This document shows, piece by piece, positions 1 to 60,642 of a DNA stretch of 60,642 bases. Origin of the DNA: Bacteroidales bacterium (lineage in GTDB: Bacteria; Bacteroidota; Bacteroidia; Bacteroidales; Muribaculaceae); assembly GCA_900755985.1 (NCBI GenBank), contig CAAEIL010000010.1:1-60642 (forward strand), given 5' to 3'. The translations under genes and the position numbers were made by a program. Below the pieces are notes generated by a model, which was given only the letters and a program-made list of their open reading frames with translations, was not told the origin of the DNA and did no database searches. Every line of letters begins with the position of its first letter. Position 1 is the first letter of the stretch.

Positions 1-110
1 CTCAGTCGTGTACCTCGGTACACTCCTTCGTCTCAAGACAAAAATCAACTCAAGCTATGCGACCCTGCCGTAAACATTTATTATTAAACAAGCTCTTAGA
101 GCTTGCTCAA
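1..110. mobile_element. Possible MITE/IS5-like terminal remnant (truncated by window start)
   Basis: Hairpin GTGTACC-tc-GGTACAC (8-23). Back-to-back ends TTAAACAAGCTC-TTA-GAGCTTGCTCAA contain a perfect palindrome at 89-105. Resembles, from memory, short Bacteroidales MITE ends with TTA/TAA targets. No transposase present. Confidence 0.35.
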
Positions 111-126
111 ATGGAGAAGGCCTCCG

Positions 127-810
127 TCAGTCAAAGAAACGCGGCAGGCCCGGACATTCTTCATAGACATAGTTTAGAAAATTGTTGAAAGGCTGCAATG
201 CTTTGAATGATTCGGTTGCCGCCCGAACAACATCGTCAAAGGCGACAGCATCTTCGGGGAGCTTCCCCAAGGCCGTGAAACTGCGGGGACGCAACAAGTC
301 GATATGTTCCCAATCTTTGGGAAATCCTTTGGGTGCAGTCTTAAGAAAATCTTCACCTACGATATTGAAATGAGAACGAAAATTGTTGGAATTAAGTATT
401 CCGATATACTCGTCTACATTGTCAAATATCGAGCGTCGCACGGCTTTTAGAACCGGAGCCGTCGGACACCATATCCCACCACCGACAAATACATTATTAG
501 GTTCGAGATGAAGATAATAGCCGGCAAGCTGACTTTTCTTACCTCCAAAAGGATTTATGAAAATACCGATATGGCGCTTATATGGAGTTTTGTCAGCCGA
601 GAAACGCGTGTCGCGATATATTCGGTACATGCAGTCTCGCGCTTCAAGCATGGCCGCGGAAAGTTCGAACTCAGACAACGAAGCTATAAGCCTTGTTGCA
701 AGATTTTCGGTCCGCTCTTTGACACAAAGATACCGCTCGCGATTGGCAGCAAACCAGTCACGGTTATTATTGGCGGCAAGCTCGTCAAGAAATCGCAATG
801 TCTCTTTCAT
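127..810 (-). CDS. DUF2461 (TIGR02453) family protein
   Basis: 227 aa; family motifs NNNRDWF, RIYRDTRFSADKTPYK, GYYLHLEP, LKTAPKGFPKD. Confidence 0.9.
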   Translation of the reverse strand: MKETLRFLDELAANNNRDWFAANRERYLCVKERTENLATRLIASLSEFELSAAMLEARDCMYRIYRDTRFSADKTPYKRHIGIFINPFGGKKSQLAGYYLHLEPNNVFVGGGIWCPTAPVLKAVRRSIFDNVDEYIGILNSNNFRSHFNIVGEDFLKTAPKGFPKDWEHIDLLRPRSFTALGKLPEDAVAFDDVVRAATESFKALQPFNNFLNYVYEECPGLPRFFD

Positions 811-870
811 AATCAGTAACAGTAATTCTGTTTGTCCTCATTAACAAGATATTAAACAGTATATGATATA

Positions 871-912
871 CACATCAAGCCTTCGGACGCATGGAACGAA
901 GGCTTGAATGTG
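871..912 (-). terminator. Stem-loop downstream of rpmH
   Basis: CACATCAAGCCTTCG (871-885) pairs with CGAAGGCTTGAATGTG (897-912) with one bulge. Confidence 0.55.
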
Positions 913-960
913 CAGTCCTCCAGGAGGAATGCTTTTACCGAGTGAAATGCGCTCGCGCGA

Positions 961-1116
961 TTATTTCCCGGCGATAGAGCACGAAACGGTGAGACGTGCG
1001 CGGCCTTTGGCACGACGGCGAGCAAGGACTTTGCGACCTTCGGGAGTAGACATGCGCTCACGGAATCCGTGTTTGTTAACTCTTTTTCTGTTAGAGGGTT
1101 GGAACGTTCTTTTCAT
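961..1116 (-). CDS. rpmH: 50S ribosomal protein L34
   Basis: Translated by hand (below ORF-track cutoff): [51 protein letters not shown], the canonical L34 signature. Confidence 0.98.
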
Positions 1117-1159
1117 TGTTGTATATAGCTATAGTTATTTTTGTTCGCATTTCGAAGTG

Positions 1160-1190
1160 CAAAGTTAATATTTTTCTGTCACATATCAAA
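1160..1190 (-). promoter_or_regulatory. Bacteroidota primary-sigma promoter for rpmH
   Basis: Minus strand TTTG (1190-1187), 19 nt spacer, TAACTTTG (1167-1160). Confidence 0.75.
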
Positions 1191-1299
1191 ATCATTTTTA
1201 ACCGCACGCCATCGAATGTTTGATTTTCGTGCTATTTCTGACAGATTTATCATGTAACAATGCCACACTATGCCGGGGAGTTGGGCACAAGACAGGCAC

Positions 1300-2337
1300 T
1301 TACTTTATCTGATAGTTGAGTTTTTTGGTTATTTTGCGATTACGTGACCGAAGCGATGATGAAAAAGCACTACAAAAAAGATGACGTGCCGTATGTTTAC
1401 GTTTATGATAAGAGGCAAATGTATCTTCTCCGAGTTCAAAGTCTTCTTTGTAAACAAAATTTGGCGATATATAATAATATGTAGCGTCTTCGATAAGCGC
1501 ACTTATACCATCCTGCACTCCGGAGACCTCGCTCAGTTGTTGACGGTTGGGAGCAAGACAAAGTATTCCCTTCTGACGGCAAAGTTCGACAACATGTCCT
1601 ATCGTTGCATCAAAGTTGTCAGCAAGTTTATGCATGTCGAAATCTTTCCAATCGCTGTCACCAAGATTCTGTACCGGACGCAACTGAACAACATCCGGCA
1701 ACAGTCCCTCGGGCCAAAGATCAAAAAATCTGTCTCTTTCGAGGTCATGCATATTCATCGAATTGACAGTAAAATTAACGCGAATTTTAAATTCAGGATG
1801 TCTGTCTTTTATCTCTTTAAGATTGTCAAGCAACGTATGCAGTTTGTCAAAATCGGCTCCGGGCATAAGATGCTCATAAGTCTGCCTACGCGTACCATGC
1901 ATCGATATGGTAAGTTCATTCAAGCCATTGACGACCAGCATATCAATGTCGACTGCGCCGCTCGCAATCAGCTGACCGTTGGTTATCAATGCTATATGAG
2001 GAATACCGGCTTTGTACGCACGTGATATTATATCGGGAAGACGCTTATCAAGAGTGGGTTCGGCGCTGCAGCCAATCTGAAAGTTGAGCGCACGGCCAAA
2101 GAAGGTTTTCTGGATAATGTCTAACTGACTGTCGCTCACGCGGGATGGAGCTTCGTTACGCCGCTTCTCGCCGCTAAAAAGGCACATGCGGCAACGTAGA
2201 TTACAAGCCATGACCGGGTCAAAATATATAGCAATATATCTGCGGCCTGTGACATGCATAGACCACAAGCCCATAAGTTTGACAAAACGTGGAACACGCC
2301 GACTGCCGGCTAAACGCAATAAGCGATAGATATTCAT
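1300..2337 (-). CDS. Radical SAM domain protein, function unknown
   Basis: CNLRCRMC (CxxxCxxC), AEPTL and ITNG motifs; no clear SPASM cysteine set. Confidence 0.85.
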   Translation of the reverse strand: MNIYRLLRLAGSRRVPRFVKLMGLWSMHVTGRRYIAIYFDPVMACNLRCRMCLFSGEKRRNEAPSRVSDSQLDIIQKTFFGRALNFQIGCSAEPTLDKRLPDIISRAYKAGIPHIALITNGQLIASGAVDIDMLVVNGLNELTISMHGTRRQTYEHLMPGADFDKLHTLLDNLKEIKDRHPEFKIRVNFTVNSMNMHDLERDRFFDLWPEGLLPDVVQLRPVQNLGDSDWKDFDMHKLADNFDATIGHVVELCRQKGILCLAPNRQQLSEVSGVQDGISALIEDATYYYISPNFVYKEDFELGEDTFASYHKRKHTARHLFCSAFSSSLRSRNRKITKKLNYQIK

Positions 2338-2346
2338 CTTGTAAAC

Positions 2347-2904
2347 TTACTTCCGAGACGTCCAGAATACCTCAGGCCAGCCGGTGCGATGATTAATAGC
2401 ACGTGACAGCACAAAAAGATAGTCACTGAGCCTATTGACAAATCGCAGAAGTACAGGGTCTACCTCAGCTCCGCTTTGTGCGAGAGCAAGAATCTGCCTT
2501 TCGGCACGGCGAACGACGCTGCGGGCAATATTGGCGCGGGCCGAATCGGGATGTCCGGTAGGCAAAACAAAGCTATTGTGACGAGGAAGCTGCGCGTCAA
2601 GTTCGTCAATATCTTTTTCAAGATTAGACACTGCTTCTTCGGGAAAAGGTTCGGGCTGCCATTTTGATTCAGGTTCGGTAGCAAGTGCCGACCCTATGTC
2701 AAACATTCTGTTCATTGCGTTTGTCAGAGTTGCGTGTGCTTCGTCAGGAATCGAATCACAAGCATGCAGAAGTCCGAGCCAGGAATTGGCTTCGTCGACA
2801 GTGCCATAGGCCTCAAGGCGAAGGTCGGTTTTGCTGACACGTTTGCCCCCGACAAGCGACGTGGTGCCCATGTCGCCTGTGCGGGTATAAACATTACTTT
2901 TCAT
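2347..2904 (-). CDS. pduO: ATP:cob(I)alamin adenosyltransferase, PduO type
   Basis: VYTRTGDMGTT, EAYGTVDEANS, RRAER, NRLSDYLF motifs. Confidence 0.92.
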   Translation of the reverse strand: MKSNVYTRTGDMGTTSLVGGKRVSKTDLRLEAYGTVDEANSWLGLLHACDSIPDEAHATLTNAMNRMFDIGSALATEPESKWQPEPFPEEAVSNLEKDIDELDAQLPRHNSFVLPTGHPDSARANIARSVVRRAERQILALAQSGAEVDPVLLRFVNRLSDYLFVLSRAINHRTGWPEVFWTSRK

Positions 2905-2909
2905 AAGCT

Positions 2910-4043
2910 TTATCCAAGAAATTCGACACCAATGCCGGGACGGTCGGGAATAGTGACTTTGCCGTCGACTATCTTGATGCCATCAAAAATGTCGTTCGCG
3001 ATAAGCAGGTTTCCGTCAAGGTCGGCGTAATCGACCAGGGGTGCAATCTGAGCGGCGGCAGTTACGGCGCACGATGTCTCGGTCATACATCCGACCATAA
3101 CTTTCATTCCGAGCGAGCGTGCAAGCACAGCCATCTGATAAGCCTCATGCAGACCGGTGGACTTCATGAGCTTTATATTGATGCCGTCATAAGCTTCAGA
3201 AGCTCGTTTTACATCGGGCAGACGCTGGAAGAATTCGTCAGCGATGATGGGCAGCGGCGAACGTTCACGCAACCATGCTGTGTCATCGATACGTTCTTTT
3301 GCCAAAGGCTGTTCGACAAAGAGGCAATTGCGCTCTGCCAGCCAGTGACACATCTCAAGGGCTTTTTCCTTGTCATCCCATCCCTGGTTGGCATCCACGC
3401 AGATGGGCACATCGGTCTTGGAACGAATGATGTCGACAAGTTCTTTATCATTGTCAAGTCCCATTTTGACTTTGAGAACCTTGTAAGGAGATGCTTCGTC
3501 AACTTTCTGACGCACTACATCGGCCTTATCTATGCCAATCGTGAACGAGGTATTGGGGCATTTGTCAGGATTGAGCCCCCAAATTTTATACCAGGGCTGG
3601 CCCATGACTTTGCCAAGCAGGTCGTGAAGTGCAATGTCTACCGAAGCCTTGGCGGCACGGTTGTTGGGAGCCACAGACTCCATGTATTCGTGAATGTCCT
3701 CGATTCGGAACGGATCCTGAAACTGTCCAAGGTCGAGTTTTGACAGATAGGAGCATACCGACTCGACGCTTTCGCCAAGATAAGGAGGCATGCTCGCTTC
3801 GCCGTATCCGGTAATACCGTCGCAAGTAAGACGCACCTGCACACCGGGAGTAGTCGTACGCTGGTATTTGGCAAGATTGAATGCGTGACGGAGCTTCAGT
3901 TCATATGGTTCGAATGTCAGATTCAGACGACCGGGCGTAAATATTTTCTTTGTGGCCTGTCCGGCAGCTGACATTGACAACTTCGGAAGTGCGAGTGCGG
4001 CGGCGCTCAGGGCCCCAACGCGCAGAAAGTTTCTTCTGTTCAT
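2910..4043 (-). CDS. ykfB: L-Ala-D/L-Glu dipeptide epimerase (enolase superfamily) with twin-arginine-like signal
   Basis: KVKMG, DANQGW, EQP, ADE, NIKLMK, GCMTE and DLDG motifs. N-terminus NRRNFLR plus hydrophobic stretch. Adjacent to an NlpC/P60 gene. Confidence 0.9.
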   Translation of the reverse strand: MNRRNFLRVGALSAAALALPKLSMSAAGQATKKIFTPGRLNLTFEPYELKLRHAFNLAKYQRTTTPGVQVRLTCDGITGYGEASMPPYLGESVESVCSYLSKLDLGQFQDPFRIEDIHEYMESVAPNNRAAKASVDIALHDLLGKVMGQPWYKIWGLNPDKCPNTSFTIGIDKADVVRQKVDEASPYKVLKVKMGLDNDKELVDIIRSKTDVPICVDANQGWDDKEKALEMCHWLAERNCLFVEQPLAKERIDDTAWLRERSPLPIIADEFFQRLPDVKRASEAYDGINIKLMKSTGLHEAYQMAVLARSLGMKVMVGCMTETSCAVTAAAQIAPLVDYADLDGNLLIANDIFDGIKIVDGKVTIPDRPGIGVEFLG

Positions 4044-4251
4044 ATAGGTTTATTATTTTGGAGGCTGTTGATAATCTTTTTTTATTAAAGAAAGACGGGA
4101 ACTTGAAAATAGTTCAATGACATTTATGTGCTTGATTTTTCTTAATGAATCTATACAAGTCCGTGATTCTTTTTTAATGATTGTTGTGGCGAAATGTGGT
4201 ATATCCTTTCTATAACGGAGAAAGACGTAAGATATTATAGCTAAAGCTTTT

Positions 4252-5433
4252 TCAGCGGTTAAAATACCATGGATGGTCAATGGCTCGGGTTATTCCTTTA
4301 GTACCTTGCATACCATTAATACGCACAGCATGCAGGAAGGGCGTACTGAGGTAGTCCGAGCTGGCAGGGTCTACACTGTTGCGTTTGACGCGACCCGACG
4401 AATGTACATAATTGCCGTCATGGTCATAGATTGCCACATGTGTGACACGTCCTGTCTTGGCATTACCGAAGAAAAGGAGGTCGCCTTCCTGAAGCGTAGG
4501 CCAGTTCTTGGCTTCGATACGGCGTCCGGTAAGAGCCTGCTGCGAAGCATCACGCATAATTATCAGACCATTGGCCAGATACGATGTTTTGGCAAGTCCT
4601 GAGCAGTCGAGCGATTTGACTGAAGTACCGCCCCAAAGATAAGGAGTGCCCTCCATTGAATATGCGATGTCAAGTATAAGTTCGGGATTAAACTCCTGTG
4701 AAGCCCATTCTTCGATTGGAGTCAATCCCGAGGTTTCAGCCCAGCCTTTGCGGCCGTCGGGGAGTTCTATTTCGATACGTCCTTTCTGTGCCTTTGATCC
4801 GGTAGCGACAACAATATCGCCTAACACAAGGTCGGTAACGACGTCACGAAGTCCTTTGGCTGTCGGTGTGGCGTAAGCACGTATTTGGTACGGTGATGTC
4901 ACAACCATGCGCTTCGATTTACGCCAGGCGTCCATTTCTGCGGGAGTTTTTAAGGCCACACTGCTTTCGGGTATCCAAGCTATATATCCGTCGGGGGTCT
5001 GAACATGAAACCACTCGCCGTTTTTTTCGAGCACTCGCAAGGGCATGCCCATCAGTGCCTGTGTAGCCATCTCGGCGGCATGTGCGCCCTTTGTACGCAA
5101 GCTGGCTACAGAAATCCGTGGAAGTGCCCAACGGTCAGACGGATATGTCAGAACAGCATTACCTTGTGCAAGGGGAACTTTTTTGTCCTTAAGTGCATTT
5201 GTCAAAGTATCGGCAAGCCATTGTTCGGAAACGATGCCGCGCAGCATGATTTGACCGTTGTTGCCCTCAAGCGCTTCAACATCATATATTACCTGACGCG
5301 AATCGGGAGCATAGGCTTTTTTTACGCGCTCTATTTCGCCCCGTGCAACCGTCAGAGGTGATGCGGCATGGGCTGCAGCCGGCAAAGAAATAACTAATGC
5401 AAGAATTGCAAGTATGTGTTTTCTGGTTATCAT
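4252..5433 (-). CDS. ykfC: SH3b + NlpC/P60 gamma-D-glutamyl-diamino acid endopeptidase (YkfC / dipeptidyl-peptidase VI-like), secreted
   Basis: Signal peptide; SH3b segments (TQALMG..WFHVQTPDGYIAW); PYLWGG, DCSG, RDASQQ, HVAIY, VHSS catalytic motifs. Confidence 0.9.
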   Translation of the reverse strand: MITRKHILAILALVISLPAAAHAASPLTVARGEIERVKKAYAPDSRQVIYDVEALEGNNGQIMLRGIVSEQWLADTLTNALKDKKVPLAQGNAVLTYPSDRWALPRISVASLRTKGAHAAEMATQALMGMPLRVLEKNGEWFHVQTPDGYIAWIPESSVALKTPAEMDAWRKSKRMVVTSPYQIRAYATPTAKGLRDVVTDLVLGDIVVATGSKAQKGRIEIELPDGRKGWAETSGLTPIEEWASQEFNPELILDIAYSMEGTPYLWGGTSVKSLDCSGLAKTSYLANGLIIMRDASQQALTGRRIEAKNWPTLQEGDLLFFGNAKTGRVTHVAIYDHDGNYVHSSGRVKRNSVDPASSDYLSTPFLHAVRINGMQGTKGITRAIDHPWYFNR

Positions 5434-5455
5434 ATTGTGATTTTATTGGTTAAAT

Positions 5456-6844
5456 TCATTTTATGGATTCGTCAAGTACCTGAAAACTCTTCGTCCATGC
5501 AGGATAGAAAAGGTTGCCTTTCGAGCATTCTACCTCACCCATCTGGAAATCTACAGTCTCGCTTCGGACAAAACGCTTTTTGGGGAAGAGTTCGCCACAG
5601 ACGCCTTTATTCGAGGCCATGCGGTATACGTCAAGACCGGTCGACCAGTAGTCGCGCAGATTTTTTTCATTTAACCCTGTCATACGGCCATACGAAGTGT
5701 CGACTGGTACCCACCCTACCCCTTCGTAATATGTTTCGGCCCAGTCATGGAGATTTTCGCGTCCGGTATCTGTAGTCCATCCGCTTTCCCATCGAGCGGG
5801 TACCCCCAATGTACGCATCAGAGATATATACAAGAGCGTAACCTGGCCACAATCGCCGTGACCTTCGGCAAGGACATATTCGGGGATACAGCCTAAAGTG
5901 CTGTATTCGCGTGCGCCGGCCCATGGATAACGCGATACAATCCAATCGTAGACAAGTTCGCTCTGTCTGAATGGGTTTGTTTCATTACCGACGATAGCTT
6001 TTGCAAGCGAATCGAGTCGAACGATATGAGGTGCTTCCAATGCGGTATACTTTTGGTAAAGTTCGCTGGTCTTATCGTAATCCTTAATATTGGCGAGGAT
6101 AAAATCGGGGGCAAAATATTGTCCGTAAGCCGTGTATTCGATTTCATATCCGAAGTGTGTATCCTTGCCTTCGGTCACCGGCTGCTGCATAAACATCGTA
6201 TTATGCACCGAACGGTCATGACCCGAGATGATATAATCGGGCTGCGACACCGACAATATCTTAATGTCACCCTGTCGAGGAGACTCAAAAGGCACCGGCA
6301 TCCAGACTCGCAGAGTATCGTCTTTAAGAGCATCCATATAGGGTACGTCAATAGTAAAGCGATATCTTATTTTGCGGGCGAGACCTTGAGGATTTCCTGT
6401 GCTACAGGTTTTGCCATCGCCTACGGTGCGTTCGTATACCGACCGAGCTTGGCCAATCCTTTCGTCCGATGCCTGACTTCCGCGATTGCTCCATCCGTTG
6501 TTCATTGCTGGATTCAACAAAGCAAGATTGCTCAACGATTTGCGGTGTACACGTTCCACGCCATCGATTACCATTGTCTCGATATAATGTTTATCGGCAA
6601 ATTCGCGCGTATGCGACGCCACATCCTCGCCATATTTTTTAGCAATACCGGCGACGGCCTCGTCAAATGTCAACGAAAAGTCGCTAAGCAGTCTGGCTTT
6701 GATTGCTGCAGCCGAATCAGCTTCCACCCATTCGCTTGCTACATTGTCGGCGTATGATAGTCTTGGTATAGTCAATATGGCCGAAAGCATCGTCGCAACT
6801 AAAGCCCGGCGAGAAATCCTGATAACAATATTCATAAAATCCAA
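5456..6844 (-). CDS. Secreted transglutaminase-like (Cys-His-Asp) protein
   Basis: GHGDCGQ (Cys), HDWAE (His), GWVPVD (Asp); signal-peptide-like N-terminus. Confidence 0.85.
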   Translation of the reverse strand: MDFMNIVIRISRRALVATMLSAILTIPRLSYADNVASEWVEADSAAAIKARLLSDFSLTFDEAVAGIAKKYGEDVASHTREFADKHYIETMVIDGVERVHRKSLSNLALLNPAMNNGWSNRGSQASDERIGQARSVYERTVGDGKTCSTGNPQGLARKIRYRFTIDVPYMDALKDDTLRVWMPVPFESPRQGDIKILSVSQPDYIISGHDRSVHNTMFMQQPVTEGKDTHFGYEIEYTAYGQYFAPDFILANIKDYDKTSELYQKYTALEAPHIVRLDSLAKAIVGNETNPFRQSELVYDWIVSRYPWAGAREYSTLGCIPEYVLAEGHGDCGQVTLLYISLMRTLGVPARWESGWTTDTGRENLHDWAETYYEGVGWVPVDTSYGRMTGLNEKNLRDYWSTGLDVYRMASNKGVCGELFPKKRFVRSETVDFQMGEVECSKGNLFYPAWTKSFQVLDESIK

Positions 6845-7005
6845 AATAAAAAAACTGTCTGAAAATAATTGGCAACCGGCCGTCCGGTTTTTAATTGCGT
6901 AAAGCTACAAAATTTTTTCAAAAAAACATTCAACTTCGGAGCAAATATTCAAACTATTTTTTACAAAACATGTTTTCTGAGACAGCTGTTAGCCGGTTAA
7001 AACGA

Positions 7006-7041
7006 ACGCCGGCCTCAGTGGGTATCCCATTTAGCCGGCGT
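7006..7041 (-). terminator. Probable terminator after DUF4301 gene
   Basis: ACGCCGGC...GCCGGCGT stem followed by a short T run on the minus strand. Confidence 0.45.
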
Positions 7042-7080
7042 CAACTGCAAAAGGCAGTGAAACGAATTATGTCAGGACGT

Positions 7081-8607
7081 TTACGATTGGTGTGCGGGAC
7101 GCAACAAATCGTTGACAGTTTTGACCGGGTTGAAAGTAGTCGAAGGCACTTCGACAAAAATCGTGGACCAGTCGCTCATGGCACCATTCCAAAGTCCGGG
7201 CAACTCCAGGGCTTTGAGTTCACGGCCTTCACACGATTTAGAAGAAATGAAACCGGTGTTATGGTCGACATATTCAGGGAGATTGTAATGTTGTCCGTGG
7301 ATATCAGTAACATAGCAGACAAGGTCGACGGGATTGAAGTGAGTGGCAGTATTCATCATAGCCACATTTTCGGGATTGGACATGTCTATCTGACTTGACT
7401 CGAGAATCTGAGGTGACGATGAACCGTCGGCATTGTATGCGATGTATGGACCTCCCCCGGGCTCGCCTTCATTGCGCACCATACCGCATACACGCAGCGG
7501 CCTGTCAAGTTTGGTACGAATATAGCGGGCCAGTGTCTCGTCATCAAAATGTTTCATCTGCTCATGACGTACATTCAGTGTGTCATGGAGAAAGAGTATC
7601 ATGCGGCGCAAGTCCTCGATAACGTATTTGCCAGAGTCGAGCAAGTCAAGATACGCTTTTATCTGGTCGTGGACAGTTAAAAGCACTCCTGCCAATATTT
7701 TCTTGTAGCGTATAGTGTCCCGGCGCTTGCTGTCGGGAACTACGTTGTCGATGTTTTTGACAAAAATCACCGTGGAGTCAATATCGTTGAGATTCTCGAT
7801 AAGTGCGCCGTGGCCACCGGGGCGAAAAACCAGATGACCTTTGCTGTCACGGAACAATTCGTTGTCAGTAGTAGCGGCGACGGTGTCGGTGGATGGTTTT
7901 TGTTCGGAAAGCGAGATATCGTATTTCACGCCAAATTTATGTTCGAGTGCAGGGCGCACTTGCTCGATTTTGTCTTCAAAGAGTTTGTGGTGAGCTGCCG
8001 AGACAGTAAAATGCAAATGTACCTGTCCGCCGGCCGAAGCTGACTGAGCGCCCTCGGCCATTTGTTCCTCGAGCGGTGTGCGTACTGTTCCGTCTTCATA
8101 ACGATGAAATGACAAGAGGCCCTTGGGGAGTTGACCGTAGTTGAGTCCTTCGGGAGCAACAATTCCGGCAATAATGTCCTTGTAACGTCCCTGCGCTTTG
8201 AGTTGTTCGGCATCGAGTCCGTGCAAAGCCGTCAGTTTCTTGTCCAGTTCGGCTGCAAAAGGGAACTCATTCAGACGTTCTATCACTTGAGCGACATCCG
8301 AGCCGGGTGCGGGCTTGTCTTCGCTGCCATTGACAAAGGCAAAGAGAGCCTTGAACATACGCGAGGCGGCTCCTGATGCGGGGACGAATTTATAGACACG
8401 GCCTTTGTCATCGAGAAACTGCTGCCAGCGGTGAAGTGCCTGTTCTTCTTCGGCATGATTAAGCCGCAGAATTCCTGCCGGGATATTGGCTGATGCTGCG
8501 AGGCGAAGATAAGGAAATCCGCAGCGAAAACGTTCGAGCTGTGTTTCGAGAGTTGCTTCGGAGATTCCCCGCGAAGCCAATGTTTGTAAGTCTTCTTTGG
8601 TTAACAT
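7081..8607 (-). CDS. DUF4301 family protein (nucleotide-sugar pyrophosphorylase-like motifs)
   Basis: KFVPASGAASRMFK, FRPGGHGALIENL, KNIDNV, GEPGGGP, THFNPVD, LPGLWNGAM, FNPVKTVNDLLR. Confidence 0.88.
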   Translation of the reverse strand: MLTKEDLQTLASRGISEATLETQLERFRCGFPYLRLAASANIPAGILRLNHAEEEQALHRWQQFLDDKGRVYKFVPASGAASRMFKALFAFVNGSEDKPAPGSDVAQVIERLNEFPFAAELDKKLTALHGLDAEQLKAQGRYKDIIAGIVAPEGLNYGQLPKGLLSFHRYEDGTVRTPLEEQMAEGAQSASAGGQVHLHFTVSAAHHKLFEDKIEQVRPALEHKFGVKYDISLSEQKPSTDTVAATTDNELFRDSKGHLVFRPGGHGALIENLNDIDSTVIFVKNIDNVVPDSKRRDTIRYKKILAGVLLTVHDQIKAYLDLLDSGKYVIEDLRRMILFLHDTLNVRHEQMKHFDDETLARYIRTKLDRPLRVCGMVRNEGEPGGGPYIAYNADGSSSPQILESSQIDMSNPENVAMMNTATHFNPVDLVCYVTDIHGQHYNLPEYVDHNTGFISSKSCEGRELKALELPGLWNGAMSDWSTIFVEVPSTTFNPVKTVNDLLRPAHQS

Positions 8608-8737
8608 ATAGCACTAAGGTTTTAGATTGATTTTTTAAGTTCATATTCCGCCGAGCGGAATCGTATTTGTTTTTCGGCTTTTAGGCCTGTTATTACAAGG
8701 TATATGGTATAGAGTTAAGTAAATTGTTTTATGGCAG

Positions 8738-10798
8738 TCAATGGAACGAGCTTACTCGTTTCATAAGGTTATAAGCAGCTACTACGCCGAGTTCGCCGGC
8801 TTTCGAGAGGTCACTTATACCCGACTCGCGGTGACCGGACTTCAGACGGACAAAAGCTCGGTTGTAATAGGCCTCACCGAAGTCCGGTTTGAGTTGTATC
8901 GCTTGGTCAAAGGCTTTTTCGGCGGAATCAAATTCGGACATTTCGGTCAGGATAATACCTTTGTTATAGTAGAGATAGGGATTGAGAGGTGTCAGGGCAA
9001 TAGCTTCGTCAAGGTCGGCAATGACAAGCATATAGTTGCCGCGTTCGAGGCCCTGTCGAGTAACATGGTCGGTGCGGTGGACGTCCGGAGCGGCATCACG
9101 GGCAGCATTGAGACGAACCTGAGCACGGAGCATATATGCCGGCGCGAAGTCCGGAGTAAGAGAAATTGCGCGGTCAAGGTCGGCCATCGCGGCATTGTAG
9201 TTGCGTAATGTCGTGAAGTCAAGAGCACGGCCTATGTAGTCGATGGCACGAGGACGATGCGAGGCCAGATATGAGTTATAGTCGGCGATTGACTGCGAAT
9301 GTCGTTCGATAAGTTCGCTGTCGGTAAGCTGCGGCACACGCATTGTCACAAGAATATTGTAGCGCAGTACGCGTGACGAGTTAAGGTCGCCAATTTCCTT
9401 GATGAAGAACGAGCCGGGACGCAGTTCGGTGGGCGATGAATAGTAGGCCAGTTCGACAATGGGTTCAAGTTCGATACCAAGATTGCGGTCCTGGACGCGT
9501 CCGCGAATGTCGGTGTTATGATATTCCTCGCGCATGTCGGTATTGTCGGCAATGGTAAGCAATGATGCAAACTCTCGGCGAGCCGTCTCGTCATCGCTCA
9601 GCTTAATATTGGCAAGCGGGTCAGGGATATTACCTTTGAGGTCGGGACGCAGACTGTTGTTTATGCGGTTGGCTCGTACCAAATCGGCGTTGGCGGCGCG
9701 TATGTCACCGGCCTGCCGGCTGAAGTCGCTGCGCAGAAAATAGCCTGTGGGAAAGTTGGGATATGCACTGATGACATAGTTGATGTCGTCGATAGCATCT
9801 TTGAATCGGTGCTTGGCAGCGTATATAAGAGCCCGGCAATATCGTGCGCGGACATCGCTGCCATCCAGCTGAAGCACATGGCTGAAATCCTCGAGTGCGC
9901 GATCATTGGCGCCGACCTCGGTGTTGAGAAGTCCGCGGTTGAAGAGTGCGACTCTGTTATAGGGCTCAATTTTAAGAGCATGATCGTAATCGGACATTGC
10001 TCCGATATAATCATCGAGCTTATAGCGCATAAAAGCCCGGTTGATGAAAAGACCCGTTGCCTTAGGGTTGAGACGTAACGCTGAATCGGCAGCCGATATC
10101 GCTTCGGGAAAAGACTTTTTTCCGCGCTGCGCAAGAATATCGGCTCGCATGGCGTATGCATTGAAGGACTGCGGATTGCGGACAAGAGCCGAATCTATCT
10201 CGTTCATTGCCGTGAGGGTATCTTTACGAGCGAGAGAAAGACGGGCACGACCCAGACGAGCGTTTTCGAACGAGGGATAGAGACTAATTATTCGGGCATA
10301 AGTCGAATCGGCCCCGGCATAATCTTCGACCGCAGTCTGTGCCATTGCTTTATTGAAAAGCAACTGACGGTTGCCGGGCAACAGTTCGAGGGCTTTGTTA
10401 TAATCGCCGATAGCTTCGAGGTCTTTCCCAAGATTCTGGCGCGCCACCCCACGCACTTCCCACGAGTCGGTCAGAAATGGATTACGTTCCAATGCCGTGG
10501 TGGCATCGGCTTCGGCGCCGAGATAGTCCTCAAGGTTGACTTTGGCAATAGCTCGGTAAAGATAAGGCTCGGCAAGATATGGCTTGGCTTGTATGGCCTG
10601 ATTGAAATACCAGATAGAAAGGACATAATCTTCAAAATACCATACATTTTTGCCGATACGCACTGCTTGTTCGGCATTAATCTGTGCTTTGGCCGAAATA
10701 TTGACTGACATCATGACAAGGCATAGCATGAACACGCGGGCCAATGCGCCAAGCCTGCGCTTACGATATATACCTTGAAATATTGTCATGCTCATCAA
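8738..10798 (-). CDS. Secreted tetratricopeptide-repeat protein (start codon uncertain)
   Basis: Many TPR units (e.g. AIGDYNKALEL, AYYNRAFV); signal-like segment ending SAKA-Q. Confidence 0.88.
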   Translation of the reverse strand: MMSMTIFQGIYRKRRLGALARVFMLCLVMMSVNISAKAQINAEQAVRIGKNVWYFEDYVLSIWYFNQAIQAKPYLAEPYLYRAIAKVNLEDYLGAEADATTALERNPFLTDSWEVRGVARQNLGKDLEAIGDYNKALELLPGNRQLLFNKAMAQTAVEDYAGADSTYARIISLYPSFENARLGRARLSLARKDTLTAMNEIDSALVRNPQSFNAYAMRADILAQRGKKSFPEAISAADSALRLNPKATGLFINRAFMRYKLDDYIGAMSDYDHALKIEPYNRVALFNRGLLNTEVGANDRALEDFSHVLQLDGSDVRARYCRALIYAAKHRFKDAIDDINYVISAYPNFPTGYFLRSDFSRQAGDIRAANADLVRANRINNSLRPDLKGNIPDPLANIKLSDDETARREFASLLTIADNTDMREEYHNTDIRGRVQDRNLGIELEPIVELAYYSSPTELRPGSFFIKEIGDLNSSRVLRYNILVTMRVPQLTDSELIERHSQSIADYNSYLASHRPRAIDYIGRALDFTTLRNYNAAMADLDRAISLTPDFAPAYMLRAQVRLNAARDAAPDVHRTDHVTRQGLERGNYMLVIADLDEAIALTPLNPYLYYNKGIILTEMSEFDSAEKAFDQAIQLKPDFGEAYYNRAFVRLKSGHRESGISDLSKAGELGVVAAYNLMKRVSSFH

Positions 10799-10820
10799 TC
10801 CTATTTGTCTTTTGAATGTA

Positions 10821-10828
10821 CAAATATA
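10821..10828 (-). promoter_or_regulatory. -7 promoter box for TPR gene
   Basis: TATATTTG on the minus strand just upstream of the ORF. Confidence 0.55.
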
Positions 10829-11189
10829 GCAAATATTCCTTTTTGCTACGAAGATTTTAGTTAAATTTAATTTTTTAACCCTCAGGGTCCATTTATTTTG
10901 CTTTGCAAAACAAATAACTGCTACGTATTCAAAACCGGTGTTTATGTCAAAGATGCTGATGAATGTATGGGAGGAATATACGGTTGGGGCTTTACTTCAG
11001 AAGAACATAAGGCCTCCCGGAGATGTTGTTTTTATATCTGACGCACCGAGTTTAACAACCAATACGCTTGTGATTATTAATACGGATTAGAGAAAAGCGC
11101 CTTTTCTGTATTTTGGTTATTCAAGCTACGGTATATGCTCACCAAAACTACTAATGCTTATCTACATAAGAGTATAAAGCACATTTATT

Positions 11190-12491
11190 ATGAATACGGA
11201 CATATCTTCTGCTACAAAAAAACGCCTTGTTGTCATAGGAGGCGGATTCGCCGGACTCAATTTTCTTAAAAAGCTCAGGCTCAATGACTGGGAAATTATT
11301 TTGATTGACCGCAATAATTTCCACTCATTTCCTCCTCTATTTTATCAGGTGGCATCGGCTGGTCTTGACCCGGGGTCAATCAGCTTCCCGCTGCGTCGCG
11401 AACTACGTCAAAGGAAGATGAAAAATGTACATTTCCATCTTGGTGATGTCCGTAAAATCGATACTGCCGGGCGCCGTGTCATTACCCAATTCGAGACCAT
11501 ACCTTATGACGAACTTGTAATCGCCGCAGGCACTACCAACAATTTCTTTGGAAATGCCGACCTTGACAAGTATGTCTATACTCTTAAATCGACATCCGAG
11601 GCTCTACGCTGTCGCAACGACATACTCGATCGCCTCGAACGGGCTGCGATATACAAAGATCCGGAGGAAAGATGCAGGCTGCTTTCATTCACCATCATAG
11701 GCGGAGGTCCCACCGGTGTCGAAATTGCCGGTGCTATAGGCGAGATGAAACGCTACATCATCAAACGGGAGTATCCGGCAATCAATCGCGACGAGGTCTC
11801 GGTTACTTTGGTAGAGGGTTCGGACCGTCTTTTGCGTTCGATGTCCGAAAAGGCCTCGCGTGAAACGCTGAAATATATGAAGCATCTGATGGTGAACGTC
11901 AAACTGGGCAAAATCATGACATCGTATGACAGGAATGTCCTGAGTTTTGACGACGGCGAGCAGTTGTACAGTTCGATGGTTATCTGGACAGCGGGCGTCA
12001 CCGCGACACCCATTGTATTTGAAGGCAAGGAGCCCGAGTACGGTCCGGGAAAGCGAATTGTCGTCGATGACTTCAACCGTGTTGTCGGTATGGATCATGT
12101 CTATGCGCTGGGCGATATCTGTGTGCACTGCGACAGTCAGTATCCCCATGGTCTTCCTCAACTGGCTCAGGTGGCAATACAGCAGGGACGCACGCTTGCG
12201 CGCAATCTCAATCACGGCTCGTTTACACGCCCGTTCAGATACAAAGACAAAGGCTCAATGGCTACCGTCGGGCGCAACCGCGCTGTTGTCGACCTGAAAC
12301 ATGTGCATATTTCAGGATGGTTTGCTTGGCTGACATGGATGGCAGTACATCTAATGTCATTGTTGGGTATGCGCAACAAACTTACGGTGCTCATCACCTG
12401 GATATGGTCATATTTCTCTTACTCGTCGTCGCTGAGGATACTACTGCATCCGACGCGCTATCCTCTGCGCTCGCGCTGGGGTGAGAAGTGA
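11190..12491 (+). CDS. ndh: Type II NADH:quinone oxidoreductase
   Basis: GGGFAG and GGGPTGVE dinucleotide-binding motifs, AQVAIQQG, FRYKDKGSMATVGR. Confidence 0.93.
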   Translation: MNTDISSATKKRLVVIGGGFAGLNFLKKLRLNDWEIILIDRNNFHSFPPLFYQVASAGLDPGSISFPLRRELRQRKMKNVHFHLGDVRKIDTAGRRVITQFETIPYDELVIAAGTTNNFFGNADLDKYVYTLKSTSEALRCRNDILDRLERAAIYKDPEERCRLLSFTIIGGGPTGVEIAGAIGEMKRYIIKREYPAINRDEVSVTLVEGSDRLLRSMSEKASRETLKYMKHLMVNVKLGKIMTSYDRNVLSFDDGEQLYSSMVIWTAGVTATPIVFEGKEPEYGPGKRIVVDDFNRVVGMDHVYALGDICVHCDSQYPHGLPQLAQVAIQQGRTLARNLNHGSFTRPFRYKDKGSMATVGRNRAVVDLKHVHISGWFAWLTWMAVHLMSLLGMRNKLTVLITWIWSYFSYSSSLRILLHPTRYPLRSRWGEK

Positions 12492-12494
12492 AAG

Positions 12495-14888
12495 TCAAAA
12501 CAGCAAAGCGATGTTGTAGACGATAAAAGCCACAATCCACGCAACAAGCGTATTGTAGACCACCGAGAAGATGCCGTAACGCCATGAGCCCGTTTCTCGG
12601 CAAATGGCAGTAACAGTTGCCATACACGGACAATAAAGCAGGATAAAGACCATGAAAGCCAAAGCCGATGCCACGGTCCACTCGTTAGATCCTGTGGCAG
12701 AATCCTTATAATTAAACATGCGTTTACCCAGCGAGCTGTCTTCGATGGCTTCGTCTCCGGTGTAAAGCACTCCGAGAGTCGATACTACAATTTCTTTGGC
12801 AGGCACGCCGGCCAACGCTGCAACAGATGCACGCCAGTGAAGACCAAGCGGAGCCATAACAGGCGAAATAGCCTTACCTGCCATTTCAAGGTACGAGTCA
12901 TGTGCCGGATCTATTGCCGTTGTCTCGACAGTGACATTCTTTTCTTCGGTATGACGTGGAAAATAGTTCAGCGCCCATACAATGATTGAAGCAAAAAGTA
13001 TTATTCCGCCCATTTTTTTAAGATACTGTACACCTTTGGCCCACGTGTGACGCAAAGAAGTTCGAAGAGACGGCATGCGATATGGCGGAAACTCCATGAC
13101 AAAAGGCGTCTCGTCCTTTTTGAAGTAAAACTTACGAAGAATCTTGGCTGTGACAAATGCCACCGCTATGCCAAGTATATACAGTCCGAAAAACACCAGT
13201 GCACCGTGTGAAGGGAAAAATGTGCCGATCAGAAGTACATAGATCGGAAGACGTGCCGAACACGACATGAAGGGATTGATGAGTATGGTTATCAGACGTG
13301 ACGACCGCGATTCGATAGCACGTGTGGCGAGAATAGCCGGAACATTGCATCCGAAGCCCATTATCAACGGTATGAACGATTTGCCATGAAGCCCGAGACG
13401 GTGCATCACCTTGTCCATGATGAATGCAGCCCTTGCCATATAGCCCGAATCTTCCATAAACGATATACAGAAATAGAGTATAAGTATGTTGGGCAGAAAA
13501 ACGATAACACCACCTACTCCGCCGATGATACCATCCGAAATCAAGTCCTTAAGCGAGCCGTCGGGCAATGTGTTATGCGCCAGTTGCGAAAGGCTGTCAA
13601 CTCCGGTCTGAATCCAGTCCATGGGATATTGCCCCAAAGCGAATGTCAGCCAAAAGCATAAAAACATCAAGGCAAAAAACAGCGGAAAGCCGAAAAGTTT
13701 ATTGGTGACAAAAGAATCGATGACACCGGTTGTATCATTGGCAGGTTTAACAGGTCCGGACATGGTCTCGGATAAAGCGCCGGCTATGAAACCGTATTTC
13801 TCGCCGGCAATCATTGACGACATGTCTTCGCCCATATCATGTTCGAGGCGCTGACGCAATTTGTCACGAAGTTCGAAAATCTCTTTTCCATGCGGAGTCT
13901 GCTCGATGATACCCTCTGTCTCTTTGTCTCCCTCGAGCATCTTAATGGCCATATATCGCGGCGAAAAATGGAAACCGGTTTCACCATAGCTTTTAATGGC
14001 GTTCTTGATTGCCTGCACTGCATTTTCAATTTCTACAGTAAAGCGTACATGTATATGACGCGAGGTCTGGTGACGGTCTTCGTAGACTGCAACAATTGTT
14101 TCGAGCAAGTCTACGATACCCTGTCCATTCTTTGACACTGTAGGGACAATAGGCACGCCAATCATTCCGCCAAGTGTCTCATAGTCCAGAACAGTTCCCG
14201 AACCCTTAAGCTCATCGTACATATTCAGAGCAATCACTGTAGGGCGAGCCATGTCGATAAGCTCAGTGGTGAGATACATGTTGCGCTCAAGATTTGAGGC
14301 ATCCACGACATTGACAATGACATCGGGAGTTTCCTCGCGCAGGAATTTGCGAACATAACGCTCTTCGGGCGAATATGCAGCAAGCGAATATGTGCCTGGC
14401 AGGTCTATGACATTGAAACGGTACTGTTTGTAACGCATACGTCCGCTCTTGGCGTCAACCGTGACTCCACTATAATTGCCCACATGCTCGTGACTGCCGC
14501 ACAGACGGTTAAAAAGCGATGTCTTTCCACAGTTGGGATTGCCAACAAGGGCTATGTTGATTATATCAGAAGGCGAGCCTTCTGCCGAATCCGGCAACTC
14601 ATCGAGTTCAGTATCGCCGATCTCGGGGTTCCGTTGCAATCGGGGAATTTCTGTATTTGCAGCGTCTGCCGGAACGACTTCGATAAGCGCTGCTTCGGCT
14701 CGTCGCAACGAAATCTCCGAGCCCATAACCGAATACTTTATAGGATCTTTAAGAGGTGCGTCAAGCAGGACATCCACTCGGCTGCCACGTACAAAGCCCA
14801 TGTCCATGACACGTTTGCGGAACGCACCGTGTCCCAGAATTTTGACTATGATACCGGTCTGACCGGTCTTTAATTCACTTAGTCTCAT
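12495..14888 (-). CDS. feoB: Ferrous iron transporter FeoB with fused N-terminal FeoA
   Basis: N-terminal FeoA domain; GTPase motifs GNPNCGKT, DLPG, NMYD; membrane domain GFGCNVPA, PFMSCSARL, YCPC. Confidence 0.96.
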   Translation of the reverse strand: MRLSELKTGQTGIIVKILGHGAFRKRVMDMGFVRGSRVDVLLDAPLKDPIKYSVMGSEISLRRAEAALIEVVPADAANTEIPRLQRNPEIGDTELDELPDSAEGSPSDIINIALVGNPNCGKTSLFNRLCGSHEHVGNYSGVTVDAKSGRMRYKQYRFNVIDLPGTYSLAAYSPEERYVRKFLREETPDVIVNVVDASNLERNMYLTTELIDMARPTVIALNMYDELKGSGTVLDYETLGGMIGVPIVPTVSKNGQGIVDLLETIVAVYEDRHQTSRHIHVRFTVEIENAVQAIKNAIKSYGETGFHFSPRYMAIKMLEGDKETEGIIEQTPHGKEIFELRDKLRQRLEHDMGEDMSSMIAGEKYGFIAGALSETMSGPVKPANDTTGVIDSFVTNKLFGFPLFFALMFLCFWLTFALGQYPMDWIQTGVDSLSQLAHNTLPDGSLKDLISDGIIGGVGGVIVFLPNILILYFCISFMEDSGYMARAAFIMDKVMHRLGLHGKSFIPLIMGFGCNVPAILATRAIESRSSRLITILINPFMSCSARLPIYVLLIGTFFPSHGALVFFGLYILGIAVAFVTAKILRKFYFKKDETPFVMEFPPYRMPSLRTSLRHTWAKGVQYLKKMGGIILFASIIVWALNYFPRHTEEKNVTVETTAIDPAHDSYLEMAGKAISPVMAPLGLHWRASVAALAGVPAKEIVVSTLGVLYTGDEAIEDSSLGKRMFNYKDSATGSNEWTVASALAFMVFILLYCPCMATVTAICRETGSWRYGIFSVVYNTLVAWIVAFIVYNIALLF

Positions 14889-15137
14889 AAATATATCAAT
14901 ATTCTGCCTTGGACAAAACCAGTTTGAAACTTAGCCTGATACACATTATTAAAATAATAGGATTCGATAACAGTTATTCAATACCGATACAGGGAACCTA
15001 TAAAGCTAAAATCAGGCAGACTCTCTTGTTTACCAATTATGTTTATTATAAATTGTGTTTCAGTGTCATTTCATGACCTGTTGTCCATTGCTGCAAATTT
15101 CAGAAAAAAACGTGGAACAACAATGCAAAATAGCATA

Positions 15138-15179
15138 TTATTTTTATCCATTCTAAATAAGCATACCTAATTTAGAATA
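15138..15179. promoter_or_regulatory. Candidate Fur-type operator upstream of feoAB
   Basis: TTATTTTTATCCATTCTAAATAA (15138-15160) and inverted ATTCTAAAT...ATTTAGAAT in the feoB upstream region. Confidence 0.45.
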
Positions 15180-15240
15180 TACTTGGCTTTATCTATGACA
15201 TTTTATAATCCGGTCACGAAATTTTTAGTAATTTAGCGGA

Positions 15241-16497
15241 GTGAAAAACAATATTGTCTACGAAGCATGGATGGCTAAGCGTCTTGGCGCGGGCCACGCA
15301 CACACGGGTGTGGTCATAGCCATAACCGGTGTGGCGTGTGCCATAGCCGTGATGATGCTTACATGGGGTATAGCCCGCGGCTTTGATCTCGGCATCAAGG
15401 ATAAACTGAAAGGCTTTGAGCCGGAGATAAAAATATCGGCACCATACAGTTATCTTTCGGGCAACAGCGGCGAGTTTGTCGGTTTCAGTCCCGAATTGCA
15501 AATGAATATACGCAGCACACTCCCCGAAGCAACAGCGTCATTGGCCATGCTGCAGCCGGCAATAATTAAGACCGATGATAATTATGAAGCAGTTATCATC
15601 AACGCTTTCGACAGCAATCACGACCGCTCGTTCGAGGCATCGAACATTATCGCCGGACGCTTGCCTGACTTCAGCAGCGAGGATGGCGACACATGCCTCG
15701 TTGTTTCGACAAAGACCGCATCACGTCTTGGGCTGAAAGTCGGTGACCGTATCACGGCATGTTTCTTCATCCACGATGCCATTAAATCGCGGCGCTATAC
15801 ACTTGCCGGTATCTACCGCACCGGCTTTGCCGAGTTTGACGCAACCGTCGCATACGGCAGCCTGCATAAGCTGCAACAGCTGAACAAAATAGACTCGCTG
15901 ACAGGCACGACTATAGAAATCAACCGCACAGGCCTGCCTATTGACTCGCTTCCCGCGGCTGCCACCATTCTCCAGCAGAAAATTTACAACGACGCCCGCA
16001 CACAAGGTCGTATCGAAGCCGAACTGGTCGACAATCTTAAAAACACCGGCGCTGTCTATCTCAACTGGCTCGACCTTATCAGCACCAACGTAGTTGTCAT
16101 TTTTATTATAATGTGTATCGTAGCCGGGCTTACAATGATTTCGTCATTGTTCATCATCATTTTAGACCGCATCCCCACAATAGGTCTGCTGCGTGCAATG
16201 GGTGCGAGCAAAAGCGCCATTCGCAACATATTCATACTCATAGCCATGCGTCTGGTAATCATAGGGCTGGTTATCGGCAATGTTGTCGCGCTGGGCTTCG
16301 GCGCTCTCCAAAACAGTACCGGCATCATTTCTCTTGACCCCGAGATGTATTACATTGACTGCGTGCCTTTCAGCTTCGACCCTCTTGCCATAATTCTTAT
16401 CAACGTCGGAGTTATTGTCATGAGCTGGCTGATGCTTATTTTGCCCGCTCGCGTAGCCTCAGGCATCTCGCCCGACCGCACAATCCGATTCGAATAG
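15241..16497 (+). CDS. LolC/E-like (MacB/FtsX family) ABC transporter permease
   Basis: TM1, periplasmic domain, 3 TMs; IGLLRAMGA, SLDPEMYYID and LPARVAS..P..IRFE motifs. Confidence 0.85.
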   Translation: MKNNIVYEAWMAKRLGAGHAHTGVVIAITGVACAIAVMMLTWGIARGFDLGIKDKLKGFEPEIKISAPYSYLSGNSGEFVGFSPELQMNIRSTLPEATASLAMLQPAIIKTDDNYEAVIINAFDSNHDRSFEASNIIAGRLPDFSSEDGDTCLVVSTKTASRLGLKVGDRITACFFIHDAIKSRRYTLAGIYRTGFAEFDATVAYGSLHKLQQLNKIDSLTGTTIEINRTGLPIDSLPAAATILQQKIYNDARTQGRIEAELVDNLKNTGAVYLNWLDLISTNVVVIFIIMCIVAGLTMISSLFIIILDRIPTIGLLRAMGASKSAIRNIFILIAMRLVIIGLVIGNVVALGFGALQNSTGIISLDPEMYYIDCVPFSFDPLAIILINVGVIVMSWLMLILPARVASGISPDRTIRFE

Positions 16498-16722
16498 ACA
16501 GGTATTAAGTGCTTGTTCTCAAGATTTCGCAAAATCGCCATCCAAACTACTGTATTCTTTGCTCGCTCTTATATTGTATTTAGCGTCGTACCCCTCTAAT
16601 GGTGTCTATATGCCATACAAAGAAAAATGCGATAGCTCAATTTGGATATCCAATTTCAATGTCTAACTAAACTACAAAAGCACATTTTGGAACGTTTTCT
16701 TGGCTGAGAAAACGAAAACTGC

Positions 16723-16730
16723 TAACTTTG
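16723..16730 (+). promoter_or_regulatory. -7 promoter box
   Basis: TAACTTTG upstream of the LysM gene. Confidence 0.55.
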
Positions 16731-16811
16731 CAGGGATTACGGACATTGGCTTTGCAATACTTTGCCTGTTGTCCGTGCGGCAGTTTGCCCAATCATATAT
16801 TTTTGTGCTCT

Positions 16812-18491
16812 ATGAATCTTTCACGATTAATCAGATGTTTCTGTGCCGCCGCCGCTTTCGGAGCCTGTTTTTATGGTTTTTCGGCATCGGCAATCGATTT
16901 GCCTTTGACCACCGTCGCCGGCAAACAATATTTCCGTTATGAGGTAAAAAGCGGCGAAACCGCAATGGATGTCTCCGAGACACTCGGAATACCCCTTTCC
17001 GAAATCATAAACAACAACGGCTGGGCTCTTGACGGAGTCCGTGCGGGCAATATTCTGTATTTCCCTTACGAGACTTACAAAAACCGTTTTGGTGTCAAAA
17101 CTACAGCTCCGGTTTCATCTGTAGCCCAAAGCAATAGCGACAAACAGCTTAGCACCCCATACACATCCACGCCTCGGGCTGCCAAACCCGTAAATAACAC
17201 AAAGACCACCCAGACCCAAAAGCAAAACGGCAAAACGATACATACAGAGACCGCCAAACCTGTTGACACAGCGGTCACCGTACCCAAACATGGACAAAAA
17301 CTGACACCCGTCGTTGAAGAACTTACTCATATATCGAATGACACTTCTCGCGTAGCCGGGGCAAACAGCGTATGGGCCGAAGCAGTCTCACACAGCGTTG
17401 AAGCCACTCCCGATACAAGCATTGTCGCAGTTGTGCTTCCCCTCAACCTTGGCAACGAACGCACTAAACGCGCCAATCTCGCTACGGACTTCTATCGTGG
17501 CTTCCTTATTGCCGCAGATACGTTGACAGCAGGCTCGGCACCTATAAAAATTAAGACTATAGACGCAGGGGCTACCGCTGCGGACACACGCTCAGCGCTT
17601 GACAATCCCGCTCTCAAAAATGCTACGATAATCATCGGTTCGTCCGATCCTGACCAATTTCAGGTACTTACCGACTTTGTCCGCGACCACGAAACTTATC
17701 TCATCAATCCTTTTATTGTCAAAGACTCCACTTATTTGACAAATCCCCATGTAATACAGACGTATATTGATCAGAAAACCATGTATGAGAAAGCTGCCGA
17801 CTACTTTATGTCGCTACTCGACCGCACGCCGGAGACAATACCTGTATTGCTTGACAACAAGACCGGCGACAAAAACAAAGACGAACTTGTGGGCATGATC
17901 CTTGAACGTCTGAACTTGCGAGGCATCAAGCCTCAGACAATCAGCTACGAGGGTACGCTGCCACTGGCCACCATCAAATCAACAATTGCCGAGAACGGCA
18001 ATTATCTGATTTTACCTCAATCAGGTAGCCTCAAAGAATTTAACCGTTTCGCTCCCAATCTTTCAAAATTCATATCCACAGTATCGACGCCCGCCAACGG
18101 AACAGTCAAAGTTTTCGGCTATCCCGAATGGACTGCATTCAAAGGCACCCCCCGCGCCAACCTTTCAAAAATCGACGCCTGTATATACTCACGCTTCTTC
18201 GCCGACCCCAACAGCACAGACTATCAAGGCGTAAACGATGCTTACCAACGCTGGTACGGCCGCAAACTACCTGTCGAAATTCCCATTCAGAGCCTATTAG
18301 GGTTCGACACCGGACGTTTTGTCCTCAGCGCATTGCAATTAGGCCGTCGTGGTCTTGAAGCTCCCGCGTCGTACCGCGGCGTCCAGTCATCGTTCGATTT
18401 TCAAGACGTTGATTCAGGAGGCAAAATCAACGAGGCCCTATACATTATAGAATATGGTCCAGACGAAACCGTAAATGTGAGCCTGCGATGA
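16812..18491 (+). CDS. Secreted LysM-domain protein with C-terminal periplasmic-binding-protein-like domain
   Basis: Signal peptide from ATG 16812; LysM (YEVKSGET...SEIINNN...GNILYFP); Thr/Lys-rich linker; VAVVLPL..DFYRGF, FGYPEW and LGFDTG segments. Confidence 0.75.
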   Translation: MNLSRLIRCFCAAAAFGACFYGFSASAIDLPLTTVAGKQYFRYEVKSGETAMDVSETLGIPLSEIINNNGWALDGVRAGNILYFPYETYKNRFGVKTTAPVSSVAQSNSDKQLSTPYTSTPRAAKPVNNTKTTQTQKQNGKTIHTETAKPVDTAVTVPKHGQKLTPVVEELTHISNDTSRVAGANSVWAEAVSHSVEATPDTSIVAVVLPLNLGNERTKRANLATDFYRGFLIAADTLTAGSAPIKIKTIDAGATAADTRSALDNPALKNATIIIGSSDPDQFQVLTDFVRDHETYLINPFIVKDSTYLTNPHVIQTYIDQKTMYEKAADYFMSLLDRTPETIPVLLDNKTGDKNKDELVGMILERLNLRGIKPQTISYEGTLPLATIKSTIAENGNYLILPQSGSLKEFNRFAPNLSKFISTVSTPANGTVKVFGYPEWTAFKGTPRANLSKIDACIYSRFFADPNSTDYQGVNDAYQRWYGRKLPVEIPIQSLLGFDTGRFVLSALQLGRRGLEAPASYRGVQSSFDFQDVDSGGKINEALYIIEYGPDETVNVSLR

Positions 18492-19198
18492 AAATGAAAC
18501 TTACATACAGGCTTCGCAGTGCGGTCCTTGCGTTAATCTTTTCGGCACTTGTCAATCCGGCCAGCGGAGAGAGCGTCGAATCACGCTATCGCGCACACAT
18601 ATCTGTGGGCGGACACGCCGGGTGGGCCATGTCCCAAATGTCATTCTCACCATCTGTGTCACAAAAATGGCATAACGGCATTACAATCGGAGCCACATTC
18701 CGGTATCAGGAAGAAAAACTTTTCGGACTTATCGGCGAACTCAACTTTGTTCAGCGCGGATGGGTCGAAAACATCAAGGGCCATCCCGAAATGAGCTACA
18801 AACGTACGCTCAACTACCTCACATTGCCCATAATGACACACATCTCGTTCGGCTCGCGCCGTTTCAAGGGTTTTGTCAATCTCGGGCCCGAAGTCGGCGT
18901 AATGCTCTCTGACAATATATCATCAAATTTCGACTACCGGCATCCCTACGACGCAGACGTTCCGTCCAACCGACAGACCGAGCAGATGTGGGCAGACATA
19001 TCATCGCGGCTCGACTACGGTATCACCGCAGGCCTCGGTGGCGAATACTATCTGACCCCGCGCCAGTCAGTAACGCTTGAGGTCCGGTTCTATTATGGAC
19101 TTGGCAACATCTACCCTTCGGCCAAGGCCGACACTTTCAGTGCCTCACGGTCAATGACTTTAGCGGCCACACTCGGATACAACTTCCGACTGAAGTAA
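18488..19198 (+). CDS. Outer-membrane beta-barrel (porin/PorT-like) protein
   Basis: Signal peptide, amphipathic strands, YLTLPIM and LEVRFYYGL segments, terminal GYNFRLK. Confidence 0.8.
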   Translation: MKMKLTYRLRSAVLALIFSALVNPASGESVESRYRAHISVGGHAGWAMSQMSFSPSVSQKWHNGITIGATFRYQEEKLFGLIGELNFVQRGWVENIKGHPEMSYKRTLNYLTLPIMTHISFGSRRFKGFVNLGPEVGVMLSDNISSNFDYRHPYDADVPSNRQTEQMWADISSRLDYGITAGLGGEYYLTPRQSVTLEVRFYYGLGNIYPSAKADTFSASRSMTLAATLGYNFRLK

Positions 19199-19253
19199 AC
19201 ACGACCTGCGTTCACGGGATATTGTCTGCAAGTCATAATAACATCATCACTTT

Positions 19254-20654
19254 ATGAAAAAGACTGCCATTTTCGCCTTTCTTGCAATCAGCGCTGCTGT
19301 TTATGCACAACAGCCTCAGACTAAAGACGGAGGCATAAGCCCCGAAATGCTCATGCAGATAAAAGCGGCATACAAGGGGACTCCCGCCGACCGGGCAATC
19401 CGTAATGCCATCGCAGCAAACGACATTGAACGCCTCGCAGTCAACGCCGACAACAAAAACAACTTTGACACACACTTTTCTCACAAAGTGCCGTCAAAAG
19501 GCATCACTGACCAGAAAAAGAGCGGACGTTGCTGGCTCTTCACCGGACTAAATGTCCTTCGCGCTCAGGCCATGCGCGAGCACGACCTCGACAAGCTGGA
19601 ATTCTCACAGAACTACAACTTTTTTTGGGACCAGCTCGAAAAATCCAACCTGTTTCTGCAGTCTGTTATTGATACCGCCGACAAACCTATGGATGACAAG
19701 AATGTCGACTGGCTTTTCAGCAATCCGCTGAGCGACGGCGGCCAATTCACCGGCATATCCGACATCATCACACGATACGGTGTGGTCCCGGCCGAAGTCA
19801 TGTCCGAAACCAACAGCTCGAACTCCACCTCGCAGATGAGGACTCTGCTCAGACTCAAACTTCGCGAAGACGGTCTGCGGCTTCGCGATATGGTTACGGC
19901 AAAAAATACTCAAAACAAGATTGCAAAAGCCAAAACCGATATGTTGGGAGAAATTTACCGTATACTCGTCCTCAACCTCGGCGAACCTCCGACAACATTT
20001 ACATGGACACGTCGAAACAGCAAAGGCGAGGCCGTTGATACACGCAGCTACACACCGCTTGAATTTTATCAGACATACCTAGGCAACAATCTGCAAGACA
20101 ACTATGTGATGCTGATGAACGACCCCACGAGACCTTACTGGCAACTCTACGAAATCGACTATGACCGACACAGCTACGATGGCAAAAACTGGACTTACGT
20201 CAACCTTCCTGTCGACGAAATCAAGAAAATGGCAATTGAATCGATAAAGGATTCGACAGCTATGTACTTTTCGTGTGACGTCATGAAATTTCTCGACCGC
20301 CAACGCGGTCTGCTCGATGTTGATTACTATGACTACGGGGCACTGTTAGGCACAGATTTCGGCATGGATAAACGCGAACGCATACTCACCCATGCCAGTG
20401 GCTCGAGTCACGCAATGACACTGATGGCTGTTGATCTTGACAGTCTCGGTAGACCCGTCAAATGGATGGTCGAAAATTCCTGGGGTCCGGGAGCCAACGA
20501 CGGACACCTCATCATGACCGATCGTTGGTTCGATGAATACATGTTCCGTCTTGTCGTAGACAAAAAGTACCTCAGCGAACGCGCCGCTGCAGTTCTGAAG
20601 CAGAAAGCACAGCGTCTTCCCGCCTGGGATCCTATGTTCAGTGAAGAATACTAA
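19254..20654 (+). CDS. pepC: Aminopeptidase C / bleomycin hydrolase (C1B), secreted
   Basis: QKKSGRCWLF (Cys), SHAM (His), VENSWG (Asn), LPAWDPM. Confidence 0.93.
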   Translation: MKKTAIFAFLAISAAVYAQQPQTKDGGISPEMLMQIKAAYKGTPADRAIRNAIAANDIERLAVNADNKNNFDTHFSHKVPSKGITDQKKSGRCWLFTGLNVLRAQAMREHDLDKLEFSQNYNFFWDQLEKSNLFLQSVIDTADKPMDDKNVDWLFSNPLSDGGQFTGISDIITRYGVVPAEVMSETNSSNSTSQMRTLLRLKLREDGLRLRDMVTAKNTQNKIAKAKTDMLGEIYRILVLNLGEPPTTFTWTRRNSKGEAVDTRSYTPLEFYQTYLGNNLQDNYVMLMNDPTRPYWQLYEIDYDRHSYDGKNWTYVNLPVDEIKKMAIESIKDSTAMYFSCDVMKFLDRQRGLLDVDYYDYGALLGTDFGMDKRERILTHASGSSHAMTLMAVDLDSLGRPVKWMVENSWGPGANDGHLIMTDRWFDEYMFRLVVDKKYLSERAAAVLKQKAQRLPAWDPMFSEEY

Positions 20655-20949
20655 TCCGACGGTATTTCACATCATAACCATTGAGCATTTATCTTCTGAA
20701 TATTAGACTAATAATCGCCGTCACATAGTATCGGTCATGAAACGATATCAGCCTTGCATACATATCGTCGACATCTCCTTAACCAAATTTAACAATAAAT
20801 TTGGATACTTTTAACGCATATTTGCGTCTAAACAATTGATTTAACCTAAACGATTTCGCCCGATGACGTAGTGCTTACACATAATTTACATAATCAGGCA
20901 TATTATAACTAATACAAAATTCATCATTATAAACCAAACAGCAAATCAA

Positions 20950-23784
20950 ATGAAAAAACTGTTTTTTAAGGTTCTGACAGCCGCAGCACTATGGTTCGCA
21001 GCCATGCCCGCCGTGGCACAGCAGATGCCTCAGATGCCGCCGCTGCCTGCAGATACAAATCTGATTAAAGGTAAGCTCGACAACGGCCTTACCTATTACA
21101 TCCGTCACAACGCCACCCCCAAAGGTCAGGCCGACTTCTTTATCGCTCAGAAAGTAGGCTCGGCACTCGAAGAAGAAAACCAGCGCGGTCTGGCTCACTT
21201 CCTTGAGCACATGTGCTTCAACGGAACCGAGCACTTCCCCGGCAACAGCCTCATTGACTGGCTTGAGACCGTAGGTGTCAAATTCGGTCAAAACCTCAAC
21301 GCCTATACATCTATTGACGAGACTGTCTACAACATATCGTCAGTCCCGGTAGAACGCAAAGGCGTACAGGACTCCTGCCTTCTTATCCTTCACGACTGGG
21401 CCGACGGTCTTCTTCTCGACCCCGAAGAAATCAACAAAGAGCGTGGTGTCATCCATCAGGAATGGCGTCGTTCGATGACCGGCTCGATGCGAATCCTCGA
21501 AGACCTTCTGTCCGTCGTTTACCCCAACAACCGCTACGGCAAACGTCTGCCTATAGGCACTATGGAAGTTGTCGACAACTTCCCCCCGCAGGCAATTCGC
21601 GACTACTACGAAAAATGGTATCGTCCCGACAACCAGGCAATCATTGTCGTCGGCGACATTGACCCCAAATACATCGAAAGCAAAATCAAAGAGATTTTCT
21701 CGCCCATCAAAATGCCCGAAAATCCCGCCGAACGCGTTTACTTCCCCGTCGAGGACACCCCGGGTACCATCTGGGCCATCGGCAAGGACAAAGAGATGAC
21801 CAACAACGTAGCAATGCTGATGTTCAAACAGAACGAGAGGCTGATTCCCGACGAACTTAAAAACACACAGGTCTACTACATCGTCAACTACCTGAAATGG
21901 ATAACCGAGCACATGCTCAACGAGCGGCTCAACGAAGTAGCAAAAGCCCCCGATGCTCAATTTGCCGTCGCTTCGGTCGAAATTGGTGATTTCTTCATCT
22001 CTAAGACCAAAGACGCCCTCACTCTCGAAGTAATTGCCAAAGGCAATGACATACAACCTGCTGTCGAAGCTGCTTATCGCGAACTTCTGCGTGCTTCGCG
22101 GGGCGGATTCACCGTCAGCGAAATTGAACGCGCACGCGACAAATACCTCGCTGACCTTGAAGAACAATACAACACCCGTGCCAAACGCTTAAACACATCA
22201 TACTGCCGCGAATATGCTCAGAACTTCACCAACGGCGACCCAATTCCCGGCATAGAGTTCGAATACGAGCTTTTGAAACAAATTGTTCCGATGATTAGCG
22301 GCCAGCAGCAAATCAATTCCTTGCTGCCCGAACTCATTGGCAAGGACAACCGCGCTTTCCTCGTCATGACTCCTGACAAAGAAGGCATTGTACAACCCTC
22401 TCAGGACGCCCTCGAAAAAACAATCGCCGCCGTTGAGGCCGAAACCATCGAACCCTACAAAGAAGAGACAAAAGCCGAACCTCTCATTCCCAATCTTCCC
22501 GCTGCTGTCGCTCCCTCCAAGGTTGAGAAACTCGCCCAGTTCGACGCTACCGAACTCACATTCCCCAATGGCGTACACGTAATTTACAAGCCGACCAAGC
22601 TCAAAGACAGCGAAATCATCTTCAATGCTGACGCACGCGGAGGTCTCTCGTCCATTACTGACGACAAGGCCAACTCTGTCATCTTCCTGCCTTTTGCAAT
22701 GGAGGCTCACGGACTCGGCGATTATACCGACAGCGATATTCAGAAATATCTCTCGGGCAAACAGACCGACCTTCAAATCGCTTTCGATTCATACTTACGC
22801 AGCCTCGAAGGCAAAACCACTCCCAAAAATCTGAAAACCCTGATGGAGCTTATTTACTCCACATTTACCGGATTCACAATCTCGCCCGACGAATTTGCCG
22901 GTAGCAAGAGCAAATACAAAGGTCTTCTTGCCAATCAAGAATCCAATCCTCAGTACATCTTCCAGCGCGACCTGAGCAAAGCTCTCTTCAAAGCTCCTGC
23001 AAAACAGGCAATCTCTGTCGAGGCTATCGAAGCCGCACAGCTCGACGCGACACTCGATATCATTCATAAGATGCTTGCCGCTCCTTCGGACTACACCTTC
23101 GTATTCGTAGGCGACATCGACCCAGAGACCTTTACAACTTTGGCTTCGCAATATTTGGGTACGCTGCCAGCAGCTGCCAAAAACGCTTCGATAAGCCTCA
23201 AGGCAAATCCCGCATTCGAATGTGCAACCGGCAAAACCGACAACAACTTCACCACCAAGATGGAAACGCCCCAGACATGGGTATTCATCGGTGTTAACGC
23301 CAAACTCCCCTACACCACCAAGAACAAATTGCTTTCGACGGCAAGCGCTCAGATTCTGTCCAAACGACTTCTGGCCAAAATCCGCGAAGAAATGGGTGCT
23401 GTGTACTCGATTGGTGCCGGCGGCAATCTTTCGCGCGTAAGCAATCAAAACGCCATTCTGCAGATTCCATTCCCCATGAAACCCGAAATGAAAGCTGAGG
23501 TCCTCAAGGAAATCAACTCCATGCTCACCGCCATGACCAAGGACGTTACCGAAGCCGAACTCAACCCCATCAAAGAGTTCCTCGCCAAAGAATACAAATC
23601 GGGCCTTGACGAAAACAGCACATGGGCTTCGACCATCTCGGCTATTAAGATTAATGACGTTGACACCTTCAACGGTCAGCTCGATGTCATCAATGCACTT
23701 ACCCCCGCCGATGTAATGGAATATATGAAGGAACTCCTGGAACAAGGCAATCTCCACACTATTATCCTCGACCCCGCTGAATAA
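20950..23784 (+). CDS. M16 family zinc protease (PqqL-like), secreted
   Basis: GLAHFLEHM (HxxEH), NAYTS, four-domain M16 length (944 aa), IREEMGAVY. Confidence 0.93.
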   Translation: MKKLFFKVLTAAALWFAAMPAVAQQMPQMPPLPADTNLIKGKLDNGLTYYIRHNATPKGQADFFIAQKVGSALEEENQRGLAHFLEHMCFNGTEHFPGNSLIDWLETVGVKFGQNLNAYTSIDETVYNISSVPVERKGVQDSCLLILHDWADGLLLDPEEINKERGVIHQEWRRSMTGSMRILEDLLSVVYPNNRYGKRLPIGTMEVVDNFPPQAIRDYYEKWYRPDNQAIIVVGDIDPKYIESKIKEIFSPIKMPENPAERVYFPVEDTPGTIWAIGKDKEMTNNVAMLMFKQNERLIPDELKNTQVYYIVNYLKWITEHMLNERLNEVAKAPDAQFAVASVEIGDFFISKTKDALTLEVIAKGNDIQPAVEAAYRELLRASRGGFTVSEIERARDKYLADLEEQYNTRAKRLNTSYCREYAQNFTNGDPIPGIEFEYELLKQIVPMISGQQQINSLLPELIGKDNRAFLVMTPDKEGIVQPSQDALEKTIAAVEAETIEPYKEETKAEPLIPNLPAAVAPSKVEKLAQFDATELTFPNGVHVIYKPTKLKDSEIIFNADARGGLSSITDDKANSVIFLPFAMEAHGLGDYTDSDIQKYLSGKQTDLQIAFDSYLRSLEGKTTPKNLKTLMELIYSTFTGFTISPDEFAGSKSKYKGLLANQESNPQYIFQRDLSKALFKAPAKQAISVEAIEAAQLDATLDIIHKMLAAPSDYTFVFVGDIDPETFTTLASQYLGTLPAAAKNASISLKANPAFECATGKTDNNFTTKMETPQTWVFIGVNAKLPYTTKNKLLSTASAQILSKRLLAKIREEMGAVYSIGAGGNLSRVSNQNAILQIPFPMKPEMKAEVLKEINSMLTAMTKDVTEAELNPIKEFLAKEYKSGLDENSTWASTISAIKINDVDTFNGQLDVINALTPADVMEYMKELLEQGNLHTIILDPAE

Positions 23785-23805
23785 GCATTATACAATCCTT
23801 TTTGC

Positions 23806-23844
23806 AAAGCCATCCGGCACCCATTGGTCCGGATGGCTTTTTTT
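23806..23844 (+). terminator. Rho-independent terminator
   Basis: AAAGCCATCCGG / CCGGATGGCTTT stem plus T run. Confidence 0.85.
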
Positions 23845-23892
23845 ATCATTTTTTACCTTGCGGACAAGATGAAGCGAAGGAACAGAGTGTCG

Positions 23893-23924
23893 TTTGTTAT
23901 TTTCGCCGAATTTGCTTAACTTTG
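23893..23924 (+). promoter_or_regulatory. Primary-sigma promoter for Fur-family/purA operon
   Basis: TTTG (23893-96), 20 nt spacer, TAACTTTG (23917-24). Confidence 0.7.
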
Positions 23925-23970
23925 CCCTGTGAGTCGGGCACTACTCCGCGTTTATGTCCGATATATTATT

Positions 23971-24441
23971 ATGGACCACAGCAATAACGGCAATAAGACT
24001 GACCTCGAACGTAGTCGGGACAAACTTATAACATTCCTGCGCCAACGCAACATGCGTCGTACCCCCGAACGTTTTGCCCTTTTGGAATGTGTCATGGAAC
24101 AGACCTCGCATTTCTCGGTCGACGAATTTCACCGTCGCATCGAGGCTCGGGGCGGATTTCATGTATCCAAAGCTACGGTCTACAACACCATTCAACTGTT
24201 TCTCGAAGCCGGCATCGTACGGCGCCATACATTCGACGGCACCGCCCAGTACGAACGAATCGAAATTGACGGTCACAACCACCACCACCTTGTTTGCACC
24301 CGCTGCGGCGCTGTGCGCGAAGCCGGCGATGACACAATAGCCGAAGTCATAGGACAACACAAATACAAAGACTTCGAGCCATCTTACTTTTCGCTTTACG
24401 TATATGGCTTGTGTCCCCGGTGCAGACGCAAACAACAATAG
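23971..24441 (+). CDS. Fur-family transcriptional regulator
   Basis: RRTPERF, SKATVYNT helix, HHHLVCTRCG and CPRC zinc sites; ATG 23971 preferred. Confidence 0.9.
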   Translation: MDHSNNGNKTDLERSRDKLITFLRQRNMRRTPERFALLECVMEQTSHFSVDEFHRRIEARGGFHVSKATVYNTIQLFLEAGIVRRHTFDGTAQYERIEIDGHNHHHLVCTRCGAVREAGDDTIAEVIGQHKYKDFEPSYFSLYVYGLCPRCRRKQQ

Positions 24442-24502
24442 ACACATATTTCTCAATCGAATATTTCCATTATAACCCTCCTAAATATCTGAATATAAAA
24501 AA

Positions 24503-25801
24503 ATGAAAGCTGACGTTCTGTTAGGCCTCCAATGGGGCGACGAAGGCAAAGGAAAAGTTGTTGATGTTCTCACGCCTCGATACGACATCGTGGCCCGTTT
24601 TCAAGGCGGTCCCAACGCCGGACACACCCTTGAATTCGACGGCAAAAAATTCGTTCTGCGCTCCATTCCCTCAGGCGTTTTTCAACAAGGTCAGACCAAT
24701 GTCATAGGGTCGGGAGTCGTCTTCGACCCGGTACTGTTTGCAGACGAAGCCCGCGAGCTTGAATCTGCCGGAGTCAATCTGCCCGAAGTACTTATTCTGT
24801 CCCGCAAAGCCAATATAATAATCCCTACCCATCGGCTTTTGGACGCTGCCTCCGAATCATCTAAAGGCAAGTCGAAAATCGGCACCACCGGCAAAGGTAT
24901 CGGCCCTACATACACCGACAAAATCAGCCGCAACGGCCTGCGCCTCGGCGATACTGAAAACAACTTCGACGAAAAATACCAAGCTGCACGTGCACGACAC
25001 CTCAAACAGCTTGCCGCTCTTGGTGTCGCCGTTGACAACGAAGCCCTGGCAAAAGCCGAAGAACGCTTTGCCGACGCCCTCGAATATCTGAAACGCTTCA
25101 GACTTGTCGACACCGAAATAGTCCTCAATCAGGCACTGTCTTCTGAAAAAAGCATATTATGCGAAGGCGCTCAGGGTACCATGCTCGACATCGACTTCGG
25201 TTCTTACCCCTTTGTCACTTCCAGCAACACCGTATGTGCCGGAGCATGCACCGGCTTAGGTCTGGCTCCACGAGCCATAGGCGAGGTTTTCGGCATTTTC
25301 AAAGCGTACTGCACACGTGTAGGCGCCGGACCGTTTCCAACCGAGCTTTTCGACGAAACAGGCCGAGAAATCCGTGACCGAGGCCACGAATACGGTGCCG
25401 TCACCGGACGCGAACGCCGATGCGGATGGATCGACCTCGTAGCTCTGCGCTACGCAATCATGCTCAACGGTGTCACACAGCTGATAATGATGAAGTCTGA
25501 CGTCCTCGACAGTTTCGACCAAATCAAAGCCTGCATAGCCTACGACATTGAAGGCACCATAACTTCAGACATGCCTTACGACCTGTCAGCAGCAAACATC
25601 AAGCCGGTGCTCAAAACAATTCCCGGATGGAAAACAGACCTGACAGCCTGCGCCAGCGAAGACAAACTGCCCGCAAAGTTCCTCGACTATGTATCTTTCC
25701 TCGAAGAGCAGTTGGGCACTCCCATATCTATCATCTCGGTTGGTCCTGACCGCACTCAGACCATTATCCGCAAAAAAGCGCGTCTTAATCCTGTAAAATA
25801 A
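24503..25801 (+). CDS. purA: Adenylosuccinate synthetase
   Basis: QWGDEGKGK, GPNAGHT, EGAQG, TRVGAGPFPTE. Confidence 0.98.
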   Translation: MKADVLLGLQWGDEGKGKVVDVLTPRYDIVARFQGGPNAGHTLEFDGKKFVLRSIPSGVFQQGQTNVIGSGVVFDPVLFADEARELESAGVNLPEVLILSRKANIIIPTHRLLDAASESSKGKSKIGTTGKGIGPTYTDKISRNGLRLGDTENNFDEKYQAARARHLKQLAALGVAVDNEALAKAEERFADALEYLKRFRLVDTEIVLNQALSSEKSILCEGAQGTMLDIDFGSYPFVTSSNTVCAGACTGLGLAPRAIGEVFGIFKAYCTRVGAGPFPTELFDETGREIRDRGHEYGAVTGRERRCGWIDLVALRYAIMLNGVTQLIMMKSDVLDSFDQIKACIAYDIEGTITSDMPYDLSAANIKPVLKTIPGWKTDLTACASEDKLPAKFLDYVSFLEEQLGTPISIISVGPDRTQTIIRKKARLNPVK

Positions 25802-25809
25802 ACATTATT

Positions 25810-27054
25810 ATGGCCAAAGTCAAACCTTTCAAGGGCATACGCCCCCCGCGCGAACTTGCCGCAAAAGTGGCATCGCGTCCTTACGACGTCCTCAACTCAG
25901 ACGAAGCACGTGCCGAAGCCAAAGGCAACCCCATGTCTCTATACCATATCATCAAACCGGAAATAGACTTCGAACCCGGCACCGACGAGCACGACCCCAA
26001 GGTCTACCGCAAGGCCGTCGAAAACTTTGCTGATTTCCGTCAAAAAGGATGGCTCGTCCAGGATGCTGACGAAAAGTACTACATCTATGCACAGACCATG
26101 GACGGTCGCACACAATATGGATTCGTCATCGCGGCCAATGTCGACGACTATCTTAACGGCGTAATCAAAAAGCACGAACTTACACGCCGCGACAAAGAAG
26201 AAGACCGCATGAAGCATGTTCGCGCTCAAAACGCCAACATCGAACCGGTGTTTTTCGCATTCAAGGACAACGCAGTCCTTGACGAAATTCTACGACGCGT
26301 TACTGCAGGACAAGCCGAATACGACTTCACGGCTGATGACGGCTTCGGCCACCATTTCTGGATTGTCGACGCGCCCGAAGACATCGCAACAATCACAGCT
26401 GAATTTGCCAAGATGCCCGCGCTCTACATTGCCGACGGACATCACCGTACTGCAGCCGCCGCGCTTGTTGGAGCCGAAAAAGCCAAAAACAATCCCGATC
26501 ACCGGGGCGACGAAGAATACAACTATTTCCTGGCCGTAGCTTTCCCCGAAAGCCAGCTCAAAATAATTGACTACAATCGCGTGGTCCGCGACCTCAACGG
26601 CCTTTCGCCCCAACAGTTCTTAGACCGTTTGGCTCAGGATTTCGATGTCACCGACAAAGGCAGCGAAGTATATCATCCTGCTCACCTGCATGACTTCTCC
26701 CTATACCTCGAGGGACACTGGTATGAACTTAGGGCCAAAGCCGGACGTTACAATGACAACGACCCTATCGGCGTTCTCGACGTCACCATCTCATCCGACC
26801 TTATTCTGCGTGACATACTCGGCATCACCGACTTGCGCTCGGACCGCCGCATCGACTTCGTCGGCGGCATCCGCGGTCTTGAAGAACTCAAGCGTCGTGT
26901 CGACTCTGGCGAAATGGCCATGGCACTCGCTCTCTATCCCGTGTCTATGAAACAGCTTATGGACATAGCTGACTCAGGCAACATCATGCCTCCCAAGACC
27001 ACATGGTTCGAGCCCAAGCTCCGCTCCGGTCTCATCATCCATACGCTTGACTGA
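25810..27054 (+). CDS. DUF1015 family protein
   Basis: PYDV, IKKHELT, YIADGHHR, MPPKTTWFEPKLRSGL. Confidence 0.92.
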   Translation: MAKVKPFKGIRPPRELAAKVASRPYDVLNSDEARAEAKGNPMSLYHIIKPEIDFEPGTDEHDPKVYRKAVENFADFRQKGWLVQDADEKYYIYAQTMDGRTQYGFVIAANVDDYLNGVIKKHELTRRDKEEDRMKHVRAQNANIEPVFFAFKDNAVLDEILRRVTAGQAEYDFTADDGFGHHFWIVDAPEDIATITAEFAKMPALYIADGHHRTAAAALVGAEKAKNNPDHRGDEEYNYFLAVAFPESQLKIIDYNRVVRDLNGLSPQQFLDRLAQDFDVTDKGSEVYHPAHLHDFSLYLEGHWYELRAKAGRYNDNDPIGVLDVTISSDLILRDILGITDLRSDRRIDFVGGIRGLEELKRRVDSGEMAMALALYPVSMKQLMDIADSGNIMPPKTTWFEPKLRSGLIIHTLD

Positions 27055-27195
27055 CACGTCAATTTAACGACGTCAGAGACTAAACCTCAACCCCAAACTG
27101 TCGTCTAAATATTATTAGCGACATACTTTTAGTACAAAACACGGTCGCATAGCAATATACGTCCGTGTTTTTTATTATCTATTAAAACGACTGTT

Positions 27196-30100
27196 ATGAA
27201 AAGATACTATCTTGCCGTATTGGCAGTGCTTATGGCCCTGACAACGACAGCCGCCGTCAAGGCCCCGGACTTCGCTTTCCCTCGTACCGTGTCTAAAGAA
27301 GCCGCTGCCGCATACAAGACAGCGGTAAAAAACAACGACGAAAACGCCATGCTTGATGCCGCAATACGCATCTACCTTGCCGGCATATCAATCGACAACA
27401 GCTCGTCCACCAAATGTATCGGCGAATTTATCAGCAACATCGCTCCACTGAAGAAACCGGCGTCAAAAGCTATGGCTACGCTCTTCGAAGCCTCGGCTTA
27501 TTCGTATGCTTATAATCAGGAACGCTACAAATTCGACGGTCGCGAACTGCCTCTGACACCGCGTCCCACAGACATGGCCGAATGGTCCGGCGAGATGTAT
27601 AAATTTGTCATAGACTCGCTTATAAGCGAATCATTCCGTCTTGCCGACAATACGCCCCTTGCGCAGTTCAAACCTATAATCACGGCCGACGAGCTGTCGC
27701 TGAGCTTCTATCCATCAGTCAAAGACTTTGTTAGCCAATATGCCACGGGGACTCTCAAATATTATGTCCCCCAAAAGACCGTCGACGCAGTCATCGACCA
27801 AATGAAGGTCTTTCATCAGTCACGCACCAATCCCTGGTACCTTTGGCAGACAATTGCTATCGAAGTAAACAGTGACATTGACACTTCGGCAAAAGTAAAA
27901 CAATACATGGCCTTATATCAGTCGCAGCCGCAAGAGACAGGCCGAGCATTCGTCCTTGAACGCATAATCGACGATATTAGCGAAGTCAGACCCAAAGCTT
28001 CGCAGCAAGTCTCCTTTCTGGACTCGGCCTTAACCTATTTCAAAGGGTATTGGATAGAAAATAATTTACGAAACGAAATCAATCGGCTTAAAAACCCGGC
28101 CATAGAAATCAGCTCACCGAAATCATCGTTTCCGGCTGACAGCGAGACCATTAAACTCAAAGTCTCATATTCCAATCTATCGCACGCCACTGTCCGTATT
28201 TACAACTTTACTGACGAAAATGTCGCCAATAAAGCCGTCATCTATGGATTGGGGGCGTCACGTCCGGTCAAGAGCATAGCGCTCGACTTTGGACAAGCCA
28301 CACCCGACGAAAGAGACACCACCATAACTGTCTCACTGCCTGTGGGATGTAACGCTATTGTCTCAGACATTGCATCGACAGACTCAAAGAAACCCTACCC
28401 TCTGTTTATCAACGCCTTAAAGCTCGTTCCGACTATTGTCAGCGAAGGTAACCGACGCACACTCTACATCACCGACGCCATTTCAGGCGCGCCTGTCCAG
28501 GATGTCGCTGCTGCTGTTGTCAGCCGCCGAAAAAACACAAAAGTCACCAAACTGGGCACAAGCGACAAATTAGGACGCATCATTTTTGAATGTCCCGAAG
28601 AAGGCATACTTCAGTTGAAGTACAATGGCTTAACAAGCACTTATAACAACGTCTCTTTTTATCGCATCGGCCGCAACGATTTTGTGCCGACAAATATCAG
28701 TATGACTACCGACCTACCGGTTTACAAACTCGGTCAGGAGGTGCGTTGTCTCGGAGTTTTGGCTGACACGACAGGAGCGGTTTCCAATTCGGCTATCCAA
28801 CTGACTCTACGAGACTCAAATTATAAAACCATCGGTACTAACACGGCCTACACCGATGGCTTCGGGCGCTTTACATGCAAATTCAGCTTGCCTTCCGAGA
28901 CCCGTACCGGAAGATTCTCTATTTCGGCACAAGGCACCAACCATGCCTCTGCTGCAGTTGGTTTTGAAGTAAGCGACTTCAAGATGCCGGCGTTCCGCGC
29001 CGATTCCATTGCCGTTGTCGGCGCAGGCCTTCATAAAGACTATGCAGATGCTTCGGGGCGCATACTTACCTACGCAGGTTTCCCGCTAAGCAACACTCGC
29101 ATCGACATCTGTGTCTCAGGCGTAGACTCAACTTTCACGACTACCACCAATGCCGACGGTCGTTTTGCACTGCGTCTTGACAGCGTTTTCAGCGACAAAG
29201 CCAACAACCGCTGGCGCAATGTCAGCATTTCGGCCACTTCGCCTGACGGAACAAAACTTGATGTATATAATTCGTCAGTTTCCCGCTACCCTTATAATTT
29301 AGAGTTGTCAGGCACAGGCAGGAAGTTTGACAGCGACAGTATTATTACAGTAAAAGCAAAACTGACCACTGCACTCGACCGAGAAATCGACGGCACACTT
29401 CGCTGGCGACTGTGCGACAAAAAAGACACCACAATATGTGCCGGTATCGGCAAAACCGGTAGCCTGACTCTCGATTTCAGCAAAATCAAGCCGGGAGAGT
29501 ATACACTCAAAGTCTGCGACACCGACTCTTTGGCATCGGCCACGTCTGTCAACATAACATTGTATTCGCTACATTCAGACTCACTGCCTAAAGAAGGCAT
29601 TTTATGGACGCCCGACAGCAAAGTCAAAGTACATAAAGGCGAAATCACGGCCCGTGTCCTTGTCTCGGCTCCCGGTGCCAACATATTTTACGGCATTCTC
29701 GACCGACCGGAAGATTACAAATGCGAATACGTCAAAGCCGGCTGGCATACTCTGCACTACAAAGCCGATGCTGACGGCGAGGACAATTTCGTTGCCTTTG
29801 CAGTCCGCGACATTGCCCATAGCTCGCTCAACTTCGAAATCGAAGTACAAAACATTGATAAGGAAGCACTGAAACTCGTCCTCGAAAGTTTCCGCGACAA
29901 AGTATATACCGGAAGTACCGAAAAATGGCAGTTCCGCATCACTGATGCACAGAATCGGCCTGTCGAAGCGGCTCTTGCATTAAACGTTTATAACTCCCGT
30001 CTTTCAGTATTCGGCATTCCCGATGCACTGCGTCCTGCATGCCCGTCGTTGTTCAACCCTGGCGTATCCATAAGATTTCCCGAACAAGGTTGGCAGGCAT

Positions 30101-32466
30101 CATTCTACCGTACGGGGATTTTCACTACACTGAGAACTACTTCACCCGTAGCACCTTTATGGAACACCTACAATTCGGAGGTTGATTTCTCTTCAGACGA
30201 CATTCGATTATTAGGCTATATTAACGTTGCCTATGGTGTAAGTCTGAAATCAGCCAAGCAGAGTGCTCGCCCAAGAAATATGGCGATGGCAAAAAAACAG
30301 GAATTTGCCGCAGAAGAAGATGCCGTGGAGGAATCTGCCCCGATGTATGCCGCCGTCGCAGAGACTTCGGACGAAGCCAAAGAGAGCGCCGATGGCATGG
30401 ACGGAGGCGACAAGCAACCGCTATTGCGCACCCCCGACATCTTCTCGGCAATGTGGCAACCGACACTGACAAGCGACCGCACGGGCTGCCTTGACATCGA
30501 TTTCCTCGTTCCGGACGCCCTTACCACCTGGCAGCTCACTGCAACGGCCTGGGACAAGAAGATGAATACCGCTTCACTGACACGCACGCTCACGGCATCC
30601 AAACCTGTCATGGTATCGGCCAACATGCCGCGCTTCCTCCGTGCCGGCGACCGCGCACGTGTCCTCGCAACAGCAATGAACGGCACCGACTCAATTCTCA
30701 GTGTCAGTGTCATCACCGAAGCTTTTGCCCTTGACAACGACTCTGTCATCAGCTCCGCCACTAAAGAAATGACACTCGCACCGGGTGCCAAAGACCTCAT
30801 CGCCACCGATATCAATGTTCCCTTATACATGCAGGGAGAGCAACTTGGCTTCCGGGTGCGTGCTGTCGCCGGCAATTTTGGTGACGGTGAGCAGATAGCC
30901 ATTCCGGTACTTGATGCCGAAAGTTTTGTCCGCGAGGCCATCAACTTCTATCTCAACCCGACGGACAGTGTCTACACCACGGCTTTGCCACAACCTGTAG
31001 GCAGGGATTTCAAGAGCGAATTCTCATTCACTGCCAACCCGATGGCAACAATCATCGACGCACTGCCAGTACTCTGGAAAGACCCGGCGCCCACAGCATT
31101 CTCGCAGGCCTCGGCTTACTATGGCGCAGCAATAGCCTTGGCCATGGCAGAAAAATATCCTGAGATCGCCGCCAAGTTCGACAGCAAGCAATTACGCCGT
31201 CTCTCGGACGAGGCTCTTAAACGCCTCATCAAACTGCAGCGAGCCGACGGTGGCTTTGCATGGGGCGAATGGTCCTCCGAAAGTTCGTACTGGATTACAA
31301 CGGCCATACTCGACCGTTTCTACGACCTTACACGCTGGGGTTATCTGCCCAAAGACAAATCGCTGGCCAAAGCTCTCGATGCCGCAATACGTTACTGCGA
31401 TAGCCGTGTACGCGACACCGACCTGACCTATACCATTATACGTCCCGTATTCACCTCGGTACGCCCGTCGCTCAACGCACAGCAAGTCATCGATCGCACT
31501 CTCAACAACATTACACGCAACTGGAAGAAATACTCAACCGACGCCAAAGCCCTTTCGGTACTTGCTCTCGCAAATAACAAGCGTCTCGCCACGGCACGCA
31601 GCATAATAAGTTCGCTTGACCAGTATGCAGTGACAACGCCGTCTAAAGGTACGGTTTTCAAAAACGAACGTTCTCTGCTAAGCTACGGTCACCTACTCGA
31701 AGCCTATGCAGCCGCCGCACCCCGTTCGACCATTGTCGACGGTTTGCGCCAATACCTTATAGTAAGGCGTCAGGCCACCGACTGGGGCAACTGGAACCTG
31801 ACTTCGTATGTCGTTTCATCGTTCCTCAACTCCGGAACCGAATGGGCCGAACCCAAAGTCAGTCCCGAACTATATGTCGACAACGCTACCGTGGTCCTTT
31901 CACAGCCGAAAGGTGACGCTATGGTCTACTCTGCTCCGGTCTCAGGCAAAGAACTTCGCCTGGACGTTCATGATGCCGGTGTTCCGTCATACGGCGCAAT
32001 CGTCAGCTCGTACGTCGCCCCCATGGACAAAATCAAGGCTTACAGCGAAAGCGACGAAGTGTCCATATCCAAACGTCTGCTTGTACGCGATGCCTCCGGC
32101 AAGATGCACGATGCACCCGCCGTTCTGTCGGTTGGCCAGACCCTGACTGTTTCTGTGACAATACGCACCACACGACCAATGTCGTATGTAAGCATCAGCG
32201 ACTGCCGCCCCGCCGCTTTCGAACCCGCCGACCAACTCTCGCACGCCGTTTGGCAGGATGCCCTGTTCTATTATCGCGAGAATCGCGATGCTGAAACCCG
32301 CATCTTCATCGACTATCTGCCCGAAGGAACCAACGTTATCTCATACGATGTCACCGTCAATAACGCCGGCGAATTCGCTTCGGGCATAGCAACGATAACG
32401 TGCGACAAAGCTCCCAGCCTGACTGCCCATACAGCCGGAGCAACTATTACCGTCAACAACGACTAA
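27196..32466 (+). CDS. Alpha-2-macroglobulin family protein, secreted
   Basis: 1756 aa; TDLPVYKLGQEV (MG2), PDALTTW and MPRFLRAGD (A2M), LQRADGGFAW, RPAAFEP. Confidence 0.88.
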   Translation: MKRYYLAVLAVLMALTTTAAVKAPDFAFPRTVSKEAAAAYKTAVKNNDENAMLDAAIRIYLAGISIDNSSSTKCIGEFISNIAPLKKPASKAMATLFEASAYSYAYNQERYKFDGRELPLTPRPTDMAEWSGEMYKFVIDSLISESFRLADNTPLAQFKPIITADELSLSFYPSVKDFVSQYATGTLKYYVPQKTVDAVIDQMKVFHQSRTNPWYLWQTIAIEVNSDIDTSAKVKQYMALYQSQPQETGRAFVLERIIDDISEVRPKASQQVSFLDSALTYFKGYWIENNLRNEINRLKNPAIEISSPKSSFPADSETIKLKVSYSNLSHATVRIYNFTDENVANKAVIYGLGASRPVKSIALDFGQATPDERDTTITVSLPVGCNAIVSDIASTDSKKPYPLFINALKLVPTIVSEGNRRTLYITDAISGAPVQDVAAAVVSRRKNTKVTKLGTSDKLGRIIFECPEEGILQLKYNGLTSTYNNVSFYRIGRNDFVPTNISMTTDLPVYKLGQEVRCLGVLADTTGAVSNSAIQLTLRDSNYKTIGTNTAYTDGFGRFTCKFSLPSETRTGRFSISAQGTNHASAAVGFEVSDFKMPAFRADSIAVVGAGLHKDYADASGRILTYAGFPLSNTRIDICVSGVDSTFTTTTNADGRFALRLDSVFSDKANNRWRNVSISATSPDGTKLDVYNSSVSRYPYNLELSGTGRKFDSDSIITVKAKLTTALDREIDGTLRWRLCDKKDTTICAGIGKTGSLTLDFSKIKPGEYTLKVCDTDSLASATSVNITLYSLHSDSLPKEGILWTPDSKVKVHKGEITARVLVSAPGANIFYGILDRPEDYKCEYVKAGWHTLHYKADADGEDNFVAFAVRDIAHSSLNFEIEVQNIDKEALKLVLESFRDKVYTGSTEKWQFRITDAQNRPVEAALALNVYNSRLSVFGIPDALRPACPSLFNPGVSIRFPEQGWQASFYRTGIFTTLRTTSPVAPLWNTYNSEVDFSSDDIRLLGYINVAYGVSLKSAKQSARPRNMAMAKKQEFAAEEDAVEESAPMYAAVAETSDEAKESADGMDGGDKQPLLRTPDIFSAMWQPTLTSDRTGCLDIDFLVPDALTTWQLTATAWDKKMNTASLTRTLTASKPVMVSANMPRFLRAGDRARVLATAMNGTDSILSVSVITEAFALDNDSVISSATKEMTLAPGAKDLIATDINVPLYMQGEQLGFRVRAVAGNFGDGEQIAIPVLDAESFVREAINFYLNPTDSVYTTALPQPVGRDFKSEFSFTANPMATIIDALPVLWKDPAPTAFSQASAYYGAAIALAMAEKYPEIAAKFDSKQLRRLSDEALKRLIKLQRADGGFAWGEWSSESSYWITTAILDRFYDLTRWGYLPKDKSLAKALDAAIRYCDSRVRDTDLTYTIIRPVFTSVRPSLNAQQVIDRTLNNITRNWKKYSTDAKALSVLALANNKRLATARSIISSLDQYAVTTPSKGTVFKNERSLLSYGHLLEAYAAAAPRSTIVDGLRQYLIVRRQATDWGNWNLTSYVVSSFLNSGTEWAEPKVSPELYVDNATVVLSQPKGDAMVYSAPVSGKELRLDVHDAGVPSYGAIVSSYVAPMDKIKAYSESDEVSISKRLLVRDASGKMHDAPAVLSVGQTLTVSVTIRTTRPMSYVSISDCRPAAFEPADQLSHAVWQDALFYYRENRDAETRIFIDYLPEGTNVISYDVTVNNAGEFASGIATITCDKAPSLTAHTAGATITVNND

Positions 32467-32483
32467 ACTTTCATTCCGGATAC

Positions 32484-32855
32484 ATGTACACATTCAAATC
32501 ATCGATTATAAAATCACGAGTTATTATTTTTCTGATAGCCTCGGCCTTTGACGTCTGCTCCGTTTTCGGACAGAAAGTCTACTCGGCATCATCACAATAT
32601 TCGGCCGACGTCAAAGTATTTGTCACCGACAAGGAATATCGTGCCGACCTTATCGTATACAAGACCGACAAGGCATATCGTGTCAATAAATCTGACAACA
32701 ACGGCATATGGTATTTCACCGACAAATCATACAACTCCGACAAAAAGATATTCTTTGTCGACCACGAATACAATGCCGACCTCACAATATTCTTTACAGA
32801 CAAGGAATACCGCGCAGGCTGGAAAAATCTCAAGAAAAAGCATCTGATGTACTGA
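32484..32855 (+). CDS. Small secreted repeat protein (DUF6150-like)
   Basis: Signal-like N-terminus; repeated (V/F)TDKEYxAD units ending YRAGWKN. Confidence 0.7.
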   Translation: MYTFKSSIIKSRVIIFLIASAFDVCSVFGQKVYSASSQYSADVKVFVTDKEYRADLIVYKTDKAYRVNKSDNNGIWYFTDKSYNSDKKIFFVDHEYNADLTIFFTDKEYRAGWKNLKKKHLMY

Positions 32856-32926
32856 CAGCAGATTGTCCCGATGCGCTTGTTGTGATACGTTTATTCTAAA
32901 AGCGCCATTATACCACTCTTTCTTAC

Positions 32927-32972
32927 GGCAGCCTGAAAGACCACCCTGCGTTTTTTCGGGCTGCCTCTTTTT
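32927..32972 (+). terminator. Rho-independent terminator
   Basis: GGCAGCCTGAAAGA / TTTTTTCGGGCTGCC stem plus TCTTTTT. Confidence 0.75.
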
Positions 32973-33048
32973 GTGCCTGAATCGGGGGACCTACAGGATT
33001 CGTTTGAACCTTAGGTATTCGAGCCTTTTGAGGGGATATTGGGCAACA

Positions 33049-33090
33049 GCGAACCGGGCTGAACCGAGCTGAACCCAGGGCTGAACCCGG
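33049..33090 (+). repeat. Short imperfect tandem repeat, 4 x GC(T)GAACC
   Basis: GCGAACCGG, GCTGAACCGA, GCTGAACCCAGG, GCTGAACCCGG. Confidence 0.7.
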
Positions 33091-33147
33091 ACAGCAAACT
33101 GAGCGAAGTCCGATGCAATAATTTGGCCAGAATTCAAATTTTTTGAT

Positions 33148-33155
33148 TAATTTTG
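33148..33155 (+). promoter_or_regulatory. -7 promoter box for pheS operon
   Basis: TAATTTTG, with TTTG at 33122-33125. Confidence 0.6.
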
Positions 33156-33220
33156 CATTTTGTAACGACTGCGGTGTTTTACGCTTAGTCTTTTACTTTT
33201 GTAACCAACCAACTATCGCG

Positions 33221-34240
33221 ATGTTAGACAAGATAAACAATCTTAAATCACAAATCGAGGCGCTGACCGCGTCTTCGCCCGACGAGGTGGAGGCACTGCG
33301 CATTAAATATCTATCAAAGAAAGGCGAAGTGTCGCTGCTTTTCAATGATTTTCGAAACGTTCCGCCCGAACAGAAAAAAGAGATAGGCCAGGCGCTCAAC
33401 GCCCTCAAAGTCATGGCTACGGACAAAATTAACGCGCTGCGCGAAGCATTGCTGTCGGCCGACAGCATCGATTCCGACCTGGACCTTACGCGCACTCCGG
33501 CGCCAACAATTCTGGGCACACGTCATCCGCTGTCGCTTGTCCGCGAACAGATTGTCGACATTTTCCGACGCCTGGGCTTCTCGATAGCCGAAGGTCCCGA
33601 AATCGAGGACGATTGGCACCTGTTCTCGTCGCTGAACTTTGCCGCTGACCATCCGGCACGCGACATGCAGGACACATTCTTCGTTGGCAAAGACCCGGAC
33701 CTCTTCCTGCGCTCGCACACATCGTCAGTCCAGACACGTGTCATGATGTCGCAACAGCCTCCCATCCGCATCATTTGCCCCGGGCGCGTCTATCGCAACG
33801 AAGCCATCTCGGCACGCGCACACTGCTTCTTCCATCAGGTCGAGGCATTGTACGTCGACACCGACGTCTCGTTTGCCGACCTGCGTCAGACGCTGCTTTA
33901 CTTTGCCCGCGAGATGTTCGGCCCTGAAACTCAGATTCGCCTGCGTCCAAGCTACTTCCCCTTCACCGAGCCTTCGGCCGAAATGGACATCAGTTGCGAC
34001 CTTTGCGGCGGAAAAGGCTGCTCGTTCTGCAAAGGCACCGGGTGGGTCGAAATTCTTGGCTGCGGCATGGTTGACCCCAATGTCCTCGAAGCCTGCGGCA
34101 TAGACTCCAAGAAATATACCGGTTTTGCCCTCGGTATGGGTGTCGAACGTATCACCAACCTCAAATACCGCGTCAAAGACTTGCGCATGTTCTCCGAGAA
34201 CGACAAACGCTTCCTCGAAGAATTCAAAGCCGCTCACTGA
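33221..34240 (+). CDS. pheS: Phenylalanine-tRNA ligase alpha subunit
   Basis: HPARDMQDTF, PGRVYRNE, FHQVE, YFPFTEPSAE, GCGMV; ATG 33221. Confidence 0.98.
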   Translation: MLDKINNLKSQIEALTASSPDEVEALRIKYLSKKGEVSLLFNDFRNVPPEQKKEIGQALNALKVMATDKINALREALLSADSIDSDLDLTRTPAPTILGTRHPLSLVREQIVDIFRRLGFSIAEGPEIEDDWHLFSSLNFAADHPARDMQDTFFVGKDPDLFLRSHTSSVQTRVMMSQQPPIRIICPGRVYRNEAISARAHCFFHQVEALYVDTDVSFADLRQTLLYFAREMFGPETQIRLRPSYFPFTEPSAEMDISCDLCGGKGCSFCKGTGWVEILGCGMVDPNVLEACGIDSKKYTGFALGMGVERITNLKYRVKDLRMFSENDKRFLEEFKAAH

Positions 34241-34250
34241 CACCCTGACT

Positions 34251-34913
34251 ATGACAGTCGCCGAGCGATACCACAAAATCATCGAACGTTTCGAGCATGA
34301 AATGCCCATGCCCGAAACCGAATTGCGTTACGACACGCCTTTTCAACTGCTTGTCGCCGTCATATTATCGGCACAATGCACTGATAAACGCATCAATATG
34401 GTGACGCCCGAGCTTTTCAGGGCTTTTCCCACCGCCGAAAAGATGGCCGAGGCTTCGACCGACGAAATTTACGAGTACATCAAGTCCGTGTCGTACCCCA
34501 ACAACAAGGCTAAAGCTCTTGCCGGCATGTCACGCAAACTCATCGACGACTTCGGCGGCAAAGTCCCAGACAACATCGATGACCTGACATCACTTCCCGG
34601 CGTCGGCCGCAAGACTGCCAACGTCATTCTCGCCGTGATATATGCCCGGGCGGCAATGGCAGTCGACACACATGTCTTCCGTGTCAGCGACCGTTTAGGT
34701 CTGACCACACGATGCAAGACTCCGCTTGCCACCGAGAAGGCTCTTATGCGGCATCTCCCGCCCGAAGTCGTCCCCAAGGCGCATCACTGGCTCATTCTGC
34801 ACGGCCGCTATGTTTGCAAAGCACGCAAACCGGAGTGCGAAGGCTGTTATTTGGCCGACCTGTGCCGTTATCGTCAGAACCAGCTTAAACAAAGCGCATC
34901 AATGCCATCCTGA
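34251..34913 (+). CDS. nth: Endonuclease III
   Basis: LSAQCTD, HhH motif LPGVGRKTANV, VDTHV, C-terminal 4Fe-4S cysteines. Confidence 0.96.
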   Translation: MTVAERYHKIIERFEHEMPMPETELRYDTPFQLLVAVILSAQCTDKRINMVTPELFRAFPTAEKMAEASTDEIYEYIKSVSYPNNKAKALAGMSRKLIDDFGGKVPDNIDDLTSLPGVGRKTANVILAVIYARAAMAVDTHVFRVSDRLGLTTRCKTPLATEKALMRHLPPEVVPKAHHWLILHGRYVCKARKPECEGCYLADLCRYRQNQLKQSASMPS

Positions 34914-34954
34914 CCGCTTCCACCATAACAGTTCATCACGTCTGATTTTCAATA

Positions 34955-35671
34955 ATGGAAGAGACCACGTTCATTATCGTCATCGAAGTACTGGGCACCA
35001 TATCCTTTGCCATATCGGGTATAAGGCTTGCCGCTGCCAAGAACTTCGACTGGTTCGGAGCCTATGTCGTGGGACTTGTCACAGCAATCGGCGGCGGTAC
35101 CTTGCGCGATGTCCTCATAGGCGTCCCGGTATTTTGGATGGTGTCGTGGCTGTATTTAGCCGTCACCGGACTATCGCTGCTCACGGTACTGATTTTCAGG
35201 CGAGCACTTGTAGGCGGCATGCGCACGCTGTTTATATTCGACGCCATAGGTCTGGCGCTGTTTGTCGTCATCGGCATCGAAAAAAGCCTTGCCATGGGAT
35301 ATCCTATGTGGGTGGCAATCACGATGGGCATCATTACCGGCTCATTTGGCGGTGTACTCCGCGATATTCTTATCGGCGAGTTGCCAATGTTCTTCCGCAA
35401 GGACATCTACGCCACGGCTTGTCTGGCCGGAGGTATTGTTTACTCGCTGATTACGCTCTTAGACTTTAACCCAATAGTTCCGCAATGCCTTTGCGCCATA
35501 ACCGTCATAGGCCTGCGTATACTCGCTGTGCGCTACAACTGGTCTCTCCCGGCCTTAAAAGTCGACCCCAAACTTGTCGAGCGCGACCTTAAAGAAAACC
35601 CAATGCGGCGACGCCGTGTACAACAGTCTACAAACCATGCTAATGACATCAACAAAGACAAGCAGGTCTGA
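34955..35671 (+). CDS. Trimeric intracellular cation channel (UPF0126/YadS-like) membrane protein
   Basis: Two repeats GGGTLRD and FGGVLRD; DAIGL. Confidence 0.88.
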   Translation: MEETTFIIVIEVLGTISFAISGIRLAAAKNFDWFGAYVVGLVTAIGGGTLRDVLIGVPVFWMVSWLYLAVTGLSLLTVLIFRRALVGGMRTLFIFDAIGLALFVVIGIEKSLAMGYPMWVAITMGIITGSFGGVLRDILIGELPMFFRKDIYATACLAGGIVYSLITLLDFNPIVPQCLCAITVIGLRILAVRYNWSLPALKVDPKLVERDLKENPMRRRRVQQSTNHANDINKDKQV

Positions 35672-36080
35672 ACGCCCGTTCATACAACTGCTGAAATACG
35701 GTATTGTCGGCGTTATGAACACGCTGATAACACTCGGTTTGATTTTTCTTTGCAAATCGGTGCTCGGGCTTAATCCATATTTCTCAAATGCAATAGGTTA
35801 TGTCGCGGGTCTCATAAACTCGTTTATATGGAACCGTAGCTGGGTTTTCCGTTCACACGGACGCATTTCAGTACAGGCCATTCACTTCTTCTGCGCGTTC
35901 GTGCTATGCTATGGAATACAGTTCCTTGTCGTCTGGCTTCTCAACCGTTCATCTTTCGGGGCACTCGAATTCTATATTTTGGGCATCACTCTTTCGGGAT
36001 ACGGCATTGCCACACTCATTGGAAATGTGGTTTACACCTGTTGCAACTTCATCTACAATCGAATCATAACATTCAGGTAA
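35637..36080 (+). CDS. GtrA family membrane protein
   Basis: KYGIVGVMNTL, NSFIWNRSWVF, NFIYNRIITF; 4 TMs. Confidence 0.85.
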   Translation: MLMTSTKTSRSERPFIQLLKYGIVGVMNTLITLGLIFLCKSVLGLNPYFSNAIGYVAGLINSFIWNRSWVFRSHGRISVQAIHFFCAFVLCYGIQFLVVWLLNRSSFGALEFYILGITLSGYGIATLIGNVVYTCCNFIYNRIITFR

Positions 36081-36142
36081 TCGAACCTTAAAGCCTTGAG
36101 GTTTGTTTGCATATAAAACACATAATAAAATCACATAATAAA

Positions 36143-36592
36143 ATGAAAAGGACTCTTTCGGCTTTCATAGCCACATTAATGATTACCTGCATCAGTCTGA
36201 CTGCATTCGCTGAAAAAAAATACACGCACGACTCGTCGGTACTTCCCCCTGCCGCTACCGTCATGCTGAAGAAAAACTTTAAAAGCGAAGTCTCGCTTGT
36301 CAAAACAGAAAAAACTCTCGGTCGCGTCAGCGAATATGAAGTAATTCTGCGCGACGGCACCGAAATTACATTCGATGCCGCAGGCAACTGGAAAGAAATC
36401 GAAACATCGTACAAATCGAAAGTTCCTGACGGTATAGTTCTCCAGACCATCCGCGACTACATCAAGGCTCACCAAAACAAATCAGCGGTCGTCGGTATCG
36501 AAAGAGACCGCAAGGGTTATGATGTAACTTTAGCCAACGGCGTAGAGATGGAATTCGACCTGAATGGAAACTTTGTACGCTATGACAAATAA
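36143..36592 (+). CDS. PepSY-like (DUF2874/BLIP-like) periplasmic protein
   Basis: Signal peptide; repeats YEVILRDGTEITFDAAGNW and YDVTLANGVEMEFDLNGNF. Confidence 0.85.
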   Translation: MKRTLSAFIATLMITCISLTAFAEKKYTHDSSVLPPAATVMLKKNFKSEVSLVKTEKTLGRVSEYEVILRDGTEITFDAAGNWKEIETSYKSKVPDGIVLQTIRDYIKAHQNKSAVVGIERDRKGYDVTLANGVEMEFDLNGNFVRYDK

Positions 36593-36642
36593 ACAATAGT
36601 CAAAAGACTGATTAACCAAACTTAAAACACGCTTGTGTCAAA

Positions 36643-37086
36643 ATGAAACCCGTAAAGAAAATCTTTCTGGCAATAGTCGCCATCATAACTGCCGTAAGTT
36701 TTACATCATGCGACGATGATGATTACTACCCCTATTACAGCCAGCTTCCCGATGCCGCAAACGCTTTTCTAAGCCAATATTTCTACAACTACGACATCGT
36801 TGACATTGATGTTCAGGGCTACGGCACCTCAACAACCTATGGTGTGTATTTTGACTCGGGCGCAGAAGCATATTTTGACTATTACGGAAACTGGTATTAT
36901 ATCCAGGCCGCTCCCGGATGGACTATACCGTCGGGAATCGTTCCCTACAATATAGAAAACTACGTCTACAACTACTTTTACCCCGCAGCAGGCATCAACA
37001 TTGCCCAAATCACCAACTGGGGATATCAGATAACACTGACCGACTGGACTGTACTGAACTTTGACCCCTCGGGGTATCCACTTTGA
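36643..37086 (+). CDS. PepSY-like lipoprotein, Tyr-rich and acidic
   Basis: Lipobox FTS-C followed by DDDD; LPxAAxAFLSQYF, YFDYYGNW and LNFDPSG PepSY-like repeats. Confidence 0.75.
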   Translation: MKPVKKIFLAIVAIITAVSFTSCDDDDYYPYYSQLPDAANAFLSQYFYNYDIVDIDVQGYGTSTTYGVYFDSGAEAYFDYYGNWYYIQAAPGWTIPSGIVPYNIENYVYNYFYPAAGINIAQITNWGYQITLTDWTVLNFDPSGYPL

Positions 37087-37152
37087 TACCCCAAAACATA
37101 TTCAGGCCACACTGATACTATTGTCACAAGCGGTCTACATTCCTGACATTCC

Positions 37153-37194
37153 AATCAGCTGTGCCTACGCATTGACGCGTAGGCACAGCTGATT
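37153..37194. terminator. Perfect 18-bp stem-loop, probable terminator
   Basis: AATCAGCTGTGCCTACGC-attgac-GCGTAGGCACAGCTGATT. Confidence 0.75.
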
Positions 37195-37334
37195 TGCTAT
37201 AAAAGGTTGACCCAAACATGCTATGCAACATATCTCCGAACATTGTTTTGTGAAAATATGTAGTTGATTATTAAAGAATGTTTACAGAGCTTGAATATTC
37301 TTTATTTTTTCTTTTCGGAGCAAAAAAATTAACT

Positions 37335-37342
37335 TATCTTTG
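37335..37342 (+). promoter_or_regulatory. -7 promoter box heading the PG-utilisation locus
   Basis: TATCTTTG in an AT-rich intergenic region. Confidence 0.65.
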
Positions 37343-37432
37343 TAGAAATAAAATGGGCAGTACATGAATGTACTATCACGTCATGTCGAAAGTTATTCCA
37401 AACTGTCCATCCTATACCATAAAAAACAAAAA

Positions 37433-40400
37433 ATGTACTGTCCTCTAACCAAAACCGTCCCAACCGTCGCCTTAGCTATCGCTATGGCTATGCCTGCGAC
37501 TATTGCGTATGCCTCGACTCCCGAGCAGGATGCCGTCACGTCCGCTCTTAAAAAACATTATCCCGGCACATCAAACCTCGGCGCTCTCCGTGTCGGCGCC
37601 GTCAATATCAATGACGATGCCAAGACTATCACCGCCGAGCTAAACGAGACCGCAGCTTATATTCCACTGACACAACAGACACTTGCCCAGCTAAAAAACG
37701 AAGTTGCTGCAGGTCTTGGCGACCGTTACGCCGACTATGACGTCAATCTCAACATCATTTACCGAGACAAAAAAGGCAACACAACCGACCGTGTAAGTCT
37801 CGACCAACTTGTTCTTTTCGCTCCCAAAAATGTAAAAGGTCCCACCGAGACCGACCCTTTCATATCACGACTTGATGCAGACAAAGCACCTGCAGGTCTC
37901 GATGGCAAAAACATAGCTCTATGGCAGAGTCACGGATGGTATTTCGAGCCTAAGCTAAACCGCTTCGAATGGCAGCGCGCACGTATCTTCCAGACCGTCG
38001 AAGACCTCTTTACTCAAAGTTACGTAATGCCCTACCTAATGCCTATGCTCGAAAATGCCGGCGCATACGTCATGTCACCTCGCGAACGCGACACCAACCC
38101 GGTCGAAATCATTATCGACAACGACGGTGCTCTCGCTCGGGGCAAATACACCGAAAATGGCTCATGGTCAGACGCCGGAACAGGATTCGCCTATAAGAAC
38201 AAGACATACAAGGACGTAGAAAACCCGTTCAGAGACGGTACTGCACGCAAAGCTAACGTCAGCGCACTTGCTGACAATGCAGCGCACGCCAGCTGGACAG
38301 CCGATTTTCCCAAAGCAGGCAACTATGCCGTTTACGTTTCTTACACATCACTGCCCGAGAGTGCCAAAGACGCCCTATACCGTGTCAATTCGAAAAACGG
38401 CTCAAAAGACTTCCGCATCAATCAGCAGATGGGCGGCGGAACATGGATATACCTCGGTCACTTTGACTTCGACAAAGGCACACCTGAACTGCCGGTAGTC
38501 GAACTTATAGCCCAGGGCGCCAACGGCGGAGTCGTAAGCGCCGATGCCGTAAAAATTGGCGGAGGAACCGGCAACATCGCCCGCAAAGTCAAAAATTCAA
38601 ACGACAACATCGAATACGACTACGTAACAAGTGACTATCCACGGTTCACCGAAGGCGCACGCTACTGGCTTCAGTGGGCCGGCGCTCCCGACAGCGTCTT
38701 TACCCCCTCGGGTAATGTCAACGACTACACTGACGATTACCGTTGCCGTGGTCTTTGGGTCAACTGGCTCACAGGCGGTTCATCAATGTTACCCGACCGC
38801 GCAGGCCTTAAAATTCCTGTCGACCTCTCGTTTGCCTGGCACTCTGACGCCGGCACTACCATGAACGACTCAATTATCGGCACACTCGGAATCTACTGCA
38901 CCGCCGGAGACAAATACGCCAACGGTAGCGACCGCAACACTTCGCGCGACTTCTGCGACCTGGTCATGACCAACATCGTTGACGACGTCCGCGCACAATT
39001 CGAGCCCAACTGGACACGGCGCGGAATGTGGAACTCGTCTTACTACGAAGCTCGCGTTCCCGAGGTTCCCGCCATGCTGCTCGAATTCCTTTCGCACCAG
39101 AACCTCGCCGACATGAAGTACGGTCTTGACCCCAACTTCCGCTTTACTGTCTCGCGTGCAGTATACAAAGGCATGCTCAAATATCTGGCACATCGCGATG
39201 GCCGCGAATATGTTGTCCAGCCACTTCCGGTACACGCTTTCGCAATCAACGGTGGTAATGACGGCCGATATAACTTGACATGGTCTGCCACCCCCGACTC
39301 GCTCGAAGCGACAGCAATGCCCACATATTATAATATAGAAGAGCGCGTAGGCGATGGTGGCTTCCGCAAAATAGCTCGTGTCACCGAACCTCGATTCGAG
39401 CTTACCGTCAATGACGAAGCCATACACAGCTATCGAATAATTGCCGGCAACGACGGCGGCGTATCATTCCCCTCCGAAGTCCTGGCACTCGCCTACCGGC
39501 CCGGCAAACCCGTGGTTACGATTGTCAACGGATTTACACGCGTTTCGGCCCCAGACACATTCGACTCGGGCGAAATTGCCGGATTCTACGACGCAAAAGA
39601 CGCCGGTGTTCCCTACGTCAGCGACATCTCGTACATAGGCCCCATGTTCGAGTTCCGCCGTAACATTCCATGGATGGATGATGATGCCGCAGGCTTTGGC
39701 GCCTCGCGCGCAAACTACGAAAAAGAAGTCATCGCCGGCAACACCTTCGACTTCGTCTATGCACACGGACGCGCAATCACTCAGGCCGGAATGGGCTTCA
39801 TCTCAAGCTCGGTAGAAGCTTTCACCAACACACTAGCAGATGCAGACTGCCCGATTGTCGACCTCATACTCGGCAAACAGAAAGAAATCAAACAGGGCCG
39901 GGGAGTTTACGGCACACGTTATAAGACATTCCCGACTGCCCTCCAGAACAAAATAAAGGCCATGACCGCCGTCGGCACATCGTTCTTTGTTTCCGGTGCT
40001 TATGTAGCAACGGACCTCTGGGACAATCCCAACTCGAGCGAAACTGTCGCTGAAGCCGATCAAAAATTCGCCACTGAAGTTCTCGGATATCACTGGCGCG
40101 TGGGACAGGCAAGCGTTACCGGTCAGGCCTACGAAGTCCAGTCACGCTTCAAAGCCTTCAATGGCGGCGAATTCGACTTCTCTAATATAATGAATTCCGA
40201 CTGCTACGCCGTCGAGTCGCCTGACTCGTTCTATGCTCCCGATACCGCGAAAGGCGCAACCATAATGCGTTACAGCGAAAACAACCTTGTCGCAGGCACA
40301 GCATTCGACCCCGGAACTTACCGTACGGTAGTCATCGGTTTCCCCTTCGAGACCATCAAAGGTGCCGATGCTCAGGCAAAGCTTATGAAACAGGTACTTT

Positions 40401-40486
40401 CATTCTTAAACGCTCCCAAAACTGTTTCCGCACCTGCCAAAGCCACAGCCAAAGGCAAAAAGAACGGCAAGAAAAACAAAAAATAA
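37433..40486 (+). CDS. Large secreted Amidase_3-like protein with golvesin-like insert and FN3 domain (family often labelled 'xanthan lyase')
   Basis: Signal peptide from ATG 37433 (ORF open from 37364). IALWQSHG, TVEDL, FAWHSDA and PAMLLEFLSHQN resemble Amidase_3 Zn/catalytic motifs. INQQMGGGTWIYLG..VSADAVKIGGG insert; FN3 LTWSATPD. Confidence 0.7.
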   Translation: MYCPLTKTVPTVALAIAMAMPATIAYASTPEQDAVTSALKKHYPGTSNLGALRVGAVNINDDAKTITAELNETAAYIPLTQQTLAQLKNEVAAGLGDRYADYDVNLNIIYRDKKGNTTDRVSLDQLVLFAPKNVKGPTETDPFISRLDADKAPAGLDGKNIALWQSHGWYFEPKLNRFEWQRARIFQTVEDLFTQSYVMPYLMPMLENAGAYVMSPRERDTNPVEIIIDNDGALARGKYTENGSWSDAGTGFAYKNKTYKDVENPFRDGTARKANVSALADNAAHASWTADFPKAGNYAVYVSYTSLPESAKDALYRVNSKNGSKDFRINQQMGGGTWIYLGHFDFDKGTPELPVVELIAQGANGGVVSADAVKIGGGTGNIARKVKNSNDNIEYDYVTSDYPRFTEGARYWLQWAGAPDSVFTPSGNVNDYTDDYRCRGLWVNWLTGGSSMLPDRAGLKIPVDLSFAWHSDAGTTMNDSIIGTLGIYCTAGDKYANGSDRNTSRDFCDLVMTNIVDDVRAQFEPNWTRRGMWNSSYYEARVPEVPAMLLEFLSHQNLADMKYGLDPNFRFTVSRAVYKGMLKYLAHRDGREYVVQPLPVHAFAINGGNDGRYNLTWSATPDSLEATAMPTYYNIEERVGDGGFRKIARVTEPRFELTVNDEAIHSYRIIAGNDGGVSFPSEVLALAYRPGKPVVTIVNGFTRVSAPDTFDSGEIAGFYDAKDAGVPYVSDISYIGPMFEFRRNIPWMDDDAAGFGASRANYEKEVIAGNTFDFVYAHGRAITQAGMGFISSSVEAFTNTLADADCPIVDLILGKQKEIKQGRGVYGTRYKTFPTALQNKIKAMTAVGTSFFVSGAYVATDLWDNPNSSETVAEADQKFATEVLGYHWRVGQASVTGQAYEVQSRFKAFNGGEFDFSNIMNSDCYAVESPDSFYAPDTAKGATIMRYSENNLVAGTAFDPGTYRTVVIGFPFETIKGADAQAKLMKQVLSFLNAPKTVSAPAKATAKGKKNGKKNKK

Positions 40487-40518
40487 ATCTATCACTTTTC
40501 TAAAAAATAACCTCAGAC

Positions 40519-41982
40519 ATGAAAAAAACAATTAATTGCTTCGTGCCATTCGCCGACGCAGAACAAGCCCGCGTTACCGTCGACGGTCTCAAACAAAGCC
40601 CCTTAGTTACCCAAATCTTTCTTCTGGCAACAAATTCCGAGGCCAAGGCCATCGAAGGGTGCGAACTTATTGCCATCGACGCCCTCAACTCGTCGGCTAC
40701 CATGAAAAAAATCGCCGCCGCCGCTGACAGCGACTTCATTCTGCTCTACACCAAATTTAACAATCTGGTAATGGGCTACTTTGCTCTCGACCGTTTTGTC
40801 CGTCTGGCCGAAGACTCGAAAGCCGGTATGCTCTATGCCGACAGCTACACCGTAGTCGAAGGCAAAAAATCCAACGCTCCGGTCATCGACTACCAGTTCG
40901 GCTCGCTTCGCGACGACTTCAACTTCGGCTCGGTGCTCTTCTTCAACACCGCTGACTTCAAAAAAGCCGCCCAAGGGATTGACACCGAGTACACCGCAGC
41001 CGGCCTCTACGACCTGCGCCTTCGTCTGAGCCGTATCGCTCCCATTGTTCATATCAACGAATATCTTTACAGCGACGTCACCGTTGACAACCGCAAATCG
41101 GGCGAAAAAATATTCGACTACGTTGACCCCAAAAACCGTGGCGTACAGATTGAAATGGAAAAAGCCTGCACAGCACATCTTAAAGCCATAGGTGGTTATC
41201 TCGAACCCAAATTCACCGGAATCGACTTCAACAAAGGCGATTTCGAATACGAAGCTTCGGTTATCATACCTGTACGAAACCGCATACGCACCATACGCGA
41301 CGCCATCAAATCAGTACTTTCTCAGAAAACCGACTTCCCCTTCAACCTCATCATCATCGACAACCTCTCGACCGACGGTACAACTGAAGCCATCGAAGAA
41401 TTCAAGGACGACCCCCGTCTGGTACACATCGTGCCCGAACGTGACGACCTTGGTATCGGCGGCTGCTGGAATGTCGGTGTACAGCATCCCAAATGCGGCA
41501 AATTCGCCATTCAGCTCGACTCGGACGACGTATACTCCGACGAGAACACACTGTCAAAAATGGTAAAAGCTTTCTATGACCAGAAATGCGCCATGGTTGT
41601 CGGCACCTACATGCTGACAGACATTGACAAAAACCCCATTCCGCCGGGCGTCATCGACCACAAAGAATGGACTCCCGAAAACGGCCGCAACAACGCACTG
41701 CGCATCAACGGTCTGGGCGCTCCCCGCGCATTCTACACCCCCATGCTGCGCGAAATCCATGTTCCCAACACATCGTACGGCGAAGACTACGCCCTGGGAC
41801 TCGCCTTCTCACGCCATCACCAGATAGGTCGCGTATACGACGTTGTCTACCTGTGCCGCCGTTGGGACGACAACTCGGACGCCAATGTCGACGTTGTCAA
41901 GATGAACAACAACAACCTCTACAAAGACCGCATCCGCACCTGGGAACTCCAGGCACGTTGCGCCATGAACGCCGAAAAATAA
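40519..41982 (+). CDS. Two-domain family-2 glycosyltransferase-like protein
   Basis: C-terminal GT-A: SVIIPVRN, DNLSTDGT, QLDSDD, GEDY; N-terminal degenerate GT-A half; no signal peptide or TM. Confidence 0.85.
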   Translation: MKKTINCFVPFADAEQARVTVDGLKQSPLVTQIFLLATNSEAKAIEGCELIAIDALNSSATMKKIAAAADSDFILLYTKFNNLVMGYFALDRFVRLAEDSKAGMLYADSYTVVEGKKSNAPVIDYQFGSLRDDFNFGSVLFFNTADFKKAAQGIDTEYTAAGLYDLRLRLSRIAPIVHINEYLYSDVTVDNRKSGEKIFDYVDPKNRGVQIEMEKACTAHLKAIGGYLEPKFTGIDFNKGDFEYEASVIIPVRNRIRTIRDAIKSVLSQKTDFPFNLIIIDNLSTDGTTEAIEEFKDDPRLVHIVPERDDLGIGGCWNVGVQHPKCGKFAIQLDSDDVYSDENTLSKMVKAFYDQKCAMVVGTYMLTDIDKNPIPPGVIDHKEWTPENGRNNALRINGLGAPRAFYTPMLREIHVPNTSYGEDYALGLAFSRHHQIGRVYDVVYLCRRWDDNSDANVDVVKMNNNNLYKDRIRTWELQARCAMNAEK

Positions 41983-42007
41983 TCGTTGCGTAAAAACGAA
42001 AGAGAAT

Positions 42008-42955
42008 ATGACACGTATCTCATCGGCACTCGCCGACAAGCTTATAGCCGAACAAATTGCCGAGTGGCCTCAGGCCGCCGGCAATTTCGAGGCGCTAAAA
42101 GGCGTCCGCGTCAAAGACCTTGATGTCGACGGCATGCACATCAAAGTACAGTTCAACCCCGCACGCATTGTCTCGTCATCGGCAAAGGTCGATGCCAAGA
42201 GCCTCAAAGAACGTAAATGCTTTCTCTGCGGCGCAAACCGTCCCGAAGTCCAAAAAGGGCTCTCCTGGGGTAAAGATGACAAATACATCGTACTCATCAA
42301 TCCTTTCCCCATCTTCCCCCGCCACCTCACCATTCCCGACAACAATCACGTCGACCAGCTTATCGTCGACCGGGCCGAGGACATGATGGACCTTGCTTCA
42401 GATCTCGATTCATACACCGTGTTTTACAACGGACCCAAATGCGGAGCTTCTGCGCCCGACCATATGCATTTCCAGGCCGGGAACAGCGACTTTCTGACCA
42501 TTGACGAAAACCTCGACGGCGCTGACCTTAAAACCGTTGCCGAGGATAATGGCGCAACACTGGCTCTTGTCGACACCATGCCACTGAAAGTCTTTGTCAT
42601 CGATGCCGAAGACCATAAAGCCGGTGCCAGCTTGTTCCGTCGACTCTATGATGCAATGCCCATACCCGAAGGCGAACGCGAGCCTATGATGAACATCCTT
42701 TGCTACGCCACACCCGCCGGTGTCCGCATGGTTGTCATTCCCCGCAAACGTCACCGTCCGTCGTTCTATGGCATGCCCGAAGACGGTGAGGACAAAATGT
42801 TGCTATCTCCTGCCTCGGTCGACATGGGAGGCGTATTCATCACCCCTCTTGAAAAAGACTTCGACAAGGTCGACTCTGACCTCATTAAAGTAATTCTTGA
42901 CGAACTCTGCCTGAGCAAGGACGAAATCGACGCAATCGCCGAAAACGTAAAATAA
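42008..42955 (+). CDS. DUF4922 family protein (HIT/GalT-like HxHxQ nucleotidyl-transfer motif)
   Basis: QFNPARIVSS, CFLC, NPFPIFPRHLTI, FYNGPKCGASAPDHMHFQAG, SPASVDMGG. Confidence 0.85.
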   Translation: MTRISSALADKLIAEQIAEWPQAAGNFEALKGVRVKDLDVDGMHIKVQFNPARIVSSSAKVDAKSLKERKCFLCGANRPEVQKGLSWGKDDKYIVLINPFPIFPRHLTIPDNNHVDQLIVDRAEDMMDLASDLDSYTVFYNGPKCGASAPDHMHFQAGNSDFLTIDENLDGADLKTVAEDNGATLALVDTMPLKVFVIDAEDHKAGASLFRRLYDAMPIPEGEREPMMNILCYATPAGVRMVVIPRKRHRPSFYGMPEDGEDKMLLSPASVDMGGVFITPLEKDFDKVDSDLIKVILDELCLSKDEIDAIAENVK

Positions 42956-42967
42956 GATACTCTACAA

Positions 42968-43006
42968 TATCCGAGCCGGAGACCTTTGCTATCTCCGGCC
43001 CGGATA
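42968..43006 (+). terminator. Intra-operon stem-loop
   Basis: TATCCGAGCCGGAGA / TCTCCGGCCCGGATA (one mismatch); no T tract. Confidence 0.5.
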
Positions 43007-43077
43007 ATAAAAACCAAGGGACACAATCCCACTCAAGACAGCAAAAGACATTCTTCTAAACTACAACGACAGAAAAT

Positions 43078-44394
43078 ATGTTAGAACCTTTTGTAAAAGT
43101 AGGCATACTCAACGCCCATACAATCGACATAGTCCTGCTTGACACATACACAGTCGACGGACACGAAGTCCGCGGACCACAGACCCTGAGTGCTACTCCT
43201 GATGGTAAAATAGCATGGCAGGGACGCGAATATGACGGACAACTCGAATTCCACCCATACAATCCTGGAGGAATATTCGAAATCAAGGACGTAGTCATCG
43301 GTGTCAACTTCCACTGGGAGCGCAAAGAGGACCAGCGCTTCAGCGGCTCGGCACGCTTCATAGTCGAAGATGGCCGACTGACAATAATCAACATACTGCC
43401 TGTCGAAGACTACCTGCTAAGCGTCATTTCATCCGAAATGAGCGCCAACGCATCGCTTGAGCTTCTCAAAGCCCATGCCGTTATTTCACGCTCGTGGCTT
43501 CTGGCTCAGATTGACAAAAACAAACAGCTTACAGCCGAAGCCACACCCTACTCTGCATGCACCGAGACCGAAACCGAGCGCATCAAGTGGTATGACCGCG
43601 AAGACCATGTCAACTTTGACGTCTGCGCCGACGACCACTGCCAGCGTTATCAGGGTGTGACACGTCAGTCAACCCCCAAAGTTGCCGAGGCAATAAAAGC
43701 CACACGCGGACAGGTGCTGATGTACGACGACATGCTGTGCGATGCCCGTTTCTCGAAATGCTGCGGCGGCGTGTTCGAACGTTTCGAAAACTGTTGGGAA
43801 CCAAAATCGCTCCACTACCTTGCCGCTCGCGCCGACAAACCCGACGAGAATGATTACCCCGACCTGACAATCGAAGAAAATGCGCGCCAATGGATACTCT
43901 CGCGCCCGGAAGCGTTCTGCAACACCTCGGACGCCTCCATACTGTCGCAGGTTCTCAACAACTACGACCAGGAAACAACAGACTTCTTCCGCTGGAAAGT
44001 AGAATATGACGCCGAAAAACTTAGCGAAATCGCCTGCCGCCGCTCGGGAATCGACTTCGGCCGCATCATTGACCTCGAGCCCCTTGAGCGCGGAACTTCG
44101 GGACGTATAGTCCGTCTTAAAATCACGGGCACCAAACGCACAATGATTTTCGGCAAAGAACTCGAAATACGCAAAACACTATCCGAGTCTCATCTGTACT
44201 CATCGGCATTCGTCGTCGAAAAACAAGGCGACCCGGCTATGCCCTCGAAATTTATACTCCACGGCGCCGGATGGGGACACGGCGTTGGCCTGTGCCAGAT
44301 AGGTGCAGCCGTCATGGGAGCCAAAGGCTACGACTATCGCAACATCCTCGCACACTACTTTGTCGATGCCGAAATCCGGCCCATGTACGAATAA
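43078..44394 (+). CDS. SpoIID/LytB family lytic transglycosylase
   Basis: VEDYLLSVISSEM (catalytic Glu), LKAHAVISRS, CADDHCQRYQG, GWGHGVGLCQIGA, ILAHYF. Confidence 0.92.
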   Translation: MLEPFVKVGILNAHTIDIVLLDTYTVDGHEVRGPQTLSATPDGKIAWQGREYDGQLEFHPYNPGGIFEIKDVVIGVNFHWERKEDQRFSGSARFIVEDGRLTIINILPVEDYLLSVISSEMSANASLELLKAHAVISRSWLLAQIDKNKQLTAEATPYSACTETETERIKWYDREDHVNFDVCADDHCQRYQGVTRQSTPKVAEAIKATRGQVLMYDDMLCDARFSKCCGGVFERFENCWEPKSLHYLAARADKPDENDYPDLTIEENARQWILSRPEAFCNTSDASILSQVLNNYDQETTDFFRWKVEYDAEKLSEIACRRSGIDFGRIIDLEPLERGTSGRIVRLKITGTKRTMIFGKELEIRKTLSESHLYSSAFVVEKQGDPAMPSKFILHGAGWGHGVGLCQIGAAVMGAKGYDYRNILAHYFVDAEIRPMYE

Positions 44395-44538
44395 CCTAAT
44401 ACGTATATTAATCAAATCCAATCACCACATATACCGATTGTGAGTCTTTTACGCCTCATCGGACATTAGATTTTCCCTACTCAGCATACAATCCCTAAAT
44501 ATACCCTGAATATTTAAACCAATAATCACATAACTACA

Positions 44539-45903
44539 ATGAGAAAAGCGACCAAACGCAACCCATGGGCCTGGATTCCGACCCTCTATTTCGCACAAGG
44601 CATACCGTTTATTTTTATAAACATGGTCACCATGGTGCTCTTTACCCAACTCGGCATGAGCAAAGCCGATGCAACAATGTACACCGGATGGCTTTATCTG
44701 CCCTGGGTAATCAAACCCTTCTGGGGTCCTATCGTCGACATCATCAAAACCAAACGTTGGTGGACAGTCACTATGCAGCTGTGTGTAGCCATCGGCCTTG
44801 GTCTCATTGCATTCACCCTTCCCATGCCTTCAGAAGCCGCAATCAAAGCAGGTCTTCCGGTAAGCGCCTTTATGGTCTGCCTCTTCTTCTACTTCGTCAC
44901 AGCATTCTGCTCGGCCACTCATGACATAGCCTCGGACGGTTTCTACATGATAGCCCTCAACACCAACGAGCAGAGCCTCTTTGTCGGTATCCGCTCGACA
45001 TTCTACCGCTGTGCAAGCGTTTTCGGCCAGGGTGGTCTGGTTATCATAGCCGGATTGCTCGAGACAGCAACAGGCAGTGTTGCCTCAGGCTGGTTCTGGA
45101 CTGTAATCGGTTGTGCTGTCTTCTTTGGCATAGTATTCATCTATCATGCCTTTATACTCCCCTACCCCGAAGCAGACCGACCTGTCGGTGGCGAAGGTGC
45201 CAAATCCATTTCGGGTATTCTCCGCGAATTTGCCGGTTCGTTCGGCACATTCTTCAAAAAGAAATATGTCATCCTTGCAATGCTTTTCATGCTTCTATAT
45301 CGTCTTCCTGAGGCTCAGGTAGTCAAGCTTTGCCAGGTATTTCTTCTTGCTCCGCGCGACGCCGGCGGTCTGGGAATGACACAGACCGAAGTAGGTTTTG
45401 CATACGGCGTCCTTGCCATCATAGGTCTCACTGTCGGCGGTATCATCGGCGGCATCTGCGCATCCCAGGGCGGTCTCCGCAAATGGATCTGGCCTATGGC
45501 TTTGGCTACCTCACTCAACTGCGTTGCTTATATCATCCTTTCCAACATTCAGCCTGACTACACTATTCTCTCCGGCAAAATCATCATCTGGTGCTGCATA
45601 GTTCTCGAACAATTCGCTTACGGATTCGGCTTTACGGCCTTTATGCTCTTTATGATGTATTTCTCAGAAGGCCCGTACAAAACATCGCATTACGCAATTT
45701 GCACCGCTTTTATGGCACTCGGCATGATGCTTCCCGGCATGGCCGCAGGCTGGATTATGGAAAATCTCCTTGGTGACTCTTACGTCAACTTCTTCTTCTG
45801 GGTTCTTTGCTGCAACCTTGCAACCTGGTGTGTAACAGCGCTGGTACGTCCTCACATCAATCCCGAGTACGGAGCCAAGCGTGTTGAGAAAAAAACAAAA
45901 TAA
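44539..45903 (+). CDS. ampG: AmpG-like muropeptide MFS permease
   Basis: LYFAQGIP, LPWVIKPFWGP, SATHDIASDG; about 12 TMs. Confidence 0.85.
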   Translation: MRKATKRNPWAWIPTLYFAQGIPFIFINMVTMVLFTQLGMSKADATMYTGWLYLPWVIKPFWGPIVDIIKTKRWWTVTMQLCVAIGLGLIAFTLPMPSEAAIKAGLPVSAFMVCLFFYFVTAFCSATHDIASDGFYMIALNTNEQSLFVGIRSTFYRCASVFGQGGLVIIAGLLETATGSVASGWFWTVIGCAVFFGIVFIYHAFILPYPEADRPVGGEGAKSISGILREFAGSFGTFFKKKYVILAMLFMLLYRLPEAQVVKLCQVFLLAPRDAGGLGMTQTEVGFAYGVLAIIGLTVGGIIGGICASQGGLRKWIWPMALATSLNCVAYIILSNIQPDYTILSGKIIIWCCIVLEQFAYGFGFTAFMLFMMYFSEGPYKTSHYAICTAFMALGMMLPGMAAGWIMENLLGDSYVNFFFWVLCCNLATWCVTALVRPHINPEYGAKRVEKKTK

Positions 45904-45913
45904 TAACGTAACA

Positions 45914-47146
45914 ATGAAACGAATACTCAGCATAGCTCTCGCCGCCATAGTTGCTCTTGGCACAATGGCTCATGTGAAACCCGGTATCGAGGTTTTGCGC
46001 GACCGCGGATTTGAAGGTCTCAAAGGCAAACGCGTGGGTCTCATTACCAATCCGACCGGTGTCGACAACAAACTGAAATCGACGATCGACATTCTGCACG
46101 AAGCGCCCGATGTACAGCTTGTGGCTCTCTTTGCACCCGAACACGGCGTGCGCGGCGATGTACACGCCGGCGACCACGTGGACAACTTTGTAGACCCGGC
46201 AACCGGTGTCACCGTATACTCAATGTACGGCAAGACACGCAAGCCCACTCCCGAAATGCTAAAGGACATCGACGTACTGATATATGACATCCAGGACATA
46301 GGCTGTCGCTCGTACACTTTCATCTCATCGATGGGTGTGGCTATGGAAGCCTGCGCCGAACTTGGTAAGGAATTCATGGTCCTCGACCGTCCAAATCCAG
46401 TCAGCGGTAACAAAGTCGAAGGCAACCTCACCGAGCCCGACTGCATATCGTTCGTCAGCCAGTTTGCCATACCGTATCTCTATGGTCTGACTCCGGGCGA
46501 ACTCGCCAATATGCTTAACGGAGAAGGCATGCTCGAAGGCGGCAAGAAAGTCAAACTTACTGTCGTACCCATGGACGGCTGGAAACGCAACATGACTTTT
46601 GCCGACACCAAGATGCCTTGGGTATTGCCCTCACCGCATATCCCCAATCCCGAAGCCGCCGTTATGTATCCCGTTTCGGGTATCCTCGGCGAACTCGGCT
46701 ACATGTCAATCGGTGTCGGATACACCGAGCCTTTTAAGCTATTCTGCTCTGTATGGACAAATGCCGAAGAACTCGCCCGCCGCATGAACGCACTCAATCT
46801 TCCCGGCCTTATGTTCCGCCCCATTCACATAAAGCCATTCTACTCGGTCGGTGCCGGCAAAAATCTTCAGGGTATCGAAGTCTATGTCACCGATGTAGAG
46901 AAAGCGCCTCTGTCGCTCGTCCAATTCTATGTCATGCAGGAAGACGCCGCCATGAACCCCGACAAAGCCACCTTCAAGGAAGGCAATGCCGACCCAAAAC
47001 GTTTCAGCATGTTTGACAAAGTCTCCGGCTCCAAGCAGATTCGCGAGCGTTTTGCCAAGAACCATAAAGTCGCTGACATCATTGACTACTGGAACAAAGA
47101 TGCCGAATCCTTCAAAGCAAAATCGGCCAAATATTATCTCTATTGA
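45914..47146 (+). CDS. namZ: Exo-beta-N-acetylmuramidase NamZ (DUF1343), secreted
   Basis: Signal peptide; VGLITNPTG, FAPEHG, YDIQDIGCRSYT, VLDRPNP, WVLPSPHIP. Confidence 0.9.
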   Translation: MKRILSIALAAIVALGTMAHVKPGIEVLRDRGFEGLKGKRVGLITNPTGVDNKLKSTIDILHEAPDVQLVALFAPEHGVRGDVHAGDHVDNFVDPATGVTVYSMYGKTRKPTPEMLKDIDVLIYDIQDIGCRSYTFISSMGVAMEACAELGKEFMVLDRPNPVSGNKVEGNLTEPDCISFVSQFAIPYLYGLTPGELANMLNGEGMLEGGKKVKLTVVPMDGWKRNMTFADTKMPWVLPSPHIPNPEAAVMYPVSGILGELGYMSIGVGYTEPFKLFCSVWTNAEELARRMNALNLPGLMFRPIHIKPFYSVGAGKNLQGIEVYVTDVEKAPLSLVQFYVMQEDAAMNPDKATFKEGNADPKRFSMFDKVSGSKQIRERFAKNHKVADIIDYWNKDAESFKAKSAKYYLY

Positions 47147-47172
47147 TTCAACGAACACAAAACAAAGCCACA

Positions 47173-50100
47173 ATGCCTGAACGGGATACATACAAACTGT
47201 TTGTCAGCGACCTGAGCAAGACGGTCGACCGTAAACGCATTTATACCGACCCGCTGCGCTGTTTCGGCTGGGGTACAGACGCCGGATTCTACCGTATGAC
47301 TCCGCAAGTCGTCGTCCGTGCCGCCAATACTAAAGAAGTTTCGGAAGCGCTTAAGATCGCCACACGCTATAATCTGCCTGTGACCTTCCGTGCAGCCGGC
47401 ACATCTCTGTCAGGACAGTCAATCAGCGACTCTATTCTCATCGTCGCCGGCAAACATTGGGAAAAGTACGAAATCGGCGACGAAGGTAATCTGATAACGC
47501 TCCAGCCCGGTATCATAGGCCAGCGAGTCAACGAACTTCTTGCTCCCTACGGCAAACAGTTCGGTCCCGACCCGGCATCCAAGAAATCAGCCATGGTCGG
47601 CGGCATAGTCATGAACAATGCTTCGGGCATGAACTGCGGCGTCCACGCCAACTCAGACCGCTGTCTGGTATCCATTGAGCTTGTACTTGCCGACGGCACA
47701 ATACTTGACACCGCCGATGAAAACTCACGTCAGGCTTTCATGCTCAGTCACGGCCATGTAATAGAGGAAATTTGCGCCATTCGTGACGCCATTCGCCGCA
47801 ACGACGAACTTGTCAGACTTATACACTACAAATATGCCATCAAGAACGTTACCGGCCTCAATCTTTTGCCCTTCGTAACCTACGAAGACCCGTTCGAAAT
47901 CATAGCCCACTGCATGGTCGGCAGCGAAGGTACACTCGGTTTCATGTCACGTGTGACCATGAAAACGGTCCACCTTTATCCCTTCACGGCCTCGGCAATG
48001 CTCTACTTCAGTGACATGGCCGAAGCCTGCCGGGCGGTCGTCGCCATGCGCAAGGATGCACCGATACAGTCGTGCGAGCTTCTTGACAAAAAATCACTGT
48101 CTACAGTCCACGACAACACCGGCGAAGGTCTCACGGCCCTATTGCTCGAGACAAAAGCCGACACGCGCGAACAACTTGACGAAAATATTGCCAAGGTCCT
48201 TGAAGTTCTACGCCCGTTCGACATGTTCCAACAGCCACACTTCACCACTGACCCCGACGAATACGTCGCCTGGTGGGCCATACGCTCGGGCATATTCCCG
48301 GCTGTCGGCGGAACACGCCGTCCCGGCACCACTGCACTCATCGAGGACATCGCATTTCATATCGAAGACCTGCCCGAGGCCACGGTAGCTTTAGCCGACA
48401 TTCTCGCCCGTTCGGGATATGACGATGCCTGTATATACGGCCACGCCCTCGAAGGCAACTACCACTTCATAATTTCGCAGGCCTTTGACTCACCTCAGGA
48501 AATTGAGCGCTACCGCAGTCTAATGTCCGAGATCGAGCATCTTGTCACCGAGCGCTTCCATGGTTCGCTAAAAGCCGAGCACGGCACCGGACGCAACATG
48601 GCGCCTTTCGTCCGCCACGAATGGGGTGACGATGCCTGGCAGATGATGCGTAGGCTCAAGCAAGCCCTTGACCCTAAAGGACTGCTCAACCCCGGTGTCA
48701 TCTTTAACCCCGACCCCGAGTGTTATATCAAGCATCTGAAGTCGCTGCCACTGTTTTACGAACCCGCCGACCGATGCATCGAATGTGGATTCTGCGAAGT
48801 CAACTGCGTGTCGTGCGGGCTAACCCTCTCGGCACGTCAGCGTATCGCCGTCCAGCGCGAAATTACACGTCTCAAACACACCGGTCAGGAACCCGGGCGC
48901 CTGAATCTGCTCGAGAAATCCTTCCGCTATTACGGTGACGAAACATGCGCCGGCGACGGATTGTGCTCGACATCGTGCCCTATGAAAATCAATACCGGCG
49001 ACCTTGTACATGCAATACGCCAGAAATCGCTTCCCGAAGGCTCGACCGGTTACAAAATCGGCAACTGGGCCGCAAACCATCTTCCGTCCATAAAAGGGAC
49101 ACTGCGTCCCATGCTCAGCACCGCAAACGGTGTACGCAGCGTCATCGGCGACAAAGCCGTCAACGTCCTTGGCCGGGGACTCCATAAACTTGGCTTGCCT
49201 TTGTGGAACTCGTCTCTGCCCGGAGCATACCATCGTCACGACATGGCACAACAGCCTCAGGCAAGCAAAGTCGTATATTTCCCCTCATGCATCAACCAGA
49301 CTATGGGGTCGACTGCCGAAGGCAAAACCAAGCCCAGACCACTGATTGATGTCATGGTGGAACTTTGCAACAAAGCCGGATACGAAGTCATTTTCCCCGC
49401 TAATATGAACGCTTTGTGCTGCGGTATGATATGGTCGAGCAAGGGCATGCCGGATATTGCACAGCGCAAGAGCGATGAACTCGAAAAAGCACTCCGCACC
49501 GCCTCGTGCGACGGTAAATATCCCATACTCTGCGACCAAAGCCCGTGCCTGCATCACATGCGCGAGCACATGAAATCGCTGAAGTTATTTGAGCCGGCCG
49601 AGTTCATCGAGAAATTCCTTGTTCCCAACCTCATTTTCCGCCCTACCGATACCCCCGTTGCCATACATGTAACATGCTCGACTCGACGCATGGGGCTCGC
49701 CGACACCATAATCTCGCTAGCACGACGCTGTTCGTCCGACGTCATGATTCCCACCGAGGTAGGATGCTGCGGTTTTACCGGCGACAAGGGCTTTACATAT
49801 CCCGAGCTCAACGCATGGGGTCTGCGCAAACTCCGCGTACAAATACAGGCCGCCGGTATAAAATACGGTTACTCCAACTCGCGCACCTGCGAGATAGGTC
49901 TTTCGGCCAACTCCGGAATTCCCTACAAATCGATAGCCTATCTTGTCAACGAGGTGACACGTCCCCGAGGTTACGACCCCGCATACGACGAAAAGCCCGC
50001 TGAGCAGGACAATGCCGAACTTAACTTCGGACACACCGAGGATTTGTATCACACAGACACCGAACGTCTGAGCGAATTCATGCCCAAAGAACAAATCCGG

Positions 50101-50241
50101 GACAACAGCACATATCTTACCGATCGCGAAAGTACCGGGACAGAAAATTGTAGTGTCACAGATGCAGTTGACGACAGTACCCAAATCATCTATGGCGACA
50201 CCGATTCCGACGAAACAAAAATCATCTACGACAAAAACTAA
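47173..50241 (+). CDS. FAD- and Fe-S-binding oxidoreductase, Dld-II-type D-lactate dehydrogenase, with acidic C-terminal extension
   Basis: FRAAGTSLSGQ, GSEGTLG, GHALEGNYH, KAEHGTGRNM, CIECGFCEVNC, two CCG domains. Confidence 0.82.
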   Translation: MPERDTYKLFVSDLSKTVDRKRIYTDPLRCFGWGTDAGFYRMTPQVVVRAANTKEVSEALKIATRYNLPVTFRAAGTSLSGQSISDSILIVAGKHWEKYEIGDEGNLITLQPGIIGQRVNELLAPYGKQFGPDPASKKSAMVGGIVMNNASGMNCGVHANSDRCLVSIELVLADGTILDTADENSRQAFMLSHGHVIEEICAIRDAIRRNDELVRLIHYKYAIKNVTGLNLLPFVTYEDPFEIIAHCMVGSEGTLGFMSRVTMKTVHLYPFTASAMLYFSDMAEACRAVVAMRKDAPIQSCELLDKKSLSTVHDNTGEGLTALLLETKADTREQLDENIAKVLEVLRPFDMFQQPHFTTDPDEYVAWWAIRSGIFPAVGGTRRPGTTALIEDIAFHIEDLPEATVALADILARSGYDDACIYGHALEGNYHFIISQAFDSPQEIERYRSLMSEIEHLVTERFHGSLKAEHGTGRNMAPFVRHEWGDDAWQMMRRLKQALDPKGLLNPGVIFNPDPECYIKHLKSLPLFYEPADRCIECGFCEVNCVSCGLTLSARQRIAVQREITRLKHTGQEPGRLNLLEKSFRYYGDETCAGDGLCSTSCPMKINTGDLVHAIRQKSLPEGSTGYKIGNWAANHLPSIKGTLRPMLSTANGVRSVIGDKAVNVLGRGLHKLGLPLWNSSLPGAYHRHDMAQQPQASKVVYFPSCINQTMGSTAEGKTKPRPLIDVMVELCNKAGYEVIFPANMNALCCGMIWSSKGMPDIAQRKSDELEKALRTASCDGKYPILCDQSPCLHHMREHMKSLKLFEPAEFIEKFLVPNLIFRPTDTPVAIHVTCSTRRMGLADTIISLARRCSSDVMIPTEVGCCGFTGDKGFTYPELNAWGLRKLRVQIQAAGIKYGYSNSRTCEIGLSANSGIPYKSIAYLVNEVTRPRGYDPAYDEKPAEQDNAELNFGHTEDLYHTDTERLSEFMPKEQIRDNSTYLTDRESTGTENCSVTDAVDDSTQIIYGDTDSDETKIIYDKN

Positions 50242-50278
50242 CAAAATCCTGATTTAACCCTGAATAACTAAAAATCCG

Positions 50279-51496
50279 ATGAAAAAACATTCGACAGCGG
50301 TCGAAGTTGCCGTTCCGGCACACGAGAAACAACGTCCCAAGCGCCTTCTTGCTCTGGACATACTGCGCGGTATCACCATCGCCGGTATGATTCTTGTCAA
50401 CAATCCGGGCTCGTGGGGACATATCTATCCTCCTCTGGAGCATGCCTTGTGGAACGGACTGACACCAACCGACCTGGTTTTCCCCTTCTTCATGTTCATC
50501 ATGGGAGTGTCGACATATTTTTCACTGCGCAAATACGACTTCCGTCTGTCGTGGCCCGCAGCGTGGAAAATATTGCGCCGCACCGTGGTGATATTTCTTA
50601 TAGGCTTGTTCATTGCCTGGTTTGGTCTGTTCCTAAAGCGCTATACAGTCAACGAACTGACATTCTGGGATTCTGTACTTAACTTTGACGACATACGCAT
50701 ACTCGGCGTTATGCCTCGACTGGCCATCTGTTACGGCATAGGCTCGCTTCTTGCACTGGCTATGCGCCGCAAAGGCTTACCATGGCTCATTGCCGGTATG
50801 CTTGTAATCTATGCCATAATATTACTTAGCGGCGACGGCTTCAGTTTTTCGCGACACAACGTAATCGCTGTTGTTGACCGCGCAGTACTCGGAGAGCCGC
50901 ACATGTACTCCGATACAATTGACGGCCTGACGCTGAAGTTCGATCCCGAAGGCTTGTTGTCAACGCTTCCATCGATAGCACACATGCTCATAGGTTTTCT
51001 TTGTGGTGGAATCATTGTCGCCACCAAAGACAACACACTTCGCATCAACAAACTTTTCATCATAGGCACTATACTGACCTTCAGCGGATTCCTCCTCGAT
51101 TTCGGGATGCCTATAAACAAAAAAATCTGGTCGCCGACATTTGTTCTTACTACCTGCGGCCTGGCATCGCTATTTCTGGGACTGCTGATATGGATTATAG
51201 ACATCAAAGGCTACAAGAAATGGTGCCGCTTCTTCGAAGTCTACGGCATCAACCCTCTTTTTATGTACGTACTCGGCGCACTGCTGTCGCAGATTATCTC
51301 CTTTACAAAAATAAGCTGGAGCGGAGCCGAAAGCGGACTCATATCAATCAAAGGTTTCATTTACAAAGCTTGCTTAATTCCCGTCTGCTGCGGCGACGAG
51401 ACTTTAGCCTCGCTTATATTCGCCCTACTGTTCGTTTGCACGACATGGGTTTTCGGTTATTATTTGTATAAAAATAAAATTTACATAAAAATATGA
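50279..51496 (+). CDS. HGSNAT/NagX-like (DUF5009/DUF1624) membrane acetyltransferase
   Basis: RLLALDILRG, LEHALWNG.TPTDLVFPFF, FDPEGLLST, PINKKIWSPTF. Confidence 0.85.
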   Translation: MKKHSTAVEVAVPAHEKQRPKRLLALDILRGITIAGMILVNNPGSWGHIYPPLEHALWNGLTPTDLVFPFFMFIMGVSTYFSLRKYDFRLSWPAAWKILRRTVVIFLIGLFIAWFGLFLKRYTVNELTFWDSVLNFDDIRILGVMPRLAICYGIGSLLALAMRRKGLPWLIAGMLVIYAIILLSGDGFSFSRHNVIAVVDRAVLGEPHMYSDTIDGLTLKFDPEGLLSTLPSIAHMLIGFLCGGIIVATKDNTLRINKLFIIGTILTFSGFLLDFGMPINKKIWSPTFVLTTCGLASLFLGLLIWIIDIKGYKKWCRFFEVYGINPLFMYVLGALLSQIISFTKISWSGAESGLISIKGFIYKACLIPVCCGDETLASLIFALLFVCTTWVFGYYLYKNKIYIKI

Positions 51497-52335
51497 TACT
51501 AATTGCTGACTGTGGAAGTACCAAGATAGACTGGTGCCTCATTGAAAATTCAAAAGTAATCAATCAGGTGTTCACCTGCGGAATGAATGCCGTCATGCTC
51601 ACCGAAGAAGAAATGGCTTCGCGCATCGCCACTGAACTCATGCCCGAGCTGGGGCATCACGACATAGACGCCGTCTACTTCTACGGCGCCGGATGCATCA
51701 GCCCTGAAGTCTGCGGCAACGTAGCCAACGCTATACGCAAATCCATCCCCGCCCCCATAATCGAAGTGCATACCGACCTGCTGGCTGCCGCCCGCGCACT
51801 ATGCGGACACAAACCCGGCATCGCCTGCATCATGGGAACCGGCTCCAACTCGTGCTACTATGACGGCAATGAAATCTGCGACAACGTCTCGCCCTTAGGT
51901 TACATCCTCGGCGACGAAGGCTCGGGTGCCGTCCTTGGCAAGATTCTTGTCGGCGACGTCCTCAAGAATCAACTTCCGGCCGAACTCTGCGACAAATTCC
52001 TCAAGCAGTACGAACTTGACCGTCTGACCATCATACGCCGTGTATATAAAGAGCCTCAGGCCAACCGCTTCTTGGCTTCGGTTACACCCTTCCTTATCCA
52101 GAACATCGAACATCCCGCCATACATGCGCTTGTGCTCAACTCGTTCAAATCGTTCTTTGTACGCAACGTATGCCAGTACAAAGGCTTCAAAGAGCTCAAA
52201 GTCAACTTTATCGGCTCCATTGCCTACTACTACCGCGACATACTCAGCGAAGCCGCACGCGAATGTTGCTGCTCTGTAGGCACCATTATTAAAAGTCCAA
52301 TGGAAGGTCTCATTGCTTTCCACGCCAACAACTGA
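51493..52335 (+). CDS. murK: BadF/BadG/BcrA/BcrD-type amino-sugar kinase (MurNAc/GlcNAc kinase, MurK-like)
   Basis: ILIADCGSTK, FYGAGC, GTGSN, LGYILGDEGSG, FIGSIA; directly upstream of murQ. Confidence 0.75.
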   Translation: MILIADCGSTKIDWCLIENSKVINQVFTCGMNAVMLTEEEMASRIATELMPELGHHDIDAVYFYGAGCISPEVCGNVANAIRKSIPAPIIEVHTDLLAAARALCGHKPGIACIMGTGSNSCYYDGNEICDNVSPLGYILGDEGSGAVLGKILVGDVLKNQLPAELCDKFLKQYELDRLTIIRRVYKEPQANRFLASVTPFLIQNIEHPAIHALVLNSFKSFFVRNVCQYKGFKELKVNFIGSIAYYYRDILSEAARECCCSVGTIIKSPMEGLIAFHANN

Positions 52336-52440
52336 ACACGAACCGATTAGTGGCACGACTTGTCCGGTAACGATTTGCCTCGCAGGCTAATTCCACATCA
52401 TTTTATTTCACAACCATAAAGTCATCCTAACTACAAAGAT

Positions 52441-53259
52441 ATGGCATTTGTCAAAATTTCAGAGCAGCCTTCGCGCTATAACGACCTTGAAAAAAAATCT
52501 GTCGGCGAAATACTGCACGACATCAACAACGAAGATAAAAAAGTAGCATACGCTGTCGAAAAAGCTATACCTCAGATTGAAAAACTCGTCACCGAAATTG
52601 TCGCACGCATGAAACGCGGCGGACGCATCTTCTATATGGGAGCCGGCACATCGGGACGTCTCGGCGTGCTTGACGCATCCGAGATTCCTCCCACATTCGG
52701 CATGGACCCCACGTGGGTCATCGGACTCATTGCCGGCGGTGACATTGCCCTTCGCAACCCTGTAGAAAACGCCGAAGACGATACACTGCAAGGGTGGAAA
52801 GACCTTCAGCAGTTCAACATCAACGACCGCGATACCGTAATAGGCATCGCTGCTTCAGGCACAACGCCATACGTCATCGGCGCTATCAAGGAAGCCCGCA
52901 AACACGGCATACTCACCGCTGCCATCACATCGAATCCCGATGCTCCCGTTTCTGAAGCCGCGGACATCGCCATCGAAATGATTGTCGGCCCTGAATACGT
53001 CACCGGCTCGTCGCGCATGAAATCCGGTACAGGTCAAAAAATGATATGCAACATGATTACCACCTCGGTAATGATTCAGATGGGCCGTGTCAAAGGCAAC
53101 AAGATGGTCAACATGCAACTGTCAAACGCCAAACTTGTCGACCGCGGAACACGCATGGTCGTCGAAGAACTAGGCCTGCCATACGACGATGCCAAACGTC
53201 TGCTGCTGCTGCACGGCTCGGTAAAACCAGCCGTTGACGCTTACAACGCCGACAAATAA
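52441..53259 (+). CDS. murQ: N-acetylmuramic acid 6-phosphate etherase
   Basis: GAGTSGRLGVLDASE.PPTFG, AASGTTPY, GPEYVTGSSRMKSGTGQKM, SNAKLVDRG. Confidence 0.96.
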   Translation: MAFVKISEQPSRYNDLEKKSVGEILHDINNEDKKVAYAVEKAIPQIEKLVTEIVARMKRGGRIFYMGAGTSGRLGVLDASEIPPTFGMDPTWVIGLIAGGDIALRNPVENAEDDTLQGWKDLQQFNINDRDTVIGIAASGTTPYVIGAIKEARKHGILTAAITSNPDAPVSEAADIAIEMIVGPEYVTGSSRMKSGTGQKMICNMITTSVMIQMGRVKGNKMVNMQLSNAKLVDRGTRMVVEELGLPYDDAKRLLLLHGSVKPAVDAYNADK

Positions 53260-53289
53260 CAATATACTGAAATTCAAAAGCTTAGACCC

Positions 53290-53322
53290 AAGGCCTCGCA
53301 GATTATAATTCTGCGTGGCCTT
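53290..53322 (+). terminator. Stem-loop after murQ
   Basis: AAGGCCTCGCAGA / TCTGCGTGGCCTT (one mismatch). Confidence 0.6.
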
Positions 53323-53361
53323 TAGGGTATCTGACACACCCACCCCCAATTTTTACACACT

Positions 53362-54057
53362 ATGAAAGCTAAAATACTTCTAAGTACAGCGCTTGTCATC
53401 GCCATGTGCTCGTGCGCGACTGCTCAGTCTCACGAAAAATCAGACACCCAACCCGCCCCCGCCAAGTATACCGAATTATATTACCAGAGGGCTTCGCTTT
53501 TCAACGCCCTGCCAGTCGACACCAACTCGATTGTCATGCTGGGCAACTCGCTGACCCACGGATGTGAATGGCACGAACTCTTCGGGATGCCCAACATACT
53601 CAACCGTGGCATCAACGGTGACATCGTACAGGGCGTACGCGAACGCGTCGACCATATTGTTCAGGGACACCCCAAAAAGATATTCCTGCTAACCGGTGTC
53701 AACGACGTCAGTCACAATCTAACCGCCGACTCCATAGCAACGGCTCTTGGCAACCTAATAAAATACATTCGGGCCCAGTCTCCTCAGACACATCTTTATG
53801 TCGAGTCGCTGCTTCCCATCAACAATTCGTTCGGACGCTATAAAGCCATCTTCGGCAAGGAGCTGGTTATCCGCGACATCAACGCAAAACTCGAAGGCAT
53901 AGCCAAAGAAAACGGCGCGACATGGATTAATATCAATCCCTACTTCGCCGACAAAGATGGCAACCTCCGCGCCGACCTCACAAACGACGGTCTGCATCTG
54001 CTCGCTCCCGGATATATGATATGGAAAGAGCTGCTGCTCCCCTATATCAAAGAATAA
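53362..54057 (+). CDS. SGNH/GDSL acetylesterase, exported (possible lipoprotein)
   Basis: GNSLT, NRGING, GVND, DGLH blocks; signal peptide ending MCSC. Confidence 0.88.
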   Translation: MKAKILLSTALVIAMCSCATAQSHEKSDTQPAPAKYTELYYQRASLFNALPVDTNSIVMLGNSLTHGCEWHELFGMPNILNRGINGDIVQGVRERVDHIVQGHPKKIFLLTGVNDVSHNLTADSIATALGNLIKYIRAQSPQTHLYVESLLPINNSFGRYKAIFGKELVIRDINAKLEGIAKENGATWININPYFADKDGNLRADLTNDGLHLLAPGYMIWKELLLPYIKE

Positions 54058-54251
54058 TCCAACAAGGCGTTTGACTTCGGCCCGGCGTACTGACCAAAAT
54101 CATTGGGGGACAAAAATCACCCCGAACCATTTTGCACATCAGATTGTTAACAATTCGTGTCGAAAGTGTACATCTGCACCGGGCCTGCCGGGTATGAACA
54201 CACCGTCGGCATCACTTTCAACTATTTCATCACATTTATCGGAGCCCGCAA

Positions 54252-56579
54252 ATGGGACATATTCGATTTTTTGTATCTATCTTAGTTTTACTCTGCTACC
54301 CGACGGTGTCGGCGACACCATCGGGTAGCCAAACTTTTGACAGCGGAGAACCTCAGTCAGTCGGTCTTGTGCTTAGCGGCGGGGGTGCCAAAGGTATTGC
54401 ACATATAGGCGTAATCCGCGCACTCGAAGAAAACGATATTCCCATCGACTATATAACGGGGACCTCCATGGGAGCCATCGTCGGCAGTCTGTATGCTATG
54501 GGCTACACCCCGGACGAGATGATAGAACTTATACTCTCACCCGAGTTCGGATACTGGTCGACCGGCGTCTTCGATCCTTCAAAAGTTTACTATTTCAGCC
54601 GTCAGGCCCCTACTCCGTCAATGTTCAGTTTCTCTATACCGACGGGTAGGAGAGAGACAGACTCGATACCGGCGTCAATAATATCTCCTATACCTATGAA
54701 CTTCGGATTCATGGAACTGTTTTCGGCCTGCACAGCACAGTGCGGCGGCGACTTCAACCGTCTGTTCGTACCTTTCCGCTGCGTGGCTTCGGACGTTGCA
54801 GCCGGCCACAAGGTGGTATTGTCACACGGCTCGCTCGGCGATGCCGTACGCGCCTCCATGTCTTTCCCTATTGTGTTCCAGCCCACACGAGTCGATGGAG
54901 CACTGCTGTATGACGGCGGAATTTTCGATAACTTTCCGGTCGACGTAATGAAATCCGACTTCTCGCCCGACATAATGATTGGCGTCGATGTCTCCACTCC
55001 GGTCAACGGACCTCAGGTTTCGCTCATGGACCAAATAGACAATCTGGTGATGCATCAGCAGGACTATGCACTCGACCCGCGCTTGGGTATCAAAATCAAA
55101 ATCGACCTGCATCAGTTTGCTCTGCTCGATTTCCCCCAAGCCCGCAAAATTGCACAGATAGGCTACGACAAAGCCATGGCAATGATGGATTCGATTAAGG
55201 GCCGCGTAACTTCGCGCATATCGCCGTTAGCCAGAAAGACAGCGCGTGGTGCGTTCCGCACCCGTACACCCAGGCTGCGGTTCGATTCGGTATGTGTTTC
55301 CGGAGGGACACCTCGTCAAAACGAGTACATCACTTACCTGTTTGACAGCGACGAAAACAACCGCGACACATTCGACATAGCTCATGCCCGCCAGTCGTAC
55401 TATCGGGCAATCTCGGCCGGTCGTCTGCGTGACCTTGTTCCGACCGCCGTCTACAATCCGTCATCAGACTTGTTTACACTCAACGTAGCCATGTCCGTCA
55501 AAGACAAACTCAATCTCGGCATCGGCGGTTACATAACATCTTCCCAAAATTCGTATCTGTACTTAGGCACAGGATTCAATACTCTCAGTTTTCAGTCTGT
55601 AAGCGCAGCCTTAGGTGCATGGCTGGGACAAAGCTACATCGGCGCCAAAGCAGACGCCGGCATTAGCCTGCATACACAACATCCGTCAGCACTGACCCTG
55701 ACAGCGGTAGCCTCGCGACAGCGTTTTGTCCAGAATGACAACCTCTTCTATCAGACAAGTACACCAACCTTCCTCACCGACAACGAATATTATGGACGTC
55801 TGGCGTTCGAGACTGCCGCAGGTTGGCGTGGCAAATTTGCCTTAGGAGCGGGGTTCGGGCATATTTTTGACTCATTTTATCGTTCAAGCACAGACCATAT
55901 TCCCGGTCGTGACCACACTCGCTATAACCTTTGGCAGGCATTAATACGCTACACGTCCAATACACTCGACAACGAACAGTTCCCGACACGAGGCGCGGCA
56001 TATAATTTTTGCGGTATGGGACTAACAGGCAACTATCGCTTCACTCCATCTGTATCTGACGAACTATTCAGCGGCGAAAGCAAAGACGTACGCTGGCTGC
56101 AGCTCGAACTCCGCTCGCGCAACTATTTTGACATTTCAAGACATTTCTCACTGGGTCTCGAAGGTGATATCATGCTGTCTACACGCAAGCTTCAGTCGAC
56201 CTACAATGCCTCAATCGTCACAGCACCCGTGTATACACCTACCAATGCCTCGAACAATATCTTTAACCCGTCATTGCGTGCCAATTCTTTTATAGCCGCC
56301 GGTGTCGTACCGATATACAAATACTCGTCCAATCTTACAGCGAGGCTTATGGTTGACTGCTTCATGCCACTGCGCAAAATTAAAGCGGCCCGCGACTTTA
56401 AAGCCGAATATGGCAGATGGTTGTCAAATCCCGAATTTTTCAGCGAACTTGACATCAGCTACTCCTTCCCCTTTGCTACCCTGTCAGCCTATGTAAACTA
56501 CGTCAGCAACGGTCCGCGCAACTGGAATGCCGGTATAACCCTCGGCGTATTCCTTCTGGCACCGCGCTTCCTGCGCTAA
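54252..56579 (+). CDS. Patatin-like phospholipase with C-terminal POTRA/beta-barrel (PlpD-like)
   Basis: LSGGGAKG, GTSMG, DGG; amphipathic-strand C-terminal half. Confidence 0.88.
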   Translation: MGHIRFFVSILVLLCYPTVSATPSGSQTFDSGEPQSVGLVLSGGGAKGIAHIGVIRALEENDIPIDYITGTSMGAIVGSLYAMGYTPDEMIELILSPEFGYWSTGVFDPSKVYYFSRQAPTPSMFSFSIPTGRRETDSIPASIISPIPMNFGFMELFSACTAQCGGDFNRLFVPFRCVASDVAAGHKVVLSHGSLGDAVRASMSFPIVFQPTRVDGALLYDGGIFDNFPVDVMKSDFSPDIMIGVDVSTPVNGPQVSLMDQIDNLVMHQQDYALDPRLGIKIKIDLHQFALLDFPQARKIAQIGYDKAMAMMDSIKGRVTSRISPLARKTARGAFRTRTPRLRFDSVCVSGGTPRQNEYITYLFDSDENNRDTFDIAHARQSYYRAISAGRLRDLVPTAVYNPSSDLFTLNVAMSVKDKLNLGIGGYITSSQNSYLYLGTGFNTLSFQSVSAALGAWLGQSYIGAKADAGISLHTQHPSALTLTAVASRQRFVQNDNLFYQTSTPTFLTDNEYYGRLAFETAAGWRGKFALGAGFGHIFDSFYRSSTDHIPGRDHTRYNLWQALIRYTSNTLDNEQFPTRGAAYNFCGMGLTGNYRFTPSVSDELFSGESKDVRWLQLELRSRNYFDISRHFSLGLEGDIMLSTRKLQSTYNASIVTAPVYTPTNASNNIFNPSLRANSFIAAGVVPIYKYSSNLTARLMVDCFMPLRKIKAARDFKAEYGRWLSNPEFFSELDISYSFPFATLSAYVNYVSNGPRNWNAGITLGVFLLAPRFLR

Positions 56580-56929
56580 GGTCATTGCTTAAGACTGGCA
56601 CCACTCCCCTCTCCTTCAAAGATTAAAGGCTTTAAAGGATCGAAAACTACTAATTTCATCGCACACAACCATTCTTAACCTATAAAAAATATTTCTTGAA
56701 GTTTTTGCTCCCTTTCAATTCCCATTCACCGGAGAATGGAGCTTTGCGGAGCAAAGCGCTTCGCGATGGTATCGAAACTGTCGAGCCCGTCGTCAAACTC
56801 CATGTAATCGTCCACGGCATCGACATCGTACTTGTTGGACTAGCCGGGCGGGATTCTACTTCGATGCGGTGCGGGCCTGTCTTGAAAGAAACGGAGTGGT
56901 CGCAAATATCAGCATCAGCGGGCTATGAC

Positions 56930-57192
56930 ACGTGGAGTCAGCTGATAACTCTGATAATTCTGACATGGCTGAAACACATCGCCAAGTACACACAACGGGC
57001 GATGGCCAATTTCTTTGTTTCTCTGCGGCTTAACACATTTACCAAGATTGACCTCAATAAATGGCTTGACGAGCCATTCACACCTCCACCGAAGAAGCGA
57101 TTTTTACATAGGGTGATTATTCTGATGTGATATTTGCAAAGGTTGATGCCTCTGCAAGTTGAACCGCGCTCAAAAATTATTTAGGACAATAT
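56930..57192 (+). pseudogene. IS4-family transposase C-terminal remnant plus right end
   Basis: WSQLITLIILTWLKHIAKY...ANFFVSLRLNTFTKIDLNKWLDEPFTPP resembles, from memory, C-termini of Bacteroidota IS4 (DUF4372-type) transposases. Followed by an end sequence ...TTTAGGACAATAT that is repeated inverted at 60278-60337. No DDE core. Confidence 0.6.
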
Positions 57193-57243
57193 CGATTTTT
57201 ACGCATTTTTTCTGTTTAATTTCAGTAAAATAGACGCAAAAGT

Positions 57244-57274
57244 TTTGTCGCGTCAACAAAAAGCATTACCTTTG
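57244..57274 (+). promoter_or_regulatory. Primary-sigma promoter for rpsP
   Basis: TTTG (57244-47), 19 nt spacer, TACCTTTG (57267-74). Confidence 0.8.
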
Positions 57275-57321
57275 CGGTCGCTAAACAATACAAAACTCAA
57301 TATTTATTAAAATTATTTTTA

Positions 57322-57870
57322 ATGGCAACAAAAATCAGACTGCAACGTCATGGTCGCAAAAACTATGCGTTCTATCCTATTGTTATCGCCGATAGCAGGG
57401 CACCACGAGATGGTAGATTTATTGAAAGGATAGGTTCTTATAATCCGAACACTAATCCTGCTACAATTAACCTCAACTTCGAGCGGGCTTTGTATTGGGT
57501 TAACTGCGGTGCTGAACCCACCGACACCGTACGCACCATCCTTTCGGACGAAGGCGTACTCTTGATGAAACACCTTCAGGGCGGCGTCAAAAAAGGCGCT
57601 TTCGACGAAGCCGAGCTTCAGCGTCGCTTCAACGCCTGGAAGGAAGCTAAAGTAAAAAAAGTCGAAAACCTCAAAGCTTCTATGGCTTCGAAAAAACAGG
57701 AAGACGCCGCCAATCGTCTGGCTGCCGAAACTGCCAAGAACAACGCCAAAGCTGAGGAAGTCGCTAAAAAGAAAGCTGAACTCGCTGCCGCAAAAGCCGA
57801 AGAAGAAGCTGCCGCTGCCGCAGAGAATCAGCCTGCAGAAGAAGCCACTGAAGCTCCCGCTGCCGAATAA
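57322..57870 (+). CDS. rpsP: 30S ribosomal protein S16
   Basis: [29 protein letters not shown]; Ala/Glu/Lys-rich tail. Confidence 0.98.
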
Positions 57871-57890
57871 AGCACTCTTTCGCAACCTAC

Positions 57891-57925
57891 AAAAGCGGCA
57901 TCCAATTCTCAGGGATGTCGCTTTT
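57891..57925 (+). terminator. Rho-independent terminator
   Basis: AAAAGCGGCATCC / GGATGTCGCTTTT. Confidence 0.8.
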
Positions 57926-58060
57926 ATTATATCAGCAGCATTGTGTTGGCTATCTTCGCCACCATCAATGGCGGCCGCTTAAATACGCCATCGCGGAAAC
58001 AGATATCAACGAGACTCCCTATAACAGACCTAAACCTCTTATTAATCACATCTTTATTAA

Positions 58061-60178
58061 ATGACTCTGAAACAAAAAATCGTGACTCCGCTGCTCATTG
58101 CCGCGGCTGTTACTGCTTCAAATCCAACCATGGCTCAGAACAATAACGAAAATATCTTTGCCCAGCCGTTCAAGACCATCCATGAGACGGCACCTTTCTC
58201 TCGCTTCGATTCTAAAATATGGGTTCCGGCGGTAAAACACGCCATCGAGACAGCCAAACAGGAAGTCAACGCCATAACAAGACAGCGCTCGACACCCGAT
58301 TTCGAAAACACCATTGTTGCACTCGAAAACACAGGTTCCGAACTAAACCGTGTTGTCGAACCATTCTTCGCTATTGTCGAAGCCGAAGCCAACGACGAAT
58401 TACTGGATGCATCTGTCGAAATATCCCGTCTGCTCAGCAATTTCTCCACCGAGCAGATTCTTAATCAGGGACTTTGGAAACGCATCCGTCAGGTATACGA
58501 AAATCGCGCCTTGTACAAACTGAATCCCGAGGACTCTATGCTGCTTCAGCAGACATACGATTCATTCGCCCTTTCAGGTGCTACACTCGAAGGCGAAAAA
58601 CGCGACGAATTCAAAAAGATAAGCTCCGAGCTGTCCGAACTTACCACCCGTTTCAGCCAGAATGTTCTTAAAGAGTTGGCCACATACGAAATATGGCTCA
58701 ACAAAGACCAGATTGCCGGTCTTCCAGAAAGTGTCGTCCATGCAGCTAAGGAAGCCGCCAAAGCAAAAGGTCGTCCCGACGAATATCTCTTCGGCCTTGA
58801 CCAACCCACATATATGGCCGTCATGAAATACGCCGACAACGACGCTGTCCGCGAAAAATTCTATCGCCTTTACACAGGCCGCAACACCAATGGTGAATAC
58901 AACAACATCGAAATCCTTAAACGCATTGCCGACCTGCGCCGTCAGTTGGCCAATCTCCTCGGAAAGGAAACTTACGCCGACCACTCGCTGACACGCACCA
59001 TGGCCCAGAATCCTGCGAATGTCTACAAACTTCTTGATCAACTTCGCGATGCATACCGTCCTGCCCTCGACAAGGAGATGAAATCGCTCGCCGAATTTGC
59101 CAAATCACAGACCGGAAATGATACACCCATCACTCCCTGGAACTACAGCTACTGGTCAAACAAAGAACGTATGGCAAAATATGCTTTCGACGAGGAAGCC
59201 CTGCGCCCATATTTTGAAATCAACAACGTTATCGATGGCGTCTTTGGCCTTGCGACCCGCCTCTATGGTCTCAAGTTCAAACAGAACCCAGATATCGAGG
59301 TCTATCACCCCGATGTCCGTGCCTATGAAGTCTTTGACGAAAACGACAAATACATCGGAGTATTTTATGCCGACTTCTTCACCAGACCGACAAAGCGTCC
59401 GGGCGCATGGATGACAAACTTCAAAGACCAGTGGATTGACGAAAACGGCGTCAACTCGCGTCCTCACGTCACCATTGTCACCAACTTCGGCAAAAGCGCC
59501 GAAGGCAAACCGTCATTGCTCACTCCCTATGAGGTCGAGACTTTCCTGCACGAATTCGGTCATTCGCTCCACGGCCTTCTCGCCGACACAAAATATCATT
59601 CACTGTCAGGCACATCGGTCTACCGCGACTTTGTCGAACTGCCCTCACAGTTCAACGAAAACTTCCTTACCGAAAAAGAATACCTTAATACTTTCGCCCG
59701 TCATTATCAGACCGGCGAACAGATACCCGACTCGCTTGTCCAGGCACTTGTAAGCTCGTCACAGTACGGCGCCGCATATGCCTGCATGCGTCAGCTTATG
59801 TTCGGATATCTTGATATGGCTTGGCACACCACCAAAGCACCGGTTGAAGACGCTGTCGCTTTCGAAATCGAAGCCATACGCCCCGTACAGATTTTCGAAC
59901 CCGTCGAAGGCTCGGCTGTTTCGCCTCAGTTCAGCCATATCTTTGCCGGAGGTTATGCCGCCGGTTATTACAGCTACAAATGGGCTGAAGTACTCGACGC
60001 TGATGCCTTCTCGGTATTCAAAAAGAACGGCATATTCGATCGCAAGACCGCAGACTCGTTCCGTAACAACATACTCTCACGCGGAGGCACCGAGAATCCC
60101 GCTGTCCTCTACCGCCGTTTCCGTGGCAGTGAACCCACCATCGATGCACTGCTACTTCGCGACGGCATCAAAAAATAA
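58061..60178 (+). CDS. dcp: M3 family metallopeptidase (peptidyl-dipeptidase Dcp), secreted
   Basis: KRPGAWM, LHEFGHSLH, DFVELPSQ, FSHIFAGGYAAGYYSYKWAEVLDAD. Confidence 0.93.
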   Translation: MTLKQKIVTPLLIAAAVTASNPTMAQNNNENIFAQPFKTIHETAPFSRFDSKIWVPAVKHAIETAKQEVNAITRQRSTPDFENTIVALENTGSELNRVVEPFFAIVEAEANDELLDASVEISRLLSNFSTEQILNQGLWKRIRQVYENRALYKLNPEDSMLLQQTYDSFALSGATLEGEKRDEFKKISSELSELTTRFSQNVLKELATYEIWLNKDQIAGLPESVVHAAKEAAKAKGRPDEYLFGLDQPTYMAVMKYADNDAVREKFYRLYTGRNTNGEYNNIEILKRIADLRRQLANLLGKETYADHSLTRTMAQNPANVYKLLDQLRDAYRPALDKEMKSLAEFAKSQTGNDTPITPWNYSYWSNKERMAKYAFDEEALRPYFEINNVIDGVFGLATRLYGLKFKQNPDIEVYHPDVRAYEVFDENDKYIGVFYADFFTRPTKRPGAWMTNFKDQWIDENGVNSRPHVTIVTNFGKSAEGKPSLLTPYEVETFLHEFGHSLHGLLADTKYHSLSGTSVYRDFVELPSQFNENFLTEKEYLNTFARHYQTGEQIPDSLVQALVSSSQYGAAYACMRQLMFGYLDMAWHTTKAPVEDAVAFEIEAIRPVQIFEPVEGSAVSPQFSHIFAGGYAAGYYSYKWAEVLDADAFSVFKKNGIFDRKTADSFRNNILSRGGTENPAVLYRRFRGSEPTIDALLLRDGIKK

Positions 60179-60197
60179 AACCTGTCAACCATGCTCT

Positions 60198-60234
60198 TAT
60201 GCACCCCGCAGTCGTCCGGATTGCGGGGCGCATA
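60198..60234 (+). terminator. Stem-loop after dcp
   Basis: TATGCACCCCGCA / TGCGGGGCGCATA (one mismatch). Confidence 0.55.
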
Positions 60235-60277
60235 GCATTCCCCCGGGTCAAGTTTCACATCATTGTCAATTCACTCT

Positions 60278-60337
60278 ATATTGTCCTAAATATTTTTTGA
60301 ACGCAGGTCAACTTGCAGAGGCATCAGCCTTTGCAAA
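60278..60337 (-). repeat. Inverted copy of the 57133-57192 IS-end sequence
   Basis: Reverse complement matches 57133-57192 at 55/60 positions (aligned by hand). Confidence 0.9.
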
Positions 60338-60642
60338 AAATGCATTAATCCATAATTCGGCAACCCCGACACGTAACATTTCAGCGACTTTGTGAATTTT
60401 GCCAAAAGGTACAAACTTTTTCGCAGGGGATAAGAAAAAAATTTGGAAGTTTCAAAAATATTCCTTAACTTGGGCGCGCTGAAACATCTAATCCTCACTT
60501 CAAATCATTCTCATTAAATCTATGCCACGGCATAGCCTTAGAAATATTTCCAACTTCCACCACAATTATCTTAAGACAGGAAATATTTAATATACTTTAT
60601 ACTAACTCCGGAATTTAGAATATGGATATAAGAATTGTAAAA

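Follow-up and report, generated by a model that had tools for sequence, protein, structure and literature searches.

A Tannerella-type peptidoglycan salvage operon as the probable MurNAc source of a Muribaculaceae lineage

Introduction

The closest described relative of the locus analyzed here is the operon Tanf_08345-08385 of Tannerella forsythia, a nine-gene transcript confirmed by RT-PCR (PMC5388701). In three sources (PMC5388701, PMC7670621, and bioRxiv 2021.12.02.470905), its order is given as xanthan lyase, gtf, gtf, lytB, ampG, namZ1, murT, murK, and murQ. T. forsythia is a strict MurNAc auxotroph despite possessing MurK and MurQ (PMC5790795). According to PMC7670621, it uses GlcNAc-anhMurNAc for growth and anhMurNAc poorly, and has no AnmK; the substrates of the Tannerella-type AmpG importer were also assigned in that work. 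A cluster of the same type was noted in Bacteroides fragilis (bioRxiv 2021.12.02.470905). In addition, a recycling shortcut through AmgK and MurU has been described in Pseudomonas (PMC5790795).

The present analysis concerns a contig of 60,642 nucleotides from a Muribaculaceae genome (GenBank assembly GCA_900755985.1, contig CAAEIL010000010.1), referred to as the window.

Organization of the Locus

Eleven co-oriented ORFs occupy positions 37364-54057 of the + strand (Table 1), in the gene order given by an earlier note on this DNA. The note had also listed NagZ, AnmK, and SusC/D as missing from the window, and none of them is among these eleven. In a profile search, the genes matched, from first to last, Golvesin_C, Glycos_transf_2, DUF4922, SpoIID, MFS/AmpG-type, NamZ_N+C, FAD_binding_4+FAD-oxidase_C+Fer4+CCG, NagX-like (below cut-off), BcrAD_BadFG, MurQ (above cut-off), and GDSL/SGNH, and they are separated by gaps of 32, 25, 122, 144, 10, -4, 37, -4, 105, and 102 bp. 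Judging from these short gaps and the lone upstream -7 box, a single promoter for all eleven genes is plausible; the box was scored with TAnnTTTG, which we take to be the Bacteroidota -7 consensus. Scans for sigma-70 promoters (29 versus 19.0±5.3) and terminators (29 versus 20.8±4.9) stayed near the level of shuffled sequence and were left unused.

Table 1. Features of the salvage locus, with positions in the window
Feature	Position	Strand	Basis
-7 promoter box, Bacteroidota-type (TAnnTTTG)	37335..37342	+	Sole intergenic match in 37087-54250; no clean -33 box seen
Exported Amidase_3-like Zn amidase (putative)	37364..40486 (likely start 37433)	+	PF01520 below cut-off; invariant H/E residues; hydrophobic N-terminus
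Soluble cytoplasmic GT2, two halves	40519..41982	+	PF00535; degenerate N-terminal GT2-like half, intact C-terminal half
DUF4922, HxHxQ nucleotidyl-transfer enzyme, Ap4A-phosphorylase/GDP-sugar-phosphorylase type (predicted)	42008..42955	+	Profile match to yeast Apa2 4i5t, E 1.5e-7
Hairpin without U-tail, DUF4922-SpoIID gap	42968..43007	+	Whole gap -28.4 kcal/mol, no shuffle control
Signal-less SpoIID/LytB-family enzyme, TfLytB counterpart	43078..44394	+	Family matches; often fused with DUF4922
AmpG-type MFS importer of GlcNAc-(anh)MurNAc (predicted)	44539..45903	+	TIGR00901 E 9e-41, below cut-off; position as Tanf_08365
Exported GH171 NamZ, probably NamZ1 (disaccharide-releasing) type	45914..47146	+	Family match; 4k05 versus 4jja scores; signal proxy
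FAD/Fe-S D-2-hydroxy-acid dehydrogenase, putative D-lactate dehydrogenase	47143..50241 (likely start 47173)	+	Family matches; co-occurrence with murQ
MurT-position membrane protein, HGSNAT/NagX family	50279..51496	+	Position as Tanf_08375
MurK-type MurNAc 6-kinase (predicted)	51493..52335	+	8oqw, 8ow9 ("putative novel MurNAc kinase"), E about 1e-100; position as murK
MurQ etherase	52441..53259	+	NF003915 371 bits versus cut-off 168; TIGR00274 also over cut-off
Hairpin without U-tail, murQ-SGNH gap	53278..53335	+	Whole gap -27.7 kcal/mol, no shuffle control
Exported SGNH hydrolase, putative O-acetyl esterase for modified glycan	53362..54057	+	PF13472

The first ten genes stand in the same order in 12 of 12 murA-negative relatives fetched, far beyond chance, and SGNH lies downstream of murQ in 9 of these 12 loci. 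Nine of the window's genes match the T. forsythia operon in order, checked against the legend of Fig. 2 in PMC5388701; the orthology assignments are based on families, PDB matches, and the order of the genes. The earlier reading of the locus as one for peptidoglycan-glycan salvage holds. The two operons differ in that namZ and murT are separated by an additional FAD/Fe-S dehydrogenase gene in the window, where an SGNH gene also follows murQ, and in their hosts, a gut Muribaculaceae bacterium and an oral species. The dehydrogenase-bearing form occurs in 52 of the 80 loci fetched, named Bacteroides among them; six Bacteroides loci (L069, L072, L074, L085, L097, and L100) share the window's order, dehydrogenase included, whereas their genomes carry murA, an additional NamZ gene lies upstream, and the amidase and GT2 genes are usually some 2 kb further apart. 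The combination, which the note could not confirm as undescribed, is therefore not new, since the T. forsythia operon is published and the dehydrogenase form is common in Bacteroides.

Gene Products for Release, Import, and Breakdown

The first gene, previously called amidase-like, keeps that label. Among the 15 members aligned, 14 show a PF01520 match with E values reaching 1 (the best being 3.8e-5, under the curated cut-off; the window's protein scores 15.4 bits against a cut-off of 27), and H190, E213, H493, and E574, presumably the His/Glu/His zinc ligands and catalytic Glu of the Amidase_3 motif, are invariant in 15 of 15. The protein further carries a CBM-like insertion, an FN3 domain, and, at its C-terminus, a class I GATase-like domain; 53 of 60 such proteins have a hydrophobic N-terminus, used as a signal proxy. 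Fold searches with a model of the protein gave no amidase match; its active-site segments had pLDDT <50, and this part was barely probed. With regard to xanthan lyase, the likeness is limited to residues 243-402, and 6f2p is matched only at its residues 901-1040, with no lyase catalytic domain. The counterpart Tanf_08345, annotated as xanthan lyase, looks like the missing amidase of the T. forsythia pathway.

NamZ matches 4k05 (E 2e-172) far better than 4jja (E 3e-49); 4K05 is taken as BfNamZ1 from the order of listing in bioRxiv 2021.12.02.470905. The signal proxy is positive in 97 of 102 NamZ proteins and in 16 of 16 SGNH proteins, and in one locus (L107) SGNH shares a frame with MurQ. The membrane protein labelled HGSNAT/NagX-like does belong to that family (human HGSNAT 8vkj, E 1.5e-23; all 49 frames that match the WxGxT motif have a His before it); by position, it corresponds to MurT, the MurNAc transporter.

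The best-conserved gene is MurQ (75-93% identity). Counting against auxotrophy, MurK and MurQ destroy the very sugar that an auxotroph needs. The dehydrogenase matches D-lactate, glycolate, and D-2-hydroxyglutarate enzymes alike, and carries an acidic tail of ~90 aa absent from aligned relatives, which align to residue ~942. Its orthologues occur in 88 of 90 murQ-positive and 0 of 110 murQ-negative family genomes, in line with the suggestion that a D-lactate dehydrogenase works with MurQ.

The GT2/DUF4922/SpoIID Trio

The central three genes appear to encode cytoplasmic enzymes. In GT2, whose N-terminal half is closest to GT2 clusters, D334/D336/D337 and E422/D423 are invariant (18/18), and the signal proxy is positive in 4 of 106 proteins. 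DUF4922 has invariant H152/H154/Q156 (14/14); its single-sequence fold reached pLDDT 34. It shares the HxHxQ motif and a profile match with yeast Apa2 and the GDP-sugar phosphorylases VTC2/GDPGP1 and differs from them in being bacterial and fused with GT2 and SpoIID. In SpoIID, E120, H133, H177, C183, H187, and C188 are invariant (13/13), and the Glu and Cys/His residues presumably form the catalytic site. A hydrophobic N-terminus is found in 6 of 92 SpoIID proteins, versus the high NamZ count above (both by the proxy, not SignalP). Among 120 loci, 14 of them picked for long frames, DUF4922+SpoIID fusions occur 19 times, GT2+DUF4922 fusions 4 times, and triple fusions twice; a natural triple fusion is present in G045, and where SpoIID is joined to DUF4922 it stands behind it. 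Because SpoIID lacks a signal peptide and is fused with cytoplasmic enzymes, it is unlikely to be the external depolymerase of peptide-free glycan that had been proposed.

The fusions and location suggest instead that the trio would split the imported disaccharide without AnmK, and the uncharacterized genes probably do sit at the missing NagZ/AnmK steps, as had been supposed. A more speculative chemistry, offered tentatively, is that SpoIID opens the 1,6-anhydro ring, GT2 runs in reverse (disaccharide + UDP to UDP-GlcNAc + MurNAc), and DUF4922 returns UDP to use through either phosphorolysis or UMP exchange. On the other hand, GT2 enzymes normally run forward, and the two-half layout resembles chondroitin synthase. 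The trio might then serve the synthesis or turnover of a glycan or nucleotide-sugar pool in the cytoplasm, with DUF4922 in a GDPGP1-like clean-up role and an unlinked hydrolase splitting the disaccharide; the nearest Atlas clusters of DUF4922 also carry GDPGP1_C or Ap4A_phos_N, the former in favour of this scheme, and the DUF4922 marker is still present in 111 of the 129 family genomes that have murA. We consider this very unlikely, as these three genes are followed by AmpG in 74 of 80 loci, the genome's NagZ-like GH3 protein has an N-terminus that reads by eye as a signal peptide, and AnmK is missing.

A search for nagZ, anmK, amgK, and murU had been proposed in the earlier note. The NagZ-like gene lies on another contig (C238) of the window's genome, and AnmK was found in none of five genomes searched, the window's included. 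An AmgK-like kinase occurs in 184 of 200 family genomes, and in all 4 relatives examined for this it lies next to a MurU-like gene, a likeness to the Pseudomonas shortcut, from which the window differs in that AmgK/MurU lie outside the operon and were not found in the assembly, and the AnmK entry step is missing. AmgK/MurU activity is assumed from family and adjacency. Neither amgK nor murU was found in G021, G096, and G038, murAB-negative genomes with a listed completeness of 99%, and the AmgK route leaves these three unaccounted for. The idea that DUF4922/GT2 replace AmgK/MurU was unsupported, since AmgK-like genes occur in 68 of 71 murAB-negative genomes.

Loss of murA and murB in Muribaculaceae

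The survey comprised 200 Muribaculaceae genomes, at least 90% complete, from 29 genera. The search for the de novo genes, likewise proposed earlier, found neither murA nor murB in 71 of the 200 (14 of 29 genera), including 13 of 14 genomes of the window's genus; in the rest of the order Bacteroidales, murA was found in 243 of 247 genomes and missing in 4. Weak murA-profile matches (E 1e-4 to 1e-14), read as AroA, were excluded from the counts. At the usual murA site, DUF4290 adjoins rimM in all 30 of the 71 murAB-negative genomes tested, the gap in control genomes being 1367-1461 bp (9/9), so the absence of murA represents a deletion. The junction test gave no clear call for two Ca. Egerieisoma genomes, and its scope excluded G223 and G242. 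This scar, together with the murA counts from the rest of the order, rules out assembly gaps as the cause in the relatives. In many genera that have murA, the same scar is seen together with a relocated murB-murA cassette, which was probably imported. MurC and other Mur ligases occur in 4 of 4 murAB-negative relatives, which therefore still make a wall.

Among the 71 murAB-negative genomes, DUF4922, MurT, and MurQ are each present in 70, and DUF4922-MurT linkage, judged by eye, in 65; the one genome with none of the three markers (G150) is 90% complete. murQ is kept by 20 of 129 murA-positive family genomes. After phylogenetic pairing, used in place of Fisher tests, which ignore kinship, the operon/murAB association was not significant (5 pairs, ~2 the same way, 0 opposite, p 0.5). 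The operon does not imply murA loss: 14 named Bacteroides, Barnesiella, Mediterranea, and Dysgonomonas genomes with the full operon have murA. MurNAc auxotrophy of the kind known from T. forsythia is probable for the murAB-negative Muribaculaceae, which resemble that lineage in lacking murA/murB and also AnmK, glmS, and canonical glmU (the last two not found in 5/5 genomes checked).

It could be proposed that these lineages are not auxotrophs and form MurNAc by reversed MurQ (from GlcNAc-6-P and D-lactate) or by a non-homologous enzyme pair. The conservation of MurQ, its travelling with the dehydrogenase, and the three genomes without amgK/murU would fit. However, ether formation in water is unfavourable, T. 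forsythia is a strict auxotroph although it has MurK and MurQ, and 70 of 71 genomes retain the entire import apparatus, which makes such synthesis highly improbable.

In the window's own genome, murA and murB were not found, but the assembly is 79% complete and also without murC, rimM, DUF4290, amgK, and murU, so this absence is uninformative, and we infer auxotrophy from its kin. The genome could instead belong to a prototroph with an ordinary recycling or catabolic operon, its murA/murB lying in the unassembled 21%, for example as a re-acquired cassette: such a murB-murA cassette is found in G007, a member of its genus, and Bacteroides with murA commonly carry the operon. G007, however, has its operon in pieces and no DUF4922, whereas the window's is intact, and nearly the whole genus is without both genes; we regard this as unlikely. 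It is considerably more probable that the Tannerella-type operon is the sole MurNAc source for the lineage's own wall. The main purpose of the operon is probably own-wall building, because the lineage deleted murA and is without murB; the substrate, as claimed, probably comes from other bacteria.

Proposed Pathway

In the periplasm, the amidase would strip stem peptides, the SGNH enzyme would take off O-acetyl groups, and NamZ1 would free GlcNAc-MurNAc, as shown for T. forsythia. AmpG would then carry GlcNAc-MurNAc and GlcNAc-anhMurNAc, and MurT would carry MurNAc, again as shown for that species. In the cytoplasm, the trio may dismantle the disaccharide. MurNAc would enter one of two branches: unlinked AmgK and MurU would yield UDP-MurNAc, as proposed for T. 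forsythia, or MurK and MurQ would yield GlcNAc-6-P and D-lactate, as shown there, with the D-lactate probably oxidized by the FAD/Fe-S enzyme.

Implications for Muribaculaceae

What is new is the murA/murB deletion in many Muribaculaceae, the operon itself being already known; a literature search, subscription papers and bioRxiv supplements aside, returned no paper on this loss or on bacterial DUF4922 function. Candidates can also be named for two steps left open in the T. forsythia papers, the amidase and anhydro-sugar use without AnmK. To our knowledge, T. forsythia is the only MurNAc auxotroph known among walled free-living bacteria. Few Muribaculaceae have been cultured. The family reaches ~20% mean relative abundance in mouse gut samples, as stated in PMC6381624, and Sodaliphilus pleomorphus grows slowly, as irregular rods up to 50 µm, boosted by neighbours (PMC7738495), a phenotype that an auxotroph would show.

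A wider picture is possible but goes further than we would commit to: MurNAc auxotrophy would be widespread, repeatedly lost and regained in Muribaculaceae, whole genera would live on neighbours' walls by means of this operon, several lineages would have escaped through an imported murB-murA cassette, the dependence would be a main reason for the poor culture of many members, and the trio would be a novel way, independent of AnmK, of turning GlcNAc-anhMurNAc into nucleotide-activated wall precursors. Fosfomycin targets MurA, and murAB-negative members should, if auxotrophy holds, be indifferent to it. If about one third of the sampled species need the walls of others, adding MurNAc or peptidoglycan to media would be a cheap cultivation test, and these bacteria would act as a sink for gut peptidoglycan fragments. 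Many Muribaculaceae are without their own MurNAc synthesis genes and are therefore probably dependent on their neighbours' walls and perhaps culturable with MurNAc.

The operon and its known counterparts

The earlier note described eleven co-oriented genes in the order amidase-like, GT2, DUF4922, SpoIID, AmpG, NamZ, D-lactate dehydrogenase, HGSNAT/NagX-like, MurK-like, MurQ, and SGNH. The HGSNAT/NagX-like gene occupies the position of murT in Tannerella forsythia and is called MurT below. All 11 open reading frames were recovered on the + strand, spaced by −4 to 144 bp, and family profile searches matched the assigned families. TAnnTTTG, which we take to be the promoter-box consensus, has a single intergenic match in this region, just before the first gene. 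The combination, whose novelty the note could not confirm, proved to be already described. PMC5388701 reports T. forsythia Tanf_08345-08385 as a single transcript ('xanthan lyase', gtf, gtf, lytB, ampG, ybbC, murT, murK, and murQ), and the form containing the dehydrogenase, as in the window, occurs in named Bacteroides. Gene order is common to the window and T. forsythia, except that the window has an extra dehydrogenase gene before murT and an extra SGNH gene after murQ. The operon itself is a known system.

Among 80 loci centred on DUF4922, many of whose contigs end early, GT2 was present in 79, SpoIID in 78, AmpG in 74, NamZ in 72, MurK in 62, amidase and MurT in 55 each, and dehydrogenase and MurQ in 52 each. 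The nearest relatives of the window's DUF4922 mostly bear the label Muribaculaceae (best match 81%), and on this basis the family surveyed below is taken to be Muribaculaceae. In structure matches, its MurK retrieved MurK-like proteins (E about 1e-100), and its NamZ was much nearer to 4k05 than to 4jja. In several genera a second MurK-like kinase also lies near the beginning of the operon, upstream of the amidase gene in loci L014, L016, L017, and L019. An internal insertion lengthens the AmpG of relatives L007, L010, L013, and L019 by about 180 aa.

Coordinates of the operon and of associated features in the window and related genomes
Feature	Location	Remark
Operon, 11 genes	window 37364-54057	
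TAnnTTTG box	window 37335	
Two tandem PepSY-like (BLIP-like) exported proteins	window 36107-37086	immediately upstream of operon
Bacterial alpha-2-macroglobulin	window 27196-32466	1756 aa
Acidic C-terminal tail of dehydrogenase	window 49963-50241	~90 aa, unaligned in relatives
Second MurK-like kinase	G000 (window's genome):C41:2107-2944	about 40% identical
GT2, tandem duplication	L011:14155-17121	genome G012
Amidase, tandem duplication	L015:3-4399	genome G017
MurQ and SGNH domain in one frame	L107:15829-18600	Bacteroides sp. KG123, 924 codons

Absence of murA and murB

Neither murA nor murB was found in the window's genome (2.2 Mb, 318 contigs, completeness 79%). Because murC, rimM, DUF4290, amgK, and murU were also not found in this assembly, that absence alone says little. 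In 200 Muribaculaceae genomes, each at least 90% complete and spread evenly over 29 genera (a genus-balanced sample, not an estimate of abundance), murA was present in 129 (127 above the cut-off, one split, and one partial) and murB in 126; both were missing from the same 71 genomes, from 14 genera. As a control, 243 of 247 genomes from other families of the order have murA. Thirteen of 14 genomes of the window's genus lack both genes; inference from the genus to the window's genome is loosened by its RpoB, which was not grouped with G007 and G112 of that genus (weak support).

The ancestral site of murA lies between DUF4290 and rimM, as in Bacteroides, Barnesiella, Mediterranea, and genera g20, g23, g27, and g29. 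This gap was measured in 30 of the 71 murAB-negative genomes, drawn from 12 genera, and is 18-76 bp in every one, versus 1367-1461 bp in 9/9 controls. Among named organisms, Ca. Limisoma faecipullorum is one example. MurC and other ligases were retained in 4/4 genomes checked. None of five genomes yielded glmS or canonical glmU, which agrees with what PMC5790795 reports for T. forsythia. In Ca. Egerieisoma (L070 and L073), murA was not found in 2/2 genomes and DUF4922 is fused to SpoIID; this is possibly a further auxotrophic lineage.

The DUF4290-rimM scar is also present in 25 of 30 murA-positive family genomes; in the other 5, murA still occupies its ancestral position. The relocated genes sampled mostly adjoin murB, at varying locations, and make up a single clade (96/90) whose sister group is Bacteroides plus Mediterranea (100/99), while ancestral-site copies cluster with Barnesiella. 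Monophyly of the 22 family MurA rows was rejected (p-AU 0.013, in a test chosen after tree inspection), and murA-negative rows do not form one clade in the RpoB tree, whose backbone is weak. The best reading is that losses occurred several times and that a murB-murA cassette was regained by lateral transfer; with an outgroup of three genera plus the root, one early relocation of murA, then losses, would be a less likely alternative. The sole murA-positive member of the window's genus (G007) lacks DUF4922 and has a fragmented operon.

Retention of the operon

DUF4922 was present in 70 of the 71 murAB-negative versus 111 of the 129 murA-positive family genomes, MurT-like genes in 70 versus 41, MurQ in 70 versus 20, and AmgK-like genes in 68 versus 116; G150 (90% complete) is the lone genome of the 71 missing DUF4922, MurT-like, and MurQ. 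Read by eye, linkage of DUF4922 to MurT holds in 65 of the 71 (5 on separate contigs, 1 without both) and in 10 of the 129 (3 undecided). Ten genes stand in window order in 12/12 murA-negative loci fetched versus 1/8 murA-positive loci. Three genomes listed as 99% complete (G021, G096, and G038) keep operon markers without murA, murB, amgK, and murU; either the amgK-murU pair fell into assembly gaps or UDP-MurNAc is reached by a different route. All 11 genomes of g20 and g23 keep ancestral murA and murQ but have no AmgK-like gene, the reverse of the pattern in the murAB-negative genera.

A causal link between the operon and murAB loss is opposed by the RpoB tree (29 rows, weak backbone), which gives just five independent pairs (sign test p 0.5), and by the coexistence of operon and murA outside Muribaculaceae in 19 of 50 genomes examined, including 14 named Bacteroides, Barnesiella, Mediterranea, and Dysgonomonas genomes.

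Predicted functions of individual genes

The amidase of the T. forsythia pathway was described as 'so far unidentified' in bioRxiv 2021.12.02.470905. The first gene is the obvious candidate, since it has a weak Amidase_3 match in 14 of 15 members, four invariant His/Glu residues, and a product predicted to be exported. The label 'xanthan lyase' was rejected; this likeness is limited to a CBM-like insert.

Hydrophobic N-termini were detected in 6/92 SpoIID, 4/106 GT2, and 2/88 DUF4922 proteins versus 97/102 NamZ proteins. In 25 of 120 loci, members of this SpoIID-GT2-DUF4922 trio are joined in a single frame, in two of them all three together; the sample includes 14 loci chosen for long frames. 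DUF4922 carries the HxHxQ motif and is a relative of the Ap4A and GDP-sugar phosphorylases; the three papers that the literature search listed as naming it concern eukaryotic GDP-sugar phosphorylases. For T. forsythia, use of GlcNAc-anhMurNAc was reported to proceed independently of AnmK, through a route not yet explored (PMC7670621), and AnmK was found in 0/5 genomes here. SpoIID may open the anhydro ring, GT2 would cleave the disaccharide in reverse, and DUF4922 would recycle UDP.

The dehydrogenase, a FAD/Fe-S enzyme, has an orthologue (at least 57% identity) in 88 of 90 murQ-positive and 0 of 110 murQ-negative genomes, a count that leaves out 12 paralogues at 34-36% identity; because it tracks murQ, a role in D-lactate disposal would fit. 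MurT resembles HGSNAT and retains a His at the corresponding place, and thus may have an acetyl-transfer side role.

Implications for Muribaculaceae

Searching PMC11356848, PMC4936053, and PMC6381624 for terms on murA, muramic acid, and auxotrophy retrieved no passage, and the openly accessible literature searched contained no paper on murA/murB loss in this family. Sodaliphilus pleomorphus was reported, in PMC7738495, to grow slowly as irregular rods and to be boosted by neighbours. The operon is ancestral; it permitted murA loss and does not mark it. De novo MurNAc synthesis has been deleted in much of Muribaculaceae, with the operon kept intact, and it is this setting of an already known operon that is new relative to the accessible papers.
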